From contig JBFMEN010000029.1 in assembly GCA_040753435.1 (NCBI GenBank), forward strand, positions 8,173-72,172: a stretch of 64,000 nucleotides of DNA. Reading direction: 5' to 3'. Below are positions 1 through 64,000 of this stretch, one piece after another. The notes under the pieces are model-generated. The model did not search any database, was not told the DNA's origin, and was given only the letters and a program-made list of their open reading frames with translations. How positions within the stretch are numbered: position 1 is the stretch's first letter; each line of letters begins with the position of its first letter. This stretch comes from Candidatus Omnitrophota bacterium (lineage in GTDB: Bacteria > Omnitrophota > Gorgyraeia > Zapsychrales > JANLHA01). Both the position numbers and the translations under genes were made by a program.

Positions 1-345
1 ACCGACGCGTTTCCCGTCAGGGCTAATAAAAACAGCGGTGTTATAAACCTTGTTTTCCGAAGGAATTTTTTCATAAATCGATCCCAGCACAATAAACGTC
101 TTTGTTTCTTTGGCCACGCCCTCAAAAAGCCTGACAGTCGGGCCTTTGAGGGTTTCTGCGACTTTTTTTTGTATCGTCTCAAGCGGCGTTTTGCCCCGGA
201 AAGAAAAGCATTCAGGGAAAAGAATCAACCGTGCCCCCTGAGCGGCGGCCTCTCTTGCAAAATTCTCGGCCCGACAGAGATTTTTTTCTTTGTTTACCCC
301 TGCCTTCATTTGAATCAAGGCGATTTTTAGATTATTCACACCCAT
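1..345 (-). CDS. Carbon-nitrogen hydrolase (nitrilase superfamily) family protein, N-terminal part; CDS runs off the window edge
   Basis: Minus-strand translation from the ATG at 345-343 gives MGVNNLKIALIQMKAGVNKEKNLCRAENFAREAAAQGARLILFPECFSF... The KIALIQ and LILFPE motifs mark the N-terminus of C-N hydrolases. The ORF is absent from the track because it is truncated at the window edge. Confidence 0.5.
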   Translation of the reverse strand, partial: MGVNNLKIALIQMKAGVNKEKNLCRAENFAREAAAQGARLILFPECFSFRGKTPLETIQKKVAETLKGPTVRLFEGVAKETKTFIVLGSIYEKIPSENKVYNTAVFISPDGKRVG

Positions 346-392
346 CGCATATCCTGTGGAAAACTTTTCTAAGAAAAATTTCCCTTAACAGC

Positions 393-426
393 CTTTTATA
401 CTAAAAAAGCCCGTCACAAGACGGGC
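393..426 (-). terminator. Rho-independent terminator candidate downstream of gyrA and tRNA-Glu on the minus strand
   Basis: GC hairpin gcccgtc-acaa-gacgggc at 409-426. On the minus strand it is followed by a T-run (the complement of the A-run at 403-408). Confidence 0.45.
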
Positions 427-453
427 CTTAATGTAAACTATAATTTTATAAAA

Positions 454-527
454 CGACCCCAGCGGGATTTGAACCCGCGTTGCAAGAATGAAAATCTTGA
501 GTCCTGACCAGGCTAGACGATGAGGTC
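454..527 (-). tRNA. tRNA-Glu (anticodon UUC)
   Basis: The reverse complement folds as a cloverleaf. Acceptor GACCUCA/UGGGGUC has one G-U pair. The D-arm UCGUCUAGCCUGGUCAGGAC is typical of tRNA-Glu. Anticodon stem CAAGA/UCUUG carries loop UUUUCAU, giving UUC. T-arm is GCGGG-UUCAAAU-CCCGC with discriminator G. No CCA is encoded. Confidence 0.8.
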
Positions 528-637
528 AATATTCCTAAAAACTTGTTTTTTTCCTGGTTAATCCTTCTTTTAACAAAAAAGGTTTTGCTATTATAATAAA
601 TATTCACCACAGGTCAAGATGTTTTTAGGCGGTCGTT

Positions 638-3106
638 TTAGATATTCCCGTACGCCAGGCTGCTTGAACTGACCGCATTGGCCACAGAAGTAACCTTGTC
701 TGTTTTGTTTAGAGAAATCAATCTGACTCCCTGCGTACTTCTTCCACAAAGCCTGATATCTTTAACGGGACACCTTACAACCATTCCTTCCTGGGTAATG
801 ACCATAATCTCGTCATCTTCGTGAACGGTTGAAATGCCGACAACCATTCCGTTTTTCTCTGTTGTCTTTAAATTAATAATGCCCTTCCCTCCTCGAGACT
901 GAACACGGTAGTCATCAAAAGATGATCTCTTGGCATAGCCTAAGGAAGACGTGGTTAACAGAGTTGCTCCTGTCTTGCTGATATCAGTTGGAAAAACCTG
1001 CATCCCAACCACAACATCCCCTTTCGCAAGATTAATTCCCCTCACGCCTTTAGCCCCCCGGCCCATGACCCTTAGATTCTTTTCCGGAAAACGCAGGGAT
1101 TTTCCCTGCCGGGTAGCAAGCAATATTTCATGTTTGCCATTACTGATGGCCGTTCCAATCAAATGGTCCCCTGTTTCCAAAGAAACCGCGATAATACCGG
1201 CCTTCCGGGGATTGCTGAAAGCGGACAGTTCTGTTTTCTTGATCGTTCCTTGCGCTGTTGCCATGACAACATATTGATCTTCAGGGAACGATTGCACGGC
1301 TAAAATGGAAGTGAGCTTTTCCTGGCCCTCCAAAGACAATAAATTCACAATGGCTTTCCCTTTGGCGCCCCGCGATGCGATCGGGATCTCGTAAACCTTC
1401 AGCCAATACACCCTCCCCTGATCGGTAAAAATCAACAGATAGTCTTTTGACGACGCCACGAATAAATGCTGAACGAAGTCTTCTTCCTTGATTTTCATGG
1501 CGCTAACGCCTTTTCCTCCCCGCTTCTGTTTTCGATATGCGCTAACCGCAAGCCTTTTGATATAGCCGGTGTTGCTAATGGTAATCGCCATATCTTCTTC
1601 TACAATCAAGTCCTCCACTTCAATCTCATCGGCTTTCCCTGCGATTTCGGTTCGGCGTTCATCGCCATACTTGCTTTTAATCAGGTTCAGCTCTTCTTTA
1701 ATCAAATCATCGACCATTTTAGGAGTCGACAAAATAGCGCGGTATTTTTTGATCTCTTCCTGAAGGGCTTTGTATTCCTCCTCGATCTTGGAACGCTCCA
1801 AAGCTGTTAACCGCTGAAGCTGCATTTCAAGGATCGCCTGGGACTGCATTTCCGTTAACTTAAACTTTTTCATCAAATTGGTTTTGGCTTCTACAGCGCT
1901 TTTGGAGCCGCGGATGGTTTTGATAATTTCATCGATTGCATCTATGGCAATCCTCAATCCTTCCAAAATATGCGCTCGCTTTAACGCCCGATCCAAATCA
2001 AACTGCGTTCTGCGCCTGATCACTTCCCGCCGATGCTGAACATATTCATCAATGAGCTGTTTTAACGAAAGGACTCTGGGTGCGTTGTGGACCAATGCGA
2101 GGTTGATAATCCCGAACGTGGTCTCCATCTGGGTATGCTTATACAACTGGTTTAAAACCACTTCGGGCTGAACATCGCGTCGCAGTTCAATCACAACACG
2201 AATGCCGTCTTTGTCAGACTCATCACGAAGATCGACTATCCCGTCGATGGTTTTATTTTGAACCAGGCCGGCAATGCTGGTGATTAAATTTGCCTTGTTC
2301 ACCTGATACGGGATCTCGGTGATAACGATCATGTCTTTGTTGTTTTTTTGCCGTTCAATAGAAGCCCTCGCGCGAAGAAGGATCTTTCCCCGACCGGTTT
2401 CAAAAGCGTCCTTAATGCCCTCTCGTCCGCAAATAATCCCGCCGGTAGGAAAATCCGGACCTTTTATAAATTTCATCAGGTCCTTCACCGCCGCTTCAGG
2501 ATTATCAATAAAAAAAATAATGCCGTCGATAACCTCGGACAGGTTGTGCGGGGCCATGTTCGTTGCCATCCCAACGGCGATCCCGCTGGATCCATTCACG
2601 AGAAGATTGGGAAGCACTGCAGGCAGCACCCTTGGCTCCTGAAGCGTAGAATCAAAATTTGGGGCAAAATCAACGGTGCCTTTATCGATGTCGGCAAGCA
2701 TGAACGCGGAAACAGCTGAAAGCCTGGCTTCGGTATAACGCATCGCTGCGGCAGAATCTCCATCGATGGATCCAAAATTTCCCTGTCCTTCGATTAAAGG
2801 ATACCTCAATGAAAAATCCTGAACCATGCGGACCATGGTTTCATAAACCGCAGCATCCCCGTGAGGATGATATTTGCCAAGCACTTCACCGACGATACGT
2901 GCGCTTTTCTTATATGGCTTGGTATGATCCATATTAAGCTCGTTCATGGCAAACAAGATTCTTCGGTGAACGGGCTTCAGTCCATCCCTCACATCAGGAA
3001 GCGCTCGTCCAACAATGACGCTCATGGAGTACGCCAGGTAAGAATTTTTCATTTCGTCTTCAACCAAAACCGGAATGATCTTTTCTTTAATCGCAGAACT
3101 GTTCAT
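638..3106 (-). CDS. gyrA: DNA gyrase subunit A
   Basis: 822-aa ORF with the GyrA N-terminus: [32 protein letters not shown], the active-site Tyr region, and C-terminal beta-pinwheel repeats. Confidence 0.97.
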
Positions 3107-3169
3107 AAATCCAATCGCCTTTCACATTAATCATTGTGTATAAACCGCCCGGGCCTATACACCAAAATA

Positions 3170-5895
<2,726 letters not shown>

Positions 5896-5917
5896 CTCAA
5901 TCTTTTTTTTCTTTTTG

Positions 5918-7006
5918 TTAGATCCTCATCGGAAGCGCAAGATATAAATAATCCGTAAGCCTGATGACACCCGCTTTATCCGGCCCAAACAATTCCAGGG
6001 CAACGAACTCATCGTTGATGTTTTTCAATACATCAATCATAAACTGCGGATTAAATCCAACTACGATTTCTTTCCCGGTGTATTCAATGGGAACTTCTTC
6101 CCTGGATTCTCCGATATTCGGCGTTGATTTTGAAACAACCAGTTTATCGACAAAGACCTCAAATTTGATTGCCTGAAAATCGGGGGTTGCCAAAAGATTG
6201 GCTCTTTTGATGGCGCTTAAAAAATCCTGGGTGTTTATTTTTATCTTTGGCACGCTTGATTTCGGAATAACCTGATTATAATTAGGAAACTCCCCTTCAA
6301 TAATTCTAGTAGCAATCAACACCCCCTGGATATCAAATAAAACCTGATTCATTCCTTTAATAATGGAAATGTTTCCTTCTTCTTTCAGATTCCGATAAAT
6401 TTCCTGAATGGCTTTAATTGGAATAATAACAGATGTATCGTTTTTGGATGGTTCAATAAGACTTTTTTCAACTTTTGCAAGCCTGCGGCCATCTGTTGCC
6501 ACCATACGGATCATCTGTTCTTGAATTTCCAACAATATTCCATTAAGAATATATCTTGATTCTTCATGAGAAACAGCAAACTGGGTCAACCGTATCATTT
6601 CATGAAACTCTTTTTGTCCAATCGTTACCGCATCTTTGCTTTTAAAATCAGGGAATTTCGGAAATTCTTCTTTGGGTAATCCAATCAGCTTAAACCGGCA
6701 TTTTTTTCCTTCGATATCGATCTGGTTATTTTTTTTAACTGTAATAAAGATATCCCCAGACGGCATTTCTTTAACAATATCGCTAAACCGTTTAGCTGGA
6801 ATGGTTATGGCTCCTTCTTCAAGTGTTTCCACAGGTAATTCACAGGAAATACCGATATCAAGATCTGTGGTATTAAGCCTGACCATGTCATGCTTTGTTT
6901 CAATCAACATATTGGATAAAATCGGCAATGTAACTTTTGAGGATACTATATTTTGTACTGTCATAATACCTTGTAACAAGTGTTCTTTGGCGATTTTAAT
7001 TCTCAT
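5918..7006 (-). CDS. dnaN: DNA polymerase III beta sliding clamp
   Basis: 362-aa ORF. N-terminus MRIKIAKEHLLQGIMTVQNIVSSKVTLPILSNMLIE, three-domain length, and a location directly downstream of dnaA. Confidence 0.93.
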   Translation of the reverse strand: MRIKIAKEHLLQGIMTVQNIVSSKVTLPILSNMLIETKHDMVRLNTTDLDIGISCELPVETLEEGAITIPAKRFSDIVKEMPSGDIFITVKKNNQIDIEGKKCRFKLIGLPKEEFPKFPDFKSKDAVTIGQKEFHEMIRLTQFAVSHEESRYILNGILLEIQEQMIRMVATDGRRLAKVEKSLIEPSKNDTSVIIPIKAIQEIYRNLKEEGNISIIKGMNQVLFDIQGVLIATRIIEGEFPNYNQVIPKSSVPKIKINTQDFLSAIKRANLLATPDFQAIKFEVFVDKLVVSKSTPNIGESREEVPIEYTGKEIVVGFNPQFMIDVLKNINDEFVALELFGPDKAGVIRLTDYLYLALPMRI

Positions 7007-7082
7007 TATTAACTCCTGAATAGATTTAACAAGCGGGTTAATTATTATTTTAAGATCATGTAACAGTCGTATTAGTAAGACC

Positions 7083-7091
7083 TGGGGATAA
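7083..7091. promoter_or_regulatory. DnaA-box-like 9-mer (tggggataa, 1 mismatch to TGTGGATAA) in the AT-rich dnaA-dnaN intergenic region
   Basis: Read directly from the sequence. Sits in a 160-bp AT-rich spacer. Confidence 0.3.
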
Positions 7092-7170
7092 TGTGTATAG
7101 AATCAAAAACGGCTGAAAATAAATAAGATACGAAAAAAATTTTTGTTAATAAGGTGTTGCTTTTATTTGC

Positions 7171-8538
7171 TTATGTTTTAAGTCGTGTTAATAACGTGTT
7201 AATTTTGTTTTGAAGAGATGAATCCCCTTTCATCTCTTCTTCCATTTTTTTACATGAATGAAGGACAGTTGTATGATCTCTGCCCCCAAAAACAGCGCCG
7301 ATTTCCGGATAAGATAAATCCGTTAATTTTCTTGTTAAATAAATACAAACCTGTCTGGGAATAATAATGTTCCGGCTTCTTCGTTTTGATTTGATTTCTG
7401 TAATGGAAACATTAAAAAATTCAGCAACCTCTTTTTGAATCATATCAGTACTGATTGTTTTTACTGTTTCTTTAACCATATCTTTTAAAACGACCCGGGC
7501 AATATCCAGACACACCGGTTTTTCGTCTAATAAGGAATACGCAACAACTCTGATCAGCGCCCCCTCCAGCTCCCGGATATTGGTCTGAATTTGTTGGGCG
7601 ATAAACATGATAACTTCATCTGGAACCTCAACAGGTTCCCGCTCCAGTTTTTTCCTTAAGATGGCGACGCGGGTTTCAAAATCAGGAGGTTGTATATCAG
7701 CAATCAATCCCCATGCGAATCTTGAACTAAGGCGTTCTTCTAAATTAGCGATTTCTCTTGGGGGACGATCCGAAGAAACAATTATTTGTTTATGGTTGTT
7801 GTGGAGGGTATTAAAAGTATGAAAAAATTCTTCCTGGGTAGACTCTTTTCCAGCAATAAAATGAATATCATCGATCAAAAGGACGTCAATATTGCGATAC
7901 CTGTCTTTAAATTGAGAGGTTGACCGGTGTCGAATGGCATTAATAAGATCATTTGTAAAGGTTTCCGACGATAAATAAACACACGTCAACGCCGGATGTC
8001 TTTTTTTGATCTCATGAGCAATGGATTGCATCAAATGAGTTTTTCCCAAACCAACCTGGCTATATAAAAATAACGGATTGTAGGATTTTGCGGGAGAATC
8101 CGCAACGGCCTGACAGGCGGCAAAAGCGAACCGGTTTGACGGGCCGACAACAAAATTATCAAAGGAAAAACGCGAGTTTAAATTAAGTTTTGTTGTTTCC
8201 TGTTGTCTGGGTAAAGACGGAGATTCAGTTGTTGCTGGACGGACATCCGACGAGGTTTTGGGATTTGAAGGGATCAGAGCCGCAGAAACAACGATTTCAA
8301 CAGAAGGGTTTTCGGTAAATCGAGAGGCTATATCAATAATCGTTTTGTGATAATGTTCAAGGATCCAGTTTTTAAAAAACTCGTCGGGAGTTTCAAAAAT
8401 AAGGCCGCGAGCGTCTTCAGTTACCTGTAACGCAGAAAACCATGTTTCAAATGAAGATTGTCCGATAGCGGTTTTTAAAGGTTCTTTGACTGAGTCCCAA
8501 AGATAAGGATTTTGCATAATATTTTTTAGTTCCGGCAA
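7171..8538 (-). CDS. dnaA: Chromosomal replication initiator DnaA
   Basis: 455-aa ORF. AAA+ Walker A GLGKTHLMQSIAHEI, Walker B LLIDDIHF, and the C-terminal DNA-binding domain (IGAVFGGRDHTTVLHSCKKM). Confidence 0.96.
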   Translation of the reverse strand: MPELKNIMQNPYLWDSVKEPLKTAIGQSSFETWFSALQVTEDARGLIFETPDEFFKNWILEHYHKTIIDIASRFTENPSVEIVVSAALIPSNPKTSSDVRPATTESPSLPRQQETTKLNLNSRFSFDNFVVGPSNRFAFAACQAVADSPAKSYNPLFLYSQVGLGKTHLMQSIAHEIKKRHPALTCVYLSSETFTNDLINAIRHRSTSQFKDRYRNIDVLLIDDIHFIAGKESTQEEFFHTFNTLHNNHKQIIVSSDRPPREIANLEERLSSRFAWGLIADIQPPDFETRVAILRKKLEREPVEVPDEVIMFIAQQIQTNIRELEGALIRVVAYSLLDEKPVCLDIARVVLKDMVKETVKTISTDMIQKEVAEFFNVSITEIKSKRRSRNIIIPRQVCIYLTRKLTDLSYPEIGAVFGGRDHTTVLHSCKKMEEEMKGDSSLQNKINTLLTRLKT

Positions 8539-8872
8539 GCGTGGAAAACATGTCTATCGCAATGAATAAGGATTTTATTAACAGAGACAGATTATACAAA
8601 TCCTCAAAAAAAGAAAAAGAAAATCAAGATGACGGAATTAACAGGTTTTCCACAGCTGTGGATAAGTGTTAAAAAGATTGAAAAATTTTTATTCAGGGAA
8701 AAACTGTTTTATTATATCAAACAAAAGTGATAATGCAACCTTATTTTAACAACCCAAAATCCAGGGAAATCTTTAAAAAACGGCCGTAACTAGTTGAAAA
8801 ACAGTGTTTTTAACCCGTATTAAATTTTTAAAAACTTGACTATTAAAAGGCCTATGTTATAATTGCTGCATT
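8539..8872. promoter_or_regulatory. oriC-like AT-rich region between dnaA and rpmH. It carries a convergent DnaA-box pair ttttccaca-gc-tgtggataa at 8646-8666 and an AT-rich putative unwinding element at about 8670-8760.
   Basis: Perfect TGTGGATAA at 8658-8666 and a 1-mismatch box TTtTCCACA at 8646-8654. Long A/T tracts follow. The dnaA/rpmH location is canonical for oriC. Confidence 0.6.
8836..8863 (+). promoter_or_regulatory. Sigma-70-like promoter for rpmH (-35 TTGACT, 16-nt spacer, -10 TATAAT). The predicted transcription start is about 2-3 nt before the ATG, so the mRNA would be nearly leaderless.
   Basis: -35 at 8836-8841, -10 at 8858-8863, ATG at 8873. No Shine-Dalgarno sequence is visible. 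Confidence 0.55.
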
Positions 8873-9010
8873 ATGAAAAAACATCTTAAGACACCAACGA
8901 ACTTAAAAGGCAAAAGAACCCATGGTTTTCGTGCACGAATGTCCTCACAGGACGGACAGGACGTGCTTAAACGCAGACGCCAAAAGGGTAGAAAAGCGCT
9001 TTCTATATAA
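8873..9010 (+). CDS. rpmH: 50S ribosomal protein L34
   Basis: 45-aa [48 protein letters not shown]. It matches the L34 consensus (KR.RTHGFR.RM ... RR.KGRK.L). Absent from the track because it is under 60 aa. Confidence 0.85.
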
Positions 9011-9071
9011 TCGGGTCTGCCCGTGCTCCTTTTATGATTAATTATGAATGGCGAGGGAGCAGGGAGGGTTC

Positions 9072-9281
9072 ATGAAAGAGATCATCTGTTTTTTTATTAA
9101 AACTTACCAAAAGGCAGCCAGTCCTTTTCTTCCACGAACATGCCGGTTTTATCCTTCCTGTTCTTCCTATGCTCTTCAGGCTATTGAACGGTACGGTGTA
9201 TTAAAAGGCGGAGTTAAGTTATTATCCAGGATTTTCAGATGCCATCCTTTTTCTAAAGGCGGCTATGATCCCTTGAGATAG
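9072..9281 (+). CDS. yidD: Membrane protein insertion efficiency factor YidD
   Basis: CRFYPSCSSYALQAIERYGVLKGGVKLLSRIFRCHPFSKGGYDP is the YidD signature. The internal Met at 9072 gives the typical ~69 aa. The track ORF begins at 9048. Confidence 0.8.
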   Translation: MKEIICFFIKTYQKAASPFLPRTCRFYPSCSSYALQAIERYGVLKGGVKLLSRIFRCHPFSKGGYDPLR

Positions 9282-9291
9282 GATTCTTACA

Positions 9292-10884
9292 ATGGAAAAA
9301 AGAGTTATATTAGCAATTGTTTTATCTATGTCTATTTTATTTATATGGAATAGTATATTTCCTGCCCCCAAAAAACCAACAAAAGAGACCGAACCAGTTG
9401 CAAATAAAGAGGTTATAGAAAAACAGCGTTTGGCCCCGGCCAGTGTTGCCAAGCCGGTTGTGGAAAAAGAAGCAAAACCAGAAGAGACGGTTGTATTAAA
9501 AAATGAAAAGATAGAGGCTGTTTTTTCGACAAAAGACGGAATAATTAAAAAAATTAACATGGTTGATTATGATGCGGACTTACCGGTTGCTGGAATGTTT
9601 ACCTTAAAAGAATTCGGGGGGGGGGATTACAGTATTTCCAAAAAAACCGATACTGAAGTTGAATTTTCGGCAAATGTCGACGGAATTTTAATCCGCAAAA
9701 CATATCAACTTCCCGAAGGCGAATTTATTGTAAATGCAAAAATGGAAGCGGTTAATCAAAAAGGAGAGGCCGTTTCCTTGAATCCCGATATAAGCGGAAT
9801 GATTTTAGATATGGAAATGACGGAAGAATCGGCAGGGACAAGCCGGGACCGCAACCTGTTTGAATATTCTGCTTTTGTCGACGGAAAAGTCGTTCGTAAA
9901 ACAGGGGCTTTTGCATTTTCGGAAAAAGACTCAAAGCGAATTAATAAAAAAGTTGAGTGGCTGGGTTTCAGAAACCGTTATTTTGCTGCAATTATAAAAC
10001 CGCAGGACGAAGTTTCGGGATACGAATTTAAAACCGTCAGTAAACAAGAGCTTGAAATGGCGTTTTTAGTAGACGAAAAGGTTTTAAAACCCGGCGACAA
10101 CGCCGTTTTTTCTGCAGTTATATTCGCTGGCCCGCAAAAAGAGGATATTTTAACGGCATATAATATGGATTTTGAGAAAATTCATGTTTATTTTGGTATG
10201 GGTTTTTTTGATGCGATTGCCAAGATCATAGAAGATCTTATGAAGTTGTTTTATAAAATAATCCCAAATTGGGGCTTTTCCATTATTATTGTTAGTTTGC
10301 TTATTTATTTTTTGATGTATCCTTTGACCATGAAAAGCATGGTTTCCATGCGGAAAATGCAAAATTTACAGCCAAAAATCGCTGAAATACGCGAAAAATA
10401 TGAAAAAAACCCTCAAAAACTAAATCAAGAAATTATGAAGATTTACGGAGAGAATAAAATTAATCCGTTAGGGGGCTGTTTGCCGTTATTGTTTCAAATG
10501 CCCATTTTTATTGCTCTTTATCAAATGATTTGGCGTTCTGTTATTTTTAAGGGCGCAAGCTTTCTTTGGATTAAGGACCTTTCGATGCCGGATCGTCTTT
10601 TTGTTTTAGAGCAAAATTATCCCGTTATCGGAAATGAAATCAATTTACTTCCAATGGTTATATTGGCTTTAATGATTTTGCAGCAAAGAATGACGGCAAA
10701 AAATATGGTTTCAGCTGATCCCAATCAGATTGCCCAACAAAAAATGATGATGTTTGTTATGCCGGCGGTATTGCTTTTTGTTTTTTATCATTTAGGCAGC
10801 GGCCTGACGCTTTATTTAACCGTTTTTTATGTCATGTCATTATTTACACAATGGCAAGCATCTAAAATAATGAAAACAGTTTAA
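9292..10884 (+). CDS. yidC: Membrane protein insertase YidC
   Basis: 530 aa. N-terminal TM segment, periplasmic domain, and the conserved YidC/Oxa1 core (NPLGGCLPLLFQMPIFIALY). Confidence 0.92.
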   Translation: MEKRVILAIVLSMSILFIWNSIFPAPKKPTKETEPVANKEVIEKQRLAPASVAKPVVEKEAKPEETVVLKNEKIEAVFSTKDGIIKKINMVDYDADLPVAGMFTLKEFGGGDYSISKKTDTEVEFSANVDGILIRKTYQLPEGEFIVNAKMEAVNQKGEAVSLNPDISGMILDMEMTEESAGTSRDRNLFEYSAFVDGKVVRKTGAFAFSEKDSKRINKKVEWLGFRNRYFAAIIKPQDEVSGYEFKTVSKQELEMAFLVDEKVLKPGDNAVFSAVIFAGPQKEDILTAYNMDFEKIHVYFGMGFFDAIAKIIEDLMKLFYKIIPNWGFSIIIVSLLIYFLMYPLTMKSMVSMRKMQNLQPKIAEIREKYEKNPQKLNQEIMKIYGENKINPLGGCLPLLFQMPIFIALYQMIWRSVIFKGASFLWIKDLSMPDRLFVLEQNYPVIGNEINLLPMVILALMILQQRMTAKNMVSADPNQIAQQKMMMFVMPAVLLFVFYHLGSGLTLYLTVFYVMSLFTQWQASKIMKTV

Positions 10885-10885
10885 A

Positions 10886-11074
10886 ATGAACGAAAAAAAC
10901 GAACAAAAATGGAATTTTGAGGGTGTAACAGTAGAAGAAGCCATTCAAAATGCATTGAAAGAATTAAAATGCGACAGGGAAGATCTGCGGATTAAAGTTG
11001 TTAGCGAAGAAAAGAAGGGCCTTTTTGGAATGGAAGGGGCTGAGCCAGCCAAAATAGTCGTTTTTAAAAAGTAG
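10886..11074 (+). CDS. Jag/KhpB N-terminal-domain-only small protein (62 aa). The KH and R3H domains are absent.
   Basis: Position directly after yidC. Sequence MNEKNEQKWNFEGVTVEEAIQNALKELKCDREDLRIKVVSEEKKGLFG resembles the Jag_N domain. Confidence 0.5.
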   Translation: MNEKNEQKWNFEGVTVEEAIQNALKELKCDREDLRIKVVSEEKKGLFGMEGAEPAKIVVFKK

Positions 11075-11087
11075 TTTCACGTGAAAC
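11074..11087. promoter_or_regulatory. parS centromere site (GTTTCACGTGAAAC core, perfect palindrome)
   Basis: Matches the tGTTTCACGTGAAACa consensus. Lies 200 bp upstream of parA. Confidence 0.75.
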
Positions 11088-11118
11088 TGTTTGGACATTA
11101 AAAATGTCCAAACAGAAA

Positions 11119-11134
11119 GTGTTTCATGTGGAAC
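11119..11134. promoter_or_regulatory. Second parS-like site (TGTTTCATGTGGAACA, 2 mismatches)
   Basis: Read directly. It is accompanied by an 11-bp inverted repeat tgtttggacat/atgtccaaaca at 11088-11114. Confidence 0.5.
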
Positions 11135-11283
11135 ACGAAATGTCCAATCAAAAACTTCAAAAATTTATTTTCATAAATAATAATCGTGTTACAATATTAA
11201 AAAATTCAGTCCATGTTTTAAACGGATAAAGTTTATTTAAATTTAAAATGGACGCTTGGGGTATTGCATAAAAAGGAGGGGAC

Positions 11284-12138
11284 ATGTCAAAGGTTGTCTC
11301 TGTATGTAATCAAAAAGGCGGCACAGGGAAAACCACGACGGCGGTAAATTTGTCCTACGCGCTAGCTTCTCAAGGGAAGCAAATATTGTTAATTGATATA
11401 GATCCTCAAGGAAATGCGACGAGCGGCGTCGGAGTTAATAAAAACGTCCTTACCCAATCTGTTTATGACATGCTTTTAAATAAAGCGACGGCGGAAACAG
11501 TAGCGGTAAAAAATGTTTTTCCTAATCTTGATATCATTCCGTGCAATATTAATTTAACAGGCGCAGAAATTGAATTGGTCGGGGCTTTGTCCCGTGAGAC
11601 GCGCCTTAAACGGGCTATAGAAGAGTTCAAAAAAAACTATCATTACGTTATCATTGATTGCCCGCCGTCCTTAGGATTGCTTACGCTTAACGGCCTTGTC
11701 GCCAGCGAATCCATTATTATTCCCATACAATGTGAATTTTATGCTCTAGAAGGAGTCTCTCAGCTTTTAAACACGCTGAATTTGATAAAGGAAGGTCTTA
11801 ATCAAAATCTTTTTATTGAAGGCGTTTTGTTGACGATGGCGGATTATCGAACAAATTTGACTAATGAAGTTATTAATGAGATTAAGAGTTATTTTAAAGA
11901 AAAGGTTTATAAATCAGTAATCCCCAGAAATATCCGTTTAAGCGAGGCGCCCAGTTTTGGCAAGCCAATTCTGTGTTATGATCCCCTGTCTATTGGAGCA
12001 AAAAAATATGAGGAGCTTTCCATTGAATTTTTGGAAAGAAACGGAGAAAGTTGTAACATATTGAAAACAAAAGACTTAGAGCGTCAAGAGGCAACGGAAG
12101 AAAAAAATTCAGAAGGACCGGTTGAGGCTGTAGAATAA
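11284..12138 (+). CDS. parA: Chromosome partitioning ATPase ParA/Soj
   Basis: Deviant Walker A KGGTGKTTTAVNL. 284 aa. Confidence 0.92.
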   Translation: MSKVVSVCNQKGGTGKTTTAVNLSYALASQGKQILLIDIDPQGNATSGVGVNKNVLTQSVYDMLLNKATAETVAVKNVFPNLDIIPCNINLTGAEIELVGALSRETRLKRAIEEFKKNYHYVIIDCPPSLGLLTLNGLVASESIIIPIQCEFYALEGVSQLLNTLNLIKEGLNQNLFIEGVLLTMADYRTNLTNEVINEIKSYFKEKVYKSVIPRNIRLSEAPSFGKPILCYDPLSIGAKKYEELSIEFLERNGESCNILKTKDLERQEATEEKNSEGPVEAVE

Positions 12139-12156
12139 AAAGAAGGAGGAGTTTTA

Positions 12157-13017
12157 ATGGAGAAACGATCTGCTTTGGGTAAAGGTCTTTCCGCTTTGAT
12201 TCCGGAATATGTTGATGACGGCACGGGGGCTCCTGAAGAGAAAAACATTGCCAATATCAAAACGGCTTTGATTAAATATAATTCATTTCAGCCGCGCCTT
12301 CATTATGGGCCGGAAGCGCTTGAAGAGCTGAAGGTTTCTATTAAAGAGAAGGGCATCCTGCAGCCGATTCTTGTTCGCCCAAATGGCGACGGATATGAAG
12401 TTATCGCCGGAGAACGACGGTTAAGAGCCGCCCAGGCCCTGGGGATGAGCGAAGTTCCGGCGGTGATCAAGGATGTCTCGAATGAAGAAGCCCTGGTCCT
12501 TGCGCTTATTGAGAACATACAACGTGAAGAATTAAATGCAATTGAAGAGGCCAAGGCGTTCAAGCGGCTGATTGATGAGTTTGCCTTAACCCAGGAACAG
12601 GTTGCAGATTCCGTCGGGAAAGACAGGTCGACGGTTGCCAACATTTTAAGGCTTTTAAAACTTCCGGACAAAATTCAGGAAGCCGTCGGGAAAGACCTGA
12701 TCTCAATGGGCCACGCAAGAGCGCTGCTAAGCATTGCCGACGAGAAACAACAATATCAGGCGTTTCTTGAAATTCTCGAGAAGGGGATCTCGGTGCGTCA
12801 GGCCGAAGAACTGACGAGGAAGGCGATGCCCGACGAGAAAAAAAAGAAGCTTTTAGATAAAGAGAAAGATCATGAAATCCGGGCATTGGAAGAAGAGTTA
12901 AGGGCGATTTTTGGTACGAAGGTTTCTGTTGAGACAAAGAAAAAACGGGGAAAGCTTGTTATTGAATACTACAGCCTGGATGACCTCGACCGCATACTTG
13001 AGATTTTAAGAAAATAA
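12157..13017 (+). CDS. parB: Chromosome partitioning protein ParB/Spo0J
   Basis: ParB box GERRLRAA and an HTH region (QEQVADSVGKDRSTVANILRLLKL). Confidence 0.92.
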   Translation: MEKRSALGKGLSALIPEYVDDGTGAPEEKNIANIKTALIKYNSFQPRLHYGPEALEELKVSIKEKGILQPILVRPNGDGYEVIAGERRLRAAQALGMSEVPAVIKDVSNEEALVLALIENIQREELNAIEEAKAFKRLIDEFALTQEQVADSVGKDRSTVANILRLLKLPDKIQEAVGKDLISMGHARALLSIADEKQQYQAFLEILEKGISVRQAEELTRKAMPDEKKKKLLDKEKDHEIRALEEELRAIFGTKVSVETKKKRGKLVIEYYSLDDLDRILEILRK

Positions 13018-13237
13018 ACAAAAGAGACGCGACGCCAAGAAAACCGGAAAACATAGTGTTTTTTTGTCCCGGTCCGACGCTGATTGCTTTTCACCGATAA
13101 AGAGATGATCCGCTAAAAATCAATTGAATGTTGGTGACAAGCTTCGAGTAAAATAAAAAAGTTCGAGCAGACAGGTTTCAGGTTGAAATTTTTCATCAAT
13201 TGAGCCGAATCAATTGATTTTTAACACAGGAGCAACA

Positions 13238-14059
13238 ATGATCAAAGGAATGACCGGATACGGAACGGCACAGGTTAATGCGGGGCAAATCAAAGGGGTA
13301 ATCGAGGTAAAGAGTGTTAACCACCGCTATTTAGATTTAGCCTTTTATCTTCCCCTGGGATTTGGGGCCGCAGAAAACGAGATCAGACAGGTGATTGCGC
13401 AGAAAGTGCAGCGAGGGAGAATCACGGTTTCATTTAAAATTACTGATAAGCCGGAGCCGAAAATTGTTTTGAACAGGGGGGCCGTTAAACAGTATTTAAA
13501 TTATGCCCACATGCTGAAGAAAGAGTTTAATTTGGAGAACAATATCAGCGTCTCGGACATCATCAAGCTCCCGGGGGTTTCGGAAGCCCATGATGTTTTC
13601 GTCAGTCCGGAAAAAATCTGGCCTGCCCTTGAGCGAGCCCTGTTTCGTGCCGTGAACGGACTTCATTCTATGAGACAGCGAGAAGGCCGCGCATTAGCCA
13701 GAGACATTAACAGTCTGTTAACGCGCATGTTGAAAATGGTTAAGAAAATTCAAACCAGAGCGCTGACTGTTTTAAAAGAAAAAAAGCGGTTTATGACAAT
13801 CGAAGAATTTTCTTCATATCAAAAAAGCATTGATATTAATGAAGAAATGGCGCGACTGGTTCACTACATTGACGAGTTCCGGACGCTGTTAAAATCTCCT
13901 TCGGGGGTCGGCAAGAAGATGGATTTTATCGGCCAGGAAATGCAACGCGAAACAAATACAATCGGATCAAAGCTTCAGGATAAAATTGTTTCAAATTGTG
14001 TCATTGCGATAAAAAGCAAGATCGAAAAACTCCGTGAGCAGGCGCAAAACATAGAATAG
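13238..14059 (+). CDS. YicC-family stress-induced protein
   Basis: The N-terminus MIKGMTGYG is diagnostic of the YicC_N domain. A coiled-coil C-terminus follows. The track ORF starts at 13214. Confidence 0.8.
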   Translation: MIKGMTGYGTAQVNAGQIKGVIEVKSVNHRYLDLAFYLPLGFGAAENEIRQVIAQKVQRGRITVSFKITDKPEPKIVLNRGAVKQYLNYAHMLKKEFNLENNISVSDIIKLPGVSEAHDVFVSPEKIWPALERALFRAVNGLHSMRQREGRALARDINSLLTRMLKMVKKIQTRALTVLKEKKRFMTIEEFSSYQKSIDINEEMARLVHYIDEFRTLLKSPSGVGKKMDFIGQEMQRETNTIGSKLQDKIVSNCVIAIKSKIEKLREQAQNIE

Positions 14060-14115
14060 ACAGAAAAAGGGATGGGGGAAGGACGAAAGCCCGAGCCCCT
14101 TTTCGTTTAAAAGCT

Positions 14116-14688
14116 ATGACAAGAGGAAAAATATTCATTCTCTCTGGCCCTTCCGGTTCCGGAAAGACAACTATACACGAGCACATTCTTTCATCAAAAG
14201 CCTTAAAAAACAAGCTTGTCCGTTCGATATCTATGACAACCAGGCCCAGGCGGGAAAATGAGAAACAGGGCCGCGAGTATTTTTTTGTCAGCCGCAAAAT
14301 GTTTGAGTATAAAATAAGGGCCGGGCATTTTCTTGAATGGGCCAAGGTCTTTACGAATTATTACGGAACTCCGGCAAAAAAAGTCAACGATGTCGTTGCT
14401 AAAGGCAAAAGTGTTCTTTTGTGCATTGATGTCCAGGGAGCGGCGCAAATAAAGGCCTGTTATCCCGAAGCCATTTCGATTTTTATCATGCCTCCTTCTC
14501 AAAAAGAGCTTGAATCGCGGTTGCGGAAGAGGTCGACAGAGGACAAAAAAGCATTAGGCATTCGTCTTTCAGAAGCAAAACAAGAGATGGCCAAGGCAAA
14601 AGACTACAACCACGTCGTTATTAATAAAGACCTTCCCACTGCTTGTAACCAGGTCAAAGAAATAATCTTAAAGAATGTCAATAAATAA
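14116..14688 (+). CDS. gmk: Guanylate kinase
   Basis: P-loop ILSGPSGSGKTT. 190 aa. The usual yicC-gmk-rpoZ gene order. Confidence 0.93.
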   Translation: MTRGKIFILSGPSGSGKTTIHEHILSSKALKNKLVRSISMTTRPRRENEKQGREYFFVSRKMFEYKIRAGHFLEWAKVFTNYYGTPAKKVNDVVAKGKSVLLCIDVQGAAQIKACYPEAISIFIMPPSQKELESRLRKRSTEDKKALGIRLSEAKQEMAKAKDYNHVVINKDLPTACNQVKEIILKNVNK

Positions 14689-14732
14689 ATATTTTCGGGA
14701 AAGGCGAATTCCTTTTCACGGCGGATTTTCTT

Positions 14733-14761
14733 TTGACAAACCAGGAAGGTTGTGATATAAA
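14733..14761 (+). promoter_or_regulatory. Extended -10 sigma-70 promoter upstream of rpoZ (-35 TTGACA, 17-nt spacer, TGaTATAAA)
   Basis: -35 at 14733-14738, TG at 14753-14754, -10 at 14756-14761. Shine-Dalgarno AGGAGG at 14819-14824 and ATG at 14832. Confidence 0.55.
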
Positions 14762-14831
14762 TTAAAACTTGTTATTTTTAAGGGATTTATATAAATAAGT
14801 CTTATGAAAAAGGCTTTTAGGAGGCAAAACA

Positions 14832-15107
14832 ATGGGACACCCCCCGATTGAAAAACTTTTACCAAAGAGTGAAAATAGCGTATACAAACTTGTTCGGCTG
14901 GCCGCAAGAAGAGCCGCTGAATTAGCTTCGGGACGGAAGCCCTTGGTTGCGGCGGACTTGAAAACAAAAACGGCAACGCTGGCGCTGGAAGAGATCCAGG
15001 CCGGGATGGTTGTATTAAAAGAAGTCGCCGATGAGTTCAAGCCGGAAAAGGGTGAGAAGCCCGAGCCTGCTTCTGTCGAAAATGCCGAAAATGAACCCGC
15101 AAGTTAA
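14832..15107 (+). CDS. rpoZ: DNA-directed RNA polymerase omega subunit
   Basis: KLVRLAARRAAEL and ALEEIQAGMV match the RpoZ consensus. Confidence 0.88.
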   Translation: MGHPPIEKLLPKSENSVYKLVRLAARRAAELASGRKPLVAADLKTKTATLALEEIQAGMVVLKEVADEFKPEKGEKPEPASVENAENEPAS

Positions 15108-15645
15108 GCATATTGTTTTGGGAGTTACTGGAAGCATCGCGGCTTACAAGGCAGCGGATATCGTTCGATGTTTGAAAAAAAAAGGCTGCCGCGTCTCGGT
15201 TATCATGACTCGCTCCGCCCAGGAATTTATTACACCTTTGACAATGGCTATTTTGTCTGAGGAGAAAGTCTGGCGCTCCATGTTTGAAGATGAAGCGCAG
15301 GAACGGATGTTGAATCATCTTTGTTTGGCCCAGGCTGCCGATGTGTTTGTGATAGCCCCGGCTACGGCCAACGTGATCGGGAAAGTTGCCAATGGCATAG
15401 CGGACGATCTTTTAACGGCTGTTGCCATGGCCACACGCGCTCCGGTGATCGTTGCTCCTGCAATGAATGATAAGATGTGGACAAATCCGAGGGTTCAAGA
15501 AAACTGCAAAAAGCTGCAGAGCCAGGGAGTCATATTTGTGGGACCGAAAGAAGGCGGGTTGGCTTGCGGGGTTTATGGACCGGGGCATATTGCGGACGTC
15601 GATGAGATTGTTAATGAAATCGAAAAATTAACGCGTAATGCATAA
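15082..15645 (+). CDS. coaC: Phosphopantothenoylcysteine decarboxylase flavoprotein (CoaC domain only; no CoaB ligase domain is fused)
   Basis: HIVLGVTGSIAAYKAADIVRCLKKKGCRVSVIMTRSA and PAMNDKMW match the CoaC flavoprotein. At about 185 aa it is too short for a bifunctional CoaBC. The start overlaps the rpoZ 3' end. The track ORF begins at 15031. Confidence 0.8.
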   Translation: MPKMNPQVKHIVLGVTGSIAAYKAADIVRCLKKKGCRVSVIMTRSAQEFITPLTMAILSEEKVWRSMFEDEAQERMLNHLCLAQAADVFVIAPATANVIGKVANGIADDLLTAVAMATRAPVIVAPAMNDKMWTNPRVQENCKKLQSQGVIFVGPKEGGLACGVYGPGHIADVDEIVNEIEKLTRNA

Positions 15646-15713
15646 TCGGCAACAAGAACATGTGCCGTGTTGCTTACGCGTCATTTTTTAAATGCTCATT
15701 GAAAAAATTTGAT

Positions 15714-15787
15714 GGTGACGTGGCCGAGTGGTTAGGCAGAGGTCTGCAAAACCTCGTACAGCGGTTCGAACCCGCTCGTCACCTCCA
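15714..15787 (+). tRNA. tRNA-Cys (anticodon GCA), CCA encoded
   Basis: Acceptor GGTGACG/CGTCACC. Anticodon stem GAGGT/ACCTC with loop CTGCAAA. T-loop TTCGAAC. Confidence 0.8.
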
Positions 15788-15914
15788 GCTTCAGAATTAA
15801 GAAATAAGAAAAAAACCAAAATCAGGACAGGTTTTTTAAAAAGTTCTCATTTGTATTTTTGGTTTTAAATGTTTTTGTATTATTTCTTATTGCTCAATGA
15901 TTATTTGTAAAGAG

Positions 15915-15997
15915 GGGCAAGTGGTGGAATGGCATACACGCAGGACTTAAAATCCTGTGGCCGCAAGGCTGTGTGGGTTCGACTCCCACCTTGCCCA
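15915..15997 (+). tRNA. tRNA-Leu (anticodon UAA), long variable arm
   Basis: Acceptor GGGCAAG/CTTGCCC. Anticodon stem CAGGA/TCCTG with loop CTTAAAA. Variable arm gtggccgcaaggctgt. T-arm GTGGG-TTCGACT-CCCAC. Confidence 0.75.
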
Positions 15998-16052
15998 TAT
16001 CGTTGGAAGAAGCAAGAAGAGCGAGCCTTTATAAATAGTGTGAATTTTAGAA

Positions 16053-16129
16053 GGACCCGTAGCTCAGTTGGTTAGAGCGCTTCCTTGACATGGAAGAGGT
16101 CACAGGTTCGAGTCCTGTCGGGTCCACCA
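16053..16129 (+). tRNA. tRNA-Val (anticodon GAC), CCA encoded
   Basis: Acceptor GGACCCG/CGGGTCC. D-arm TAGCTCAGTTGGTTAGAGC. Anticodon loop TTGACAT. T-arm ACAGG-TTCGAGT-CCTGT. Confidence 0.85.
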
Positions 16130-16162
16130 TTTGATCGCGCCCCGTTTTAAGACCAGAAGATG
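16070..16162 (+). repeat. Direct repeat copy 1 (93 bp). It spans the 3' two-thirds of tRNA-Val plus 33 bp downstream and ends in agaagATG.
   Basis: Identical to 16466-16558 except for 4 substitutions. Confidence 0.85.
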
Positions 16163-16471
16163 GCTGAAAAAACTTTATGCTGGGTTTATGTATTGAAGAG
16201 TTTGAAGAACGGGAAGCGATATGTCGGGTTTACCAAATTGCTTCCCGAACGACGGTTAAAGCAACACAACAATGGAAGCAATAAATGGACAAGGGAAAAC
16301 GGTCCGTTTAGACTAATTTATTCGGAGTCGTATGAAAGCCCAAGAGCGGCAAGACAGCGAGAACGGTTTTTAAAGAGCGGCGTCGGCAGAAAATTTTTAG
16401 ACAGTGCGTTATTTGATGTTACGAGCGGCTCAGTTTCCGCCAAAGGCGGACCCGCCTCTGGCGGGGGTTAG
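16160..16471 (+). CDS. GIY-YIG nuclease superfamily protein (small, stand-alone)
   Basis: WVYVLKSLKNGKRYVGFTKLLPERRLKQHNNG... has GIY-YIG-like core spacing (YV....Y.G.T..L..R...H). Its ATG is the last triplet of direct repeat copy 1. The last two codons lie in repeat copy 2. Confidence 0.6.
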   Translation: MAEKTLCWVYVLKSLKNGKRYVGFTKLLPERRLKQHNNGSNKWTRENGPFRLIYSESYESPRAARQRERFLKSGVGRKFLDSALFDVTSGSVSAKGGPASGGG

Positions 16472-16558
16472 AGCGCTTCCTTGACATGGAAGAGGTCACA
16501 GGTTCGAGTCCTGTCGGGTCCACCATTTGATTGCACCCCGTTTTAAGATTAGAAGATG
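16466..16558 (+). repeat. Direct repeat copy 2. It carries a partial tRNA-Val copy (D-arm to 3' end at 16466-16525, a 3' remnant that is not a functional tRNA) plus 33 bp.
   Basis: The sequence ggttagagcgcttccttgacatggaagaggtcacaggttcgagtcctgtcgggtccaccatttgat... is duplicated. The 5' acceptor strand is missing. Confidence 0.85.
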
Positions 16559-16576
16559 TATACTTGAGACATTTTT

Positions 16577-18322
16577 ATGAACAATGAACATTTAAACAAA
16601 TTACGACACAGCTGTGCTCACGTGATGGCCCAGGCGGTCAAAAAGCTTTGGCCTGAAACGAAGATCGCAATCGGACCGGCTATTGAAAACGGGTTTTACT
16701 ATGATTTTGATAAACCCGAACCCTTTACCGACAAAGATCTGCGCATCATTGAAAAAGAGATGCGCTGTATTATTAGCAAAAAGCCTGACATGGCCTGCTC
16801 CTTGCTCCCTCGAGAAGAGGCAATAAAGTTCTTTGAAAAACAAAATGAAATTTATAAAGTAGAACTTATTCGCAACATCCCTGACGAAAAAGTTTCCCTT
16901 TACAAAACAGGAGAGGATTTCGTTGACCTTTGCAAAGGACCTCATGTTGAAAATGCCGGCGAGATTAAAGCAGATGCATTTAAGTTGTTGTCTGTGGCGG
17001 GGGCGTATTGGCGGGGCGATGAAACCAAGCCCATGCTCCAGCGTATTTACGGCACATGCTTTGAATCAAAGGCTGAACTCGACGAATATTTGAAATTGCT
17101 TGATGAGGCTGAAAAACGCGATCACCGCAGGCTGGGAACACAGCTGGATCTGTTTCATATTTATCATGAAGAAGCCGGAGCCGGCCTTGTTTTTTATCAT
17201 CCCAACGGCGCCATCCTCCGCAAGATCATAGAAGATTATGCGAAGGAAAAGCATTTGAAAAACGGATATGAACTGATCATGACGCCGAACATTTTGAAAG
17301 GAAAGCTGTGGGACCAGAGTGGACATTCGGGATATTATCGCGAGAACATGTATTATTTTGAAGTTGACGAGGAAGATTATGCCGTGAAGCCCATGAATTG
17401 CCCGGGGCACATGCTTATTTATAAATCACGGCTGCATTCTTATCGTGAGTTCCCTATACGCTGGTTTGAGCTTGGAACCGTTTACCGCCAGGAAAAAGCC
17501 GGGGTTCTTCACGGGTTGCTGCGCGTGAGGGGTTTTACTCAGGATGACGCCCATATTTTTTGCATGAAAGAACAATTGAAAGATGAAATCAAGGGCGTTT
17601 TGGAATTTGTTTTTTCAACGATGAAAGACTTCGGATTTAGCGCCTGGGATGTCGAGATCAGCACCCAGCCAGAAAAACACATTGGAGATGATAAGGATTG
17701 GGAATATGCCACCGAGGTGCTGAAAAGTTCTTTGAAAGAAAAAGAGATTGATTTCAAAATCAACGAGGGCGACGGCGCTTTTTACGGACCGAAGATCGAT
17801 ATTAAACTCAAAGACGCTATCGGGCGTTCGTGGCAGTGCGCGACAATTCAATGCGATTTTGCGTTACCGGAACGTTTTGACCTGACCTATATGAATGAGG
17901 AAGGGCAACAGATCCGGCCGGTCATGATTCATCGGGCTGTTTTCGGGAGTCTGGAACGATTTATTGGCACGTTAATCGAACATTATGCTGGAAATTTCCC
18001 TGTCTGGCTGGCGCCTGTCCAGAGCGTAGTGATCCCTATTGGCGACGGGCACATAGAGTTTGCCCAAAAGGTCAAAGAACAATTGCAGGGGCAGGGTTTC
18101 CGTGTTACGCTTGATAACAGAAATGAAAGTCTCGGCAAAAGAGTGCGCGAGAACGCGATGAAAAAAGTCCCGTATGTTTTGATCATCGGGGACAAGGAAA
18201 AAGAAGCCGGACAGGTTTCGGTGCGTAAGCGCGGGAATGAAGATTTGGGCGCGATGGATGTGAATATGTTTATTAAGCGATTGAAGGAAGAAAGTGAAAA
18301 TAAATTGGCGGCTGGCAACTAG
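16577..18322 (+). CDS. thrS: Threonine--tRNA ligase (no N-terminal TGS domain; begins at the editing-domain HxxxH region)
   Basis: RHSCAHVMAQAV (editing domain), class II motifs (FRQEKAGVLHGLLRVRGFTQDDAHIF), and a C-terminal anticodon-binding domain. 581 aa. Confidence 0.93.
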   Translation: MNNEHLNKLRHSCAHVMAQAVKKLWPETKIAIGPAIENGFYYDFDKPEPFTDKDLRIIEKEMRCIISKKPDMACSLLPREEAIKFFEKQNEIYKVELIRNIPDEKVSLYKTGEDFVDLCKGPHVENAGEIKADAFKLLSVAGAYWRGDETKPMLQRIYGTCFESKAELDEYLKLLDEAEKRDHRRLGTQLDLFHIYHEEAGAGLVFYHPNGAILRKIIEDYAKEKHLKNGYELIMTPNILKGKLWDQSGHSGYYRENMYYFEVDEEDYAVKPMNCPGHMLIYKSRLHSYREFPIRWFELGTVYRQEKAGVLHGLLRVRGFTQDDAHIFCMKEQLKDEIKGVLEFVFSTMKDFGFSAWDVEISTQPEKHIGDDKDWEYATEVLKSSLKEKEIDFKINEGDGAFYGPKIDIKLKDAIGRSWQCATIQCDFALPERFDLTYMNEEGQQIRPVMIHRAVFGSLERFIGTLIEHYAGNFPVWLAPVQSVVIPIGDGHIEFAQKVKEQLQGQGFRVTLDNRNESLGKRVRENAMKKVPYVLIIGDKEKEAGQVSVRKRGNEDLGAMDVNMFIKRLKEESENKLAAGN

Positions 18323-18387
18323 CTTTTAGCAGCTAGAGGCGAGATGCTGGCTTGCCTTAGCTAATCATAGAAACAGGAGGTGCTGTT

Positions 18388-18906
18388 ATCCAAAAATTCG
18401 TTCGAGTTAATGACCGGATTCGTGTTCCTGAAGTGAGAGTGATCGGTGCTGATTCTTCACAGCTTGGCGTGCTCCCGATCAAGCGCGCTCTAGAGATTGC
18501 TGAAGAAAGCGGACTCGATCTTGTCGAAGTTGCTCCTACCGCTAAACCCCCGGTTTGCCGGATAATGGATTATAGCAAATACAAGTATGAGCAAGAAAAG
18601 AAGGAACGGCGGATCAAAAAAAGTCAGAAGATTTCCCATTTAAAACAGATCCGGTTAAAACCACATATTGACGAGGGGGATTACCAGGTAAAACTTAAAA
18701 TGGCCATCAGCTTTTTGACAAAGCATGACAAGGTCAGAGTGAACCTGTTTTTCCGCGGTCGGGAAATGGCTTTTAGGGATCAGGGAAAATCATTGCTTGA
18801 ACGGTTTGTTGTAGACACTCAAGAGGCCGGAACTTCTGAAGGAGCCCCGAAGGCCGAAGGCCGAACGATGTTTGTCGTGATAGCACCAAAGTCGGAAAAG
18901 AAGTAA
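18388..18906 (+). CDS. infC: Translation initiation factor IF-3. A non-AUG start (AUC at 18388) is likely. The track ORF starts at a GTG at 18433.
   Basis: The IF-3 N-terminus ...IRVPEVRVIGADSSQLGVLPIKRALEIAEESGLDLVEV is in frame upstream of 18433 and stays open back to the stop at 18358-18360. AGGAGG at 18375-18380 lies 7 nt before the AUC. infC is known to use rare start codons for autoregulation. Confidence 0.7.
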   Translation: MQKFVRVNDRIRVPEVRVIGADSSQLGVLPIKRALEIAEESGLDLVEVAPTAKPPVCRIMDYSKYKYEQEKKERRIKKSQKISHLKQIRLKPHIDEGDYQVKLKMAISFLTKHDKVRVNLFFRGREMAFRDQGKSLLERFVVDTQEAGTSEGAPKAEGRTMFVVIAPKSEKK

Positions 18907-19020
18907 ATGACAGGATTAAGCCTGCCTTCGGCAGGCAGGAATTAAAGGATATAAGGATTAGCAGCAGGTGTTTTAATCCGTATCCCTTAATCCGGTAATC
19001 CTTAATAAGGAGTAACAGAA

Positions 19021-19224
19021 ATGCCAAAGTTAAAAACAAATAAATCAGCCGCAAAGCGTTTCAAGATCACGAAGTCCGGAAAGATCAAGAAACGCAGCGC
19101 TAATCGCGGACATATTTTAGGGAAGATGTCGCGCAAGCGAAAGAGAAAGCTTCGTCATAGCAGCTATCTTGATAAAGTAGAAGTAAAGAAGATAAGGAGG
19201 TTGTTGCCTTATGGTTCGAATTAA
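19021..19224 (+). CDS. rpmI: 50S ribosomal protein L35
   Basis: [33 protein letters not shown] matches the L35 consensus. Confidence 0.9.
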
Positions 19225-19594
19225 AGCAACTGTTCCGCGAAGAAAGGGCCGAAAGCGGGTTTTTAAGAAAACTGCTGGCCAGTTTGGTAAGCGGAAAAAT
19301 AATTACAGGCAAGCTATCCGTTCTCTTAAAAAGGGAATGGCCTATTCCTACAGAGACCGTAAAGTCAAAAAGCGGGATTTCCGCGCGCTTTGGATTGTGC
19401 GTCTTAACGCCGCTTGCCGGGAAGAAGGAATTACTTACAGCCGGTTTATTAACGGGTTAAAAAACGCCAACGTTGAGGTTAACCGCAAACTCCTGGCTGA
19501 TTTGGCGGTAATTGATCCTGTGGCTTTCTCCAAAATCGCGGCGCTTGCCAAACAATCCGTTTCAACGCCAGCCGTTCAAGCTGTAAAAGCGTAA
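19211..19594 (+). CDS. rplT: 50S ribosomal protein L20
   Basis: [35 protein letters not shown] matches the L20 consensus. It overlaps the rpmI end, as is typical. Confidence 0.92.
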
Positions 19595-19632
19595 AAAGTT
19601 ATTTACAAACAAAAACCATAGTTTTATTTTAT

Positions 19633-19681
19633 GTAGAGACGTCCCTTGCCTGCCGGCAGACAGGCGCAGGGACGTCTCTAC
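19633..19681 (+). repeat. Palindromic element copy 1: GTAGAGACGTCCCT ... AGGGACGTCTCTAC (14-bp stem) enclosing an inner palindrome tgcctgccggcagacaggcgc. It lies in the pheS 5' UTR.
   Basis: Read directly. The same 13-nt arms recur at 23594-23622. Confidence 0.8.
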
Positions 19682-19702
19682 TGGTTAAAAGACAGGAAGA
19701 AA

Positions 19703-20740
19703 ATGTCCCGGGATATTGAGCTCATCAAGAAGGAAGCGCTGTCGGAATTGGCACAGGTGACGGATGCCAAAGCTCTGGAGATTTTTCGGATCAAATATCT
19801 GGGCAAAAAGGGAGTTGTTCAAGAGATGTACGCGTCGCTTGCTTCCGCTCCGGTTGAGGAAAAACGCGAGATAGGAAAGAACGCGAATATTTTGAAAACT
19901 GAGCTGAGCCGGATGTTCGATGAAAAGCAGGCGGCCGTGGATGAGATGCAAAAAAAGGCATCGAGAAAAATTATTGATATAACCATGCCCGGAGCCGGCC
20001 AGGACAAAGGCCACCGTCATGTGCTTCATCAGACTATCGACGATATTTGCAGAATTTTCGAAGGTTTTGGTTTTGTGGTTGAAGAAGGGCCCGAGGTCGA
20101 GACCGAGTTTCACAATTTCGACGCGCTGAATATTCCCGCCGAGCATCCTTCCCGTGACGGATTCGACACGTTTTATGTGGATGAAAAAGATCCGGACGAT
20201 CCCCGAAAAAATCAGTTGCTGCGCAGCCAGACTTCACCGGTCCAGATCCGCGTGATGCAGCGTCATCAGCCGCCTTTGGCGGTGGTCGTGCCTGGAAAAG
20301 TTTACCGGCCGGACGCGGTCGACGCAAGCCACTCGTTTATGTTTCATCAAATTGAAGGACTTCTTGTTGACCAAGACGTGAAATTTTCAGACCTGAAAGG
20401 GTTGATTGAGGCTTTTTTGAAAAAGCTTTTCGGTCAGGAAATCAAGATGCGTTTTCGTCCCCATTTTTTTCCTTTTACCGAACCCTCGGCGGAAGTGGAC
20501 ATTTCCTGTTACATTTGTAAAGGCAAAGGGTGTTCGGTGTGCAAGCGAACCGGATGGCTTGAGATCATGGGCTGCGGCATGGTTCATCCAAAAGTTTTTG
20601 AAGCTGCGGGATATTCGTCGGGAAAATACACAGGGCTCGCGTTCGGTTTGGGGGTGGAGCGACTGACGATGCTGCGTTACGGAATCCATGACATCCGCTT
20701 GTTTTTTGAAAACGATTTGAGGTTCTTGAAACAATTTTGA
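19703..20740 (+). CDS. pheS: Phenylalanine--tRNA ligase alpha subunit
   Basis: Class II core (FRPHFFPFTEPSAEVD, GCGMVHPKVF). The ATG at 19703 gives 345 aa. The track start at 19646 lies inside the hairpin and is rejected. Confidence 0.92.
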   Translation: MSRDIELIKKEALSELAQVTDAKALEIFRIKYLGKKGVVQEMYASLASAPVEEKREIGKNANILKTELSRMFDEKQAAVDEMQKKASRKIIDITMPGAGQDKGHRHVLHQTIDDICRIFEGFGFVVEEGPEVETEFHNFDALNIPAEHPSRDGFDTFYVDEKDPDDPRKNQLLRSQTSPVQIRVMQRHQPPLAVVVPGKVYRPDAVDASHSFMFHQIEGLLVDQDVKFSDLKGLIEAFLKKLFGQEIKMRFRPHFFPFTEPSAEVDISCYICKGKGCSVCKRTGWLEIMGCGMVHPKVFEAAGYSSGKYTGLAFGLGVERLTMLRYGIHDIRLFFENDLRFLKQF

Positions 20741-20864
20741 CAGGAAAAGCGAAAAGGGAAGGGAAAGGCGAAGCGGCCGCGGCCTGCTCCCAGATTGTTC
20801 GTTTTGTTTTTGACTTTTCGCCGTTTGATATTCGCCCGCCGCTTTTCGTTTAAAGGAATAAAAA

Positions 20865-22928
20865 ATGAAAATCAGCCTGAACTGGATTAAAGATTATGTT
20901 GTCCCCGGAATTCCTGCAGATGAACTTGCCAGGCGTTTGACCATGGCGGGACTGGAAGTGGAAAAGAGTGAAACTGTCGGCGGCGATACGGTTTTTGAAT
21001 TTGAAATTACGCCCAACCGCCCGGACTGTTTAAACATGATCGGACTGGCGCGGGAGATTTCCGCGGTTTTAAAAAAGCCGTTGATCCTGCCGAAGATTAC
21101 TGCAAGAAAGTTTCCAGCGAAAAAATGTGATGTGACCATTGAGGCTTCCGAAGCCTGCACCCGGTACATCGGGACTGTGATCGAAGGCGTTAAGATTTCG
21201 CCTGCGCCGGCACAATTGCGCAAGCGCCTTGTTGCATTGGGAAGCCGGCCGATCAGTAACGTCGTGGACATCACCAATTACTGTTTGTTTGAAATTGGTC
21301 AGCCGCTGCACGCTTTTGATCTGGACAAGCTGGAAGGAAAAAAAATTGTAGTGCGTTTTGCAAAAAAAGGCGAAAAGATCGTCACGCTGGACGGCATTGA
21401 GCGGGAGCTCGATCCGTCCGTTCTGGTCATCGCCGATGCCAGGAAACCGGTGGCGCTCGCCGGGATAATGGGCGGCGCCAACAGCGAGGTCACGGAAAAC
21501 ACCAAAAATATTTTGCTTGAAAGCGCCTGTTTCGATCCGGTTTTAATCCGGCGGACCGCCAGAAAACTGGGACTGTCCAGCGACTCGTCTTACCGTTTTG
21601 AACGGGGGGTGGTTTTTGAGTACGTGGCGACCGGAGCAAACCGGGCGGTAGACCTGATTTTGGAGTCTGCCGGCGGAACGGTAATCTCCCGTTCGGATGT
21701 TATGGGTTTGAATCCCACCCGCCGCTTTTTAAAAACCGTAACACTGAACCTTGAAAAAATGAACGCGTTCCTGGGGGCGAAGGTTCCGCAAACCGAAGCC
21801 AAACGGATTTTGAAAGCGCTGGGTTTTTCGTTTACAACCGGCAAGGCTTCCGCACTGAAGGTCAAGCCGCCGGTTTTCAGGCCGGATGTCCAGCGGCCCG
21901 AAGACCTTTACGAGGAAATCGCCCGGGTCCTCGGCTACAACAATCTCCCGTCATCGTTTCCCTGTGTCAAAATGACCGGAATGAATTCAAATCAATCCCG
22001 GAAGAAACGGCATGAAATTGCTGAGCGTCTTTTATCGCTGGGTTTTAGCGAAGTCCTGACTTACACCCTGATCAACAGGGAACAGGCGGTCAACGCCGGT
22101 GTTTCGAACCTCTCGTTTATGAAGGTTTTAAATCCGTTAAGCAAAGACCAGGAGGCCCTTCGGCCCCATTTGCTCCCGAGCCTGCTTCAAGCCGCCAAGA
22201 CAAATTTAAACCACGGGCAAAAAGACCTGATGATTTTTGAAACCGGCAAAGCGTATCCTCACGGCGGTGAACGCGAAGAGCTCGGAATTTTATTAACCGG
22301 CGACGCTGCACATGACTGGCGGATTTCTGGCGCGCGTACAGTTGATTTTTACGATCTGAAAGGTGCGGTCGAGATTGCGGTTGGACCATTTGTATCCGGA
22401 GACATAATTTTTAAAGTCAGCGAAGAACAATTTTTGGAGGAAGGCCAGCGCGCGGACGTTTTTGTCGGGCAGCCAGAAGATACTTCCGGAAAGGCTTCCT
22501 CAAAAAAGATCGGCGTTTGCGGCAAGGTTGGCAGTCAGGTTCTTGAGCAAAACGGCATCAGGCAGGACAATGTTTTTTTTGCACAGATCGATCTTGAGGT
22601 TGTTTATGCCCTGACTAAAAAAGAGAAAGCTTATGTCCCTGCTTGCGAGTTTCCCGGCATTGCCCGTGATGTCAGCATTGCTGTCAGCAAAAACATCTTT
22701 TTTGACGAGATCTGCCGGGTTGTCCGGCAGTTTGGCGGAGAGTTTTTGCGGACAATTCAGTTAAAAGAACAGTATCTCGGGGAGAAAATCCCTGCCGATC
22801 AGCGAGGACTGGTTTTTTCCGTAGTTTATCAGGCCCCGGACCGGACCCTGACTGAAGAAGAAATCCAGACCGTTCATGAAAACGTTCTGCGAAAACTTAT
22901 CGAGCGTCTGGGCGCGTTGATCCGGTAA
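20865..22928 (+). CDS. pheT: Phenylalanine--tRNA ligase beta subunit
   Basis: MKISLNWIKDYV N-terminus, B3/4 and B5 domains, and a C-terminal FDX-ACB-like domain. 687 aa. Confidence 0.9.
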   Translation: MKISLNWIKDYVVPGIPADELARRLTMAGLEVEKSETVGGDTVFEFEITPNRPDCLNMIGLAREISAVLKKPLILPKITARKFPAKKCDVTIEASEACTRYIGTVIEGVKISPAPAQLRKRLVALGSRPISNVVDITNYCLFEIGQPLHAFDLDKLEGKKIVVRFAKKGEKIVTLDGIERELDPSVLVIADARKPVALAGIMGGANSEVTENTKNILLESACFDPVLIRRTARKLGLSSDSSYRFERGVVFEYVATGANRAVDLILESAGGTVISRSDVMGLNPTRRFLKTVTLNLEKMNAFLGAKVPQTEAKRILKALGFSFTTGKASALKVKPPVFRPDVQRPEDLYEEIARVLGYNNLPSSFPCVKMTGMNSNQSRKKRHEIAERLLSLGFSEVLTYTLINREQAVNAGVSNLSFMKVLNPLSKDQEALRPHLLPSLLQAAKTNLNHGQKDLMIFETGKAYPHGGEREELGILLTGDAAHDWRISGARTVDFYDLKGAVEIAVGPFVSGDIIFKVSEEQFLEEGQRADVFVGQPEDTSGKASSKKIGVCGKVGSQVLEQNGIRQDNVFFAQIDLEVVYALTKKEKAYVPACEFPGIARDVSIAVSKNIFFDEICRVVRQFGGEFLRTIQLKEQYLGEKIPADQRGLVFSVVYQAPDRTLTEEEIQTVHENVLRKLIERLGALIR

Positions 22929-22995
22929 AATCCGGATTCCCCGGCCGCAACCCGGTTCCGGTTTTGGAGTCTTGTAAAAAAGGCGGGAGCTTTTC

Positions 22996-23229
22996 TTGAA
23001 AATGCGAACGACAAAACCATCAGCATTTACCCTCCTCGAAATCATTATTGTCATTATTATTATCGGCGTTCTTGCCGGCCTTGGATTGCCGCGGCTTTTT
23101 AAGTCAATAGAAGAGTCCCGGTTGTCGGAAGCCGCGGCGAACATTTCGTCACTCCGCAGCGCAGCCGAGCCTTTAAAACTGTTTTTCGATCTCGCTCGAG
23201 CACAATTGCGCGCAAAACCATTATTTTGA
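22996..23229 (+). CDS. Prepilin-type N-terminal cleavage/methylation domain protein (short, 77 aa, type IV pilin or pseudopilin-like)
   Basis: KPSAFTLLEIIIVIIIIGVLAGLGLP is a class III signal peptide plus hydrophobic helix with the Glu at +5. There is almost no globular domain, so it may be a remnant. Confidence 0.5.
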   Translation: MKMRTTKPSAFTLLEIIIVIIIIGVLAGLGLPRLFKSIEESRLSEAAANISSLRSAAEPLKLFFDLARAQLRAKPLF

Positions 23230-23283
23230 AAGTTTTTTGGCAATGGTTCATGTGAATTAATTCGACCTTCGCCGAAAGCCCGG

Positions 23284-23311
23284 TTGATTTTTTGAAATCC
23301 GGCGGTATAAT
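23284..23311 (+). promoter_or_regulatory. Sigma-70-like promoter candidate (TTGATT, 16-nt spacer, TATAAT). It would drive a ~350-nt structured leader upstream of rarA.
   Basis: -35 at 23284-23289 and a perfect -10 at 23306-23311. Confidence 0.4.
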
Positions 23312-23474
23312 AACAATCGCCCTGCGGTGTGCGTTAGCGCTAAAAAAAATGAACCAACGCATCTATAAAGGGACGCCAAACTTCCGACAGTCCTTATGGG
23401 CTGCCGGGGAGGTACCCACGTGGTTACCAGGTTCTCTTTAATTTAGTGCGACGGCATTCGCGGGGCATTTTTAA

Positions 23475-23576
23475 TTTCGCTTGCAAGGGTTCATACCCCG
23501 CAGCTTGCTGCGCGGAATGAAGCCTTTTTCAGGATACCTCGAGGCTCGCCTCGAGGAGTTAAGGCAGGCTTCATTT
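23475..23576 (+). repeat. 102-bp direct repeat, copy A (upstream of rarA). It contains the internal inverted repeat aatgaagcc/ggcttcatt and a tandem cctcgagg-ctcg-cctcgagg.
   Basis: 100/102 identical to 25047-25148. Confidence 0.9.
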
Positions 23577-23593
23577 CCCCGTTTAAATTTCAT

Positions 23594-23622
23594 GTAGAGA
23601 CGTCCCGTCGGGACGTCTCTAC
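23594..23622 (+). repeat. Palindromic element copy 2 (GTAGAGACGTCCC-gtc-GGGACGTCTCTAC) in the rarA 5' UTR
   Basis: Same arms as 19633-19681. Both copies are preceded by tt(c/t)atgtagag and lie 20-45 nt upstream of an ATG. Confidence 0.8.
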
Positions 23623-23666
23623 GCATCAAAGCCTTTCCTTAGGGGGAACCACGAGCATCATTAATC

Positions 23667-25010
23667 ATGAAAAAACAAAAAACATCCTTCAACAACAACC
23701 CCGACTTTTTTTCTGAAGAACAACAACGTGAAATTCTTAAAACATCCCCGTTAAGCGTCAGGATGCGGCCCCAGGTCCTTGAAGAATACGCAGGACAGCG
23801 GCATATCCTGGGGGAAGGAAAACTGCTTACCCGTGCAATTGAATCGGACCGGATCAGCTCGTTGATTCTTTACGGCCCTCCGGGAACAGGGAAAACCACG
23901 CTGGCGTACTGTATCAGCAATAAAACGGATGCGATTTTTGAACGCGTCAACGCCGTGGCGTCAAATGTTGAAGAATTGCGTCAGATCATTTCCGGGGCGC
24001 AAAACCGGAGGCTCACTTCCGGAAGGAAAACGATCGTCTTCATTGATGAAATCCACCGTTTTAACAAGGCCCAGCAGGACGTTTTAATGCCTGATGTGGA
24101 AACCGGAAATATTATTCTCATCGGCGCCACGACGCTCAACCCGTTTTTTTCCCTGGTCAGTCCTTTATTGTCGCGTTCGCTGGTCTTTGAGCTCCAGCCG
24201 CTTTCAACTGAAGATATTCTGGAGTTGCTTCACCGGGCTTTGAAGGACAAGGAGCGCGGGCTCGGTTTCCTGAATGTGAAAGCTGACGCGAAGGCCCTTC
24301 GTTTTCTGGCTGAAACAAGCGACGGGGACGCCAGACGAGCCTTGAATGCCCTTGAGATCGGGGTTTTGACAACTCCAAAATCCGCTGACGGAAGCATTAA
24401 TTTGTCAATGGATGTCGCCCAGGAATCCATCCAGAAAAAACAGGTCGTCTATGACAGAGACGGCGACGCGCATTATGACACGATTTCCGCGTTTATTAAA
24501 TCCATGCGCGGCTCGGATCCCGACGCGACGCTCTATTGGCTGGCCAAAATGATTTATGCCGGCGAAGATCCCCGTTTTATCGCCCGCCGGATTTCAATTT
24601 GCGCGGCTGAAGATGTGGGAAATGCCGATCCCCAGGCCCTGGTCCTGGCCATGGCAGCTTTTAACGCCGCAGAGGTCCTTGGTTTGCCCGAAGCCCGTAT
24701 CCCTTTGGCCCAGGCCGCGGTTTATGTCGCATGCGCCCCGAAATCCAATTCCGTTATTACAGGCATTGACCAGGCCCTGGCGGATGTTAAAGAAAACAAA
24801 ATCCAGTTCGTTCCCGTTCATTTAAAAGACGCCCATTATCCCGGAGCCAAAACACTGAAGCACGGCGAAGGGTACAAATACGCGCATAATTATGAAGGGC
24901 ATTATGTTGATCAGGAGTACATGCCGGAAAAGACGGTTTATTATCACCCAGGTGATGAAGGATATGAGCAAAAAATCAAGGAAAGAATAAAAAAACGGCG
25001 AAAAAGCTGA
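23667..25010 (+). CDS. rarA: Replication-associated recombination protein A (AAA+ ATPase RarA/MgsA)
   Basis: Walker A LILYGPPGTGKTTLA, Walker B IVFIDEIHRFNK, and the MgsA C-terminal domain (YDRDGDAHYDTISAFIKSMRGSDPDA). Confidence 0.93.
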   Translation: MKKQKTSFNNNPDFFSEEQQREILKTSPLSVRMRPQVLEEYAGQRHILGEGKLLTRAIESDRISSLILYGPPGTGKTTLAYCISNKTDAIFERVNAVASNVEELRQIISGAQNRRLTSGRKTIVFIDEIHRFNKAQQDVLMPDVETGNIILIGATTLNPFFSLVSPLLSRSLVFELQPLSTEDILELLHRALKDKERGLGFLNVKADAKALRFLAETSDGDARRALNALEIGVLTTPKSADGSINLSMDVAQESIQKKQVVYDRDGDAHYDTISAFIKSMRGSDPDATLYWLAKMIYAGEDPRFIARRISICAAEDVGNADPQALVLAMAAFNAAEVLGLPEARIPLAQAAVYVACAPKSNSVITGIDQALADVKENKIQFVPVHLKDAHYPGAKTLKHGEGYKYAHNYEGHYVDQEYMPEKTVYYHPGDEGYEQKIKERIKKRRKS

Positions 25011-25046
25011 TAATTCTTGCTTGTCGCAGGGGTTGTTTAATTTTGA

Positions 25047-25148
25047 TTTCGCTTGCAAGGGTTCATACCCCGTAGCTTGCTGCGCGGAATGAAGCCTTTT
25101 TCAGGATACCTCGAGGCTCGCCTCGAGGAGTTAAGGTAGGCTTCATTT
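25047..25148 (+). repeat. 102-bp direct repeat, copy B (downstream of rarA)
   Basis: See copy A. Two substitutions. Confidence 0.9.
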
Positions 25149-25208
25149 GACCAGGATTTTTTAAAAAAAAGCTGTTTCGATTTATAAAAAGAACAATATT
25201 TCCAAAAA

Positions 25209-25236
25209 AGACCGAATTTCCATTCGGTCTTTTTAA
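25209..25236 (+). terminator. Rho-independent terminator (agaccgaat-ttcc-attcggtct followed by TTTT)
   Basis: 9-bp stem followed by a T-run. An upstream A-run could make it bidirectional. Confidence 0.6.
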
Positions 25237-25622
25237 TTTAAAAATGTTTTTTAGAGAAACTGCCCGCCCGTTTGTCCTCCAGAAATATGTTTTTAGTCTT
25301 TACCAGTTGGCGCATAATCAAGTTGCCCGGGGAGCAGGAACTACACACTTTTGGAAAGTTACAACTTTTGAGCAAATCCAGGTTTAATTGGCGCCAGAGG
25401 ATTTCCTGGGAATTCTCCTAAATGCTTAAAATTTTAGGTGGTTTGATGGGTTTTAGTGACGAAAAAAACAGAATTATTTATCGACGGGCTGGTAACATGA
25501 ATTATGAGTCAACGAAGCCCGTTTTTAAATTCTTCGGTAACATTTAACATGAGTCAATTTTTTATTCGGTCTTTATTGACAATATTATTATATTATATGC
25601 TATACTTACAAATATTTACGCA

Positions 25623-28600
25623 GTGTTGCTTTTCCCCGAACGAAAGTCGTTTCATTTCAAAAAGATAGGACTTTTCATGATTCGCCGCATAACGGCTTCC
25701 ATCATTCTGGCCGTTTTTATTTTAACTATTCCTGCTCAAATGGGAATCGCGCAAGTTTTCACGCCGGTTCCAATGCCCACACAAACAGTTGGTATCAGCA
25801 ACACGTTTTTTCCTCCATTGATGGTCGGAATCCAGGTTGATCCGCAAAATCCGCTAAAATTTGATTTTTTTATGTCAAAAGGGCAAGAAAAGCTCGAAGA
25901 AAACATTAAAAAACAAGAATATTTAAAAATTTTGCGCTATTTTCTTGCGTCAATGACGATTCCTGAGGATCATCTCTGGGTTAACCTTTCTCCAACAGAG
26001 AAAGACCGGATTATCGCGGATGATTTCAGCAGAACTCAAATGGGCATGGATTTGTTGGCCCAGGATTATTTTCTGAAACAACTAACGTCTTCATTAATGA
26101 ATCCAGATGATGAAAGCGGCAAAAAGTTTTGGAAAAAAATTAAAAAAGAGGCTAAAAAACGATATGGAATTACAGAAATTCAAACAAGTGTTTTAAATCG
26201 TGTTTGGGTTCTTCCTGAAAAAGCGATTGTGTATGAACAGGAAAAATCAGCATGGGTAATTTATTGCCGGCTGAAGGTGATGCTGGAAGAAGATTTTTTA
26301 AGTTCCCCGGATCCCCAGTTCCCTGGTTCCGCAGCAAAGGATTTGACCGGGGCGCCGGGGCACGGGGGCACTGGGGAACTTGAAAAGCAGGTTATGCGCG
26401 AGGTAATCATTCCCGAATTGGAGCGCGAGGTCAACGAAGGGAAAAACTTTGCCGTCCTGCGTCAGATTGTCAATGCAATGGTAATGGCCGAATGGTACAA
26501 GAGGTCATTAAAGGAAAGTATTTTAGGGAAGGCTTATGTTAATCAGTCCAAGGTCAGCGGAATCGATACGGAAGATTTTAAACGGAAACAGCAGATTTAT
26601 GACGCTTATTTGAAGTCATTTCAACAGGGCGTTTATGATTTTATTTATGAAGATATTGATGAAGAGACCGGAGCGATTTCGCCGCAACACTATTTTTCAG
26701 GAGGATATCAGCCCGATTTAAAAAAGGCTGTTAGCGTTGTTGATGACCCTGGAGAAATCCCCCTTCAATATCGTGTTCCTTCCGAGCAATACATAAAAAA
26801 AGTAACTCAGTCCGGAATTGATCGTGTGACCGGCGGAGCGCAACTGGTAAGTTCCCCGGAGCAACAATCCACCCCAGCAAAGAGCCCTTCCGGGGAAAAT
26901 TTATCCACAAAAGGCAAGGACATTCCTTCAGACAAGGAAGCCGCAGAAAAAGGTTCTACCGGGAAACAGGGTGGGGGGCTTGATCATGCCATGCTCGCTG
27001 ATTTTAAACCCTCCAAAGATTACAGCAGGCTGGAATTTCCAGAGCTGGCAGAGGATTTTTTTCAATTGATGCAAAAATTTGTCGAGTCCCTGGACGAGGA
27101 GGAGTGGGGGCAAGCTAAACAGGTGTATGTAGATTTGAAAACGATGACCGGGTTTTTAAGCGGGAAAGCGAAGGCGCAATCTTTTGAAGATTTTCGGAAA
27201 ACTACAGGGGCGATTCTGGATCGGACGGAAATTTTTCTTCAGTTGTTCGGCGGGCGGCAGGTGAACACGGAACAGGGTTCGGCCGTCTCCGTGGACATGA
27301 ACGTTCTTCAAAAGGAAATGGTCCAGATTGGGCAGAAGAAATTTTCTGAACAGACACGAAAGCTGATTGATCAAATCATTGAGGAAGTTGTCAGCGAGCT
27401 CTTTGATGATGAGGCTGAGAAGAGAAAGTGGCGGGAAAAACTGACGCGGGATATTGTGATGATGAATTTTGAAAACATGATCCCGGAAAAGGTTATCGGC
27501 GACATCGCCGCGCATAAAGATTATTTGATCAGCACGGTCCTTGAAATGACAAAAGGCCTGGGGCAAGCTGAAGGGTTTTTTGATCCATATGCCTCCTCGC
27601 GGAAAGTTTTCTTGAAAGATTTCGACGGGAATGAAGCGTTGTTCAGGGGCGTCGTTGAGCATGAGCTTACGCATTACGGCATTTTCCGTATTCCTGAACA
27701 ATGGGAAAACATTTCATTCGCCGTCTCACTGTTGGCAGCGATTTCTTTTGCTGAAAAACAGGGCCAGGCAATCGATGTTTATTTTAAGGAATTTTCCGAT
27801 CCGCATGTTTTTACTCCTGCTCTTGTAAAAGCCTTGTTTGAAAAAGGGCGGGTGATGGGGCAAGGCGGCGAGACCGGTTTTATCGTTTCGCCTGGCGTTT
27901 CCGACCGGAACGCCGGATACTTTTCGACCGAGTATTTGCTGTCTTTGACAAGAGAGGTTTTTGAAGAGACCGGGGCGCGGACCGATCTTTTACACGATGA
28001 TTATCAAAAACAGCGCGCGGCCGGGATGATGATCGCAGGCATGTTGCTGGGCATGAATGACAAGGATGCCGCAAAAAAACCTCTCCGGCTGTTAAAAGAT
28101 TTTTTTGATGTGCTGTATGAACGCTACGGCGATCCGACCGAAGCCAGCCCTCAAACCGGTTCCGGGGTTAAAAAATTAATTCAGGATCTTGAAAAATATC
28201 TTTCCTCTTCGGCAGGGATGATCGTCAAGCTCAAACCCGTCGCGAGCGGATCCTGGAATTTCAGGACAACAGGGCAGTTTTCGGCTGAGGTGGATTTTGT
28301 TATTTCCGACCTTTTTCCCCGTTTCTACGACGGGAAAGATAAAAATGATGCTGAGGGACAGATGGAGGCCGCCCGGGAACGGGCCTTCGGCCAGGCGTTT
28401 CTCGCGTTATCGAAAACAAAGAACGGGATGCGCCACCTGATGCACGGGCTGGACCCGTCTATTCAGAACGAGCCAGCTTCGATCCATTTATGGGACACAC
28501 TGTTGTTGTCAAAGTCCGCGAAGATCGGGGTGGATGTGAACGCGCAAAAGCTGAGAACCGGATCCATTGAGGAACAATTTACCGGTTCAGGACGCTGGAT

Positions 28601-31448
28601 CATGCGTGTTTTTAAAGACCGTTTTGAGATCGGCAATCCGATGGTGGAAGAGGCCCTCTTTTTGTCCCAGCCGCGATTTTTGCGGTATCTGGATTCTCTC
28701 CTTTACCGGCGGTTTTATTATGATGAAAAGGAAAAAAAGATTGTTGATCCCAGGGTCAAAGATCCGGTCCTCGACGATGCTGTTGCCCGGACCATGGGTT
28801 CGGCCACGGATGCATCAAATTTTGGATGGGCGAAAATTTTACTGGCCCCGCAGGATTTGACCGATGATCAGATCAAGGATATTTTCAACCGGATATGGCC
28901 GGTGTTTCAGGATCTCTATGCCAGGGACTTAAAGACCGAGGTGAATTGGCGGGCCTATCAGCGCAAGATGCGGGAAGAACGTCAGCAGGCGAGACGTCAA
29001 CAGTTCGAGCAGCTGTCGCCGGAAGGACTTCAGGATCTCGAGGATTACTTCAACAGCCTGCCGGAAGAAACCCGGGAGGCGATCCGCCAGGCTGCCGAAA
29101 AGATGCTGCGCGGGCAAATGGAACAGTTCGGAGAGCAGGGGCAGGACAGGGGACAGGAACAGGGCATGGAAGGGATGGAGGGCATGGAAGGCATGCCCAT
29201 GCCCGAAATGGAAGGAAAGACGGGCCGAAAACAACAACCGGGCAAAGGAGGTTCCAGGGGTTCTCAGCAAACACTTCCCTCCGGAGCACGGCCAGGCCAG
29301 GAAATGTCCGAAGGGGAAGGCGGCGGGGAAATTTCACCTGAACAAATGCGCGGCATGATAGAGGATATCGGACGACAGTTAAAAGGTTTGGAACAGCAGA
29401 TCGATGATATTTCAAACGGGTTGAATGCCGCCCGGTCTCAGACGGAAAATCTGGACCGCGGCGCGAAAGATCTTGACCAGTCCCGGGAATTGGAACAACA
29501 GCGTGAGAAGTCCACGGACCTGCACAAAAAAGCAAAAGATTTACAGGACGATGTTCAGGGGATTTTGAATCAGGGCCGCCGGGTGGAAGAGAGAAGCCGT
29601 CATCAGGAAGACATGTCCCGGGGAATGCAAAACGGCCTGCCTTCTCCGGAAGAAGGAGAAGGAGTTGCCGAGGATTCCAGGGACCTTTCGGGGAAGGCGC
29701 AGGAACTGCTCGATAAATTATCCGGACTTCAGCAAAAGGCTAATCAGCTGGAGAGAAGCACGGGAAATCTTGAGCAAAAATATGGAGAGCATCATCCAGA
29801 TGATTCCCAGGTGGCAAGCCAGTTGCGTGATGTCGAGCGTTCTATCAAGGAAATGAAAGATCAGATTGACCAAGGCCGAGGGGCCGAACGGTCCATGCTT
29901 CGGCAATTGCATGAACTGGAACAGGGAATAGAGAAGCTGGAGAGATCTTTGGATGCGGCCCGTCAATCAGCAGCGGCGGGCAAACAACCGGTTTCAGGAC
30001 AGGAAGACAAGGGAGTCAAGGGCGCCCCAAAATCTTTGGCCTCACAAGCTCCCGCCAATTCCGGAACGAATCAACAATCATCAAGCGAGCCGATTTCCGC
30101 ATCCTCATCTCAGCCGCAGTCTTCAGGTGCCACGGCTTTAAAAGATAACGATCAATCGAAAGAACCGCAAAGCAGTCAATCTTCCGGGACGCTGCATAAG
30201 ACACCGGATACCCTTGATATGCCCAACGCGGAAAGTCTGGAGGAAATGCTTCGGGAATCTCCGGCGGAACGGGCCGACCGTCCCCGACCGAAAAGAAAAG
30301 TGCCTGATCTTAAGGCGGCCCGCCAGTATGAAGAGGATTTGCTTCAGAAAAAAACAGGACTTAACGCGAATCAGCGCGCCGAGCTGGAAACGTATTACAA
30401 CAAAAGAGTCAGATATAAGGGAAGGGAGATGACAGTCCGGCAGCTTGTTAACGACATGACAGAGCGGCTCAAGATATTGACGCTGCCAGTCGAGGATGTC
30501 GGCTTTCAGGGCAACCTGGAGCACGGACCTGTTTTTGATCCGGTCAAGGCTGTCATCGGGCATGACGCTCCTTATGGACAATGGCGGCCCAAGGAACCTT
30601 TGTCGGTTAAGATTACATTTCTTCTTGATAACAGCGTCAGTATGGATTTGGAGTTGGAAGGTGGCGTTAAGCGGATCGATGTCGTCAGACTGACCACGTT
30701 CATTTTATTGAACGCCCTGCTCAATCATAATGAGGAGCGAGCCCGGCTGGGGTATGATCCGATCGAATTTGAGATTGCCTTGTTCGAGGATTCCGAGGCA
30801 AAGCCTCTTGTGTCGCATGAGACAGTCCGGGAGAAAAATTTCCGCAAAGATCGTTTGTTGTATGAAACATGGAACGGGCTCAACGCCGCCGGGCCGGCAA
30901 CGTATTACGCGCAGAATTTGAAAAAATTTACGGCGAGACTCGCCGGCGCTCTGGATAAAGGGTTTGAAAAAAGCACCAGAATTTTAGTGAGTGTCAGTGA
31001 TGAAGATGTGGATGAAGCGCAAAAACAAGACATCCTGGAGACCTATGCTCAGGCGGAAGCGGCAGGACTGCATTTGTTTGTCGCTCCTGTTGGTAACCAA
31101 AAGCTTCTCCGGGACACGATGGATCTCCATCGGGATCATAAAGAACGCGTGATCCGCCCGTTCCCTGTTCCTGAATTTCCCGCCAACGTCATGGACGCTT
31201 TGATGGAGACAATTCCTTCGTTCGAGGCAATGGCCGGCAGGGACGGCGCCATGTTGACGGAAGAACCCAAAGCCATAGAAGGATACAAGCATTTCTTTAC
31301 CCAGAAAATCAACGGACGAGAGTATCTTGTGTTTCACGGGGAGATACCCGCCGTTATTGGGAGCGTGGACATGGAAGGCCTGGATTTGTGCCGGACAAAA
31401 GAGTTCCCGACATCTCTCCGAATGAAGACAAGATCGTCAGGATTTTAG
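25623..31448 (+). CDS. Giant-locus ORF 1 (1941 aa). It has an N-terminal hydrophobic signal/anchor, an HExxH motif, E/Q/G-rich coiled-coil and low-complexity segments, an S/Q-rich linker, and a C-terminal von Willebrand factor A domain with a MIDAS motif. The likely true start is the ATG at 25678.
   Basis: MIRRITASIILAVFILTIPAQMG hydrophobic segment. VVEHELTHYG at 27651-27680. GMEGMEGMEGMPMPEMEG and long heptad-like stretches at about 29000-29950. vWA: KITFLLDNSVSMD (DxSxS, 30621-30647) ... ETWNGLNAAGPATYY ... ILVSVSDEDVD. Confidence 0.8.
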   Translation: MLLFPERKSFHFKKIGLFMIRRITASIILAVFILTIPAQMGIAQVFTPVPMPTQTVGISNTFFPPLMVGIQVDPQNPLKFDFFMSKGQEKLEENIKKQEYLKILRYFLASMTIPEDHLWVNLSPTEKDRIIADDFSRTQMGMDLLAQDYFLKQLTSSLMNPDDESGKKFWKKIKKEAKKRYGITEIQTSVLNRVWVLPEKAIVYEQEKSAWVIYCRLKVMLEEDFLSSPDPQFPGSAAKDLTGAPGHGGTGELEKQVMREVIIPELEREVNEGKNFAVLRQIVNAMVMAEWYKRSLKESILGKAYVNQSKVSGIDTEDFKRKQQIYDAYLKSFQQGVYDFIYEDIDEETGAISPQHYFSGGYQPDLKKAVSVVDDPGEIPLQYRVPSEQYIKKVTQSGIDRVTGGAQLVSSPEQQSTPAKSPSGENLSTKGKDIPSDKEAAEKGSTGKQGGGLDHAMLADFKPSKDYSRLEFPELAEDFFQLMQKFVESLDEEEWGQAKQVYVDLKTMTGFLSGKAKAQSFEDFRKTTGAILDRTEIFLQLFGGRQVNTEQGSAVSVDMNVLQKEMVQIGQKKFSEQTRKLIDQIIEEVVSELFDDEAEKRKWREKLTRDIVMMNFENMIPEKVIGDIAAHKDYLISTVLEMTKGLGQAEGFFDPYASSRKVFLKDFDGNEALFRGVVEHELTHYGIFRIPEQWENISFAVSLLAAISFAEKQGQAIDVYFKEFSDPHVFTPALVKALFEKGRVMGQGGETGFIVSPGVSDRNAGYFSTEYLLSLTREVFEETGARTDLLHDDYQKQRAAGMMIAGMLLGMNDKDAAKKPLRLLKDFFDVLYERYGDPTEASPQTGSGVKKLIQDLEKYLSSSAGMIVKLKPVASGSWNFRTTGQFSAEVDFVISDLFPRFYDGKDKNDAEGQMEAARERAFGQAFLALSKTKNGMRHLMHGLDPSIQNEPASIHLWDTLLLSKSAKIGVDVNAQKLRTGSIEEQFTGSGRWIMRVFKDRFEIGNPMVEEALFLSQPRFLRYLDSLLYRRFYYDEKEKKIVDPRVKDPVLDDAVARTMGSATDASNFGWAKILLAPQDLTDDQIKDIFNRIWPVFQDLYARDLKTEVNWRAYQRKMREERQQARRQQFEQLSPEGLQDLEDYFNSLPEETREAIRQAAEKMLRGQMEQFGEQGQDRGQEQGMEGMEGMEGMPMPEMEGKTGRKQQPGKGGSRGSQQTLPSGARPGQEMSEGEGGGEISPEQMRGMIEDIGRQLKGLEQQIDDISNGLNAARSQTENLDRGAKDLDQSRELEQQREKSTDLHKKAKDLQDDVQGILNQGRRVEERSRHQEDMSRGMQNGLPSPEEGEGVAEDSRDLSGKAQELLDKLSGLQQKANQLERSTGNLEQKYGEHHPDDSQVASQLRDVERSIKEMKDQIDQGRGAERSMLRQLHELEQGIEKLERSLDAARQSAAAGKQPVSGQEDKGVKGAPKSLASQAPANSGTNQQSSSEPISASSSQPQSSGATALKDNDQSKEPQSSQSSGTLHKTPDTLDMPNAESLEEMLRESPAERADRPRPKRKVPDLKAARQYEEDLLQKKTGLNANQRAELETYYNKRVRYKGREMTVRQLVNDMTERLKILTLPVEDVGFQGNLEHGPVFDPVKAVIGHDAPYGQWRPKEPLSVKITFLLDNSVSMDLELEGGVKRIDVVRLTTFILLNALLNHNEERARLGYDPIEFEIALFEDSEAKPLVSHETVREKNFRKDRLLYETWNGLNAAGPATYYAQNLKKFTARLAGALDKGFEKSTRILVSVSDEDVDEAQKQDILETYAQAEAAGLHLFVAPVGNQKLLRDTMDLHRDHKERVIRPFPVPEFPANVMDALMETIPSFEAMAGRDGAMLTEEPKAIEGYKHFFTQKINGREYLVFHGEIPAVIGSVDMEGLDLCRTKEFPTSLRMKTRSSGF

Positions 31449-32788
31449 ACACTTTTTACCCTCTCGCAAAAAATTACACCTCATATTCAAACGATGGGAA
31501 GTATCTGATCCGTAAAGTTCAGGATGGTCTGATCGAGGTCCTGGAAAGCGATCAGGATGTGTTATTTAACATTGCAAACAGTAATATGGGACCGGCGATG
31601 CGTTTGGGTGCAATAAAGAAGATGAAAGAGTTGATTAAAAACGGAAAGAACGTTAAGAAATGGACAAGGATGCTGGAAGAAGTTATCCAGAGGGAAGCAG
31701 ATTTAGAAGTTTTTATCGCATTGGGAGAAGCGCTTGGAGCGGGGTATAAGGCGGGAGCTCCGGTGGGAATAACGGAGGAATGGTTTATAGCGAAATTACA
31801 TGTCGGAAAAGGGAGTATTCGTTCAGGCATGGTAAAGATGATTCAGGGAGTGATTGAAAGCGAGAAGGGCGGTGAAAAGTGGGTCAGGATGCTGGAAGAA
31901 ATGATCCATAGGGAAACAGATCCGGAAGTTTTTATCGCATTGGGAGAAGCGCTTGGAGCGGGGTATAAGGCGGGAGCTCCTGTGGGATTAACGGAAGCAG
32001 TGATTAAAGCAAATTTGAACACCGGAAACGGCATTGAGAATTGGGGAGTTCGTTTAGCTGCCGTGAAGATGATCCAGGGGTTGATTGAAGGCAGGATTGC
32101 TGTTGCGAAGTGGGTGAGAATATTGGAAGAACGTTTCAAGGTTGAAACAGAGAGGGATGTTCTAGGCGCGGTGGTCGAAGCGCTGGCAGCGGGGTATAAG
32201 GCGGGAGCTCCTGTGGGATTAACGGAAGCAGTGATTAAAGCAAATTTGAACACCGGAACCGGCGTTGAGAATTGGGGAGTTCGTTTAGCTGTCGTGAAGA
32301 TGATCCAGGGGTTGATTGAAAGCAGGATTGCTGTTGCGAAGTGGGTGAGAATATTGGAAGAACGTTTCAAGGTTGAAACAGAGAGGGATGTTCTAGGCGC
32401 GGTGGTCGAAGCGCTGGCAGCGGGGTATAAGGAGGGGGCCTCTGTGGGATTAATAGACGCAGGGATTAAAGAAAGATTAAACACCGGAAATGGCATCGAG
32501 AGCCGGAGAGTTCGTTTGGCTGCTGCGAAGGTAGCCCAGAGATTGATTGAAAGGGAGAAGCGCGATGAAGGATGGGTGGGGTTGATTGAAAGCAGGATTG
32601 CTGTTGCGAAGTGGGTGAGAATATTGGAAGAACGCTTCAAGGTTGAAACAGATCCGGAAGTTTTGATCGCATTGGCAGAAGCGCTGGCAGCGGGGTATAA
32701 GGCGGGAGCTCCTGTGGGATTAACGGAAGCAGTGATTAAAACAAATTTGAACACCGGAAACGGCGTTGAGAATTGGGGAGTTCGTTAG
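31388..32788 (+). CDS. Giant-locus ORF 2 (466 aa) made of HEAT/ARM-like helical repeat units. It is probably the same gene as ORF 3, interrupted by a 1-nt frameshift, and possibly continuous with ORF 1 through a -1 frame change.
   Basis: About 77-aa units KWVRMLEE.IQRE.D.EVFIALGEALGAGYKAGAPVG(I/L)TE... The frame is open upstream to 31174 (61-nt overlap with ORF 1). It ends at a TAG created where gttcgtttagct became gttcgttagct. Confidence 0.7.
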   Translation: MPDKRVPDISPNEDKIVRILDTFYPLAKNYTSYSNDGKYLIRKVQDGLIEVLESDQDVLFNIANSNMGPAMRLGAIKKMKELIKNGKNVKKWTRMLEEVIQREADLEVFIALGEALGAGYKAGAPVGITEEWFIAKLHVGKGSIRSGMVKMIQGVIESEKGGEKWVRMLEEMIHRETDPEVFIALGEALGAGYKAGAPVGLTEAVIKANLNTGNGIENWGVRLAAVKMIQGLIEGRIAVAKWVRILEERFKVETERDVLGAVVEALAAGYKAGAPVGLTEAVIKANLNTGTGVENWGVRLAVVKMIQGLIESRIAVAKWVRILEERFKVETERDVLGAVVEALAAGYKEGASVGLIDAGIKERLNTGNGIESRRVRLAAAKVAQRLIEREKRDEGWVGLIESRIAVAKWVRILEERFKVETDPEVLIALAEALAAGYKAGAPVGLTEAVIKTNLNTGNGVENWGVR

Positions 32789-35700
32789 CTGCCGTGAAGA
32801 TGATCCAGGGGTTGATTGAAAGCAAAATTGATGTTGCGAAGTGGGTGAGAATGTGGGTGAGAATATTGGAAGAACGTTTCAAGGTTGAAACAGAGAGGGA
32901 TGTTCTAGGCGCGGTGGTCGAAGCGCTGGCAGCGGGGTATAAGGCGGGAGCTCCTGTGGGAATAACAGACGCAGGGATTGAAGAAAGATTGAACACCGAG
33001 AATTGGGGCGGTCGTTTGGCTGCCGTGAAGATGATTCAGGGGTTTATTGAACGCAGGATTGCTGTTGCGAAGTGGGTGAGAATATTGGAAGAACGTTTCA
33101 AGGTTGAAACAGATCCAGAAGTTTTGATCGCATGGGGCGAAGCGTTGGCGGCTGGGTATGGGGAGGGAGCCCCTGTGGGATTAACAGACGCAGTGAGTTC
33201 AGGGGAATGGCGCTCGTTGCGGGAATTCGGAAAATCTTCTGAAACAAAAGAGATCAACGGGGACAACGGCGAACGAATATTTGAAAATGCCCAGGGTCTG
33301 AGGTGGAAGATTAATGAAGAGGGAAATTTTCAGATCAGCCAGAATAATGGACAATTTATTCCGCTTAAGCAAAATCTCGAAGGGAACGGGCCACGGGATC
33401 TTTACGAAATAGACGCTTCAAGAATCCTTGCCTTTGATCAGATATCCGAGACAGTGAATGTTTTGGTAAAGGAAAATGATGCCTGGCGGGTCGAGCATGA
33501 GTTGATGATGGAAGAGGAGGATCGCGCGAATTCATGGGACGGGGTCATGCTGCGGCTGATCGGCGAGACCGGACTCGGAAAAGACGAGATTACTCTTGCC
33601 GCGGCGAACCTGATCGGTGAAGAGGTTTATGTGGCGGTCGGTAATTCAGATATGGATGTGGAAGATCTCGTTACAGGGTTTCAAAGTCTTGGCGGCCAGG
33701 AGAAAGGGACGTCGGGCGTTGAGCCGTCGGGCTTGAATAAAGTGATGCATAACGGCGGCTGGTATATTATCCGGGAAGCGCACAAACTTCGCCCCGGGGT
33801 TTTCAACGCGCTCAAGTCGCATGTTTCCGCCAAAGACCACAAGTGGCCGGTTATGCGTGACGGGATTGAGCGTTTTGAGACTATTCAGAACAATCCGCGA
33901 GCGCGGGTCGTTTTATCGGTGAACCGTATTCGTAAAGGCATCACCGGCGCGAGCACCGAGACCAACGGCCCGATGCAGGACAGGGAGCGGGATCTGGAAT
34001 TTTACTGGCTTGAACCCGATGATGAAGTGGACTTGCAGGTCGAATATGCCCTGGCCATGGCCCGGGAGAAGGGCCTTCACAGTGATGATTGGGAAACGTT
34101 TGAGGATCAGGTCAGGAAAGATGCCAGAGAGCTTGTGGATATCGCGGCTCAATTGCGGCTGACATTTGCCGGATATAACGCAGAACAGCAGGCCGAGATT
34201 CTGAGAGACTGGAATTTAATCGATTCCAAAAATCTTGTCCAAAAGATGGTAAAAGACTCCCGCATTAAACAATTGTTTGAAAGCGGCCCCGCCTTTGAAA
34301 CCGGGGAAATGCTCAAGCGCCCGCCGTCACCCCGTGTGGTCAAAAATATTTTGCAGCATTTGATCCTTTTCCCCAAAGACCGCCGCTACCGGTCTTTTGA
34401 AATCGTTAAAAAATATTACAACTTTCACGCGGAGATTTCCGGCGAGCTTGAAGAAGCGGCCATTGAAAAATTTACCGAGTGGGAAAGCAAAAGGCCCGAC
34501 AGTCATCCTGTAAAACTAACGGAAAAGTCATTTATTGTTGATGGACAGGATCTTATTATCCGCCCTGAACCGGAGGCGGATGGAACAACGTATTGGGATG
34601 AGGTGCGTGTGCCCCTGCATTCAAAAGCGTCTATCCGGACACGGGGAGTTCCCGGAGAAGTTTTGGACTGGATCAAAAGCGGAGCCAACGCACAAAATCT
34701 TTACTCCTATCTCCAGGGACGCGCCTTGGGCAAACACTGGATCTTCGTTGGAAAACCCGGCGCAGGAAAATCCACCATGATTGCCGCGATTCAAAAATTA
34801 TTGAACGCGCCCGGGAGCATGAAGCTTGAGATCACGGAAGAAACCCGAAAAGATCACCTGACGTATTCTCGTAACATTAAAGAGTTTGAAACCCGTTTTA
34901 CAAAAGAAGTCCTTCCGTCGGCCATGGAGGACGAATACGGGGAAGGACAGATCCTCAATTTAACCGAGAGCACGCAGGGCCGTCCCTCGATGCTGTCTTT
35001 GCTGAACGAGGTTTCCGAACGGAACGAACTCCCGGATCCGAATTCCAAAACGCAGGTGAAGAAGGCGAAGAGAGGTTTCGGCACGATTCATGATATTAAT
35101 CCCCCGGGCACAGCCGACCGGCTGAAGGCCTTTCCCGATGATTTTATCGAGCGGCACATGATTATGTGGTTTGATACGCCCCCTTCTGACCAGGTGACGA
35201 TGTATCTGGAAGAAGCAGGCCAGGGCAGGACGTTTCCCGAAGATATAAAATTTCAGGTCCATCCTTCTTTGATCGGGCAGCCGCGACAGGACGCGAACGG
35301 GAACAGCGAGAAATATGACGACGGGGAAATCAAATATACCGGTATCGTAGGTATAGGGCAGGAGATCAATCGCAAATTGATGGAAGATCCTTATTTTTTC
35401 CCGAAAGACAGAGAGATAAGCTACCGCAATCTCCAGGCCTTTGTCAAGGCGATCGTTGCCTATTATGAGCGCGATATCAGCATGGGCAACACCCCGCAGG
35501 ATGTTATTTTGAATCTTTTTATGGAAACGTTCACGCTTGAAGGCAAGCCGGGGAAAATGCTCGAATGGCGGACAAACATTTTAAAAGTATTTCAGGATTT
35601 GGGCTTGTATGATCCCCAGGCCGGCCAGGATGACGGCAGCGGCGGTATTGTTCCCGACGCGATTGAGAAATTCCTGAACAAGGAAGGAGTGCTCGTCCAG

Positions 35701-38700
35701 AATCTTCCGGTTTTAAAAGAACCGGATTCGGGATATCTGAACATTGACCGGATATTAAGGTTTTTGCAAACAAATACGGTTGGGCTGGGGATTCGAAGAA
35801 ATCTGGATGAGTTATCCAGTGAGGCCGGAAAGCTTTTGAGCGCAGAGACGAAAGAGTCTCTTTCGAAATGGAACGCGTTACCGGTGTCCGAAAAAGCCCG
35901 CCGCCTTCGCGCGATCCGTGAGATTTATGATGTGTTGGGGCTGATTAAAGAAAACCGGTTTGATTCAAAACAGGGCCCGGCCTATCAGTCAGAGGAGCAG
36001 GTCCGCCTGGGGGCGATTATCGAGCAGATTGTTTCAGTTATCGTTGTTCAATGGAACTGGCCCCAGGAGATTTTCACCCGCGCCGATTTAACAGAGACGG
36101 CCAAAATGTCATTAACGGAAATCCTTGACCGGCAAAGAGACAGGTTCCCGGAGATTTCAAACGCGATTTACAAAGTTATGTTGTCCGACGGGAAAAAGGA
36201 ATATCTTGATGAGCTTGAGAAAGAAATCGCGAAGAAGGGAAAGGATGTCAGCGCGCTTAAGGAAATTGTAAATATTTTAAAGCAGACAAGGGCCCTGTTT
36301 TTTCAAAATTTGATCAAATCATTGAATCAAAAAATCCGGGAAGAAGAGTTGGCGGTCAGCAATCGTCAACCGGACGCTCCTGATCAGGGAAATTGGACGC
36401 GAGCCCAGGTTGAAGAAGATCTGGCGCGTGTGAATCAGTCTCTTGCCGGAATCGAAAAAGAGCGCGGGTCGTTAATAAATAATGAGGTAAAGAATATTTC
36501 TCTGCGAGAGGGGAGAGACAAACTGTTGCAGAGAATTTCATTGAGAAAAGAAGCGCTTTTGTCGGATGTGCAAAAGCAGGACGGCAATGATTTTGATTGG
36601 GAGATTCGTTTGCGGGCAGTCAGGATCATTCAGAGTTTGGTGGAAGCGGGAGATGATAGTTGGGACATGCTCCTGGAAGAAAGGATTATGAGGGAAGATG
36701 ATTTTGATGTGTTGGAAGCGCTGGGGGAAGCCTTGGGAGCGGCTTATCGCGCGGGCGCCGATGTTGGGCTGGATGAGGAGAATATTCACTTGGGGCTTGA
36801 GGCGCAAGAAGATGAGATTCGTTTTGGAGCGGTCATGATGATCCGGGCGTTGATTGAAGGGGGAAATGATATTGAAAAATGGGTCAGACTTCTGGAAAAG
36901 GCGATTGAGAAGGAAGAGGAGTTTGCTGTATTAAGGGCAATGGGAGATGTTCTCGGTATGGGATATCAAGCGGGGGTTTCATCCGGTTTGAATAAAACGA
37001 CGGTTCGCAGACAATTGAATTCCGACAAAGGAAGCGAGAGTCGCGCTATCCAAAAGATTCGGGCGTTGATCAAAGGAGGAGATGCTGCGACAAGACAGCG
37101 ATGGGTTCGCATCTTGGAGAAGAGAATTTTGATTGAAGAAGAGCCGTCTCTTGTTAAAGGGCTGGGAGAGGTATTGGGGATAGCATATAAAGAAGGAGTT
37201 CGCTGTGGACTGGATAAAGCTAAAATTCAAAGCATGATTCAAACTCCGGGTGGTTCCCCGAATTCGGATTTCAGACTCGGCGCGCTTCAAATGATCCGAG
37301 GGTTGATTGAAAAAGGGATGGATGTTGGACACTGGGTGGAGGTTTTAGAAAAGGCGATTTCGGTTGAAATGGATCAGAAACTGTTGGACCTGATGGGAGA
37401 TGCCTTGGCGGTCGGATATCAGGCCGGGGCCCCGGTTGGTTTGGATGAAAATTTCATCAAGGCCGGTCTTGAAGTAAGGGGGATTGACCATTGGGAGGGA
37501 CACCGTTTAGGTGCGGTCAAGAGCATCCGGGCGTTGATTCAGGGAGGGCATGATGTTGAAAAATGGTCGAACGTCCTGGCAGAGCGAAGGGCGAAAGAAG
37601 ATAGTCCGATTGTTGTTCCGGCGATTCAAGAGGCAATGGAAATGGGGGTTGCTTATGAAAAAATCCGGAGGGGAGATTGGGAGAGCCTTGCGGAATGGAG
37701 TTCTCTGACAGATCTTTCGTCCGCATATGAGGCGTTAAGGGCAATCAACGCGATGAGCGCGAGAAAACAAAATTCTTTTTCTTCGGAATGGAAGGACCTG
37801 TTGATCCAAAAGATACGGGCGAGAGAATCCGAGTTGACCTTAAACTCCTCTCAAGAGGATTGGAAAATGCTTGTCGTCACTGTCAGAATTATTCAGCGGT
37901 TGATTGAATCGGGGGATGATGCTGAAAAATGGGTCGGTTTTTTGGAGGATGAAATTCGGGATGAAGTACGGCCGGATGTTTTAATGGCCTTTGGAGAAGC
38001 CCTGGGGGCTGTTTACCGGAAAGGAGCTCCGTTCGGATTACGTGAAGGAATGATTCGCGTGATGCTCAATGATGATGCATATTGGAAGACACGAGCCGGA
38101 GCAGCCAGGATGATTCAAGGGTTAATTGAGAGCGGGCAGACACCCAAAAAATGGGTTTCTGTTTTAAAACGGAGACTGAAGAGCGAAAGCGATGTGGATG
38201 TTTTACATCTTATTGGAAAAGCATTGGCAGCCGCTTACAGGAGAGGGCTTCTTGCTGGCGGAGATGAAACCAGAATAAAGAGGGATGTTGAAGGAATAAA
38301 CGCGGATTGGGATAAAGGCTTTATCGCTTTAAATGTAATTAAAAGTTTGATCGAGGATGGTCAGGAAGTTGAGAAATGGGTCAGGTTTCTGGAATCGAAA
38401 ATTAAAACCGAACAAGATGACAGTATTTTAAGGGTGATGATCGAGGCGTTGGGAGCTGGGTACAGGTTCGGAATACCTGTCGAACTGGATGTGGATACGA
38501 TCAAGGAGATCCTCTCTTTCAAAGAAGATGTTATAGATTGGGAAATTCGTTTTGCTGCGGACGGGCTCGTTTTGGAATTGATTAAACGCAGACACTTGCC
38601 TGGGACGTTGGTTAATCTTTTGGAACAACAGATGCTGGTGGAAACGCATTCCCGTGTTTTGCCCGCTTTAAGCGAGGCCCTGGAAGCGGGATACCGGGCC

Positions 38701-41700
38701 GGAGTTCCATCCGGGCTGGATCCGAAAGAGGCGGAGAGAAGGTTGCAACTTGAAGGAAAAATAGAGGAAAAGAAATCTCGTTTAGGCGCGGTCAGCATGA
38801 TCCGGGCGGTAATTCAAACTGGATATGATATTGAGAAATGGCAGGATGTGCTGAGAAAGAGAATGACGGGCGAGAAGGATGAGGAAGTTCTGGCAGCGAT
38901 TAAAGAGACGCTCGCGATGGTGGATATTTATGAAAAAATCCGTCAAAACGATTTGGACGGTTTTGGGAAATTGATTTCCTCGGCGGATTTGAAAATGATC
39001 GGCGCGGTGTTCGAAGCTGTTACCGTTATGGGAAATCGGACTGGAGTGGTGGATAAAAACAGAGAGGAAGAAGTCAAGCGAAGGGAACGCCTTAAACAGC
39101 GGTGGGATCAATTGGTGAATCGCCGGAAAGTTCTGGAAGAGCTGCTTGAGGTGCTGAAGGAGCAGGAGACGCTTGGATTGCCCGGAGGGGCGTCCCTTTT
39201 TGAAGAAGAAAAAAATATTTTTTCCAGCGAGCGGAAGGAAAAACTGATTCAGAATATGGTGGCTCGGGAAACAGAGATTGAACGGGCGTTAATGACTGTT
39301 GGTGGTGGTTTCTGGAGAAACCGTTTAGCCGCGACCAAGGCAGTTCAGAGATTGATTGAAGCCGGACTGGGTGTTCAAAAAAGGGTCGGCTTTTTGGAGC
39401 AGAGAATTAAAATTGAAGACAATATTGATGTTTTAAACGCTATGGCAGCAGCGTTGGGCGCGGGTTACCGGGCTGGGGCTGCGGTTGGGTTAACTGGAAC
39501 AAAATTTGAGGAAATACTTGAAATCGAAAAAGATCACGGGGCGATTCGGAGCCCCGCAGCCAAATGGGTTTTGATCAGGAATGTTAAAATGATCCAGAGT
39601 TTGATTGAAGGCGGACATGGTGATGAGAAATGGGTCCGTCTTTTAGAACAAAGGATCGCGGTTGAAACAGATGAGGAAGTTCGGAATGTTTTAAGTGAAG
39701 CTTTGGGCAGCGGATACCGGGCCGGGATTTCTGTCGGGATGAATGAGTCGGACATTGAAGCATCTTTTCAAAAAGGGAAAGGCGGAGAAATTTACAAGAT
39801 CAGGGCTTTAATCAGGGGCGGGCATGGGAAATGGGTTGATTTTTTGGAGGAAAGAGTCAGGAAAGAAGAAAAGGACACAGCTGCCTTTTTGGGGTTGGGG
39901 AAACTTTTAGGAGAGGTTTATCAATCCGGCATTCCGACCGGCGTGGATCCGGATGTGATGATAACATTGTTGAATTCAGGAAATGGCATGACGGACAGGT
40001 TTACCCGCTTAAGTTTAGTCAGGATGATCAGAGGATTAATTGAAGGAGGGCAGGATGTCGGGGTCTGGGTGAAAGCTTTGGAAGAAAGGATGAAAAAAGA
40101 AACAAATTATGATGTTCTTCAAAGCATTGGCGAGGCTTTGGGGGCCGCATATCGTTCCGGCGCCCATGTCGGTTTGGATCTGGATACGATTAAGAGTAAG
40201 TTAAATTTTGAAGGTGAAGATGCCAATGCCGGGTGGCCGGTTCGTTTCGGCGCAGCCAGGATGATTCAGGGCCTGATTGAAAGAGGATACAACGTTGAGC
40301 AATTGATGATTATGATAAAAGAGCGAGTGAGAGACGAAGAAATAAATATCGATGTCCAACGGGCGCTTCAGGAAACACTCGCGATGGCGGGTATTTATGA
40401 AAAAATCCGTCAGAACGATCTGGACGGTTTTGGGAAATGGATTTCCTCGGCGAATTTGACAACGGTTATTGCGGCGGTAGAGGTTCTTGACGCTATGAGA
40501 TCGGAAGGAAAAAATATTCTTTGGCGTGAATGGAAGGAGAAGTTATATCAGAGCGTTGTGTCACGGAAAGCCGGATTGTCCTTGACTTCCCATGTGGAAG
40601 ACAGGAAAGGGCTTTTAGTTAAAGTCGGGATCATCCAGCGGTTGATTGAAGCGGGACAGGATGTTCAAAAATGGGTCGGTCTTCTGGAGGATGAAATTTG
40701 GGATGAAGTGAGGCCGGATGTTGTAATGGCCATGGGAGAAGCGCTGGGGGCTGGTTACCGGAAAGGAGCCGTGACCGCTTTAACCGAAGAAATGATTGCA
40801 GGGATGCTTAATGACGACTCTGGCGATGAGTCCTGGAAAAAAAGAGTCGGAGCAGCCCGGATGATGCAAGGGTTGATTGAGAGCGGGAATGAACCTGCAA
40901 AATGGGCTGCTATTTTGGAACAGAGATTAAGGACGGGAATCGATGGCACTTGGGTTTTAAATGCTCTTGGGGATGCGCTGGCTGCCGCATATAGAAGAGG
41001 AATTCCTGCTGCTTGGGATGAAGAAACGATCAAAACGAATTTCATCGGAAAAGACGATGATTGGAATAAAGGCTTTATCGCGGCTAATGTGATTAAAAGG
41101 CTGATTGAGGATGGCCAGGAAGTTGAGAAATGGGTCAGGTTTTTGGAACAGAATGTTGATTTTACAAAAAATGACAGTTTTTTAAGAAGTTCGATTGAGA
41201 CGTTGGCAACGGGATACCGATCCGGAATTTCCTCAGGGTTGCAACCGAATATAATCTTTGATGTACTTAATTTCGGAGCAGATTCTTCAGGGTGGGGAAT
41301 TCGTTTCGCCGCGGCCGGGTTGGTTGGGAGCTTAATTGAAAGCGGGCAGGCTCGCGAAAAATGGGTTGGTGTTTTGGAACTCAGGATTTTTGGGGAAGAA
41401 GATTTTCGTGTTTTGCGGGCTTTAAGCGATGCCCTGGGAGCGGGATACCGGGCCGGAGTTCCGGTCGGGCTGGATCCGGAAGATGTTGAGAAAGGGATTG
41501 ATCTTGAAGGGGAGACAGGGGAACAGAAATTTCGTTTTCGCGAGGTTAGCCTGATCGGGGCGTTCATTCAAGCCGGATATGATATTGAGAAATGGCGGGA
41601 TGTGCTGAAAAAGAGAATGGCGGTCGAGAAGGATGAGAATGTTCTATCGGTGATTAAAGAGACACTCACGACGGCGGTTGTCGATGAAAAAATCCGTCAA

Positions 41701-44700
41701 AACGATCTGGAAGGTTTCGGGAAATGGGTTTCCTTGGCGCATTTGACAACGATCAGGACGGCGTTAGAGGTTGTTAACACCATGGAAAAGCGGATGGGAT
41801 CGGTGGATAAAAACAGAGAGGAAGAAATCAAGCGAAGAGAACGCATTCAACAGCGGCGGGAGCAATTGATGGAGCGCCGGAAAGTCCTGGAAGAGTTGCT
41901 TGAGGTGTTAAGGGAACAGGAGGGGCTCGGGTTGACTGGAGGGGCGGTCTTTTCTGAAGAAGAAAAAAATATTTTTTCCCGTGAATGGAAGGAGAATTTA
42001 TATCAGAAAATTTTATCAAGGAAAGAAGAGATCAAAAAGGCGTTAGGTGCCGAAGATTTACAGATTCGACTTGACGCAGTTTCGGTCATCCGGGAGCTGA
42101 TTGAAAATGGGAAAGACATCGGGGAGTGGGTTGAAGTTTTGGAACAGCGGTTCAGGATTGAGGATGAGCCCAGGCTCGTCAAGGCTTTGGGGGAGGCGCT
42201 TGGATCCGCTTACCGGACAGGGGTGCCATGCGGCCTGAGCGAAGAGGAAACAAGAAAAAAGCTTGATCCATCGAACTGGGAGGCGAGTCATTTTGAATTA
42301 ATGCGATTTGGAGCAATCAAGCTGATCCATGGACTTATAGAAGGAGGGCATGATAAAGAAAAATGGGTTCGTATTTTAGAAGAAAAATTTTCTTTGTCTG
42401 AGGCCTCAGCTGCCTCGATAGCTTTAGCTGAGGCTCTGGTTGAGGGCTATCGGGACGGGGTCGCGCCTGGATTAAAGGAAGAAGGGCTTGAGACGATGCT
42501 TACTTTCGGAGAGGGGGATGGCTTTTGGCGGTTTCGCCTCGCCGCAATTAAAGTCATTAAATTTTTGATTGAAAAAGGAGAGAATGTCCCGAAGTGGGTT
42601 GAAATGTTGGAGAAGCGAATCCTCGTGGAAAAGAATGATACGGTTATGAAAGCGCTTAGTGAGGCGCTGGGTATCGGATACAGGGCGGGAGCCCCAGCCG
42701 GATTGAACGAAACATTGATCAATACGAGCCTTGGGATAGGAAGCAGTGTAATGCGAAAGAGGGAAGTCAGAAAAATCCAGAGCTTGATTGAAGGAGGACG
42801 GGATATCGGGAAGTGGGTTGCTGTTTTGGAGATGCGGATTAATGTTGAAACAAATACGGAAGTTTTAAGTGCGCTCGCGGAAGCGTTAAGCGCGGGTTAC
42901 CGTGCCGGTGCTGCGGTCGGGCTAAACGAAACAGCGATTCTGGCGGGATTGAATCCAGGGAAAAATGAAGAAGAAGGAGTGCGGGCGGTCAAAATGATCC
43001 AAAGCCTGATTGATGCGGGGCTCAATGTCGAAAAATGGGTACGGGTTTTGGAACACAAAATGAAAGAGGAAAACCGCGATCGTGTTGTGCAGGTTATGGA
43101 AGATGCCGTAATTGCGGGTTATCAGGGCGGAGTTTCTGTCGGTTTGGACAAAGAAACGGTGATGAAGATGCTTTATTGGGAAAAAGATGTTTTAAGCTGG
43201 GAAATTCGGTTGAGAGCAGGCCGGATCATTCAGGCCTTGATTCAGGAAGGCCGTGAGATCGAGACCTGGGTGGCCATATTGAAATCGAGGAAAAAAAGAG
43301 AGAGAACGTGGGATGTTTCATCGGCGCTTCAGGAAACGATCGAGACGGCAGATGCTTATAAAAAAATTCGTCAGAACGATCTGGAGGATTTCGGTAAATG
43401 GCTCTCTTCGGCGGATTTGAAAATGATCGACCCGGTGTTCAAAGCTGTTAACGTCATGGAAAACCGGGCTGGAGTGGTGGATAAAAACAGAGAGGAAGAA
43501 ATCAAGCGAAGGGAACGCCTTCAACAGCGGCAGGATCAATTGGTTAATCGTCGGAAAGTCCTGGAAGAGTTGCTTGAGGTATTGAAGCAGCTGGAAACAG
43601 TGAAAACAACATTTGTCAGGACACGGCAATGGACTTCGGCAGAAACCGGGACAGTGGCAGAGATGAAAAAGCAAACGGTTGAGGTTCTCCGGGCCAAAGA
43701 ACAAGAGATGATGGAGGAGTCGTTTTCAAAAGAGAAGGCAAGATTAATTCAATTGTTGATTGAAAATGGAAGTGACGTTGAGAAGAGGAAGTGGGTAGGG
43801 ATATTGGAAGAACGGGCAAAGAGTGAAACAGACATTGACGTTGCTCGTTCCTTGGGAGCTGCTCTTGGAGCGGGATACCGTGCCGGGGTTCTTCCGGGTT
43901 TAACGGAAGCAGAGATTCAAAACAATTTAAATATTGCCTGGATTGGGGGAATTCGGTTCGGTGCTGTAAAGATGATTCAAGGGTTGATTGAAAAAGGAAT
44001 TAACGTTGAGGCGTGGGTAAGGATATTGGAAAAACGGGTAAAGATTGAAACAGACAATGACGTTGCTCGTTCCTTGGGAGCTGCTCTTGGAGCGGGATAC
44101 CGTGCCAGGGTTCTTCCGGGTTTAACGGAAGCAGAGATTCAGAAAAATTTAAATACCGGAAACGGCACTGATAATTGCGGTATTCGTTTCATTGCAGTGA
44201 AGATGATTCAGGGGTTGATGGAAAACGGTCAGGATGTTGAGAAGTGGGTGAGAGCATTGGAAGAATGGGCAAAGAGTGAAACAGAAGCAGATGTTATTCT
44301 CGCGCTGGAGGAAGCGCTTGTAGCGGGATATCGGGCCGGAGTACTTGCGGGATTAAAGGAAGAAGAGATTAAAGAAAATTTGAACAGCGTGGTTTGGAAT
44401 ATTCGTTTCATTGCCGTGAAGATGATTCAGGGGTTGATTGAAAACGGTCGGGATGTTGCGAAGTGGGTGAGAGCGTTGGAAGAACGGGCAAAGAGTGAAA
44501 CAGATGGAGATGTTATTTTCGCCTTGGTAGAAGCGCTTGTAGCGGGATACAAGACTGGAGTTTTTCCGGGATTAACGGAAACAGAGATTCAGCGAAATTT
44601 AAATGCTGGAAACGACTCTGAAGATTGGAATATTCGTTTGATTGCAGTGAAGATGATTCAGGGGTTGATTGAAAACGGTCAGGATGCTGAGAAGTGGGTG

Positions 44701-46872
44701 AGAGCATTGGAAGAATGGGCAAAGAGTGAAAAAGATGCAGATGTTATTTTCGCCTTGGGAGAAGCGCTCGGAGTGGGATACCGTACCGGGATTTCTGTGG
44801 GATTAACGGAAACAGAGATTCAGAAAAATTTAAATACCGGAAACAGCGCTGAGAATTGGAAAATTCGTTTTTCTGCCGTGAAGATAATTCAGGGGTTGAT
44901 TGAAAACGGTCAGGATGGTGAGAAGTGGATGAAGATATTGGAAGAACGGGTAAAGACTGAAAGCAATGAAAATGTTTTACAGGCGATGGGCGAGGCGATG
45001 GCGCGGGGTTTTATTCAGAAAGAAGACAGCGAGGGTTTTGCCCTGTGGGGTTCGACAGTTAATGCTTCAGTCTTGTCCGGAGTGCTGACTGCTCTGCAAA
45101 AGGCGAAGAATGAAGAAGAGGAGATTAGACAGCGGTCATTTGAAACAGTGGATAAAGACAAACTGATTGAGCGCAAGGCTGTTTTGGAAGAATTGCTTGA
45201 GGTATTGAAGCAGCTGGAAACAGTGGAAACAACATTTGTCAGGACACGGCAATGGAATTCGGCAGAAACCGGGACAGCGGCTGAGATGAAAAAGCAAATG
45301 GTTGAGGTTCTCCGGGCCAAAGAACAAGAGATGATGGAGGGGCTGTTTTCAAAAGAGCAGGTTAGGTTGATTCAGGTGTTGATTGAAAACAGGCAGGACG
45401 CTGAAAAGTGGATGAGAAGGCTGGAAGAACAGGCAAAGAGTGAAGCAGATACAGACACTGTTTTCGCCTTGGGAGAAGCGCTTGCAGCGGGATACCGGGC
45501 CGGAGTACTTGCGGGATTAAAGGAAGAAGAGATTAAAGAAAATTTGAATACCGGGAATGGCAATGTAGATTGGAAAATTCGTTTCATTGCAGTGAAGATA
45601 ATCCAGGGGTTGATTGAAAGCGGTCAGGATGTTGAGAAGAGGAAGTGGGTGGGGATATTGGAAAAACGGGTAAAGATTGAAGCAGACGCAGATGTTATTC
45701 GTGCCTTGGGAGAAGCGCTTGGAGCGGGAGACAAAGCAGGCGTGTCTGTGAGATTAACGGAAACAGAGATTCTGGAAAATTTGAATAACGGAAATGGTAC
45801 GGAGAATTGGAAAATTCGTTTCAGTGCCGTGAAGATGATTCAGGGGTTGATTGAAAATGAGAAGGACGTTGAGAAGTGGGTCAGGATATTGGAAAAACGG
45901 GCAAAGATTGAAACAGATGGATCTGTTGTTCTCGCCTTGGGAGAGGCGCTTGGAGCGGGATACCGTGCCGGGGTTCCTGCGGGATTAACGGAAACAGAGA
46001 TTGAAGAAAATTTAAATGCTCCATGGACTTGGGGGAGTCGGTTCATTGCCGTGAAGATGATTCAGGGGTTGATTGAAAATGAGAAGGAAGTTGAGAAGTG
46101 GGTCAGGATATTGGAAAAACGGGTAAAGATTGAAATAGGTGGAGATGTTGTCCTTGCTTTGGGAGAAGCGCTCGGAGCAGGATACAAGGCCGGTGCTTCT
46201 GCGGGATTAACGGAAACAGAGATTAAAGAAAATTTGACTAATTTGACTAATGATGAGGATCAGAGATTTCGTTTTTCTGCCGTGAAGATAATTCAGGGGT
46301 TGATTGAAAACGGTCAGGATGGTGAGAAGTGGATGAAGGTATTGGAAGACCGGGTAAAGACTGAAAGAAATGAAAGCGTTTTACAGGCGGTGGGCGAGGC
46401 GATGGCGCGGGGTTTTATTCAGAAAGAAGACAGCGAGGGTTTTGCCCTGTGGGGTTCGACAGTTAATGCTTCAGTCTTGTCCGGAGTGCTGACCGCTCTA
46501 AAAGAGGCGATGAAAGAAGAAGAGAATCCAGATGGGACGCTTCTTCAGCAAACATTGCGAAAAAAGTTTGACAGCCTGAAGAAACAATTACGATCTCTTG
46601 AAGATGGGAATTCCATTGGAAAAAAAGCGGATTCCGCGATTTTGACGGAAGATAAAGACGGGAATAGAGATAAGGCTGGAATAAAACCTCCCGGAGGGAT
46701 TGATCTTAACCCGCAAGGAATGGAAATGGAGATTCAGGGAAATGGCGGTTTTCAATGGGATTTGCCTGCGAATTTTGATTTGGAGAGCATAGAGGGTCTG
46801 ACTCCTGTCATCATTGAAATCGCTCCGGGTTCTTTTCCGGTTTCCTTGTTGCAACTGGTTCAGGCAAAGTGA
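32773..46872 (+). CDS. Giant-locus ORF 3 (4699 aa). Two tandem AAA_5-like (MoxR/midasin/dynein-type) modules are embedded in about 45 HEAT/ARM-like ~77-aa helical repeat units, organised into roughly 5 super-modules separated by a recurring ~120-aa coiled-coil spacer.
   Basis: Walker A-like GETGLGKDE (33562-33582) with Walker-B-position IIREAHK and ARVVLSVN. Second module Walker A VGKPGAGKST (34747-34776) with Walker-B-position ILNLTES and TIHDINPPG...FPDDFIERH. Repeat unit: KWVRILEER.K.E.D.DV..ALGEALGAGYRAG.P.GL.E.EI..NLN.G....W.IRF.AVKMIQGLIE.G.DVE. Spacer: YEKIRQNDL.GFGKW.S.A.L ... KNREEEIKRRERLQQR...RRKVLEELLEVLK. Confidence 0.8.
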   Translation: MGSSLAAVKMIQGLIESKIDVAKWVRMWVRILEERFKVETERDVLGAVVEALAAGYKAGAPVGITDAGIEERLNTENWGGRLAAVKMIQGFIERRIAVAKWVRILEERFKVETDPEVLIAWGEALAAGYGEGAPVGLTDAVSSGEWRSLREFGKSSETKEINGDNGERIFENAQGLRWKINEEGNFQISQNNGQFIPLKQNLEGNGPRDLYEIDASRILAFDQISETVNVLVKENDAWRVEHELMMEEEDRANSWDGVMLRLIGETGLGKDEITLAAANLIGEEVYVAVGNSDMDVEDLVTGFQSLGGQEKGTSGVEPSGLNKVMHNGGWYIIREAHKLRPGVFNALKSHVSAKDHKWPVMRDGIERFETIQNNPRARVVLSVNRIRKGITGASTETNGPMQDRERDLEFYWLEPDDEVDLQVEYALAMAREKGLHSDDWETFEDQVRKDARELVDIAAQLRLTFAGYNAEQQAEILRDWNLIDSKNLVQKMVKDSRIKQLFESGPAFETGEMLKRPPSPRVVKNILQHLILFPKDRRYRSFEIVKKYYNFHAEISGELEEAAIEKFTEWESKRPDSHPVKLTEKSFIVDGQDLIIRPEPEADGTTYWDEVRVPLHSKASIRTRGVPGEVLDWIKSGANAQNLYSYLQGRALGKHWIFVGKPGAGKSTMIAAIQKLLNAPGSMKLEITEETRKDHLTYSRNIKEFETRFTKEVLPSAMEDEYGEGQILNLTESTQGRPSMLSLLNEVSERNELPDPNSKTQVKKAKRGFGTIHDINPPGTADRLKAFPDDFIERHMIMWFDTPPSDQVTMYLEEAGQGRTFPEDIKFQVHPSLIGQPRQDANGNSEKYDDGEIKYTGIVGIGQEINRKLMEDPYFFPKDREISYRNLQAFVKAIVAYYERDISMGNTPQDVILNLFMETFTLEGKPGKMLEWRTNILKVFQDLGLYDPQAGQDDGSGGIVPDAIEKFLNKEGVLVQNLPVLKEPDSGYLNIDRILRFLQTNTVGLGIRRNLDELSSEAGKLLSAETKESLSKWNALPVSEKARRLRAIREIYDVLGLIKENRFDSKQGPAYQSEEQVRLGAIIEQIVSVIVVQWNWPQEIFTRADLTETAKMSLTEILDRQRDRFPEISNAIYKVMLSDGKKEYLDELEKEIAKKGKDVSALKEIVNILKQTRALFFQNLIKSLNQKIREEELAVSNRQPDAPDQGNWTRAQVEEDLARVNQSLAGIEKERGSLINNEVKNISLREGRDKLLQRISLRKEALLSDVQKQDGNDFDWEIRLRAVRIIQSLVEAGDDSWDMLLEERIMREDDFDVLEALGEALGAAYRAGADVGLDEENIHLGLEAQEDEIRFGAVMMIRALIEGGNDIEKWVRLLEKAIEKEEEFAVLRAMGDVLGMGYQAGVSSGLNKTTVRRQLNSDKGSESRAIQKIRALIKGGDAATRQRWVRILEKRILIEEEPSLVKGLGEVLGIAYKEGVRCGLDKAKIQSMIQTPGGSPNSDFRLGALQMIRGLIEKGMDVGHWVEVLEKAISVEMDQKLLDLMGDALAVGYQAGAPVGLDENFIKAGLEVRGIDHWEGHRLGAVKSIRALIQGGHDVEKWSNVLAERRAKEDSPIVVPAIQEAMEMGVAYEKIRRGDWESLAEWSSLTDLSSAYEALRAINAMSARKQNSFSSEWKDLLIQKIRARESELTLNSSQEDWKMLVVTVRIIQRLIESGDDAEKWVGFLEDEIRDEVRPDVLMAFGEALGAVYRKGAPFGLREGMIRVMLNDDAYWKTRAGAARMIQGLIESGQTPKKWVSVLKRRLKSESDVDVLHLIGKALAAAYRRGLLAGGDETRIKRDVEGINADWDKGFIALNVIKSLIEDGQEVEKWVRFLESKIKTEQDDSILRVMIEALGAGYRFGIPVELDVDTIKEILSFKEDVIDWEIRFAADGLVLELIKRRHLPGTLVNLLEQQMLVETHSRVLPALSEALEAGYRAGVPSGLDPKEAERRLQLEGKIEEKKSRLGAVSMIRAVIQTGYDIEKWQDVLRKRMTGEKDEEVLAAIKETLAMVDIYEKIRQNDLDGFGKLISSADLKMIGAVFEAVTVMGNRTGVVDKNREEEVKRRERLKQRWDQLVNRRKVLEELLEVLKEQETLGLPGGASLFEEEKNIFSSERKEKLIQNMVARETEIERALMTVGGGFWRNRLAATKAVQRLIEAGLGVQKRVGFLEQRIKIEDNIDVLNAMAAALGAGYRAGAAVGLTGTKFEEILEIEKDHGAIRSPAAKWVLIRNVKMIQSLIEGGHGDEKWVRLLEQRIAVETDEEVRNVLSEALGSGYRAGISVGMNESDIEASFQKGKGGEIYKIRALIRGGHGKWVDFLEERVRKEEKDTAAFLGLGKLLGEVYQSGIPTGVDPDVMITLLNSGNGMTDRFTRLSLVRMIRGLIEGGQDVGVWVKALEERMKKETNYDVLQSIGEALGAAYRSGAHVGLDLDTIKSKLNFEGEDANAGWPVRFGAARMIQGLIERGYNVEQLMIMIKERVRDEEINIDVQRALQETLAMAGIYEKIRQNDLDGFGKWISSANLTTVIAAVEVLDAMRSEGKNILWREWKEKLYQSVVSRKAGLSLTSHVEDRKGLLVKVGIIQRLIEAGQDVQKWVGLLEDEIWDEVRPDVVMAMGEALGAGYRKGAVTALTEEMIAGMLNDDSGDESWKKRVGAARMMQGLIESGNEPAKWAAILEQRLRTGIDGTWVLNALGDALAAAYRRGIPAAWDEETIKTNFIGKDDDWNKGFIAANVIKRLIEDGQEVEKWVRFLEQNVDFTKNDSFLRSSIETLATGYRSGISSGLQPNIIFDVLNFGADSSGWGIRFAAAGLVGSLIESGQAREKWVGVLELRIFGEEDFRVLRALSDALGAGYRAGVPVGLDPEDVEKGIDLEGETGEQKFRFREVSLIGAFIQAGYDIEKWRDVLKKRMAVEKDENVLSVIKETLTTAVVDEKIRQNDLEGFGKWVSLAHLTTIRTALEVVNTMEKRMGSVDKNREEEIKRRERIQQRREQLMERRKVLEELLEVLREQEGLGLTGGAVFSEEEKNIFSREWKENLYQKILSRKEEIKKALGAEDLQIRLDAVSVIRELIENGKDIGEWVEVLEQRFRIEDEPRLVKALGEALGSAYRTGVPCGLSEEETRKKLDPSNWEASHFELMRFGAIKLIHGLIEGGHDKEKWVRILEEKFSLSEASAASIALAEALVEGYRDGVAPGLKEEGLETMLTFGEGDGFWRFRLAAIKVIKFLIEKGENVPKWVEMLEKRILVEKNDTVMKALSEALGIGYRAGAPAGLNETLINTSLGIGSSVMRKREVRKIQSLIEGGRDIGKWVAVLEMRINVETNTEVLSALAEALSAGYRAGAAVGLNETAILAGLNPGKNEEEGVRAVKMIQSLIDAGLNVEKWVRVLEHKMKEENRDRVVQVMEDAVIAGYQGGVSVGLDKETVMKMLYWEKDVLSWEIRLRAGRIIQALIQEGREIETWVAILKSRKKRERTWDVSSALQETIETADAYKKIRQNDLEDFGKWLSSADLKMIDPVFKAVNVMENRAGVVDKNREEEIKRRERLQQRQDQLVNRRKVLEELLEVLKQLETVKTTFVRTRQWTSAETGTVAEMKKQTVEVLRAKEQEMMEESFSKEKARLIQLLIENGSDVEKRKWVGILEERAKSETDIDVARSLGAALGAGYRAGVLPGLTEAEIQNNLNIAWIGGIRFGAVKMIQGLIEKGINVEAWVRILEKRVKIETDNDVARSLGAALGAGYRARVLPGLTEAEIQKNLNTGNGTDNCGIRFIAVKMIQGLMENGQDVEKWVRALEEWAKSETEADVILALEEALVAGYRAGVLAGLKEEEIKENLNSVVWNIRFIAVKMIQGLIENGRDVAKWVRALEERAKSETDGDVIFALVEALVAGYKTGVFPGLTETEIQRNLNAGNDSEDWNIRLIAVKMIQGLIENGQDAEKWVRALEEWAKSEKDADVIFALGEALGVGYRTGISVGLTETEIQKNLNTGNSAENWKIRFSAVKIIQGLIENGQDGEKWMKILEERVKTESNENVLQAMGEAMARGFIQKEDSEGFALWGSTVNASVLSGVLTALQKAKNEEEEIRQRSFETVDKDKLIERKAVLEELLEVLKQLETVETTFVRTRQWNSAETGTAAEMKKQMVEVLRAKEQEMMEGLFSKEQVRLIQVLIENRQDAEKWMRRLEEQAKSEADTDTVFALGEALAAGYRAGVLAGLKEEEIKENLNTGNGNVDWKIRFIAVKIIQGLIESGQDVEKRKWVGILEKRVKIEADADVIRALGEALGAGDKAGVSVRLTETEILENLNNGNGTENWKIRFSAVKMIQGLIENEKDVEKWVRILEKRAKIETDGSVVLALGEALGAGYRAGVPAGLTETEIEENLNAPWTWGSRFIAVKMIQGLIENEKEVEKWVRILEKRVKIEIGGDVVLALGEALGAGYKAGASAGLTETEIKENLTNLTNDEDQRFRFSAVKIIQGLIENGQDGEKWMKVLEDRVKTERNESVLQAVGEAMARGFIQKEDSEGFALWGSTVNASVLSGVLTALKEAMKEEENPDGTLLQQTLRKKFDSLKKQLRSLEDGNSIGKKADSAILTEDKDGNRDKAGIKPPGGIDLNPQGMEMEIQGNGGFQWDLPANFDLESIEGLTPVIIEIAPGSFPVSLLQLVQAK

Positions 46873-47065
46873 ACTTTTTCACAACAACACGTTTTTGTTT
46901 TTAAACACCTTCCTTTTTTATAAAAAAATAACCCTTTAAAAACTTTAATATCTTCATGAAAACAAACAATTTAGAGTGCTTTTTTGTCTGAAAAAATGGC
47001 ACGAAAAATGCTGTCTGACAGGTATTCAATAAAAACACAATGCCGTTTTTGAAAGGAGCCCCGAA

Positions 47066-47734
47066 ATGAAGAAGTTTTTATTAACCGCCGCGCTCGTCTG
47101 TCTGATTTTTGGAGTACCCCGGGAAGCAAACGCTCTTATCCATGTAGGAGATTTTGGCGAGTCCGGATGGCAGAATTTCAGTTTTACAGCCGCAAACTCT
47201 TTTAATGGAAACATAGGATTTTTAGTCAGCGACGTTGGGGACATCCTCGTGCCGTCAACATTGCTCATTGATAATATCGTTGTTCAAAATCAGGTTGTTC
47301 AAAGTTTTGAAGATGCCGCATTGCCGGGGACATGGTATGGAGACGCCTATTTGGTTAATAGTCATACAACGTACTATGGTTCGGAATACAATCCTACCAA
47401 CGGCAATCAGATGCTTTTTATGGATTCTGATGGTACAGATCCTGCGACAGGAAATCTCGGGGTAATAGCCGATACGTCTGCTTATGGCGGTACCGATGGC
47501 GTTTATGGATATATGCCGTTTGCCTTCCAGGCGGGCAATATAGTTTCTTTTGATTGGGCGTTTATAACCGAAGATTATTTACCGTACAATGATTTTTCAA
47601 TGTTTTTATTAATGGACGATCTCGGAGAATCAAGAACAACGCTGGCGGATGTCGGCGTTGTTCCGGAGCCCGCATCGCTGTCCTTGTTCGGTTTAGGGCT
47701 CGCAGGATTATTTTTGCGGAAGAAACGCGCATAA
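47066..47734 (+). CDS. PEP-CTERM sorting-domain protein (secreted, exosortase substrate)
   Basis: Signal peptide MKKFLLTAALVCLIFGVP. C-terminal VPEPASLSLFGLGLAGLFLRKKRA is a PEP motif followed by a TM segment and a basic tail. Confidence 0.8.
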   Translation: MKKFLLTAALVCLIFGVPREANALIHVGDFGESGWQNFSFTAANSFNGNIGFLVSDVGDILVPSTLLIDNIVVQNQVVQSFEDAALPGTWYGDAYLVNSHTTYYGSEYNPTNGNQMLFMDSDGTDPATGNLGVIADTSAYGGTDGVYGYMPFAFQAGNIVSFDWAFITEDYLPYNDFSMFLLMDDLGESRTTLADVGVVPEPASLSLFGLGLAGLFLRKKRA

Positions 47735-47763
47735 TTACCGGGAAAATGATAATTTATTAAAAA

Positions 47764-47797
47764 GGGTGATGGGTAAACGCCATCACCCTTTTCATTT
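47764..47797 (+). terminator. Rho-independent terminator (gggtgatgg-gtaaacg-ccatcaccc followed by TTTTcaTTT)
   Basis: 9-bp GC-rich stem followed by a T-run, 30 nt after the PEP-CTERM stop codon. Confidence 0.65.
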
Positions 47798-48003
47798 AAG
47801 ACGGTTTATTCCAGGGGAAGATTTGCAAATGTTATAAAAGTTTTCCATTTTTGGACAAAAAGAGCCGGGCCGTATTAAAAAAGAAAAAAACGCTGTTATT
47901 TTAGTTGTCATCTTTTTAAAAAAATGTTACCATATACCCATCTGTAAGCAGTTTCTAACCCGTTTAAGAGGAAAGACTTTTATTCTTTCGTCGCAAAATC
48001 AAT

Positions 48004-48594
48004 GTGATTAAAAAAAAGAAACAAGACGTTCGAAAAGCAATTTTAACCTTATTAAAGAATCAGAAGGAGGAAGATCGGCTTAGAAAAAGTTCAGCGATCA
48101 GGAAAGCTCTTTTTCAGGATCCTGGTTTTGTTCATTCTAAGACAGTTCTTTTTTATGCGTCACTGGCGGAAGAGGTAGAAACCTTCGAGATGATCCGGCA
48201 GGCCATGAAGGAAGGAAAACGCGTTGCACTGCCATGTATTAGTCGTCAACACAAAGAGATAATTCCAAGATTGATTTCCAACTTAGAGGAAGATTTGGAA
48301 TATGGTCCATACAATATCAAACAACCCAGAAGAACAGCACATCAGCAACAACTTGGTCTGGATAAGATCCATGTCGTGATTGTTCCGGCCGTCGCCTTTG
48401 ATAAAAAAAATAACAGGTTGGGGCGCGGCGCGGGTTATTATGACCGCTTATTGCAAAAACTTCCTTCAGGAATTCCTCAAATTGGCCTTGCGTTTGATTT
48501 CCAGATCCTGGAAACGCTGCCCCTCGAAGATCACGATTTTCCCGTGACCCGCGTTATTACCAATGAACTTTCTCAAGAATTGTCAGTGCCATAA
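48004..48594 (+). CDS. 5-formyltetrahydrofolate cyclo-ligase
   Basis: The NRLGRGAGYYDRLL signature motif. 196 aa. Confidence 0.85.
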   Translation: MIKKKKQDVRKAILTLLKNQKEEDRLRKSSAIRKALFQDPGFVHSKTVLFYASLAEEVETFEMIRQAMKEGKRVALPCISRQHKEIIPRLISNLEEDLEYGPYNIKQPRRTAHQQQLGLDKIHVVIVPAVAFDKKNNRLGRGAGYYDRLLQKLPSGIPQIGLAFDFQILETLPLEDHDFPVTRVITNELSQELSVP

Positions 48595-48670
48595 GAACTG
48601 TTTTAAAAGAAAAAAGCGGTAAAACCGCGAAAGTGTTTTTTAAAAGGAAAGGGCACAGCATGTTGTTTTT

Positions 48671-50290
48671 TTGGCTACAGGGAAAGACCTGTTTAATGAT
48701 AGAGAGGGGAAGTATATGTCTTTAGAGCCGGTTATTCAGAATTTTTTGGAAATATCTGTTTCGTTTATTATCGGATTGGCTATTGGTGTTGTCTGCCGAA
48801 CCTATTTTGCCAATAAAAAGATCAAGGAATCCGAAAACAAGGCTAAAGAGTTGAAGGATTTTGCGCAGCGGGAAGCAGACAGCCGGAGACGTGAAGCGGA
48901 ATTGGCCGGGAAAGATCTGATGTTAAAACTGCGCCAGGATTTTGAAAAACAAACGAAAGAGCGCCGTGAAGAATTGGCAGGTCTTGAAAAACGCCTTCTC
49001 CAGAAGGAGGAAAACCTGGAGAAAAGGGTAGATTTGCTGGAAAAGAAAGAAAAAGACATCAACGGGCGCTTTGAAATCCTTAAAGAAGGCGAATCCAGGG
49101 TCCAGAAAAGGGAACAGGAGTTGTCGGGGCTGATTGAGGAAGAGAAGAAGCGTCTGCAGGAAATTTCGACATTGACACAGGATCAGGCCAAAGAGATCCT
49201 TCTGTCGCGTCTTGACGAAGAGTTGATTCAGGAAAAAGCGACGCGGATCCGTAATGCCGAAGAAGAGATCAAGGATAAAAGTCAGAAGACCGCCAGAAAT
49301 ATTTTGACGACTGCGATCCAGCGCTGCGCCTCGGATCATACAGCGGAAACGACGGTAAGTGTGGTGCCGCTTCCCAGCGATGAAATGAAAGGACGCATTA
49401 TCGGGCGCGAAGGACGCAATATCCGTGCTCTTGAAATGGCAACCGGGGTCGATATCATTATAGATGATACTCCCGAGGCGGTCACGATTTCCGGTTTTGA
49501 TATGGTCAGACGGGAAGTCGCCCGTATGGCCCTTGAAAAACTGATTTCGGATGGCCGGATCCATCCGGGCCGTATCGAAGAGGTCGTCGAGAAAGCGAAG
49601 CAGGAGATCGAGGAAAAGATTAAAGAGGAAGGCGACAAGGCCGCCTTTGATTTGGGGATTCACAGGATGCATCCGGAGCTGTTGAAACTGGTCGGGCGTT
49701 TAAAGTACCGTACCAGCTTTGGGCAGAATGCCCTGGTTCATACAAAAGAGGTGGCAAGCCTCATGGGTATTATGGCGACCCAGCTCGGACTTGATCCCAA
49801 GGTTGCGGTTCGGGTCGGGCTTCTTCATGATATCGGCAAGATTGTTTCGGAGGAGGTCGAAGAAGGAACTCATGCGATTGTCGGCGCGAACCTTGCCAAA
49901 AAATATGGAGAGAACGAGGTTGTGGTGAACGCGATTGCGGCGCATCATGAGGAAGTAGAGTGTAAATCACTTTACGGCGTGCTTTTATGCGCAGCGGATG
50001 CCGTGAGCGCGGCACGTCCCGGCGCCAGGGCAGAAACGCTTGAAATTTATATTAAGCGTCTGGAAAGCCTGGAAAAGATCGCGAACTCGTTCAAGGGCGT
50101 TGAAAAGGCTTATGCGCTTCAGGCGGGGAGAGAAATCCGTGTTATGGTGTGTCCCGACAAGGTTAATGACGACGAGTCTTTGGTCATGGCGCGCGACATC
50201 CGCAAACGGATCGAACAGGATCTGGAGTATCCCGGACAAATTAAGGTCATGGTCGTTCGGGAGACCCGGGCGATCGAGTATGCGAAATAA
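48671..50290 (+). CDS. rny: Ribonuclease Y
   Basis: N-terminal TM segment, coiled-coil, KH domain ([15 protein letters not shown]) and HD domain ([19 protein letters not shown]...LLHDIGK). The start may be the ATG at 48716. Confidence 0.9.
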
Positions 50291-50374
50291 TTTAAGTGCC
50301 CAGGTTCCCAAGTGCCCATGATCCCAGGAAAAGGGTTTCATGGGAACTTGGGTGCTTGGGAACTTGGGAACCGT

Positions 50375-51160
50375 ATGAATATTCTATGCATCGGCGACAT
50401 CGTTGGAAAACCCGGAAGAAAAGTTTTGGAGGAAATTCTGCCGAAACTCAAGGAGGAGTTTTCTCTCGATTGCGTGGTCGCCAATGCTGAAAATGCCGCC
50501 GGAGGTTCCGGGCTCACTCCCCGTATTGCCGAACAGCTTTTCCGGGCCGGTTGCAATGTTCTGACTATGGGCGATCATGTTTTTGACCGGCCTGAACTTT
50601 TGGAATATTTTTCAGAGCAGCCCAATATTATTCGTCCTGAAAATTTTCCGTCGGGGAATCCGGGTCGTGGCTGGGTTCTTATTAAAACCCCAACCGCAGC
50701 AAAGGTCGCCGTTGTTAATCTGTTAGGGCGCGTTTTTATTAAACATTACACGGATTGTCCTTTTCAGAGGATCGATGCGCTTTTAAAAGACATTGCCAGA
50801 GAAACCCCTGTCGTGATTGTTGATTTTCATGCGGAAGCTACCAGCGAGAAGATAGCCATGGGATGGTTTCTTGATGGTCGGGTTTCCGCCGTTGTTGGGA
50901 CGCATACCCATATTCAAACCGCTGATGAAAGGGTTCTTCCGAAGGGAACCGCCTACATAACAGATCTTGGTATGACCGGCCCCTATGATTCCGTTATAGG
51001 CCAGGAACGGGAAAAAATCATTACCCGTTTTCTAACCGGTTTGCCGTCACGTTTTGAAGTGGCGGAAGAAAACCCGCTGTTATGCGGTGTTGTCATAGAG
51101 GTCGACGAAACGACCGGAAAGTCTCGAACAATCAGACGGATACAAAGGGGGTTGCAATGA
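50375..51160 (+). CDS. ymdB: YmdB-like metallophosphoesterase (TIGR00282 family)
   Basis: MNILCIGDIVGKPGR...DCVVANAENAAGGSGLT. Conserved position downstream of rny. The track ORF begins at 50312. Confidence 0.8.
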   Translation: MNILCIGDIVGKPGRKVLEEILPKLKEEFSLDCVVANAENAAGGSGLTPRIAEQLFRAGCNVLTMGDHVFDRPELLEYFSEQPNIIRPENFPSGNPGRGWVLIKTPTAAKVAVVNLLGRVFIKHYTDCPFQRIDALLKDIARETPVVIVDFHAEATSEKIAMGWFLDGRVSAVVGTHTHIQTADERVLPKGTAYITDLGMTGPYDSVIGQEREKIITRFLTGLPSRFEVAEENPLLCGVVIEVDETTGKSRTIRRIQRGLQ

Positions 51161-51555
51161 GTCCGTGGGAAGGATTAAACCGGCGTAAATTTCCAAGAAT
51201 CAATTATCCGTGTCTCGTTACTGTCTGGCTTGAAGGGGAAGGCGGAGAGAATGACGCCCAGACTTTTTTAACACACACGGAAAATATCGGGATCGGCGGA
51301 GTGTGTCTTTTTTGTCATAACAGGCTTAAACTCTTTGATAAAGTCGAAATGGAGCTGGATTTGCTGGATATGGAGGATCATCTAAGGTGTAAAGGAAGGG
51401 TCGTCTGGGCAGTCCAGCGCAAAGAGCCGGAGAGCCGCAAACCGGTTATATTTGATATCGGTATTGAATTCGACGGGTTAAAAGAAGAAGAAACCGCGCG
51501 CATTTTAAAAATTGTTCGACAAATGGAAAAAAAACAGGAAGCAAGTCCATGGTGA
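51156..51555 (+). CDS. PilZ-domain protein (putative c-di-GMP receptor)
   Basis: RRKFPRINYP (RxxxR) followed 25 aa later by TENIGIGGVCL (a D/NxSxxG-like motif). About 133 aa from the Met at 51156. The track ORF begins at 51082. It overlaps the gltX start by 7 nt. Confidence 0.5.
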
Positions 51556-52880
51556 AAGTTCGTTTCGCTCCAAGCCCAACAGGATTTTTACATATAGGCG
51601 GAGCCCGCACAGCCTTGTTTAATTATATGTATGCGAGGTCCCAGCAGGGGTCTTTTGTGCTGCGCGTCGAGGACACGGACAGAAGCCGTTCCAGGGAGGA
51701 ATATCTTAACGAAATTACGGACAGTTTGCATTGGCTGGGCCTGGATTGGGATGAGTTTTACAAGCAAAGCGACCGGTTCGATCTTTACCGGGAACATGCG
51801 AAACGCCTTCTTGATAGCGGCGCTGCTTATGAAGACAACGGCGCGGTTGTACTGAAGATGCCCAGGCAGGAAGTCAAATTTTTTGATTTGATTCGCGGGG
51901 AAGTCGTGTTCGACACGTCGAACTTTGTGCAGCGGGATGAGGCGGGAAACAATCTGCTCGACAGCGAGGGGCGTCCGGTATTGAAGGATGAGGTTTTGAT
52001 CAAAGCTGACGGCTCGCCCGCCTACAGTTTCTGCTGTGTCGTGGACGACGCGCTGACTGAAATCACTCACGTCATTCGCGGCGAGGACCACATTCCCAAT
52101 ACGCCGAAACAAATTTTAATGTACCAGGCGCTTGGTTTTAAGGCGCCGAAATTCGCGCATATCCCCATGATTTTGAATGAAGAGGGCGGAAAGATGTCGA
52201 AGAGGACCGGCGCGGTTGCGGTGAGTGAATACCGGGCCAAAGGATTTCTGCCGGAAGCCCTGGTGAATTACCTGATGCTTTTGGGATGGTCGCCCGGAGG
52301 AGATCAGGAGTTGATGACGCTGGATTCCGCGATTAAAAAATTTTCCATCAAGAAGATCAACAAATCCTCCGCCGCGTTTTCAATGGACAAGCTGCGGTGG
52401 ATTAACGGGCAGTACGTCAGGCAGAAAAGCGATCAGGCCCTTGCGGATTTTGTGGCGCCTTTTCTTGAGAAGGGCGGGTGGATCGGCAAGGATTATGATA
52501 GAAAAAAACTCGAAGGCATTGTAAAATTATACAAAACCCGGATGGCGGATATCGATGAGTTTCTGGAAAGAACGCGTTATTTGTTTGAAGATGAATTTAA
52601 GGCCGGTGAAGAGGTTCTGAAGAGCGCAAATCTTTCCGGTGAGTGTTTTTCGGGATTGGCTCGGGTTCTTGAGGAGGCCGCTCCTTTTAATACCGCGGCA
52701 GTTGAAGCGCGTTTTCGGGAATTCGCGGATCAGCGCGCAATGAAGATGTCGGACCTGGTCCATCCTGTACGTTTGATTTTAACAGGAAGCGACGTCGGAC
52801 CGGGACTCTTTGAAACGATGGAAGTTCTCGGGCGGGAAAAGACGGTCAAACGGCTGAAGTCAGCAGCGGAAATTTCATAA
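51549..52880 (+). CDS. gltX: Glutamate--tRNA ligase
   Basis: VRFAPSPTGFLHIGGARTALFNYMYAR (HIGH) and KMSKR (KMSKS motif). Confidence 0.92.
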   Translation: MVKVRFAPSPTGFLHIGGARTALFNYMYARSQQGSFVLRVEDTDRSRSREEYLNEITDSLHWLGLDWDEFYKQSDRFDLYREHAKRLLDSGAAYEDNGAVVLKMPRQEVKFFDLIRGEVVFDTSNFVQRDEAGNNLLDSEGRPVLKDEVLIKADGSPAYSFCCVVDDALTEITHVIRGEDHIPNTPKQILMYQALGFKAPKFAHIPMILNEEGGKMSKRTGAVAVSEYRAKGFLPEALVNYLMLLGWSPGGDQELMTLDSAIKKFSIKKINKSSAAFSMDKLRWINGQYVRQKSDQALADFVAPFLEKGGWIGKDYDRKKLEGIVKLYKTRMADIDEFLERTRYLFEDEFKAGEEVLKSANLSGECFSGLARVLEEAAPFNTAAVEARFREFADQRAMKMSDLVHPVRLILTGSDVGPGLFETMEVLGREKTVKRLKSAAEIS

Positions 52881-52907
52881 AAATTTTGTCAATAAAAAGG
52901 GGAACTT

Positions 52908-53093
52908 ATGAAAAAACAATTGCTACTTGCAGTTTTATGTTTGTTGACGGCCGGTTGTTGCACGTCCGGCTTGAGAGAAGACCATCCTGTCCGTAAAGTC
53001 GAAGACAAAGCGGCTGAAGCGGGCAAAAAGGTCATAGAGTGCGCCGATGAATCGATAGAAAAAACACAGGACGCCCTTTTTTATGCAATGTGA
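52908..53093 (+). CDS. Small hypothetical lipoprotein (61 aa)
   Basis: Signal peptide with the lipobox LLTAGC. Confidence 0.4.
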   Translation: MKKQLLLAVLCLLTAGCCTSGLREDHPVRKVEDKAAEAGKKVIECADESIEKTQDALFYAM

Positions 53094-53181
53094 TTGTTAA
53101 GAGCCCGGGAAAAGAAAGAGGGGGGCCGAGACGAACATTTTAAAGTTTTCGGCTTTCTCCGATTTCAGGCGCTGTAATTTT

Positions 53182-53262
53182 TGGGACGTGGTGTAATGGT
53201 AACACCGATGACTCTGGATCATCTGTTCATGGTTCGAATCCATGCGTCCCAGTTTTTTGCAT
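53182..53262 (+). tRNA. tRNA-Gln (anticodon CUG) with a U1-A72 pair
   Basis: Acceptor TGGGACG/CGTCCCA, U8, D-stem GTGT/ACAC. Anticodon stem GATGA/TCATC with loop CTCTGGA. T-arm CATGG-TTCGAAT-CCATG, discriminator G. No CCA is encoded. A T-run follows. Confidence 0.8.
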
Positions 53263-53313
53263 CAGTTGACGTTCGTCTGCGACAATTCGCACTCATCTCG
53301 AATACAGACGTAA

Positions 53314-53346
53314 CCCCGCAAAGTTTTTTGCGGGGTTTTCTTTTTA
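53314..53346 (+). terminator. Rho-independent terminator (ccccgcaa-agtttt-ttgcgggg followed by TTTTcTTTTT)
   Basis: 8-bp stem followed by a T-run. Confidence 0.6.
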
Positions 53347-53405
53347 AGTTAACGTGGTTTGGAGATGGTTATTTGGTATATAATAATTCAATTAAGGAAA
53401 ATAAA

Positions 53406-54746
53406 ATGAAGAACCATTTTGCGTTAACCGCGATGCAGTCTCTTTCCCTGGGGTTTGCGATCTTGATCCTCATGGGAACATTTTTACTCATGCTTCCGAT
53501 ATCTGTAATGAGCGCGAAAACCGTTTCCTTTCTCGACGCACTTTTTACCGCGACATCCGCTGTTTCAACCACAGGTCTCGGCGTTGTCGATACAGGAAGT
53601 TTTTTCTCGCGATTCGGGCAGACGGTAATCCTTGTTTTGATTCAGATCGGCGGCCTCGGGTACATGATTTTTATCGGATTGCTTCTGCTCGGTTTCAAGA
53701 AACGGCTTTCTTTGGGGAATACTGAATTGTTGCATGAATCGATAGCGCGGCCTTCCTCGGAAGACGTAATAAAATTTTCAAAAAAAATTATCGTTTTTAC
53801 TGTTTTTTTTGAAGCCCTGGGACTGTTGCTCTTTATTTCTTATTGGAGCAGGTTTCTTCCTTTTCACGAGGCCCTTTATACGAGCTTGTTTCATTCCGTT
53901 TCAGCATTTTGTACCGCAGGGTTTAGCTTGTATTCCGACAGTCTTACGGCATATCGAGACAGTCTGTTTTTTAATTGTTCGGTTATGTTCATTTGTTTTT
54001 CCGGGAGCATCGGCTTTTTTGTTTTAAACGATCTGTATCTTTTTTTGAAAAAATTTTTCCGGAGAAAATATCCCTGGGGCTTTTCGGCACATACGAAACT
54101 GGCTGTTTCAGTGATGGGGCTTCTGATTATTGCCGGAATTTTTGTGATCTGTTTTTTAGGGGAAGCGGCGGTCGGCTCTACGTTTAAAGAACAAGTGGTA
54201 AACTCGACGTTCCAGGTTGTTTCGGCGGTAACTACGACGGGCTTTAATACGGTTGACATCGGAAGATTGAGCGATGCCGGTCTTTGGTTGATTGCTGTGT
54301 TGATGTTTGCAGGGGCTTGTCCCGGAGGTACGGCGGGGGGAATCAAGACAACAACATTGGGACTGATTTCATTGTCTGTTTATTCTCTGTTAATGGGAAG
54401 GGAAGGCGTTAATGTTTTTTACCGGCGGGTTCCTCAAGAAACAATCATGAGGGCTTACGCGATCGCGGTCATTGTTTTGATTTGGATTGTCATTGCGATG
54501 GGGATAATGCTTGTCAGCGAAAAGGAGGCGTCCGCGCTGGCCGTTTTATTTGAAATAACGTCTGCGGCCGGAACGGTCGGCTTATCCACGGGGATCACTT
54601 CTTCGTTAAGCGTGACAGGCAAGATTGTAATCATCATGACGATGTTTCTTGGACGGGTCGGACCCATTGCGATAGGATATTCATTGATAGGAAAGCCGCG
54701 ACCAGTTAATTTCGCTTATTCGAAAGCGCAAATCCTGGTCGGATAA
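53406..54746 (+). CDS. ktrB: TrkH/KtrB-family K+ uptake membrane subunit
   Basis: Four pore-loop motifs (SAVSTTGLGV, TAGFSLYS, VTTTGFNTV, GGTAGGIKTTT). The start is the ATG at 53406. The track N-terminal extension overlaps tRNA-Gln and is rejected. Confidence 0.88.
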   Translation: MKNHFALTAMQSLSLGFAILILMGTFLLMLPISVMSAKTVSFLDALFTATSAVSTTGLGVVDTGSFFSRFGQTVILVLIQIGGLGYMIFIGLLLLGFKKRLSLGNTELLHESIARPSSEDVIKFSKKIIVFTVFFEALGLLLFISYWSRFLPFHEALYTSLFHSVSAFCTAGFSLYSDSLTAYRDSLFFNCSVMFICFSGSIGFFVLNDLYLFLKKFFRRKYPWGFSAHTKLAVSVMGLLIIAGIFVICFLGEAAVGSTFKEQVVNSTFQVVSAVTTTGFNTVDIGRLSDAGLWLIAVLMFAGACPGGTAGGIKTTTLGLISLSVYSLLMGREGVNVFYRRVPQETIMRAYAIAVIVLIWIVIAMGIMLVSEKEASALAVLFEITSAAGTVGLSTGITSSLSVTGKIVIIMTMFLGRVGPIAIGYSLIGKPRPVNFAYSKAQILVG

Positions 54747-54761
54747 TCAGGAGGGGTTTTT

Positions 54762-55430
54762 ATGGAACAGTTTATGGTGATCGGTCTCGGAAATTTCGGG
54801 TTTAATGTTGCCTGTGCCTTATCAAAAGCCGGCAGAGATGTTATTGCGGTTGATGCAAACTGCAGACGGGTCGATGAAATCAGCGATAAAGTGCGAAAAG
54901 CCGTCACTGCCGACGCCAGTGATAAAAAGGCGATGGCCGATCTGATTTCATCCAACAAGGTCGACGTTGCCATAGTTTCTTTGGGGAACAATCTCGAGGC
55001 CAGTGTTCTGGCCACAGTTTTTCTTCGGGAAAAGAAAGTCAAAAAAATTATAACAAAGGCGTCGAACGCGGACCAGAGCACTGTTTTTCAGGCCATTGGC
55101 GCGAGCGAGGTGATTTTTCCTGAGCAGGAGATTGCTGAAAAACTCGCTTTAAGGCTAGTGAAGCCCAACTTCATCGACTATATTCCAATGGCGGAGGATT
55201 ACGGGATTATGGAGGTTGCGGTTCCGGATGAATTTGTCGGAAAAACGCTGGCCGAGCTTAAGTTGAGAAACAAGTATGGCGTTGAGATTATCGCGATAAA
55301 GAATATTCTTAGCAACAGTTTTGTCATGATTCCGAAAGCGGATTACAGGTTTGAGCCCGACACGGTTATGATTATCGTCGGCAAAAATGAAGACATTGAG
55401 AATGTGAGAGCAACCAGGCGTGAAATTTAA
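54762..55430 (+). CDS. ktrA: TrkA/KtrA K+ uptake regulatory subunit (RCK N and C domains)
   Basis: MVIGLGNFGFNVACALSKAGRDVIAVD Rossmann motif. 222 aa. Confidence 0.88.
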   Translation: MEQFMVIGLGNFGFNVACALSKAGRDVIAVDANCRRVDEISDKVRKAVTADASDKKAMADLISSNKVDVAIVSLGNNLEASVLATVFLREKKVKKIITKASNADQSTVFQAIGASEVIFPEQEIAEKLALRLVKPNFIDYIPMAEDYGIMEVAVPDEFVGKTLAELKLRNKYGVEIIAIKNILSNSFVMIPKADYRFEPDTVMIIVGKNEDIENVRATRREI

Positions 55431-55444
55431 GAAAGGCGGGCTTA

Positions 55445-57439
55445 ATGGCGCCCATCAAACGAACGCTCACTTTTTTTCCTGTTGTCGGGATTCTGTTTTT
55501 TTCAGGATGTTCTTCCATTCAATTAAATTCACGAGAGCAGCTTTCCCCGTCACTTAAAATTCTTTCCGAATTCCAAAAAGGCTTTCCGCTTCCGGCCCCA
55601 AGGTTTGTCCTTGCCGATCCGGGAAGCCCCGGCGTCGTTGATTATTCTTTGTTCGGCGAGGTCAAAGACGCGGGGACCGAATCTTACCGGTATGTAATCA
55701 GGGATGCGGAAGGGCTTAAAAAGGCAGTCGGAGCAGGCACCTATCCTAATGAGGACGGGATTTTAAGGGATCCTGAGTTCAAAAAATATAAAGACGCCGG
55801 GCTGATTAAAGGTTCGGCCTGGGACGCGCTTAATGATGAGGATCTTCAGAGGGCGTTTTATGTGTGGACGCGGGCGTATCATGAGGACAAAGGCGTGAAA
55901 ACTTTTTTCACCGCCCTTCTGCTTGAAAAATCCGGGCACATTCTTCAGGCCATTAAAACCTATTACGCGGGCATCATCCATTTTCCCCGATCCGCGTGCT
56001 TTGCAAAAGACGGCAGTTTTGTCTGGTATACGGCTCCGGTTGCCATGACCCATCTCAAACGGCTATGCCGGGATTACCCTGATCTTGATTTGGAGTATGT
56101 CGACGGTTTCTTTTCCATTCTGAATGGTCAGGACATTGATTTGAGCAATGATATTATTCACGCCCATCCCGGAGTTCTCGTGAAAAAGATGCTTGTTGAA
56201 AAAAAGAACGATCTGCGCAAATTTTTTGACCAACCGGTGATCGAAACACGGGGCGACGGACAGGTTCAACTGGTTAGATTTCAGAACGGACACTGGCAGC
56301 TTCGCGCAGACGGCGAGCCTTTTTTTATCAGAGGGATCAGTTATATGCCGACCGAGATCGGATTGGGCTCTGACGCGCTGGATCAATGGATGTTTTCTGA
56401 TAAAAACAAAAACGGAAAGATCGACGGCCCTTACGAGGCCTGGGCGGACCTCAACGGGAACGGACGGCAGGACAAGGAAGAGGCCGCTGTCGGGGATTTT
56501 CAGTTAATGAAAGATATCGGCGTAAATGCGATCCGTTTATACATTCCGAACAAAGGACTGGCGGAATATGATCCTGCGAGAGTCAATAAGGTTTTGTTGA
56601 GAAAAATGAAAGAACATTACGGCATATGGGTTGTTGCGGGAGATTTTCTTGGAGCGTATACGCTGGGTTCAGGGGCATCCTGGCAGGACGGGACTGATTA
56701 TACGGATCCCGAGCAGCGCCGGAAGATGAAAGAAACGGTCAGGGCCAAAGTCATGGACCTTAAGGATGAGCCCTTCATTTTAATGTGGCTGCTGGGGAAT
56801 GAAAATAATATGGCTTCTGATTATATGGGCGTTAATGCGGCTCGGACGAACGCGCGCCGTCACCCCGAGGCCTACGCAAAATTTCTCCAGGAAGTTGCAT
56901 TGATGATTCATGAGCTTGACCCGAACCATCCGGTCGCCGTCGGGAATGTCGAAACCGGTCTTTTGGAATATTATCAGCAGTTTTCACCCGCTATAGATAT
57001 CATCGGAGTCAATTCATATCAGGGCTCTTTGGGGTTCGGAGGCCTATGGCAGGAAGCAAAAACGAAATTCGACCGGCCGGTATTGATCACTGAATACGGC
57101 TGTGATGCTTATTTTCAGGGACGGGGCGAGGACGAAGACTCGCAGGAGGAGTATCACCGCGGGAATTTTCGCGATATTATTTTTAATCAGGCCGGCGGGC
57201 CGGGAGAGGGGAATGCCATCGGCGGCATGATTTTCGAGTATCTTGACGAATGGTGGAAGGATACCCGCGGCGATCCAAACGACTCACAACAACCCGGTTA
57301 CACGTTTCCGTTTCCTTTTCCTGACGGGCATTCCCATGAAGAGTGGCTTGGAATTATCAGCCAGGGATCAGGAAAAAACAGTCCTTTTGAGCGCCGTCCG
57401 CGTAAAGCATATTATTTTTATAAAGAAACCGCACGGTAA
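55445..57439 (+). CDS. Lipoprotein glycoside hydrolase (clan GH-A TIM barrel, GH2/GH5-like) with an inserted Ca-binding-loop pair
   Basis: Lipobox FFSGCSS. GVNAIRLY, acid/base LLGNENN, nucleophile LITEYGCDA. DKNKNGKIDG...DLNGNGRQD are EF-hand/dockerin-like loops. Confidence 0.5.
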   Translation: MAPIKRTLTFFPVVGILFFSGCSSIQLNSREQLSPSLKILSEFQKGFPLPAPRFVLADPGSPGVVDYSLFGEVKDAGTESYRYVIRDAEGLKKAVGAGTYPNEDGILRDPEFKKYKDAGLIKGSAWDALNDEDLQRAFYVWTRAYHEDKGVKTFFTALLLEKSGHILQAIKTYYAGIIHFPRSACFAKDGSFVWYTAPVAMTHLKRLCRDYPDLDLEYVDGFFSILNGQDIDLSNDIIHAHPGVLVKKMLVEKKNDLRKFFDQPVIETRGDGQVQLVRFQNGHWQLRADGEPFFIRGISYMPTEIGLGSDALDQWMFSDKNKNGKIDGPYEAWADLNGNGRQDKEEAAVGDFQLMKDIGVNAIRLYIPNKGLAEYDPARVNKVLLRKMKEHYGIWVVAGDFLGAYTLGSGASWQDGTDYTDPEQRRKMKETVRAKVMDLKDEPFILMWLLGNENNMASDYMGVNAARTNARRHPEAYAKFLQEVALMIHELDPNHPVAVGNVETGLLEYYQQFSPAIDIIGVNSYQGSLGFGGLWQEAKTKFDRPVLITEYGCDAYFQGRGEDEDSQEEYHRGNFRDIIFNQAGGPGEGNAIGGMIFEYLDEWWKDTRGDPNDSQQPGYTFPFPFPDGHSHEEWLGIISQGSGKNSPFERRPRKAYYFYKETAR

Positions 57440-57608
57440 AGATTCTCCGTATTGACATTTTTAAACAAGAGGGATAATCTATCTAAAATGATTTTAAGGT
57501 TTTTATAACGCTTTGTTAAATTTGCATACAGAAATTTGAAGTAATTGTAAAATTTTAAGTTCGTACGGCAGGCAGGTTTTTCCAAACAATCCGATAATAG
57601 AGAGAGCA

Positions 57609-59303
57609 ATGGATCAGGAACCCAACAGAAGAGCGGACTTTATCCGCCAGATTGTGGCAGACGATGTTGCCGCCGGAAAAAACGGAGGGATGGCCGTTAC
57701 CCGTTTTCCGCCGGAACCCAACGGGTATCTTCACCTGGGCCATGCCAAGTCCATCTGTCTTAATTTCGGGATCGCTCTTGAATTCGGCGGCCGCTGCCAT
57801 TTAAGGTTCGACGATACCAATCCGACGAAAGAAGAACAGGAGTATATTGATTCCATCAAAGAGGACGTGCGCTGGCTGGGTTTTGACTGGGGCAAACACG
57901 AATATTACGCGTCGGATTATTTCGACCGGCTGTATGAATGGGCCGTTAAATTGATTAACGACGGCAAGGCTTATGTCGACGATCTGACTATGGAGCAAAT
58001 CCGCGAGTATCGGGGGACTTTGACCAGGCCGGGCAGCAACAGCCCTTTTCGCAATCGTTCTGTTGATGAAAATCTGGACCTGTTCCGGCGGATGAAGGAC
58101 GGCGAATTCAAGGATGGTGAAAAAGTGCTGCGAGCCAAAATCGACATGTCTTCCCCCAACCTGAACATGCGCGATCCCGTTATGTACCGCATTCTTCACG
58201 CCAGCCATCACCGGACCGGAGACAAATGGTGTATTTATCCCATGTATGATTATGCCCATGGCCAGTCGGATTCCATTGAAGGGATCACCCATTCGATTTG
58301 TACGCTGGAATTTGAAAATCACAAGCCCCTTTATAACTGGTTTATTGAACAGCTTGGCATTTTTCCTTCTCATCAATACGAATTCGCGCGTTTGAATTTG
58401 ACATACACTGTCTTGAGCAAACGAAAACTTCTTGATTTGGTCAACAGCGGAGTTGTGGATGGCTGGGATGACCCGCGGATGCCCACTGTTTCCGGAATCA
58501 GACGCCGGGGGTACACTCCTGAAGCTGTCAGGAATTTTTGTGAGAAAGTCGGCGTTGCCAGGGTCGACTGCACCAACGAAGTCGCCTTGCTGGAACATTG
58601 CCTGCGGGAGGACCTGAACAAAAAGGCGTTAAGGGTCATGGGCGTTCTTGACCCGCTGAAAGTGACGATCATCAATTATCCGCAAGATCAAACCGAGGAA
58701 ATGGAAGCGGTTAATAATCCCGAGGATGAAACGGCCGGCAGACGGAAAGTGCCGTTCAGCCGCGAGCTTTATATCGAGCGGGATGATTTCATGGAAAACC
58801 CGTCGAAGAAGTTTTTCCGCCTTCAACCGGGCGGGGAAGTGCGTTTACGTTACGCCTATTTTATTACATGTAAAGAAATCGTTAAGAACGACAAGGGCGA
58901 GGTTGTTGAGCTGCGCTGTACTTACGATCCTCAAACGAGAGGCGGAGATTCTCCGGACGGGCGCAAGGTCAAGGGAACCATTCACTGGGTTTCTGCAAAT
59001 CATGCGGTTAAGGCCGAAGTCCGTTTATACGATCGGTTGTTTTTAAAAGAAAATCCGAATGACGTCGAGGAAGGGCATGATTTCAAAGAGTATTTAAACC
59101 CCGATTCCCTTAAAATATTAAAGGATTGTTATGTGGAGCCTTCCTTAAAAAATGCTGCTGCGCGGGTTCCCTATCAATTTGAGCGCAAAGGATATTTTTG
59201 TCTTGATTCAAAGGAAGCGTCTTCCGGGAGGCTTGTTTTCAATCGCACTGTTACCCTCAAAGACAGTTGGGAAAAAACTCAAACGGCTGCTTCCCGGGCA
59301 TAA
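57609..59303 (+). CDS. glnS: Glutamine--tRNA ligase
   Basis: [26 protein letters not shown] (HIGH region specific to GlnRS), VLSKRKL (KMSKS-like), and a C-terminal anticodon-binding beta-barrel. Confidence 0.9.
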
Positions 59304-59519
59304 TTTTCTGATTTCCTGAAAAGACTGCTTTTTCTACTTTCTCCGCATCCCTGTCTTGGCACCGATTCAAAATTACGGGAACAGAGAGTTTTGTTAATTT
59401 TGATTTTGTTGGAATGCAGAAAAAAGAAGACAGCAGATCGAAAGTGCATCCGGAGATTTCGGATGGGAATTCATGATTAATCGGACATTTTTAATTCGTC
59501 ATTTTGTAATTTTAATGAA

Positions 59520-61139
59520 ATGAATACATTACTTCTCATAGGTCTGGCTGTTTTTCTAGGCGTGATTTCCGGAAAGTTTTTTCAAAGAATCAAAATTCCC
59601 CAGGTTGTCGGCTATATCCTGATCGGGCTGTTTATCGGTAAATCCTTTTTGCATATCTTTGAAGGACCGGTAATCGAAGGGATGATGCCGGTTGTTAATT
59701 TTACTCTCGGAATTATCGGATTTATTATCGGCGGATATTTAAAACGCGATGTTTTTTCCAAATACGGCAGATCCGTTTACGCCATTTTGCTTGGCGAAGG
59801 GATTCTGGCGTTTTTTCTTGTCGCAGCCGTTGTCACCTTAATTACAAAAAAATTATATCTTGGCCTTTTGTTCGGGGCGATCGCTTCGGCCACGGATCCT
59901 GCTTCTACGACCAGCGTTCTCTGGGAGTATCGTTCTAAAGGCCCTCTGACTACGACCCTTGCTTCTATTGTCGCCCTTGATGACGGCCTTGCGATCCTGC
60001 TTTACGGGTTTGCGAGTGTTTTTGCCAAGGCCATGGTCACCAAAGAAAGTTTTTCTTTATTGCATTCTTTTGGTTTGCCTTTGTGGGAAATTTGCCAGTG
60101 CGTGATTCTGGGGTGCCTTGCCGGTTTTTTGGTTAGCAAAAGTGTTTTGAAAATTCGTGAACGCGAGCTCGTGATCGCCTTTATCTTGGGGACGGTAGGG
60201 ATTGTGGCCGGAGTGTCGCTATGGCTGAGGCTGGATTTGATTCTTTCATGCATGGCTCTTGGGACTTTTGTCGCGAACAGTCTTCCTAAAAAAAGCGAGC
60301 CGATTTTCGCTTCGATCCGTGAAATGAGCGCGGCTTTATATATTTTGTTCTTTGTGGTCGTCGGCTCACAGTTGAACATCCAGGTTTTTTTTCAGACAAC
60401 CCTGTTGTTGACGGTGCTGGGATATCTGTTGTCCCGTTCCGCGGGAAAGATTTTTGGATCTATGCTGGGAGGAAAGATCGGAGGGGCGCGTCCTGAAGTT
60501 TCCCGTTATTCGGGAATCGCTCTGATGACGCAGGGCGGGGTTGCCATGGGCTTGGCTTTGTCAATCAGTCAGAATATGGCCATCAGCCTTCCGGTCGGAG
60601 GAAAAGAGATCGCGGTTCTTATTATGAATGTTGTGGCGGCGACAACTTTTATCGTCCAATTAATCGGGCCTCCCCTGGTTAAACTGGCGGTTACCAGGTG
60701 CAACGAAACCTTTAAGGATGTGACCAGGGAAGATATTGTTAATTCATTGAGCGTTAAGGATGTTATGCAAACAGATTTTGTTCCGGTTTCAGAAAATTCT
60801 TCGCTGGGGAAGGTGATTCAGGCTATCAAGGAAGGAGGAACTGACCATTCTCCCGTTTTTGGTCCTGAAGGCAGACACATAGGTTCGATCGCGCTTAATA
60901 ATTTAAAAGAGGCTTTATATGAAGAAGAATTGAAAGATTTGCTCCTGGCCGGGGATATTGCCGTGCCTGATCAATGGGTCGTTACGCAAGCCCAGTCGTT
61001 AAAGGAAGCGATGGAAATTTTTGAAGAACGGTATATTGATTATATCCCTGTGATTGAAAGCCAGGAATCCCCCAAGGTAATCGGTGTTTTAGAATATCCT
61101 TCTTTGATTCAAGTTATCAATCGAAAAATGCTTGTTTAG
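59520..61139 (+). CDS. Cation:proton antiporter (CPA1/CPA2, KefB/NhaP-like) with a C-terminal CBS-domain pair
   Basis: N-terminus LIGLAVFLGVISGKFFQRIKIPQVVGYILIGLFIG. About 11 TM segments. C-terminal CBS motifs (VKDVMQTDFVPV... and VIGVLEYPSLIQ). Confidence 0.8.
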   Translation: MNTLLLIGLAVFLGVISGKFFQRIKIPQVVGYILIGLFIGKSFLHIFEGPVIEGMMPVVNFTLGIIGFIIGGYLKRDVFSKYGRSVYAILLGEGILAFFLVAAVVTLITKKLYLGLLFGAIASATDPASTTSVLWEYRSKGPLTTTLASIVALDDGLAILLYGFASVFAKAMVTKESFSLLHSFGLPLWEICQCVILGCLAGFLVSKSVLKIRERELVIAFILGTVGIVAGVSLWLRLDLILSCMALGTFVANSLPKKSEPIFASIREMSAALYILFFVVVGSQLNIQVFFQTTLLLTVLGYLLSRSAGKIFGSMLGGKIGGARPEVSRYSGIALMTQGGVAMGLALSISQNMAISLPVGGKEIAVLIMNVVAATTFIVQLIGPPLVKLAVTRCNETFKDVTREDIVNSLSVKDVMQTDFVPVSENSSLGKVIQAIKEGGTDHSPVFGPEGRHIGSIALNNLKEALYEEELKDLLLAGDIAVPDQWVVTQAQSLKEAMEIFEERYIDYIPVIESQESPKVIGVLEYPSLIQVINRKMLV

Positions 61140-61197
61140 AAGCAAATTTACATCCAAGGCCGGCAAAGAGATCTCCGCGGGATAAAACCCTTGCCTA

Positions 61198-61232
61198 TTC
61201 AAAGACAATGCGTATAATAACAATCGTACTAG
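61198..61232 (+). promoter_or_regulatory. Promoter candidate for rex (TTGCCT, 16-nt spacer, TATAAT), with a Rex half-site ATTCACAA about 10 nt downstream
   Basis: Read directly. Confidence 0.35.
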
Positions 61233-61291
61233 AATTCACAAATTACGGAACGAATCAGTTTTAAATTTATTTAGATGTATAAGAGGTTAAT

Positions 61292-61921
61292 ATGAAAAGA
61301 TTTCCGCAAAAAACCATTTCCAGAACATTTATGTATTTGCGGGTACTCGATTCTTTGATTGAGGGAGCGCGTGAGTTTGTTTCTTCCCAGGAAATTGCCG
61401 CTATGGCCGGGGTGGCGGATGTCCAGGTTCGTAAGGATATTTCTGCCTTCGGAAAAGTCGGACGCCCGCGGATTGGATATGAAACTGAAAAGTTGAAGCG
61501 CTTGCTGGAAGAGTTTATCGTTCAGAATGTTGTTCATGTCGTCCTTTTTGGCGTAGGCAACCTGGGTTCTGCCATTCTCCGGTATCCCGGATTCCGTGAG
61601 GATAAAGTTAAAATCCTGGCTGCTTTTGATAATGATCAGGAAAAAATCGGCAAAGCTATTAACGGGATCACAATTTATCCTGTTGAAAAAGCGGAATTGA
61701 TAATTCCCAAGAAACATATCGAAATCGGCGTTATCGCGACTCCAAAGCAAGCCAGCCAGCGGATTGCGGAAATCCTGGTTTCCTGTGGCATTAAGGGAAT
61801 TATTAATTTTTCTCCAACGACCGTTACAGTCCCAAAGGACGTGCATATTCGCAATATCGACCTCGCAGTTGAATTTTTAACGCTCTTCTGCGATATGGTT
61901 CATGACAGCAATCCCGGTTGA
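61292..61921 (+). CDS. rex: Redox-sensing transcriptional repressor Rex
   Basis: N-terminal winged-helix (ISRTFMYLRVLDSL...SSQEIAAMAGVADVQVRKDISAFG) and Rossmann motif VVLFGVGNLGSAIL. Confidence 0.85.
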   Translation: MKRFPQKTISRTFMYLRVLDSLIEGAREFVSSQEIAAMAGVADVQVRKDISAFGKVGRPRIGYETEKLKRLLEEFIVQNVVHVVLFGVGNLGSAILRYPGFREDKVKILAAFDNDQEKIGKAINGITIYPVEKAELIIPKKHIEIGVIATPKQASQRIAEILVSCGIKGIINFSPTTVTVPKDVHIRNIDLAVEFLTLFCDMVHDSNPG

Positions 61922-62480
61922 CGCGATGAGATTCAATAAAATTCATTTCTGTTTTCTTTTTTTTCTGCTCGGCTGCATAACGCTGTCAGGCTGTGACCGG
62001 ATTTATGGTTTTTTGCAGAAAGAAGGGGCTGAAGAGCTTGAGCTGATTGGCGAAATAAAACCTTTTGAACGCAATGAAAATGTGGCCCGAGTCCAGCTGA
62101 GGCTAAAGCTTTTTGGCTATGCGATCGGGAATGTTGACGGGGTTCTTGGTTCAAATACGCGAAACGCCATTGAAAAATTTCAGGAGGATAATGGTCTGAC
62201 GACATCGCGGTTCATTGATTATGCGACGTGGAAGCAACTGATGATTTTCGATGAGCTCGGGCTTATTATCAATGAAGAGACCAATCCTTTTATGATTCAG
62301 GTGGCCCTTAAAAACGCGGGTTATGAGGTTGGAAGCATTGATGGCAATCTGGGGCCGAAGTCTGTTGCGATGCTGAAGAAATTTCAAGAGAATGAAGGGT
62401 TGAAACCCGATGGAAAGATTGGTTTTAGAACGCTGAGCGCCCTTTCCAGATACTTGCCGATTTCCGAAGAAGCCCAATAA
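61902..62480 (+). CDS. Lipoprotein with two peptidoglycan-binding (PG_binding_1) domains
   Basis: Lipobox LLGCITLSGC. Two repeats of the L.(K/L)..GY..G..DG..G..T..A(I/M).KFQE(D/N).GL motif. Confidence 0.7.
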   Translation: MTAIPVDAMRFNKIHFCFLFFLLGCITLSGCDRIYGFLQKEGAEELELIGEIKPFERNENVARVQLRLKLFGYAIGNVDGVLGSNTRNAIEKFQEDNGLTTSRFIDYATWKQLMIFDELGLIINEETNPFMIQVALKNAGYEVGSIDGNLGPKSVAMLKKFQENEGLKPDGKIGFRTLSALSRYLPISEEAQ

Positions 62481-62580
62481 AATGAAAAAATATGTTCTTG
62501 CACGAAAAAAATTTTTGTGATAAAATTCGTTAAAATTTTCACGATTAAATACTAGCGGAGTCCAAATCAGGAGGAGAAGA

Positions 62581-62952
62581 ATGGCCAAGATTTTAATGGT
62601 AGATGATGATGTGGATTTTCTTGAAGCGGGCGCGAGAATTCTTGAATCCCGGGGGCACACGGTTTTATCGGCTTCAAATTGTCAGGACGGAGAGAGAAAA
62701 ATCAAAGCTGAAAGTCCCGATCTTGTTTTCCTGGATATTATGATGCAGCAGCCGGATGACGGGATTGTCCTTGCCCAAAAGCTGTACAAGGAAGGACTTA
62801 AAGTTCCTATCGTGATGTTAAGCGGGGTCGGAACTGTCACGGGATATGTTTATGATAAAGATGACGAGACTCTTCCCTGCAAAGAATTTTTGCAGAAACC
62901 GATTGATCCTGAAACATTAATTCAGACCGTAGAAAAAATCCTGAGCGAATAA
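62581..62952 (+). CDS. Stand-alone response-regulator receiver (CheY-like) domain protein
   Basis: ILMVDDD...DLVFLDIMMQ (phospho-acceptor Asp)...MLSGVG...K. Confidence 0.8.
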   Translation: MAKILMVDDDVDFLEAGARILESRGHTVLSASNCQDGERKIKAESPDLVFLDIMMQQPDDGIVLAQKLYKEGLKVPIVMLSGVGTVTGYVYDKDDETLPCKEFLQKPIDPETLIQTVEKILSE

Positions 62953-62970
62953 TCAGGACGATAAGGAGAT

Positions 62971-63453
62971 GTGTTTATGACAAAGATGTGTTCAATGCAA
63001 AAGAAAGTCATGAAAGATGGACAGGAGGTTTTAGTCTGTGATGACTCAAGATCCCAGTTGATGGAAATCCTGCAGGACATTCAGAGGGAGAAGGGCTTTA
63101 TTTCCGATGATGACATGCAAAATGTCGCCGATCGACTTGGAATCCATCCCGTCGAGGTTTATTCCGTTGTCACCTTTTATTCTTTTTTTAATACGCACCC
63201 AAAAGGGCAAAATATCATCAGAGTCAGCATGTGTATTTCCTGCGTGATGGCCGGGGCGGAGGAAGTCCTCAAGGCGTTTGAAAAAGCGCTGGGGATCAAG
63301 GCCGGCGAAACCACTGCAGATAAAAAATTTTCATTGGAAAAAACCAGCTGTATCGGGATGTGCGATCAGTCTCCTGCGGTCCTGATCAATGACCGGCTAA
63401 TCGGTCATGTTCGTCCCGAGTCAGTTCAGTCTCTTCTTAATGATTTGAAATAA
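62971..63453 (+). CDS. NuoE/HoxE/HndA-family [2Fe-2S] thioredoxin-like subunit (NADH dehydrogenase 24-kDa-like)
   Basis: CISCVMAG...CIGMCDQSP four-Cys pattern. 160 aa. Confidence 0.75.
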   Translation: MFMTKMCSMQKKVMKDGQEVLVCDDSRSQLMEILQDIQREKGFISDDDMQNVADRLGIHPVEVYSVVTFYSFFNTHPKGQNIIRVSMCISCVMAGAEEVLKAFEKALGIKAGETTADKKFSLEKTSCIGMCDQSPAVLINDRLIGHVRPESVQSLLNDLK

Positions 63454-63468
63454 TTGAAGGAGGATCAA

Positions 63469-64000
63469 ATGTCAGATAAAAGAACGGGTTCGATCATCTT
63501 CAGCCACATCGAACCTTTTGCCGGCCTTAATGCCGCGCTGTCCAAAACAAAAATCGATATTCTTTCTGAAGTAAGAAATTCAAATTTGCGCGGAAGAGGG
63601 GGCGCCGGCTTTCCCACCGGGATTAAATGGAATCTCGCCGCTTCGGCTAAAGAAGAAAAAAAATATGTTGTTTGTAACGCGGACGAAGGCGAGCCGGGGA
63701 CATTTAAAGATCGTGTTTTATTAACCGAGATGCCCGAGATTCTTTTCGAAGGCATGACTATCGCCGCTTATGCGATTGGCGCCGATGAAGGGCTTGTTTA
63801 TCTTCGCGGAGAATATAGTTCGTTTTTCCCTCGGCTTGAGAAGGTTTTACAGGATATGAGAGCGGCCGGGCGCCTGGGAAAAGACATTCTAGGCAAGACC
63901 GGATTCAATTTTGATATTCAGATCCGCATGGGCGCTGGCGCCTATGTCTGCGGGGAAGAAACCGCCTTGATTGAATCCATGGAGGGCCAGCGCGGCGAGC
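63469..64000 (+). CDS. NuoF/HoxF/HndC-family NADH-binding flavoprotein subunit, N-terminal part. The CDS runs off the window end.
   Basis: Shine-Dalgarno GAAGGAGG at 63456-63463. Translation ...NLRGRGGAGFPTGIKW...VCNADEGEPGTFKDR...GAGAYVCGEETALIESMEG gives the FMN/NADH-binding motifs of the 51-kDa subunit family. Absent from the track because it is truncated at the window edge. Confidence 0.8.
   Translation, partial: MSDKRTGSIIFSHIEPFAGLNAALSKTKIDILSEVRNSNLRGRGGAGFPTGIKWNLAASAKEEKKYVVCNADEGEPGTFKDRVLLTEMPEILFEGMTIAAYAIGADEGLVYLRGEYSSFFPRLEKVLQDMRAAGRLGKDILGKTGFNFDIQIRMGAGAYVCGEETALIESMEGQRGE

Follow-up and report, generated by a model that had tools for sequence, protein, structure and literature searches.

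A GIY-YIG gene between intact and hairpin-interrupted copies of tRNA-Val in an Omnitrophota contig, and its relatives at other tRNA genes

Described systems closest to the locus

The tRNA gene cluster of phage T4 contains SegB, a free-standing GIY-YIG homing endonuclease that recognises a site including a conserved tRNA motif (the T-psi-C stem-loop) and that spreads its own gene along with neighbouring tRNA genes by break-induced recombination (PMC2330249). The cassette that we examined here, which lies beside a tRNA-Val gene in a 64-kb stretch of DNA (hereafter the window, meaning the whole stretch of 64,000 nt that was analysed), is similar in that its GIY-YIG gene also sits among tRNA genes. 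SegB is a larger, multi-domain phage protein, whereas the family described here is chromosomal, consists of the catalytic domain only (~80 amino acids), falls in the UPF0213/Slx1 clade and has no significant match among cultured phages. Also unlike SegB, the present ORF is fused to the 5′ end of a tRNA and is accompanied by partial tRNA copies interrupted by a hairpin sequence, which to our knowledge have not been reported for SegB loci.

The best sequence and fold matches of the protein are UPF0213/YhbQ (COG2827) and the domain of eukaryotic Slx1, which share its size and single-domain build. Both are regarded as cellular nucleases that are structure-specific or serve repair, and those of the UPF0213/YhbQ type are widespread chromosomal genes. 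We found no report in the full-text literature of tRNA linkage, target duplication or hairpin repeats for UPF0213, YhbQ or Slx1.

The hairpin sequence recalls a second described system, the REP/REPIN elements with their RAYT transposases, which are inverted doublets of short palindromes (PMC3116915). As in that system, we observed short GC-rich palindromes arranged as a foldable inverted doublet, copies of the doublet dispersed over metagenome contigs, and a small nuclease gene flanked by it. The gene beside the hairpins is, however, a GIY-YIG gene and not an HUH tyrosine transposase, and the doublet is only 30 nt long, has no spacer, and is concentrated in tRNA fragments of gene-carrying genomes rather than in extragenic space.

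Direct repeats of the 3′ part of a tRNA with its flank are the hallmark of integrase insertion into tRNA genes, and the locus shares with integrase-type islands, which repair the tRNA gene that they enter by means of a tRNA segment of their own, the tRNA target and the outcome that one intact tRNA and a duplicated tRNA segment are left as a direct repeat. It differs from them in having no tyrosine or serine recombinase, in that the repeats enclose no ORF besides the GIY-YIG gene and the neighbours are housekeeping genes in conserved synteny, and in its size of 0.3–0.4 kb as against kilobases. Moreover, it is mostly the 5′ part of the tRNA that is duplicated in the family, with a hairpin in the spare copy, and we know of no integrase that makes 5′ tRNA duplications. 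Lastly, in what is called collaborative homing, a free-standing endonuclease gene reportedly acts together with a separate insert that disrupts its target, as is said of F-CphI at cyanophage psbA and of the DNA polymerase gene of T3-like phages. The present family likewise has a putative endonuclease gene beside its target and a separate insert within the target (the hairpin or, in five loci, a group I intron of the adjacent tRNA-Asn). Unlike the inserts in collaborative homing, the hairpin is not a splicing intron, so that the tRNA copy in which it sits is dead, which makes a second, intact one necessary.

The tRNA-Val locus, its nuclease gene and its hairpin doublet

On the forward strand of the window, on which all features given below also lie, we identified an intact, functional tRNA-Val(GAC) at 16053..16129 (ARAGORN; Rfam tRNA, 74.8 bits), whose acceptor stem GGACCCG is that of two syntenic relatives (L081 and L086), indicating the resident type. 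A segment of 93 nt that starts within this gene (16070..16162), comprising tRNA positions 18–77, 30 nt of its 3′ flank and the start codon (ATG) of the nuclease ORF, recurs as a direct repeat at 16466–16558 with 96% identity (repeat search and alignment), which is far past chance expectation. The tRNA part is identical throughout (60/60 by blastn), and all four mismatches fall in the post-CCA flank (16136/16532, 16139/16535, 16153/16549 and 16154/16550), each being a change from C:G in copy 1 to T:A in copy 2. The original prediction had given coordinates for the tRNA and the second repeat copy, a length of 312 bp for the ORF and four mismatches, and all of these hold (ARAGORN, ORF list, repeat search), as does its statement that both copies end in agaagATG, followed in copy 2 by atg tat act tga ahead of thrS; the start of thrS is at 16577. 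The duplicated 3′ flank with its ATG and the four mismatches (16526..16558) thereby leads into a three-codon dead-end ORF (16556..16567), presumably the sequence that stood upstream of thrS before the insertion. The thrS gene itself (16577..18322; ORF list, ThrS homologs and loci) is the conserved downstream neighbour and provided the synteny anchor.

Copy 2 had been regarded as 5′-truncated. It is indeed a partial copy, but tRNA positions 10–17 (GCTCAGTT, 16428..16435; sequence and comparison with L003) are still there, and exactly 30 nt, TCCGCCAAAGGCGGA CCCGCCTCTGGCGGG (16436–16465), are inserted between them and GGTTAGAGC... (16466 onward). 5′ of this remnant, gatgttacgagcg is decayed, and its position matches the ORF/tRNA junction (gatgttaGGGCGCTTAGCTCAGTT) of the L003 homolog. 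Copy 2, of which positions 18–77 occupy 16466..16525 (blastn, ARAGORN, Rfam), is a D-loop-interrupted pseudo-tRNA with a hairpin doublet between positions 17 and 18. As a functional tRNA it was rejected: ARAGORN made no call, the Rfam tRNA score of 27.4 bits was below the gathering score of 29 and spanned 16465–16522 only, and the fold was no better than that of shuffles (z-score −1.5). Within the 64-kb window, tRNA-Val is the only tRNA with a partial duplicate and the GIY-YIG gene is the only one of its kind (n = 1). A search of 15600–16700 gave no Intron_gpI match.

The GIY-YIG ORF (16160..16471, 103 codons; ORF list, Pfam, protein alignment, AF2) has no stop codon of its own. It reads through the hairpins and stops at the TAG (16469–16471) of the tRNA D-loop sequence GGTTAGAGC, and it therefore overlaps copy 2. 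In the protein alignment, homologs (~80 amino acids) stop at about residue 84, leaving a conserved core of ~80 residues, and residues 85–103 arise where the frame runs on through the tRNA remnant and the hairpin doublet; the pLDDT of these 19 C-terminal residues goes down to 56–61, and they are disordered in the model. One homolog (P0005) carries the same read-through tail. At the other end of the ORF, the canonical start of the homologs, three codons before VYVL, reads TTA here, so that the ORF depends on the ATG at the repeat edge, which fits an earlier suggestion that the gene borrows the start context of its host.

That the product is a GIY-YIG protein is borne out by the PF01541 profile (57.6 bits against a cut-off of 22.6, E = 1.6e-15, residues 7–73, corresponding to 16178..16378), by the predicted fold and by conserved catalytic residues, with Y10, Y21, R32, H36 and E68 invariant across 27 sequences. 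The AF2 model (pLDDT 86.6) shows three sheet strands flanked by helices, in the order strand-strand-helix-helix-strand-helix-helix (E7-14, E20-25, H29-37, H42-47, E50-58, H61-72, H74-89). The only PDB sequence matches were 1zg2 (E = 1.4e-8) and 1ywl (E = 5.5e-8), and Foldseek ranks 1–10 were taken by 1zg2 and Slx1, with I-TevI and UvrC at E > 1. By sequence and model, the protein is a stand-alone UPF0213/Slx1-type catalytic domain with no extra domain. An assignment to the homing endonucleases of I-TevI/Seg type did not survive: the protein has no DNA-binding domain, its closest structures are UPF0213 and Slx1, TIGR01453 scored 16.8 bits against a cut-off of 56, and PF19835 (SegE) was below its cut-off in the profile search. 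The protein family to which it belongs comprises 4132 clusters at 50% identity.

The original prediction did not mention the 30-nt GC-rich hairpin doublet, which defines the architecture. Located exactly between tRNA positions 17 and 18 (16436..16465; uniqueness, fold, conservation), it is composed of TCCGCC-AAA-GGCGGA plus CCCGCC-TCT-GGCGGG, with an RNA fold of −21.2 kcal/mol (z = −4.7), and is present in the 64-kb window as a single copy, at the cassette, against 0.01 expected by chance. It is identical over its 30 nt to the doublet of L047, a locus in a Patescibacteria MAG. Around homologous ORFs we counted 97 copies in 56.8 kb; the flanks had 6 in 300.9 kb, which makes the enrichment 86-fold, and shuffled loci gave a count of 1. 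The doublet structure recurs in about 100 loci. The doublet belongs to a conserved family of REPIN-like repeats; it is not a known RNA family, with no Rfam match. A scan of hp-seeded metagenome contigs, the seed being this hairpin doublet (hp), ruled out that the doublet is private to the cassette, since only about 6–8 of the 124 dispersed copies lay near a GIY-YIG gene. The doublet subtype is also uncoupled from the ORF phylogeny: the window has TCCGCC/CCCGCC, and the closest ORF relatives, L003 and L208, have TCAGCC/TCCGCC. We noticed that GGACCCG, the 5′ acceptor strand of tRNA-Val, occurs inside the doublet (16448–16454), such that 16448–16525 can be folded with an acceptor stem. We treat this match as a coincidence, as the same doublet variant is also found beside tRNA-Pro and tRNA-Asn.

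Family architecture and loci that lack the cassette

We surveyed 80 homologous genome loci, mostly from Patescibacteria and Omnitrophota MAGs. At 60 of the 80, a tRNA called by ARAGORN begins within −40 to +70 nt of the aligned ORF end, and in this usual layout the tRNA is co-oriented with the ORF; a further five have a tRNA-Asn with a group I intron, four (five with L001) are mirror forms, five end at a contig edge, and the remaining loci have a hairpin-interrupted copy after the ORF, mostly with an intact tRNA beyond. The stop codon of the ORF lies inside the tRNA at about 32 of 62 junctions, about 20 times exactly at T8-A9-G10. A 5′ fragment of the same tRNA was present upstream of the ORF at 57/60 loci, and 3′ fragments followed the intact tRNA at 29/60. 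The common form has the order 5′ fragment with hairpin doublet, ORF, intact tRNA, and the rarer mirror form, to which the window belongs, has the order intact tRNA, ORF, hairpin-interrupted 3′ copy. Mirror forms resembling the window are L001, L006, L009 and L053, and L038 reads intact tRNA-Val(GAC), 41 nt, ORF, disrupted copy. In L210, whose ORF shares 69% identity with that of the window, the common form occupies the tRNA and the site that the cassette has in the window.

As a rule, a locus of the family has exactly one intact tRNA gene and a partial copy of it that the hairpin doublet interrupts, and the ORF separates the two. The 93-bp repeat had been read as a target duplication; it is not one of the transposase type but this intact-plus-interrupted arrangement, in mirror orientation. 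The broader proposal of a very small, tRNA-associated cassette of mobile type is in agreement with the occurrence of homologs at many tRNA genes with partial tRNA duplications. The doublet interrupts the tRNA at positions 8|9, 12|13, 17|18, 28|29 or 36|37, its median distance to the aligned ORF start is 23 nt, and the partial copy ends, where measurable, about 8–18 nt (mostly 8–13) past the doublet, irrespective of which of these positions is interrupted. We found no published description of this architecture in the full-text literature, subscription-only papers being outside the scope of that search.

The proposed insertion called for a comparison with relatives, and this comparison upheld it. 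Five syntenic Omnitrophota contigs carry yicC, gmk, rpoZ, a flavoprotein gene, tRNA-Cys, tRNA-Leu, tRNA-Val, thrS and infC, with a single tRNA-Val each and neither the ORF nor the hairpin doublet, and the cassette is thus an insertion. The gap from tRNA-Val to thrS is 15–51 nt in these contigs (except that thrS as called in L083 begins before the tRNA has ended), and in the window the extra sequence between the two genes amounts to 396 bases. The gene is thus variably present at a conserved locus among relatives that are distant, with ThrS 76–79% identical and four distinct proteins; at this distance the tRNA flank is not conserved at the nucleotide level, and the comparison gave no exact insertion boundaries.

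Several further features of the family speak for mobility. Close ORFs have different tRNA partners, as in two ORFs, one at an Asn and one at a Pro locus, that are 84% identical; tandem and ORF-less units occur (L032, L002); and at L017, L019, L077, L208 and L210 the intact tRNA differs from the fragments on either side, and the pairing of acceptor or flank is compensatory. The cassette is also where many of the contigs break. Among 50,697 records of cultured phages there was no match, one IMG/VR contig carried the gene, and plasmids gave one weak match only.

Possible origins and spread of the cassette

We consider it somewhat probable (roughly 60%) that the 396 bases represent a single member of a family of selfish cassettes that reside in tRNA genes and spread in a homing-like manner. 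Such a cassette would consist of a promoter-less, stand-alone GIY-YIG gene of ~80 codons with its 3′ end fused to the 5′ end of a tRNA, a partial copy of the same tRNA, and the 30-nt hairpin doublet in a loop position of that copy. The mechanism would be homing-like, with a precedent in T4 SegB and its recognition of a tRNA T-loop motif. The activity of the nuclease, its target and the recombination route are what we infer: the enzyme would break or nick DNA in or near the tRNA gene or the hairpin, and repair using the tRNA homology of the cassette as arms would copy in the ORF, the doublet and sometimes a replacement tRNA. A single recombination between a resident tRNA gene and a unit of ORF plus hairpin-interrupted tRNA could give either form, a crossover 5′ of the doublet yielding the common form and one 3′ of it the mirror form of the window, where the homology used would be the 93-nt repeat. 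The empty site would then have been 16129 and its flank joined straight to ...atgtatacttga.

Several observations count against the selfish-cassette reading. The intact tRNA beside the ORF retains the sequence into which the doublet sits in the dead copy, so that a nuclease simply cutting that site would cut its own locus, and the protein has no DNA-binding domain for sequence-specific homing. The doublet is not private to the cassette and its subtype does not follow the ORF phylogeny. Of 37 loci that were parsed, 23 have an upstream fragment with no difference from the intact tRNA, a result that a purely local duplication would also give. No circular forms were seen, as none of three homolog contigs of 425–503 nt, all common-form loci, had a terminal overlap, and the cassette of the window is known from a single MAG contig (P0001: 1 member, 1 contig).

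If the cassette is mobile as we propose, a gene of ~240 nt and a 30-nt hairpin would suffice to colonise essential tRNA genes without killing the host, in mostly uncultured phyla, chiefly Patescibacteria and Omnitrophota, and protein-coding selfish elements would have a new lower bound on their size. The family would also offer a function for the large set of annotations as "GIY-YIG nuclease family protein", account for some of the tRNA pseudogene fragments and contig breaks seen in MAGs, link a REPIN-like repeat with nucleases outside the HUH transposases, and provide biochemistry with a compact, possibly structure-guided putative nuclease that has a defined DNA partner. A bolder version, which we hold to be speculative and rather improbable, is that this is the smallest autonomous mobile element known in bacteria (~0.3–0.4 kb), whose 80-residue Slx1-like GIY-YIG nickase is a new kind of prokaryotic transposase, acting on single-stranded hairpin loops (tRNA-gene cruciforms and the 30-nt doublet), always 3′ of TT, with nick-to-nick copying. 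Such copying, rolling-circle or cointegrate-like, would explain the tandem units, the doublets at one or both ends and the tRNA duplications, and at some loci the cassette might bring its own tRNA, destroying and replacing the resident gene, and so could not be lost.

Alternatively, the mobile entity could be the 30-nt doublet itself, inserting 3′ of TT in hairpin loops, with the GIY-YIG protein as its structure-specific nuclease (a RAYT analogue) encoded by a gene mostly resident beside the doublet, and with the tRNA duplications as collateral damage of doublet-induced breaks in tRNA-gene loops. The second hairpin is approximately the reverse complement of the first, as in REPINs (PMC3116915). 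Copies dispersed in metagenomes are found apart from tRNAs, 86 of 121 being directly preceded by TT, and the doublet often sits within the loops of larger inverted repeats. Single pseudo-tRNAs can contain multiple and tandem doublets (L034, L038, L050, L098), the nearest structural relatives (Slx1) are structure-specific nucleases, and the doublet flanks the gene almost always with a subtype uncoupled from the ORF lineage. Against this, the window has its one doublet at the cassette and the ±2.5-kb flanks of the 80 loci are nearly free of it, and thus there is no sign of a high-copy repeat in gene-carrying genomes; nor would this explain the fusion of the ORF to the tRNA 5′ end, the absence of the gene from syntenic relatives, or the change of ORF partners between tRNA types. 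We consider this explanation unlikely.

We give a good deal less credence to a domesticated host gene, i.e., a small UPF0213-type nuclease with a cellular role in repair or processing, co-transcribed with tRNAs, with the fragments as products of ordinary local duplication and decay. The wide chromosomal distribution of UPF0213/YhbQ-type proteins, the conservation of catalytic residues over thousands of clusters, the identity of upstream fragment and intact tRNA in those 23 of 37 loci, and the lack of the family in cultured phages and essentially in plasmids are all as expected of such a gene. Its absence from the five syntenic relatives is not, and the same applies to the varying partner tRNA, the tandem, nested and ORF-less derivatives, the constant geometry of fragment, doublet and ORF, the foreign tRNA alleles beside the ORF, and the assemblies that break at the cassette.

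It is very unlikely that the 93-nt repeats are the attL and attR of a classical tRNA-targeting integrative element whose island has been almost wholly deleted, with the GIY-YIG gene as leftover cargo. The hallmark direct repeat of the tRNA 3′ part and flank was confirmed, but there is no integrase or island gene, the 303 nt between the repeats are filled by the ORF, the same geometry of ORF, tRNA and doublet recurs in 80 loci with mostly 5′ and not 3′ tRNA duplications, and the repeat begins in the D-loop exactly at the insertion point of the doublet. Least credible is a chimeric join or falsely duplicated repeat in the assembly, as the two repeat copies differ at four positions with a continuous ORF running across, independent assemblies have the mirror architecture (L001, L006, L009, L038, L053) and synteny is intact on both sides, despite the sequence coming from one contig, repeats being error-prone in MAG assembly and many homologous loci lying at contig edges.

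Returning to expression of the gene, scans for a promoter or terminator inside the cassette gave none above shuffle expectation, and under the selfish-cassette reading transcripts of the ORF would arise by read-through of the tRNA operon. The double role of U8-A9-G10, as stop codon and as part of the tRNA, implies that on one transcript RNase P competes with the ribosomes that translate the nuclease, which, if so, would be an unusual regulatory coupling.

A 396-bp insertion beside tRNA-Val(GAC)

ARAGORN, Rfam, the ORF list and a repeat search agreed with the coordinates of the original prediction: an intact tRNA-Val(GAC) at 16053-16129, called by both ARAGORN and Rfam, is followed by a GIY-YIG ORF of 103 codons (16160-16471), and a 93-nt direct repeat, 96% identical between copy 1 (16070-16162) and copy 2 (16466-16558), comprises tRNA positions 18-77, 30 nt of flank and an ATG. 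Copy 2 had been described as a 5′-truncated tRNA, and while the repeat is real, the tRNA is split rather than simply truncated, as it keeps a remnant of positions 10-17, GCTCAGTT (16428-16435). Between this remnant and GGTTAGAGC lies an exact 30-nt insert, TCCGCCAAAGGCGGA-CCCGCCTCTGGCGGG (16436-16465), which folds into two GC-rich hairpins and which we refer to as the hairpin doublet. The ORF lacks its own stop codon and runs through GCTCAGTT and the 30 nt of the doublet (ten codons) to the TAG of GGTTAGAGC. The 64-kb window contains one doublet, and tRNA-Val is its only tRNA with a partial duplicate.

The tRNA parts of the two copies are identical at 60 of 60 positions. All four differences lie in the flank (16136/16532, 16139/16535, 16153/16549 and 16154/16550), and each is a change from C:G in copy 1 to T:A in copy 2. 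By our own rough estimate, made without a dedicated tool, the flank rate would predict about 3-4 differences in the 60-nt pseudo-tRNA, which has none; gene conversion from the live tRNA, or very uneven decay, may account for this.

A contig of a Candidatus Omnitrophota MAG matches the window at 100% identity (P0001 and P0121). We traced four ThrS homologues, 76-79% identical to the ThrS of the window, to their contigs. Gene order in the longer syntenic loci is yicC, gmk, rpoZ, a flavoprotein gene, tRNA-Cys, tRNA-Leu, tRNA-Val(GAC), thrS, infC, rpmI and rplT. All three tRNAs are present on five syntenic contigs (L081-L084 and L086), each of which has one tRNA-Val followed 15-51 nt later by thrS (the tRNA and the called start of thrS overlap in L083), with neither a GIY-YIG ORF nor a hairpin doublet. 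These contigs bear out the predicted insertion, and the 396 extra bases at the tRNA-Val of the window are an insertion, the exact edges of which cannot be fixed from these relatives since the tRNA-Val flank is not conserved with them at the nucleotide level. The acceptor stem of the window tRNA-Val, GGACCCG, is of the lineage type, as in L081 and L086. L086 also carries, at 501-535, the 5′ end (approximately positions 1-33) of another tRNA-Cys allele, separated from the intact tRNA-Cys downstream by about 45 nt and accompanied by neither ORF nor doublet; a lost element may have left it behind.

The doublet itself contains GGACCCG (16448-16454), matching the 5′ acceptor strand of the tRNA-Val that it interrupts, so that 16448-16525 can adopt a fold with anticodon and T arms and an acceptor stem of 7 bp. 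Such a fold could give an RNase P minihelix-like substrate within the 3′ end of the ORF; the match is probably due to chance, because this doublet variant also accompanies tRNA-Pro and tRNA-Asn at other loci. On the minus strand (16091-16209 and 16487-16600), opposite both tRNA copies, Rfam gave matches to HPnc0260 and Plastid-ycf2 that stayed below threshold; they are almost certainly spurious and due to tRNA-like sequence that these models contain.

A minimal GIY-YIG protein

The ORF matched PF01541 (GIY-YIG) with E = 1.6e-15. Absence of the fold had been named as grounds for doubting the assignment; an AlphaFold model built from a 27-sequence alignment (pLDDT 86.6, with a low-confidence tail) has the element order strand-strand-helix-helix-strand-helix-helix, which is the GIY-YIG fold, and Y10, Y21, R32, H36 and E68 are invariant in that alignment. 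Homologues are about 80 aa long, and the last 19 residues of the window protein have no counterpart in most of them. The ORF extends five codons further at its N-terminus than related ORFs, beginning with the ATG at the edge of the repeat; at the position where homologues start (M-x-x-VYVL), the window reads TTA TGC TGG (within 16160-16200), with an out-of-frame ATG at 16177.

Among solved structures, only the UPF0213 proteins BH0048 and EF2693 were matched by sequence, and the fold ranking placed these two and the Slx1 nuclease domain first, with I-TevI and UvrC far weaker. Models for group I intron endonucleases (TIGR01453) and SegE scored below their cut-offs. Together, these comparisons point to a predicted stand-alone catalytic domain of the structure-specific Slx1/UPF0213 kind, lacking a DNA-binding module. 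At 50% identity, the family comprises 4132 clusters at E ≤ 1e-3 and 326 at E ≤ 1e-10; cultured phage records contain none of its members, and plasmids and IMG/VR contigs almost none.

A recurrent arrangement of ORF, hairpin doublet and tRNA

A scan of one genome per species yielded at least 554 confirmed relatives, of which we analyzed the best 80 loci, labelled mainly as Patescibacteria and Omnitrophota MAGs, with some from WOR-3, Elusimicrobia, Dehalococcoidia and other groups. Related ORFs beside tRNA fragments occur in many other genomes; the 64-kb window has a single GIY-YIG gene. At 60/80 loci, a co-oriented tRNA (ARAGORN) starts between -40 and +70 nt of the aligned ORF end. The ORF is followed by a tRNA-Asn interrupted by a group I intron at five loci and by a contig end or Ns at five, four have the mirror form seen in the window (five with L001), and the remainder have a doublet-interrupted copy, usually with the intact tRNA further on. 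Asn is the commonest partner, then Lys, Val, Ala and Ile, with Pro, Met, Phe, Arg, Asp and Thr also represented. In about half of the ORF/tRNA junctions the stop codon lies inside the tRNA, some 20 times exactly at T8-A9-G10.

At 57 of these 60 loci, the ORF is immediately preceded by a 5′ piece of its partner tRNA, and at 29 the intact tRNA is also followed by 3′ pieces. Doublet-type insertions in the fragments fall between CAGTT and GG(T/C)T (D-loop or Asn anticodon stem), CTTTT and AAGGAG (Lys anticodon loop), positions 8 and 9 (Ala), AGCT and CAATGG (Asn), or GGTT and CGA (T-loop). Doublets are enriched 86-fold near the ORFs (97 copies within a few hundred nt vs. 6 in the ±2.5-kb flanks; one in shuffled loci), at a median of 23 nt from the aligned ORF start. 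Where this was measurable, about 8-18 nt (mostly 8-13) of the dead tRNA copy continue past the doublet on the ORF side, whatever the insertion position. From this recurrent geometry, the general layout is A, ORF, B and optionally C, where A is tRNA(1..x), doublet, tRNA(x+1..y), B is the intact tRNA fused to the 3′ end of the ORF, and C is tRNA(w..x), doublet, tRNA(x+1..76). The mirror layout (B, spacer, ORF, C) occurs in the window and in L001, L006, L009 and L053; locus L038 has an intact tRNA-Val(GAC), 41 nt, the ORF and a disrupted copy, and L210, whose ORF is 69% identical to that of the window, has the common layout on tRNA-Val(GAC) with the doublet at the same site between positions 17 and 18. 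The data show a 396-bp insertion, an intact GIY-YIG catalytic domain and an ORF, doublet and tRNA arrangement of constant geometry in which one working tRNA remains.

The group I introns (Rfam RF00028, 60-90 bits; L010 2836-3067, L026 2689-3024, L070 2758-3061, L076 748-1102 and L079 482-691) split the anticodon loop, after CTGT, of the tRNA-Asn(GTT) directly 3′ of the ORF, and L068 has a similar insert below the Rfam threshold. Mutually complementary flanks of 8-14 nt bracket many tRNAs after the ORF (L013, L015, L017, L019, L020, L057, L066, L077 and L080) and lengthen the acceptor stem, as in L015, with gagaaatcccttt before and aaagggatttctc after the tRNA; the flank pairs differ between resident and cassette-borne copies.

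In full-text searches we found no description of this architecture, and only SegB and rRNA insertion sequences in CPR bacteria turned up. The element fits a class already known, free-standing GIY-YIG genes that are selfish and sit at tRNA genes; unusual family-wide are its minimal size, an ORF that runs into the 5′ end of a tRNA and shares a stop codon with it, the doublet-interrupted tRNA duplicates and the apparent, occasional tRNA replacement.

Proposed recombination, apparent tRNA replacement and the hairpin doublet

A single recombination, in which a resident tRNA gene pairs with a unit of ORF plus doublet-interrupted tRNA, could account for both layouts: if the crossover fell in tRNA sequence 5′ of the doublet, the product would be A, ORF, B, and if it fell 3′ of the doublet, the product would be B, ORF, C with a long 3′ repeat, 93 nt in the window. 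The predicted nuclease might supply the break or nick that starts recombination, by analogy with T4 SegB, whose target includes a T-loop motif of tRNA and which promotes inheritance of its own gene together with neighbouring tRNA genes (PMC2330249). Because no promoter or terminator signal stands out in the cassette, we propose that the ORF is expressed by read-through of the tRNA operon, in which case RNase P cleavage at a tRNA containing the stop codon would remove the stop from the message. Nick-to-nick copying would be an alternative mechanism.

Some loci show signs of movement of the unit. ORF similarity follows tRNA type only partly, as nearest-neighbour ORFs share a tRNA type in 30/52 cases and close ORFs occur at different tRNAs (e.g., Asn and Pro loci, 84% identity). 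L032 has two identical units in tandem, and, compared with the 90%-identical L030, L002 contains one more unit, which lacks an ORF and lies within the D-loop. At L017, L019, L077, L208 and L210, the intact tRNA is unlike the fragments on either side of it, and the outer fragments match one another: in L019 the acceptor, D- and T-arms differ and the 5′ and 3′ halves match, in L017 the 7-66 pair differs and the flank stems are separate, and in L077 the tRNA is identical with different complementary flanks. At these loci the intact tRNA seems to have arrived with the cassette, which would have split the resident copy. At 23/37 parsed loci, no difference separates the upstream fragment from the intact tRNA, and there local duplication or spread between identical alleles is equally possible. 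Many loci have a contig edge right at the cassette.

Three observations weaken the proposed mechanism and make a REPIN/RAYT-like relationship, in which the nuclease serves mobility of the doublet, the main rival: the site filled by the doublet in the dead copy is still present in the intact tRNA, no specificity domain can be recognised in the enzyme, and the doublet has an independent life away from the cassette. In a control search of metagenome contigs seeded with the doublet pattern alone, we found 124 copies, about 6-8 of them near a GIY-YIG homologue and few near tRNAs; TT directly precedes 86 of 121 copies, and some lie in tandem arrays or in loops of larger inverted repeats. The two hairpins are approximately reverse complements of each other, an inverted layout that resembles REPINs (PMC3116915); the window doublet can alternatively fold as one long hairpin extending the D-arm. 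Doublet subtype does not track ORF lineage: the window doublet is identical over 30 nt to that of L047 (Patescibacteria), and L003 and L208, the closest ORF relatives, carry a different subtype.

Short tandem doublet arrays in which the intervening 20-100 nt is also repeated were seen at L098 12-180, L050 2440-2859 and L013 2871-3026. At L145, L166, L197 and L107, doublet-interrupted tRNA 5′ fragments precede an intact tRNA, and no GIY-YIG ORF intervenes (in L145, tRNA-Ile follows 32 nt after the doublet, and in L166, tRNA-Val follows after 91 nt); these may be ORF-deleted cassettes, or doublets with a tRNA duplication that arose without the ORF.

Follow-up and report, generated by a model that had tools for sequence, protein, structure and literature searches.

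The 6S RNA-rarA locus and its repeat pair

We analyzed a window of 64,000 nucleotides from Candidatus Omnitrophota. About 15 kb from the replication origin (near oriC), a promoter, the 6S RNA gene, a 108-nt element (copy A), a palindromic hairpin, rarA, a second copy of the element (copy B) and a terminator follow one another on one strand. The features of the locus and of the region downstream are listed here.

23284–23311, + strand: sigma-70-like promoter of the 6S gene (TTGATT-16-TATAAT), which aligns with relatives together with 6S
23316–23470, + strand: 6S (SsrS) RNA gene (Rfam RF00013; 56.4 bits, gathering score 46.4)
23469–23576, + strand: copy A of the 108-nt element, in the spacer from 6S to rarA; its 5′ module is homologous to the rarA leaders of relatives L082 and L087
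23594–23622, + strand: perfect 14-bp palindromic hairpin, GTAGAGACGTCCCG-T-CGGGACGTCTCTAC, of the GTAG...CTAC family found near rarA in relatives
23667–25010, + strand: rarA/mgsA, 447 aa (Pfam MgsA_C, 6.8e-70; AAA_assoc_2; AAA), whose product has a 100% identical counterpart in an NCBI Candidatus Omnitrophota MAG
25041–25148, + strand: copy B of the 108-nt element, on the left border of a lineage-specific 22.7-kb block
25149–47897, + strand: block of about 22.7 kb without counterpart in relatives, which parts rarA from ygfA
25204–25234, no single strand: bidirectional intrinsic-terminator-like hairpin, A6-GACCGAAT-TTCC-ATTCGGTC-T5, called from sequence, with weak sRNA-terminator matches on both strands
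48004–48594, + strand: ygfA, 5-formyltetrahydrofolate cyclo-ligase (Pfam PF01812, 2e-43), the ancestral downstream neighbor of rarA

The RF00013 model aligned end to end (positions 1–187) over 23316–23470, and a U-tract after the closing stem of the 6S RNA continues into copy A. Because the element begins at 23469, within this tract and beyond the stem, we do not consider it part of the 6S RNA. The 22.7-kb block encodes giant repeat-protein ORFs (25623–31448, 31388–32788 and 32773–46872, the last with AAA_5 and HEAT-like repeats of about 77 aa) as well as a PEP-CTERM protein (47066–47734). Beyond the block, the ygfA promoter is conserved (about 47899–47937) and similar to those of relatives L170, L084 and L169.

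An earlier note on this DNA, the sequence-only reading, had described direct repeats of 102 bp bracketing rarA at 98% identity. This description is borne out: 2 of the 102 positions differ between 23475–23576 and 25047–25148, and the repeat reaches 6 nt farther left, giving a pair of 108 nt (23469–23576 and 25041–25148) with three differences, all transitions (A/G, C/T and C/T; 97% identity). A 64-bp identical core runs uninterrupted through both copies. The similarity is far above chance (blastn E about 2e-47; a 31-mer from the repeat has 0 matches in 100 shuffles), and the repeat pair is confirmed as real. A distance of 91 nt separates copy A from the rarA ATG downstream (23667), copy B begins 30 nt past the stop codon (25008–25010), and both are non-coding. 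Similarity stops abruptly at the edges: the 60 nt before and the 90 nt after the two copies are dissimilar (z 0.25 and −0.9); neither extended similarity between the flanks beyond the 108 nt nor an apparent likeness of the upstream flank of copy B to the 3′ end of 6S is significant. An assembly artefact was rejected because ancestral neighbors (rarA and the ygfA promoter) bound the 22.7-kb block on its two sides and the copies differ by three substitutions. The sequence-only reading placed the copies correctly and missed the 6S gene abutting copy A and the 22.7-kb insertion abutting copy B, both of which change the reading of the repeats.

Fold of the element and searches for a wider family

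Each copy holds CTTGCAAG, the inverted repeat AATGAAGCC...GGCTTCATT, whose stem can be extended to 12 bp, and CCTCGAGG-CTCG-CCTCGAGG, the palindromes and inverted repeat that had been described from the letters. On both strands each copy has a better fold than its shuffled versions (z −3.0 to −3.9), the minus strand folding about as well as the plus. The 5′ module of copy A (about 23469–23513) contains two small hairpins (23487–23498 and 23500–23511), and the long hairpin (23514–23577; 25086–25149 in copy B) encloses CCTCGAGG-CTCG-CCTCGAGG. This hairpin has 26 bp with internal loops; six G.U pairs of its extended form are possible on the + strand only, and the sole stem substitution (C to U) retains pairing as U.G. 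With only two near-identical copies the power to detect covariation is nil, and we estimate a chance expectation of about 40% that all three substitutions would be structure-neutral.

These folds are compatible with the structured RNA that the sequence-only reading proposed. If the copies were an independent small RNA gene or a protein-binding platform, copy B and the terminator-like hairpin 56 nt downstream could, for example, yield a discrete transcript of about 190 nt; consistent with this are the stable multi-hairpin fold, the strength of that terminator, the hairpin and U-rich tract that precede each copy, and several GGA motifs in loops of the element. Against it, a scan of both strands finds no promoter-like site in or just upstream of either copy, and the full unit is conserved in no relative. 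Neither copy matches Rfam (release 15) at the gathering score, the adjacent 6S RNA being the sole match; at E≤10 over 23200–25450 nothing falls on copy A, and chance-level terminator-region matches far below gathering (best E 0.08) reach the 3′ end of copy B. We consider such a gene or platform very improbable. A terminator scan finds no intrinsic terminator inside the element, the base of the long hairpin being AU-rich and followed by UUUCCCCG in copy A or UUUGACCAGG in copy B. Sigma-54, ECF and SigB-like promoter readings, judged by eye, were dropped because their spacing is inconsistent between relatives. A small ORF from the ATG in GGAATGAAG (26 codons in copy A, cut to 16 in copy B by one of the substitutions) was also set aside, as it has no usable ribosome-binding-site spacing.

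The element occurs twice in the 64-kb window, both times beside rarA, and none of the window's many other intergenic regions carries it. Searches of the window, of about 1.1 Mb of related loci and of genome, metagenome, viral and plasmid collections yielded no third full copy, and over this range they did not confirm the earlier suggestion of a REP-like genomic family. The gapped exact pattern of the long hairpin had 0 matches in genome contigs and 0 in metagenome contigs, the 20-mer CCTCGAGGCTCGCCTCGAGG had 0 in viral contigs, and distant blastn against plasmids gave no match. A covariance model of the full element retrieved nothing new besides the 5′ module in L082/L083, and one of the 5′ module recovered its own training sequences only. 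The sequence-only reading had tied incidental duplication to the joint absence of other copies and of structure conserved in relatives: no other full copies were found, but sub-modules are conserved beside rarA in relatives.

We compared the element with several classes of mobile and recombining DNA. It lacks a GTAG head, which the separate hairpin at 23594–23622 has. Its left end TTTTAATTTCGCTTGC and right end GGCTTCATTT are not complementary, the inverted repeat being internal, and MITE termini were thereby rejected. Target-site-like repeats are AT-rich near-repeats only (TAATTTC/TAAATTTC at copy A, GATTT at copy B), at inconsistent distances from the edge of homology. A diversity-generating retroelement was rejected as well, since the mismatches are not confined to adenines, neither copy lies in a coding region and no reverse transcriptase was detected.

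The sequence-only reading had also raised excision or amplification of rarA through the repeats. Direct repeats of 108 bp with a 64-bp identical core are adequate substrates for RecA-dependent deletion and duplication, so recombination between the copies could delete or amplify rarA, and hairpin-forming sites around one gene superficially recall integron cassettes; nothing suggests that this capacity is used. The Pfam-scanned ORFs of the window include no recombinase, integrase or transposase, and the RYYYAAC...GTTRRRY cores of attC sites are absent from the element ends, an internal GTTAAGG failing the final Y. In all relatives rarA occupies its ancestral 6S-rarA-ygfA position, here near oriC as well, and they retain the gene without the 108-nt repeats. 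It is thus extremely improbable that the copies are programmed, attC/cassette-like sites for excising, circularizing or amplifying rarA.

Spacer turnover in relatives and the origin of copy B

The order 6S, rarA, ygfA is conserved across Omnitrophota. The 6S gene was found directly upstream of rarA in 13/16 and 6/9 related loci scanned, and 11 of 13 Omnitrophota at greater distance have 12–66 nt between the end of 6S and the start of rarA, a gap with little space for a rarA promoter of its own. The 5-FTHF cyclo-ligase gene follows 120–330 nt after rarA in relatives. In the window, the 6S promoter is the sole promoter-like site on the + strand between pheT and rarA. We infer that the 6S promoter almost certainly drives rarA together with 6S on one transcript, which would place copy A in the 5′ untranslated region of rarA and copy B in its 3′ untranslated region.

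The spacer from 6S to rarA is hypervariable yet strongly structured. The whole spacer of the window folds at z −6.8, and relatives carry unrelated sequence that is equally structured (L084, −7.8; L081, −6.9; L087, −6.0). Between L084 and L087 the 6S genes are 99% identical and the rarA starts near-identical, yet the spacers are completely replaced. Relatives with 85% RarA identity have spacers that cannot be aligned, as against 97% identity between the two copies, and a metagenome scan for RarA loci returned only relatives at ≤74% identity. Two further spacer modules have a form of their own: that of L084 and L081 has 25-nt terminal inverted repeats and is MITE-like, and L172 carries an 89-nt unit in tandem. 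GTAG...CTAC hairpins are mildly enriched (7 versus 0–3 for control heads), and one of them lies away from rarA, in L012.

The full 108-nt unit is absent from all relatives, as judged by the covariance model and by comparison of related loci, and its parts have separate counterparts. About 50 nt at the 5′ end match rarA leaders in relatives: L082/L083 score 21.7 bits (E 0.002) with the covariance model and z 5.4 in local alignment, and L087 reaches z 5.1. The long hairpin, the linker and the GTAGAGAC hairpin are collinear with the region downstream of rarA in L081 (z 5.2, p<0.002), the hairpin at 23594–23622 thus aligning with the rarA-downstream composite there. L081 is the closest relative, and it has this related hairpin without the 22.7-kb block.

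That structured modules come, go and are replaced at this spacer between 99%-identical strains could point to a non-autonomous mobile or REP/MITE-like family, two of whose several genomic copies happen to flank rarA; the inverted-repeat-bounded module of L084 and L081, the tandem unit of L172 and the enrichment of GTAG...CTAC hairpins agree with this. Several observations on the element speak against this. Two copies in 64 kb flank the same gene, the ends are not inverted repeats, no clean target-site duplication is seen, no transposase or RAYT-like gene occurs among the window ORFs scanned with Pfam, and the pattern searches of genome, metagenome and viral collections all returned zero. An ancestral leader module is moreover joined to the hairpin, which a transposing unit would not carry. 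We regard a mobile family as distinctly unlikely.

Copy B may instead be a functionless by-product of the rearrangement by which the 22.7-kb block came to lie after rarA and before ygfA. The junction might, for example, have been filled with DNA templated 1.5 kb upstream, and both copies would then be mere leader sequence. Copy B does sit at the left junction of a block that relatives lack, the element is sharp-edged and present as two near-identical copies with the full unit in no relative, and the rarA 3′ junction has been independently rearranged in L081 and L168. Conversely, the related hairpin at the equivalent site in L081, which has no block, suggests that the module may predate the insertion. 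About 90 nt, including the terminator, separates copy B from the first clearly block-specific sequence, the block ends show no recognizable junction signature, and a search for att-like repeats at the two ends gave nothing significant (at a lax E-value, mostly noise). A neutral scar is on this evidence an unlikely origin.

The reading we favor, although as a whole we hold it at somewhat less than an even chance, is a local block copy of the leader combined with a role for the hairpins at the ends of the rarA mRNA. The element would have been built from two older modules, a 5′ leader module common to some relatives and a long hairpin module. Copy A would be the resident leader version, and copy B a recent copy of leader DNA set into the rarA 3′ flank by gene conversion or a short segmental (template-switch) duplication and not by transposition of a defined mobile unit. 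The joining of two modules of different ancestry in one unit speaks for copy B having been block-copied from the copy A locus, and the sharp edges, the 97% identity in a spacer that cannot be aligned with relatives at 85% RarA identity, and the count of two copies argue that the event was recent and local. We consider this local origin of copy B likely. Its direction, from A to B, is weakened by the element-like hairpin downstream of L081 rarA, and the 3′ flank probably held a related hairpin already.

A function at the RNA level is a more tentative proposal, which we judge possible and somewhat short of probable. The likely role of the hairpins, if any, would be to mark and protect the ends of the rarA message after the 6S RNA has been cut away, with copy B lying upstream of the strong terminator. 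As intercistronic processing or stabilizing structures they could be of any sequence, provided the fold is strong, which would explain fast sequence turnover with structure kept. Wholesale spacer replacement between near-identical strains would also be expected of functionless selfish palindromic insertions. In sum, the element is probably an ordinary lineage-specific intergenic hairpin repeat. We find it rather improbable that the site between 6S and rarA is a "cassette" position at which near-identical strains exchange unrelated, strongly folding RNA modules, one of them here copied across rarA. Such modules would include the 108-nt element, GTAG hairpins, inverted-repeat-bounded AT-rich stems and the 89-nt tandem unit, and they would represent an undescribed system of processing or insulator hairpins, linked to the maturation of 6S RNA and exchangeable for one another, or else a new kind of mobile RNA hairpin, small in size and directed to the 3′ flank of 6S.

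Should the hairpin modules have a function, they would reveal how a bacterium keeps 6S, a regulatory RNA made in abundance, apart from the mRNA of a replication-restart gene on the same transcript, and that structure as such, not sequence, can be the target of selection. Should they be selfish or neutral, the locus would still mark a hotspot prone to recombination, some 15 kb from the origin of replication in an uncultured phylum, and its 108-bp direct repeat could, at low frequency, lead to deletion or amplification of rarA. Either way, the 6S-rarA-ygfA linkage is a useful anchor for finding 6S RNA in Omnitrophota.

Comparison with known systems

In rRNA operons and phage T7 early mRNAs, RNase III acts on extended hairpins placed on both sides of an excised unit. 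The 26-bp element hairpin with internal loops, on both sides of rarA, resembles this arrangement, as far as sequence alone can tell. The copies differ in being direct repeats that fold locally and not flanks that pair with each other.

REP/BIME elements of enterobacteria are intergenic, are transcribed with their neighbors, form stable hairpins at gene ends or between cistrons, can stabilize upstream mRNA, and have a conserved GTAG head. The neighboring hairpin at 23594–23622 resembles them in starting with GTAG and ending with CTAC, whereas the element itself has no such head. REP/BIME palindromes measure 20–40 nt and number hundreds of copies, in contrast to the two known copies of a 108-nt composite here, and no RAYT transposase is seen. 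Elements of the Correia (CREE)/ERIC type measure about 100–150 nt, are co-transcribed, form long hairpins that are cut by RNase III with altered mRNA stability, and show presence/absence polymorphism between close strains. The wholesale spacer replacement between L084 and L087 recalls this polymorphism, but the element termini are not inverted repeats, a clear target-site duplication is absent, and the searches yielded no dispersed copies.

The E. coli ssrS-ygfA operon is similar to this locus in that it opens with 6S, has a protein-coding gene a short way behind on that strand and includes ygfA in the cluster; the E. coli 6S RNA is processed from a transcript shared with the downstream ORF. 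Large, hypervariable, structured spacer modules such as those between 6S and rarA here are not described for E. coli, and in the Omnitrophota locus 6S and ygfA are parted by rarA. Proximity of the 6S RNA gene to rarA is also described for lactic acid bacteria and Bacillus, in a report that makes no mention of flanking repeats (PMC8414754). In the lactic acid bacteria rarA is located upstream of 6S and the two genes are regarded as monocistronic (PMC8414754), whereas in Omnitrophota the gene immediately upstream of rarA, and on its strand, is 6S.

The direct repeat flanking rarA

A repeat search of the window revealed a 108-nt direct repeat on either side of rarA (copy A, 23469-23576; copy B, 25041-25148), the two copies being 97% identical (blastn E about 2e-47). 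The copies differ at three sites, all transitions (A/G at position 5, C/T at 33, C/T at 97), and a 31-mer taken from the repeat has exactly two matches in the window versus none in 100 shuffles. Both borders are sharp: similarity of the flanks (60 nt upstream, 90 nt downstream) is no higher than that of shuffled sequence. The sequence-only reading had reported this repeat as 102 nt, six nucleotides short on the left, and its internal palindromes match those found here. Its placement of rarA between the copies also stands, with the 6S RNA gene upstream and an insertion downstream having been overlooked. The features follow one another on the + strand in this order.

Features around rarA (window positions)
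23284-23311, +, good sigma-70-type promoter directly preceding the 6S gene
23316-23470, +, 6S (SsrS) RNA gene (Rfam 56.4 bits, gathering score 46.4) with 3' closing stem and U-tract
23469-23576, +, copy A, starting within the 6S U-tract
23594-23622, +, perfect 14-bp palindromic hairpin GTAGAGAC...GTCTCTAC
23667-25010, +, rarA (Pfam MgsA_C)
25041-25148, +, copy B, after a 30-nt gap from rarA
25204-25234, bidirectional terminator-like hairpin downstream of copy B

The window lies in the chromosomal origin region, with gyrA-gyrB-dnaN-dnaA on the minus strand followed by yidC-parA-parB ... thrS-infC-rplT-pheS-pheT on the plus strand (gyrA through parB within 1-9300). As the sign of the GC skew switches near 8 kb, the window spans the replication origin, with rarA about 15 kb away.

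Each copy consists of a 5' module of two 4-bp hairpins (GGGU-UCAU-ACCC and GCAG-CUUG-CUGC) and a 64-nt extended hairpin, GGAAUGAAGCCU...AGGCUUCAUUUC, that encloses CCUCGAGG-CUCG-CCUCGAGG. Single copies fold with z scores of -3.0 to -3.9 on either strand, and the whole 6S-to-rarA spacer of the window with z -6.8. The extended fold includes six G.U pairs, which can form on the + strand only, and the sole stem substitution (C to U) retains pairing as U.G; two nearly identical copies give covariation zero statistical power.

No extra copies were found by blastn in the window and 80 related loci. A covariance model (R1) run over 745 kb recovered the two copies, a minus-strand palindromic echo and a partial match in the related rarA loci L082/L083, and nothing else. 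A gapped exact pattern had zero matches in species-representative genomes and a metagenome collection, and searches of viral contigs and plasmids also turned up none. At E<=10, Rfam yielded nothing overlapping copy A, and near copy B only chance-level matches far under gathering scores, running from the downstream terminator region into its 3' end.

The 6S-rarA spacer across Omnitrophota

The 6S gene lies immediately upstream of rarA as a rule in Omnitrophota (13/16 and 6/9 loci scanned), and the order 6S, rarA, ygfA (5-FTHF cyclo-ligase), rny, ymdB is kept across the phylum. In 11 of 13 more distant genomes just 12-66 nt separate the 6S end from the rarA start, a gap that makes co-transcription of 6S and rarA very likely. 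In the E. coli ssrS-ygfA operon, 6S is likewise co-transcribed with its downstream gene. A promoter scan found no further promoter-like sites between 6S and rarA, nor any in or just upstream of either copy; this absence argues against the copies being independent sRNA genes, a reading we regard as very improbable.

Within the window's own subclade (relatives with RarA 78-85% identical, a sample of few close relatives on mostly short contigs), the gap has widened to 60-280 nt and its content is lineage-specific.

Spacer content in rarA loci of subclade relatives
L084, L169 and L081 (the closest relative): AT-rich stem with 25-nt inverted-repeat borders and GC hairpins inside
L082: purine/pyrimidine-rich stem
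L172: 89-nt unit in 2.4 perfect tandem copies
L170: GTAGAGAC hairpin only
L087: hairpin nested in an outer stem

These spacers align neither to one another nor to the window, and folding is very strong in most of them (L084, z -7.8; L081, -6.9; L087, -6.0). Between L084 (3685-3827) and L087 (1609-1765), 6S is 99% identical and the rarA starts are near-identical, but the spacer is wholly replaced, cassette-like. The conserved property of the spacer is strong structure, not sequence, and turnover is fast. This hypervariable, always-structured cassette position is the more interesting by-product of the analysis.

The 89-nt unit in the rarA leader of L172 (1-216) is hairpin-forming, its tandem copies end at the contig edge, and L171 holds a partial, diverged copy. 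Perfect GTAG...CTAC hairpins adjoin rarA in the window (23594-23622), L081 (2415-2442), L087 (1724-1752) and L170 (2840-2868), several with GTAGAGAC/GTCTCTAC bases in common and variable tips; the distant relative L012 has one (1580-1605) about 2.4 kb from rarA. We count seven such hairpins in 1.16 Mb versus 0-3 for control tetramers, and they may represent a REP-like hairpin family.

The junction downstream of rarA

In relatives, ygfA-rny-ymdB begins 120-330 nt past rarA. Since ygfA is about 23 kb off in the window, copy B marks the left edge of a lineage-specific insertion of ~22.7 kb.

Features between rarA and the ancestral downstream genes (window positions)
25623-46872, giant repeat-protein ORFs within the block
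3' of the giant ORFs and ahead of ygfA, PEP-CTERM protein
48004-48594, ygfA (5-FTHF cyclo-ligase), then rny and ymdB

The block (25149-47897), which relatives lack, contains three giant ORFs of 1941, 466 and 4699 aa, which abut or overlap and may belong to a single giant gene with frameshifts; the PEP-CTERM protein comes after them. A HEAT-like repeat of ~77 aa (231-nt period) recurs dozens of times across the 466- and 4699-aa ORFs, the latter with an AAA_5 domain, and GC skew reaches very high values (up to 0.43). Inverted repeats of 31 nt (25187-25217/25564-25594, 81% complementary) surround 346 nt of AT-rich sequence that separate copy B's terminator from the promoter region of the first giant ORF; one of the arms overlaps the terminator hairpin. 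Neither block end carries a junction signature. The window (~47899-47937) and L084 (~5205-5245) share a conserved promoter-like motif upstream of ygfA, TTTTAGTTGTC...AAAAAAATGNTAMCATAT, with equivalents in L169, L170 and L171; ygfA thus probably has its own promoter, alongside possible read-through from rarA. The loci L081 (2533-3717, DUF3108 lipoprotein) and L168 (2669-3646, unrelated 326-aa ORF) also lack ygfA after rarA, indicating several independent rearrangements at the rarA 3' junction.

The position of copy B at the insertion junction would suit a neutral rearrangement scar; however, L081, without the block, has a related hairpin in the same place, and we consider a scar rather unlikely.

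Origin, role and relation to known repeats

Homology to the element's 5' ~50 nt is present in the rarA leaders of L082/L083 (TTAATTTCGCTTRYAAGG..CATA..CCC; model E 0.002, z 5.4) and L087 (..TCGCT..CGCGGAAT.AA.C.TTTTTC; z 5.1). The long hairpin, linker and GTAGAGAC hairpin are collinear with sequence lying shortly after rarA in L081 (GGAATGGAGCC..TTTTT..TCATTCCC..GTAGAGAC..GTCTCTACG; z 5.2, p<0.002 against dinucleotide shuffles), and a degenerate trace of that arrangement follows copy B (25238-25262, z 2.4-4.0). Sense-strand GGAAT-N(4-10)-TTTTTC occurs <=300 nt from rarA in the window (twice), L081 and L087, against a chance expectation of about 0.06 matches in close relatives. Modules related to the element's parts thus lie on either side of rarA, differing by relative. 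These separate homologies show the 108-nt unit to be a composite whose two modules have different histories.

As the repeat contiguously covers the ancestral leader and hairpin modules, the best explanation for copy B is that DNA of the copy A locus was copied in one block; a defined mobile element inserting on its own is a poorer fit. Copying could have proceeded by a short duplication, segmental or template-switch, or by gene conversion for which a related hairpin already present in the rarA 3' flank served as seed. The copies are 97% identical, whereas relatives at 85% RarA identity cannot be aligned, which indicates a recent event. The sequence-only reading had also named a REP-like family as one possibility. 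The polymorphic spacer and the GTAG hairpins agree with a dispersed mobile or REP/MITE-like family, but the sequences searched contain only two copies, the unit is composite, its ends are not inverted repeats, and its flanks show AT-rich near-repeats in place of clean target-site duplications, making such a family unlikely.

At the RNA level, if 6S and rarA share a transcript, copy A would fall within its 5' untranslated region and copy B within its 3' untranslated region, before a strong terminator. The simplest role we infer for the hairpins is to protect or process the ends of the rarA message once 6S is released; any strong fold would suffice, which fits the fast sequence turnover. Excision or amplification of rarA, also suggested earlier, found no support as a programmed system: the window contains no integrase, transposase or other recombinase and the element no attC features, so that programmed excision or cassette sites merit almost no weight. 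The 108-bp direct repeats share a 64-bp identical core, enough for RecA to delete or duplicate rarA now and then; that would be a side effect rather than a demonstrated mechanism.

For Omnitrophota, we came across no publication on 6S RNA. Proximity of 6S and rarA is known in lactic acid bacteria and Bacillus, in the opposite gene order (PMC8414754); the Omnitrophota order joins the E. coli 6S-ygfA linkage to the Firmicute 6S-rarA linkage. The element itself most resembles REP/BIME or Correia/ERIC-type repeats, which are transcribed intergenic hairpins, and is functionally akin to intercistronic processing stems. Because the defining features of these classes are absent or not established, we assign it to no named family; it is a new instance, restricted to its lineage, of a known type of element.

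Follow-up and report, generated by a model that had tools for sequence, protein, structure and literature searches.

The window, a stretch of 64,000 nucleotides from a Candidatus Omnitrophota bacterium, contains on its forward strand (25623..46872) a giant gene which is now present as three ORFs; as judged from sequence comparison, these ORFs are pieces of one ancestral gene. Its product belongs to a family of proteins which, by analogy with known systems, probably act as single-chain MoxR/vWA remodelling machines with a lineage-variable repeat scaffold. The first-pass annotation had proposed for this locus the fusion of a MoxR-type AAA_5 motor with a MIDAS-containing vWA domain, and our analysis confirmed both domains in one gene. 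The accompanying statement that the architecture is not described holds for the literature, in which we found no description of the HExxH-vWA-2xAAA_5 arrangement or of the bracket domains introduced below. However, the architecture is not unique: Public data contain about 58 family clusters at 50% identity, which are annotated only as 'AAA family ATPase' or 'hypothetical'.

ORFs, frame breaks and relatives of the locus

Three head-to-tail ORFs of 1941, 466, and 4699 aa had been listed in the first pass, with a length of about 7100 aa if contiguous. The ORFs were reproduced with exact coordinates and lengths (25623-31448, 31388-32788, and 32773-46872), and repair of both breaks gave 7,083 codons, all of which are open except at two 1-nt lesions. 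Counted from the start methionine of the deposited annotation (25677), the repaired product consists of 7,065 aa. ORF1 and ORF2 do overlap by 61 nt (31388-31448), as had been claimed, and one frame step leads from ORF2 to ORF3. The overlap is, however, not the site of the first frame switch: Because homologues align accordingly, we placed the switch upstream of it at a short T run (31332..31337, about 31334/5). Here, a 1-nt deletion (gtgttt^cacgg) leads from the frame of ORF1 to that of ORF2 inside the conserved motif LVF-K/S-RG..W-ERG-G (LVF|SRGD). The second lesion (32785..32788, about 32786) is the loss of one T inside a HEAT-like unit, as indicated by paralogous repeat copies: The site reads cgt-t-ag, whereas two of these copies read cgt-tta-gct. 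Either the two breaks are recent mutations, or they stem from errors in the consensus or in the assembly. Scanning metagenomes for the site of the first frameshift, with and without an extra base, gave no match, and promoter and terminator scans at both ends of the locus yielded nothing informative. As the frame is broken twice in the assembly, a single product of 7,100 aa is only putative at this locus.

In contrast to the window with its two frame changes, relatives possess uninterrupted ORFs. We consider the three ORFs parts of one ancestral gene because a 50%-identical relative (L003) is continuous over both junctions and because most relatives are single polypeptides. In L003, one ORF of 3,743 aa reads through both junctions and comprises the HExxH region, the coiled coil, the vWA domain, the junction, the AAA region, repeats, and the C-terminal domain. 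The core of HExxH region, coiled coil, vWA domain, and AAA region is contained in one polypeptide in about 25 of the 30 family representatives (up to 7,493 aa), and P0145 is an intact gene of 6,951 aa, which is internal to a 178-kb contig (homologous locus L004). With L003 and P0145, the proposed remote-homology search for midasin/MoxR-like giants thus recovered single-chain relatives, and the idea of one giant protein stands for the ancestral gene but not for the frame found in the present assembly. Family proteins consist of 3,000-7,500 residues and originate mainly from Omnitrophota MAGs; a scan of GTDB genomes gave one relative only, and a metagenome scan for family relatives gave none. 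The conserved segment between vWA domain and motor (RYWERGHGRPGFVPDKRVPDISPNEDKIVRILDTFYP...YSNDGKYLIRKV; 31337..31597) joins the vWA domain without interruption in L003 and also in eight representatives, where the motif LVFKKxGxPELxWERGxGG..VPDxDxNE is unbroken; in the window, this motif is readable only via the frame change at 31334/5.

Domains along the chain

The hydrophobic N-terminus, the HExxH motif, the GMEGMEGMEG tract, and the S/Q-rich linker noted in the first pass can all be read directly in the translation. The protein begins with a signal-peptide-like or membrane-anchor segment (MIRRITASIILAVFILTIPAQMGIAQ; 25677..25770), which is the sole strongly hydrophobic 19-mer of the protein; most complete family members start similarly. 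Its resemblance to a Sec signal or an N-in anchor would imply that the ATPase is located outside the cytoplasm, where one would not expect ATP. The adjacent N-terminal bracket domain (25771..26740, about 350 aa) is Omnitrophota-wide and contains the motifs DPxNPLxFDF, WVNLSPxEKDRII, LLAQDYxLKQ, NEGKNFAxLRQ, and YFSGG; more than 1,574 proteins with diverse cargo match it at E~1e-95. The likewise Omnitrophota-wide C-terminal bracket domain (46690..46869, about 60 aa, GGIDLNP...TPVIIEIAP...) was recovered by its HMM at the end of ORF3 (E=4e-23). Each bracket motif occurs once in the window, at opposite ends of the locus. These N-terminal and C-terminal ('GGIDL') domains, which had been missed in the first pass, flank diverse cargo in more than 1,500 Omnitrophota proteins, and the cargo includes cytoplasmic-type enzymes. 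Pfam and NCBIfam searches with the ORFs and sub-segments gave no model for the N-domain, the HExxH region, the vWA domain of the window, or the C-domain.

The HExxH region (27003..28952, about 650 aa) is conserved in the alignment and mostly helical in the AlphaFold model (pLDDT 85.6), where a small β-sheet precedes the motif helix. HELTH is encoded at 27660-27674 (H680, E681, H684) and E695 at 27705-27707; these four residues are invariant in 11 sequences. Matches of the region are weak and consistently gluzincins. A profile search with the HExxH alignment gave one protein only, for which a word-index limit is probably responsible. According to its composition, the following linker (28953..30314), which is rich in E, Q, G, and S, consists of coiled coil and low-complexity sequence and harbours GMEGMEGMEG and the S/Q-rich tract; its coiled-coil matches (SMC, Rad50, Laminin_II) are all weak.

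A vWA fold with an intact MIDAS motif (30315..31334) is confirmed by family profile, predicted structure, and invariant residues. The motif reported earlier as DNSVSM was read at 30627-30641 (DNSVS), and the MIDAS is completed by a threonine (30900-30902) and an aspartate (30999-31001); the residues D1669, S1671, S1673, T1760, and D1793 are the same in all 16 family sequences aligned. The suggested Pfam search gave a divided result: For the window's own copy (30450-31331), no family was found even at E<=5, whereas 14 of 16 orthologous segments matched PF00092 and 12 of 16 PF13519. Against PDB sequences, a shallow profile of three sequences reached E=0.3 only; the deeper family profile matched vWA structures, among them CobT and, as the best one, the MIDAS domain of midasin (E=8e-6). 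In agreement with this, structure prediction, which had also been suggested, recovered a vWA fold (pLDDT 82). Foldseek found 188 PDB matches of the model at E<=1e-3; all 50 matches listed are vWA-type domains (NorD, ANTXR2, integrin I-domains, Rea1/MDN1), and the longest alignments among the matches listed include the NorD vWA domain of the NorQ-NorD complex and the MIDAS domains of Rea1/MDN1.

The claim of two tandem AAA_5 modules proved correct as well. Module 1 (33556..33843, 31.1 bits) and module 2 (34738..35109, 46.4 bits) both exceed the Pfam gathering score of PF07728 (AAA_5), which is 22 bits; the E-value for the whole of ORF3 is 7.8e-20. When the AAA region was compared with the PDB as a single sequence, no match was obtained, whereas the deeper family profile identified CobS, CbbQ/NirQ/NorQ, and NorQ as the nearest solved motors: Module 1 matches CbbQ/NirQ/NorQ (5c3c, E=2e-3), module 2 matches CobS (9ujv, E=8e-4) and also NorQ. 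Pfam and PDB profile searches for further AAA modules detected only these two. In module 1, the Walker A motif GETGLGKD (33562-33585) has GKD instead of GK[ST], and at the Walker B position YIIRE (33763-33777) an arginine replaces the aspartate. Module 2 has a canonical Walker A motif, GKPGAGKST (34750-34776), and a threonine in place of the aspartate at the Walker B position ILNLTE (34951-34968); the glutamate is kept in both modules. The motor of the window as a whole thus deviates from the canonical combination of Walker A GxxGxGK[ST] and Walker B hhhhDE. Since neither module has kept the Walker B aspartate in the window's clade and module 1 carries GKD, ATPase competence is uncertain. In most remote members, Walker B reads DE (module 1) and EE (module 2). 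A post-motor region (35110..36600), which is conserved over the family, precedes the main repeat array.

The predicted HEAT/ARM-like solenoid of about 45 repeats was recovered: HEAT_2 (PF13646) scored 36.6 bits on ORF3 (cut-off 27.7), and a self-built HMM counted 45 units (37 full, 8 half) of about 75 aa each. Eight of these units form block 0 (31598..33216), an insertion which is absent in P0001 and L003. The main solenoid (36601..46416) comprises the other 37 units (30 full, 7 half), arranged as seven blocks of 4-5 full units plus a half unit with spacers of 75-135 aa. At the DNA level, 231-bp repeats with 78-90% identity are found at 31946-32553 and 43788-46366; those of block 0 are about 90% identical. 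The type of C-terminal repeat differs between relatives, being NHL-type in P0002 and P0145, a repeat of about 48 aa in L003, and ARM/HEAT-like in P0001.

The PEP-CTERM protein reported next to the locus is encoded by a real gene (222 aa, 47066-47734, PF07589 E=1.9e-7), but this neighbour is absent at L004, the sole homologous locus with flanking genes; a functional link to the giant gene was rejected. The giant protein has no PEP-CTERM motif and ends in the GGIDL domain.

Proposed mechanism and competing readings

The chain consists of the signal-like N-terminus, the helical HExxH domain, the charged coiled-coil linker, the MIDAS-containing vWA domain, the junction, two AAA_5 modules, and the repeats, in this order; in the window's subclade, the whole protein is enclosed by the Omnitrophota-specific brackets. 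In the mechanism which we propose from the analogy to NorQ/NorD, CbbQ/CbbO, CobS/CobT, and midasin, an acidic residue of a client may be captured by the MIDAS site. The AAA modules would form a ring, for example of six modules contributed by three chains, and ATP-driven motion would be passed on via the vWA domain and the linker, leading to remodelling of the client or to insertion or extraction of a metal. The repeat solenoid could serve as the surface which binds clients or partners and sets specificity, and processing, either of the client or of the protein's own chain, may fall to the HExxH domain.

The two frame breaks require a comparison with other readings. As they affect one gene while about 30 other genes of the window appear intact, this copy of the giant gene may be dead. 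The deletions would then be real and fixed, the gene would be decaying, and the functional product would be at most an N-terminal piece of 1,923 aa; we grant this pseudogene a modest chance. It would fit that the closest relative (L001) has an in-frame TGA in place of a nearly invariant Trp codon (TGG) and that many public family entries are fragments beginning at internal Met codons. However, the otherwise open frame of 7,083 codons points to very recent damage or a sequencing error, and the stretch from the break to the next start is 58% identical to L001, compared with 41-44% elsewhere. The interruptions in the window and in L001 are at most 8 codons apart, exactly between vWA domain and motor, and start codons are at hand just downstream (GTG 31388 in the window, ATG at position 1821 of L001). 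Both observations would also suit a gene fission, after which separate vWA-bearing and AAA-bearing proteins and a small HEAT protein act in trans; canonical MoxR/vWA systems do keep the two parts separate (PMC13036017, PMC7159879). Nevertheless, we regard fission as rather unlikely, because the coding sequence is conserved upstream of those starts in both genomes, the second break lies inside a HEAT-like unit and off a domain boundary, and a single chain is found in most relatives. A third way to interpret two related genomes interrupted at nearly the same site is programmed recoding, in which a -1 frameshift in the window and UGA read-through in L001 would tune the ratio of the short vWA product to the full-length protein. 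UGA is the stop codon most easily read by tRNA-Trp, the TGA of L001 stands at just such a Trp codon, and the downstream sequence is conserved as coding. All the same, recoding is highly improbable: An X XXY YYZ slippery heptamer is absent at both breaks (gtg-ttt-cac and cgt-tag), so that a canonical -1 slippery site was rejected for either of them; the second break amounts to a plain loss of 1 nt within a repeat; and the other relatives are continuous, with two cases known in all.

That the giant locus is false, i.e. joined or collapsed from unrelated repeat-containing genes, deserves next to no credence. The 231-bp repeats can locally mislead short-read assemblers, and frameshift 2 lies in a repeat region, but mis-assembly was rejected since the same domain order is found as single ORFs in independent assemblies (L003, L004/P0145, P0132, P0137); moreover, the bracket domains are correctly placed at the ends. 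With respect to function, the family might alternatively be a vWA-MoxR conflict or defence system, in which the repeats sense an invader, the motor sets the threshold, and the HExxH domain is the effector peptidase. The change of C-terminal repeats with lineage (HEAT, NHL, others) resembles the sensors of NTPase-centred conflict systems, and vWA-MoxR cores with fused effectors and β-propellers have been described (PMC7159879). We judge this role improbable, however, given that PADLOC models gave no match beyond P-loop noise, that the surroundings are housekeeping genes beside oriC, that the N-terminus is signal-like, and that a third component (VMAP or iSTAND) was not seen.

We therefore prefer the single-chain MoxR/vWA remodelling machine. 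A more speculative extension, which we consider doubtful, is that the family members are midasin-like mechanoenzymes which are exported or delivered to prey and that bracket and signal-like N-terminus mark a phylum-specific route. If true, this route would display large multi-domain cargo or inject it into cells of a host or prey, in which the motor would have ATP at its disposal; the giant would be a MoxR/vWA remodelling effector, and HEAT, NHL, or other repeats would choose the host target. The signal-like N-terminus represents a puzzle common to the Omnitrophota giants, namely cytoplasmic-cofactor enzymes which are predicted to be outside the cell. A protein superfamily which is very large and uncurated is delimited by the bracket domains, and the bracket could be the key to protein deployment by ultra-small, probably host-dependent bacteria.

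Comparison with known systems

MoxR-type ATPases occur widely together with their vWA partners; clients are known for only few of them, and the best-understood single-chain version, midasin, is eukaryotic. The family described here is a bacterial single-chain version, in which the adaptor precedes the motor, a zinc-motif domain is added, and the repeat scaffold is swapped between lineages. These swapped scaffolds constitute a natural series for studying how specificity is set.

Midasin consists of six tandem AAA modules forming one ring, a helical linker, a D/E-rich region, and a C-terminal MIDAS domain. The giant resembles midasin (Rea1/Mdn1) and VWA8 in that one giant chain unites AAA modules of the dynein/MoxR type with a MIDAS domain, long helical parts, and a low-complexity linker of acidic character. 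It differs from midasin by having two detected AAA modules instead of six and a vWA domain which is N-terminal rather than C-terminal of the motor; because of these differences in module number and domain order, orthology was rejected. In addition, and in contrast to both midasin and VWA8, it is bacterial, has a signal-like N-terminus, and shares no other similar region. The midasin parallel drawn in the first pass consequently applies to the MIDAS domain, for which midasin was the best PDB sequence match, but not to the domain layout or to the motors, which are nearest to CobS/CbbQ/NorQ.

With gluzincins (minigluzincins, e.g. MJ1213; the helical M2/M32; M36, M1), the HExxH region has in common the invariant motif plus a downstream glutamate and, in the model, the small β-sheet in front of the motif helix; the resemblance is weak. 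The Omnitrophota giants ('Archaeovorins', West-Roberts et al. 2023 preprint; 2026 complete-genome preprint) belong to the same phylum as the window protein and likewise have signal-like N-termini and cytoplasmic-type enzyme domains predicted outside the membrane. The 20 domains found most often in Omnitrophota giant proteins include HEAT_2 and AAA_5 (10.1101/2023.11.21.568195). Unlike the window protein, Archaeovorins exceed 30,000 aa and possess many transmembrane helices and SecA-like domains; neither the HExxH-vWA-2xAAA_5 core nor the N/C bracket is mentioned in the descriptions of these giants.

The vWA-MoxR ternary conflict systems (Kaur et al. 2020, PMC7159879) also combine a MoxR and vWA core with variable repeat, effector, and β-propeller parts. 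They are multi-gene systems found mainly in multicellular bacteria, with VMAP, iSTAND, or FtsH as third component, and none is described as a single chain of 7,000 aa (PMC7159879).

vWA proteins are the working partners of MoxR-family ATPases; in the case of NorQD, a vWA extension reaches into the pore of the hexamer, and a linker of NorD is remodelled by the motor (PMC13036017; PMC9976466; PMC7159879). NorQ/NorD, CbbQ/CbbO, and CobS/CobT have the motors to which the AAA profile is nearest; CobT and the NorD vWA domain are among the matches of the vWA profile and model, and the MIDAS of the giant is complete. The presumed action would be alike: The adaptor captures a client, which is remodelled by the ring. 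In contrast to these systems, the giant locus has no nor, cbb, or cob context, and the giant unites both partners in one chain of about 7,000 aa with two AAA modules and non-canonical Walker B motifs, to which an HExxH domain, a coiled coil, a huge repeat scaffold, and a signal-like N-terminus are added.

One ancestral gene and its two frame breaks

The locus at 25623-46872 consists of three head-to-tail ORFs, whose coordinates and lengths in the first-pass annotation were reproduced exactly: ORF1 (25623-31448, 1941 aa), ORF2 (31388-32788, 466 aa) and ORF3 (32773-46872, 4699 aa) lie on the same strand, ORF2 being one frame step off ORF1 and ORF3 one frame step off ORF2. From its Met, ORF1 is identical to the deposited [quoted passage not shown], and the cluster representative P0123 is identical to ORF3 from an internal Met. 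The flanking genes are ordinary chromosomal ones adjoining the replication origin. These are gyrA, gyrB, dnaN and dnaA (638-8538, minus strand) and yidC, parA and parB (9292-13017, plus strand); thrS, infC, rplT, pheS, pheT and rarA follow in this order up to the giant locus, and beyond it are located the PEP-CTERM protein already noted there (222 aa), MTHFS, RNase Y, YmdB, a PilZ protein, gltX, trkH, trkA and glnS. The GC skew switches sign at ~7-8 kb, G+C falls to 0.36-0.38 over 6-12 kb, and the window probably spans the origin. All neighbouring genes look full-length when compared with their Pfam models; therefore, only the giant locus is affected by frame breaks, of which it has two.

The earlier suggestion that the three ORFs plausibly form one giant protein was settled by the closest relatives, which point to one ancestral gene. 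In L003, a homologous locus on a GTDB representative MAG contig (50% identity to the window in the AAA region), one uninterrupted frame of 3,743 aa extends beyond the 5' end of the contig. From its N-terminal side onwards it encodes HExxH region, coiled coil, vWA domain (DTSGSM), the junction between vWA domain and AAA motor (FLVFKRGNETLYWERGLGG..VPDIAPNEDKIVAMLN), both AAA modules, repeats of ~48 aa and the C-terminal domain. BLAST of window segments located HExxH region, vWA domain and AAA region within one polypeptide in ~25 of 30 representatives. When the AAA region was used for a complete HMMER scan of 1.84 billion representatives, 58 clusters were matched (43 with E<1e-30), many of which are 3,000-7,493 aa long, with the motor 1,500-3,700 residues from the N-terminus. 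One of the representatives, P0145 (6,951 aa, "AAA family ATPase", Omnitrophica), is encoded without interruption within a 178-kb contig. In P0126 (3,579 aa), the junction and AAA region (734-1775) precede HExxH region, coiled coil and vWA domain (2026-3335), one unit ending and another beginning within the same polypeptide. This order suggests that the family includes tandem multi-unit versions.

The junction (31337-31597) allows the first break to be placed. Its motif LVFKKxGxPELxWERGxGG...VPDxDxNE is uninterrupted in eight representatives; in the window, ORF1 supplies the frame of its first half (EYLVF) and ORF2 that of its second half (SRGDTRRYWERGHGRPGFVPDKRVPDISPNEDK), and the switch therefore occurs at gtgttt^cacgg, ~31334/5. 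The 61-nt overlap to which the break had been assigned is present, but the frame switch is located upstream of it. The second break (32786) falls within a HEAT-like unit: two paralogous repeat copies have AATTGGGGAGTTCGTTTAGCTGCCGTG here, from which one T is missing at 32780. With one base inserted at each break, 7,083 codons are open (7,065 aa from Met), in agreement with the predicted length of about 7100 aa. An X XXY YYZ slippery heptamer was found at neither break site, and metagenome scans did not recover this population a second time. The breaks may be due to sequencing error, recent mutation or fission. L001, the nearest relative (41-44% identical), is also interrupted, in this case by an in-frame TGA (L001 positions 1746-1748; contig DATIKT010000041.1, GCA_035477245.1), which replaces the nearly invariant Trp of the junction motif only 8 codons downstream of the window's first frameshift (compared over 31332-31360). 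Between this TGA and the annotated ATG, 24 codons share 58% identity with the ORF2-frame sequence of the window. Window and L001 have independent breaks at nearly the same place, the vWA-motor junction.

Terminal bracket domains and exchangeable repeats

Searching with the first 1,110 residues gave >1,574 proteins at E ~1e-95, all matches being confined to the first ~350 residues, which comprise a signal-like segment and a conserved domain (25677-26740). All six complete proteins examined end in the ~60-aa C-terminal domain of ORF3 (46690-46869; consensus GGIDLN...[IV]P[VI]II[NE]I.P). Between these Omnitrophota-wide bracket domains the cargo is highly varied and includes ankyrin, HEAT, methyltransferases, receiver domains (REC), HATPase_c, glucose-6-phosphate isomerase (PGI), LpxC, NUDIX and peptidases. 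Each bracket motif occurs once in the window, at the two ends of the giant locus, which adds to the evidence that these ORFs belong together. Neither domain has a Pfam or NCBIfam model, and no description was found in the searchable literature. At least three further bracket proteins are encoded in the source MAG (AB1650_05655, _05670, _06515). The bracket is lacking in remote members of the family, e.g. P0132, P0137 and P0145, which have kept the signal-like N-terminus. Four remote members without bracket (P0136, P0137, P0142, P0158) share a different motif, ..[IV]IQD.H...EAQ.NIA..L.., within the N-terminal ~110 aa, after the signal-like segment.

All bracket proteins with a source name are from Omnitrophota or from a Bathyarchaeia-labelled MAG. 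The latter, "Candidatus Bathyarchaeia archaeon" GCA_035477245.1, carries the giant gene (L001/P0001) and bracket-domain proteins including P0004, P0013 and P0017; L003 (CAZABZ010000020.1) is labelled "uncultured Planctomycetales". Both labels are probably binning or classification errors.

The ~45 HEAT-like repeats anticipated from the sequence were counted with a self-built HMM as 45 units of ~75 aa each, and Pfam HEAT_2 passes its cut-off on ORF3. Eight of these units form a block inserted between junction and motor (31598-33216), which has no counterpart in P0001 and L003 and contains the second frameshift. Its 231-bp units are ~90% identical to one another, which suggests a recent intragenic duplication. 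The other 37 units are arranged in seven blocks, each with 4-5 full units and one half unit. At the place of this array, P0002 and P0145 have an NHL-type array and L003 its own ~48-aa repeat; the C-terminal domain of L003 is the same as that of the window. Over the HEAT-like array (36001-46000) the GC skew is 0.34-0.43, compared with ~0.1-0.18 in neighbouring genes; this reflects Gly/Glu/Ala/Val-rich repeat codons and not replication strand bias.

HExxH region, vWA domain and AAA modules

The HExxH region (~650 aa) is well conserved; the two His and the Glu of the motif are invariant, as is a further Glu ten residues on. In the model (pLDDT 85.6) helices predominate, and a small sheet precedes the motif helix; the region is regarded as a probable zincin-like domain that represents a new family, rather than as a proven peptidase.

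For the vWA segment of the window itself, Pfam gave no match even at E<=5; despite this, the proposed vWA domain with intact MIDAS is confirmed by four other lines of evidence. Of 16 orthologous segments, 14 are matched by PF00092. The structures matched by the family profile are vWA structures, with the midasin MIDAS best (E=8e-6), followed by integrin I-domains, CaV alpha2delta and CobT. The AlphaFold model (pLDDT 82, pTM 0.77) has 188 PDB matches at E<=1e-3, the best 50 of which are all vWA-type domains; NorD vWA (NorQ-NorD complex) and the Rea1/MDN1 MIDAS are among the longest alignments of the matches listed. Finally, none of the five MIDAS residues varies among 16 sequences.

Both AAA_5 modules, predicted in tandem, score above the Pfam gathering threshold, and the family profile matches solved MoxR-type structures: CbbQ/NirQ/NorQ for module 1 (E=2e-3) and CobS for module 2 (E=8e-4), NorQ being also among the structures matched. 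The nucleotide motifs are atypical. The Walker A motif of module 1 is GETGLGKD, the residue after Lys being D or G (GKD or GKG) across the whole family; that of module 2 is canonical. At Walker B, the window's clade has IIRE in module 1 (33763-33777), whereas most members have hhhhDE, and NLTE in module 2 (34951-34968), whereas most have EE. The Walker B aspartate is replaced in both modules of this clade; among more distant members, module 1 has DE and module 2 EE.

Comparison with known systems

The identity of the parts, the order in which they follow each other and their conservation within a single chain are shown directly. In the NorQD system, an extension of the vWA domain inserts into the pore, a linker of the adaptor is remodelled by the motor, and force is in this way passed on to the client (PMC13036017, PMC9976466, PMC7159879). 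By analogy with the MoxR/vWA literature, the MIDAS site would bind an acidic client residue and the AAA modules would form a ring; as each chain has two modules, three chains would make up a ring of six. Clients or partners may be bound by the repeat array, which varies between lineages and is the natural candidate for this role. Two features count against this reading or are left unexplained by it: the Walker B residues, which are non-canonical, and the signal-like N-terminus, which would place the ATPase outside the cytoplasm; preprints on Omnitrophota giant proteins raise the same puzzle for their proteins. One of these (10.1101/2023.11.21.568195) lists AAA_5 and HEAT_2 among the frequent domains of such giants and does not describe this architecture. 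As the first-pass annotation supposed, no description of the architecture was found in the literature searched; the family is already present, unnamed, in public databases.

The likeness to midasin noted at first holds for the vWA domain and does not extend to orthology, because midasin has six AAA modules and the window's giant only two, with reverse domain order. Nor does the giant belong to the vWA-MoxR ternary conflict systems described so far, because no third component was seen and PADLOC gives no match. By domain membership, and by the mechanism proposed above, the family is a MoxR-class/vWA system.
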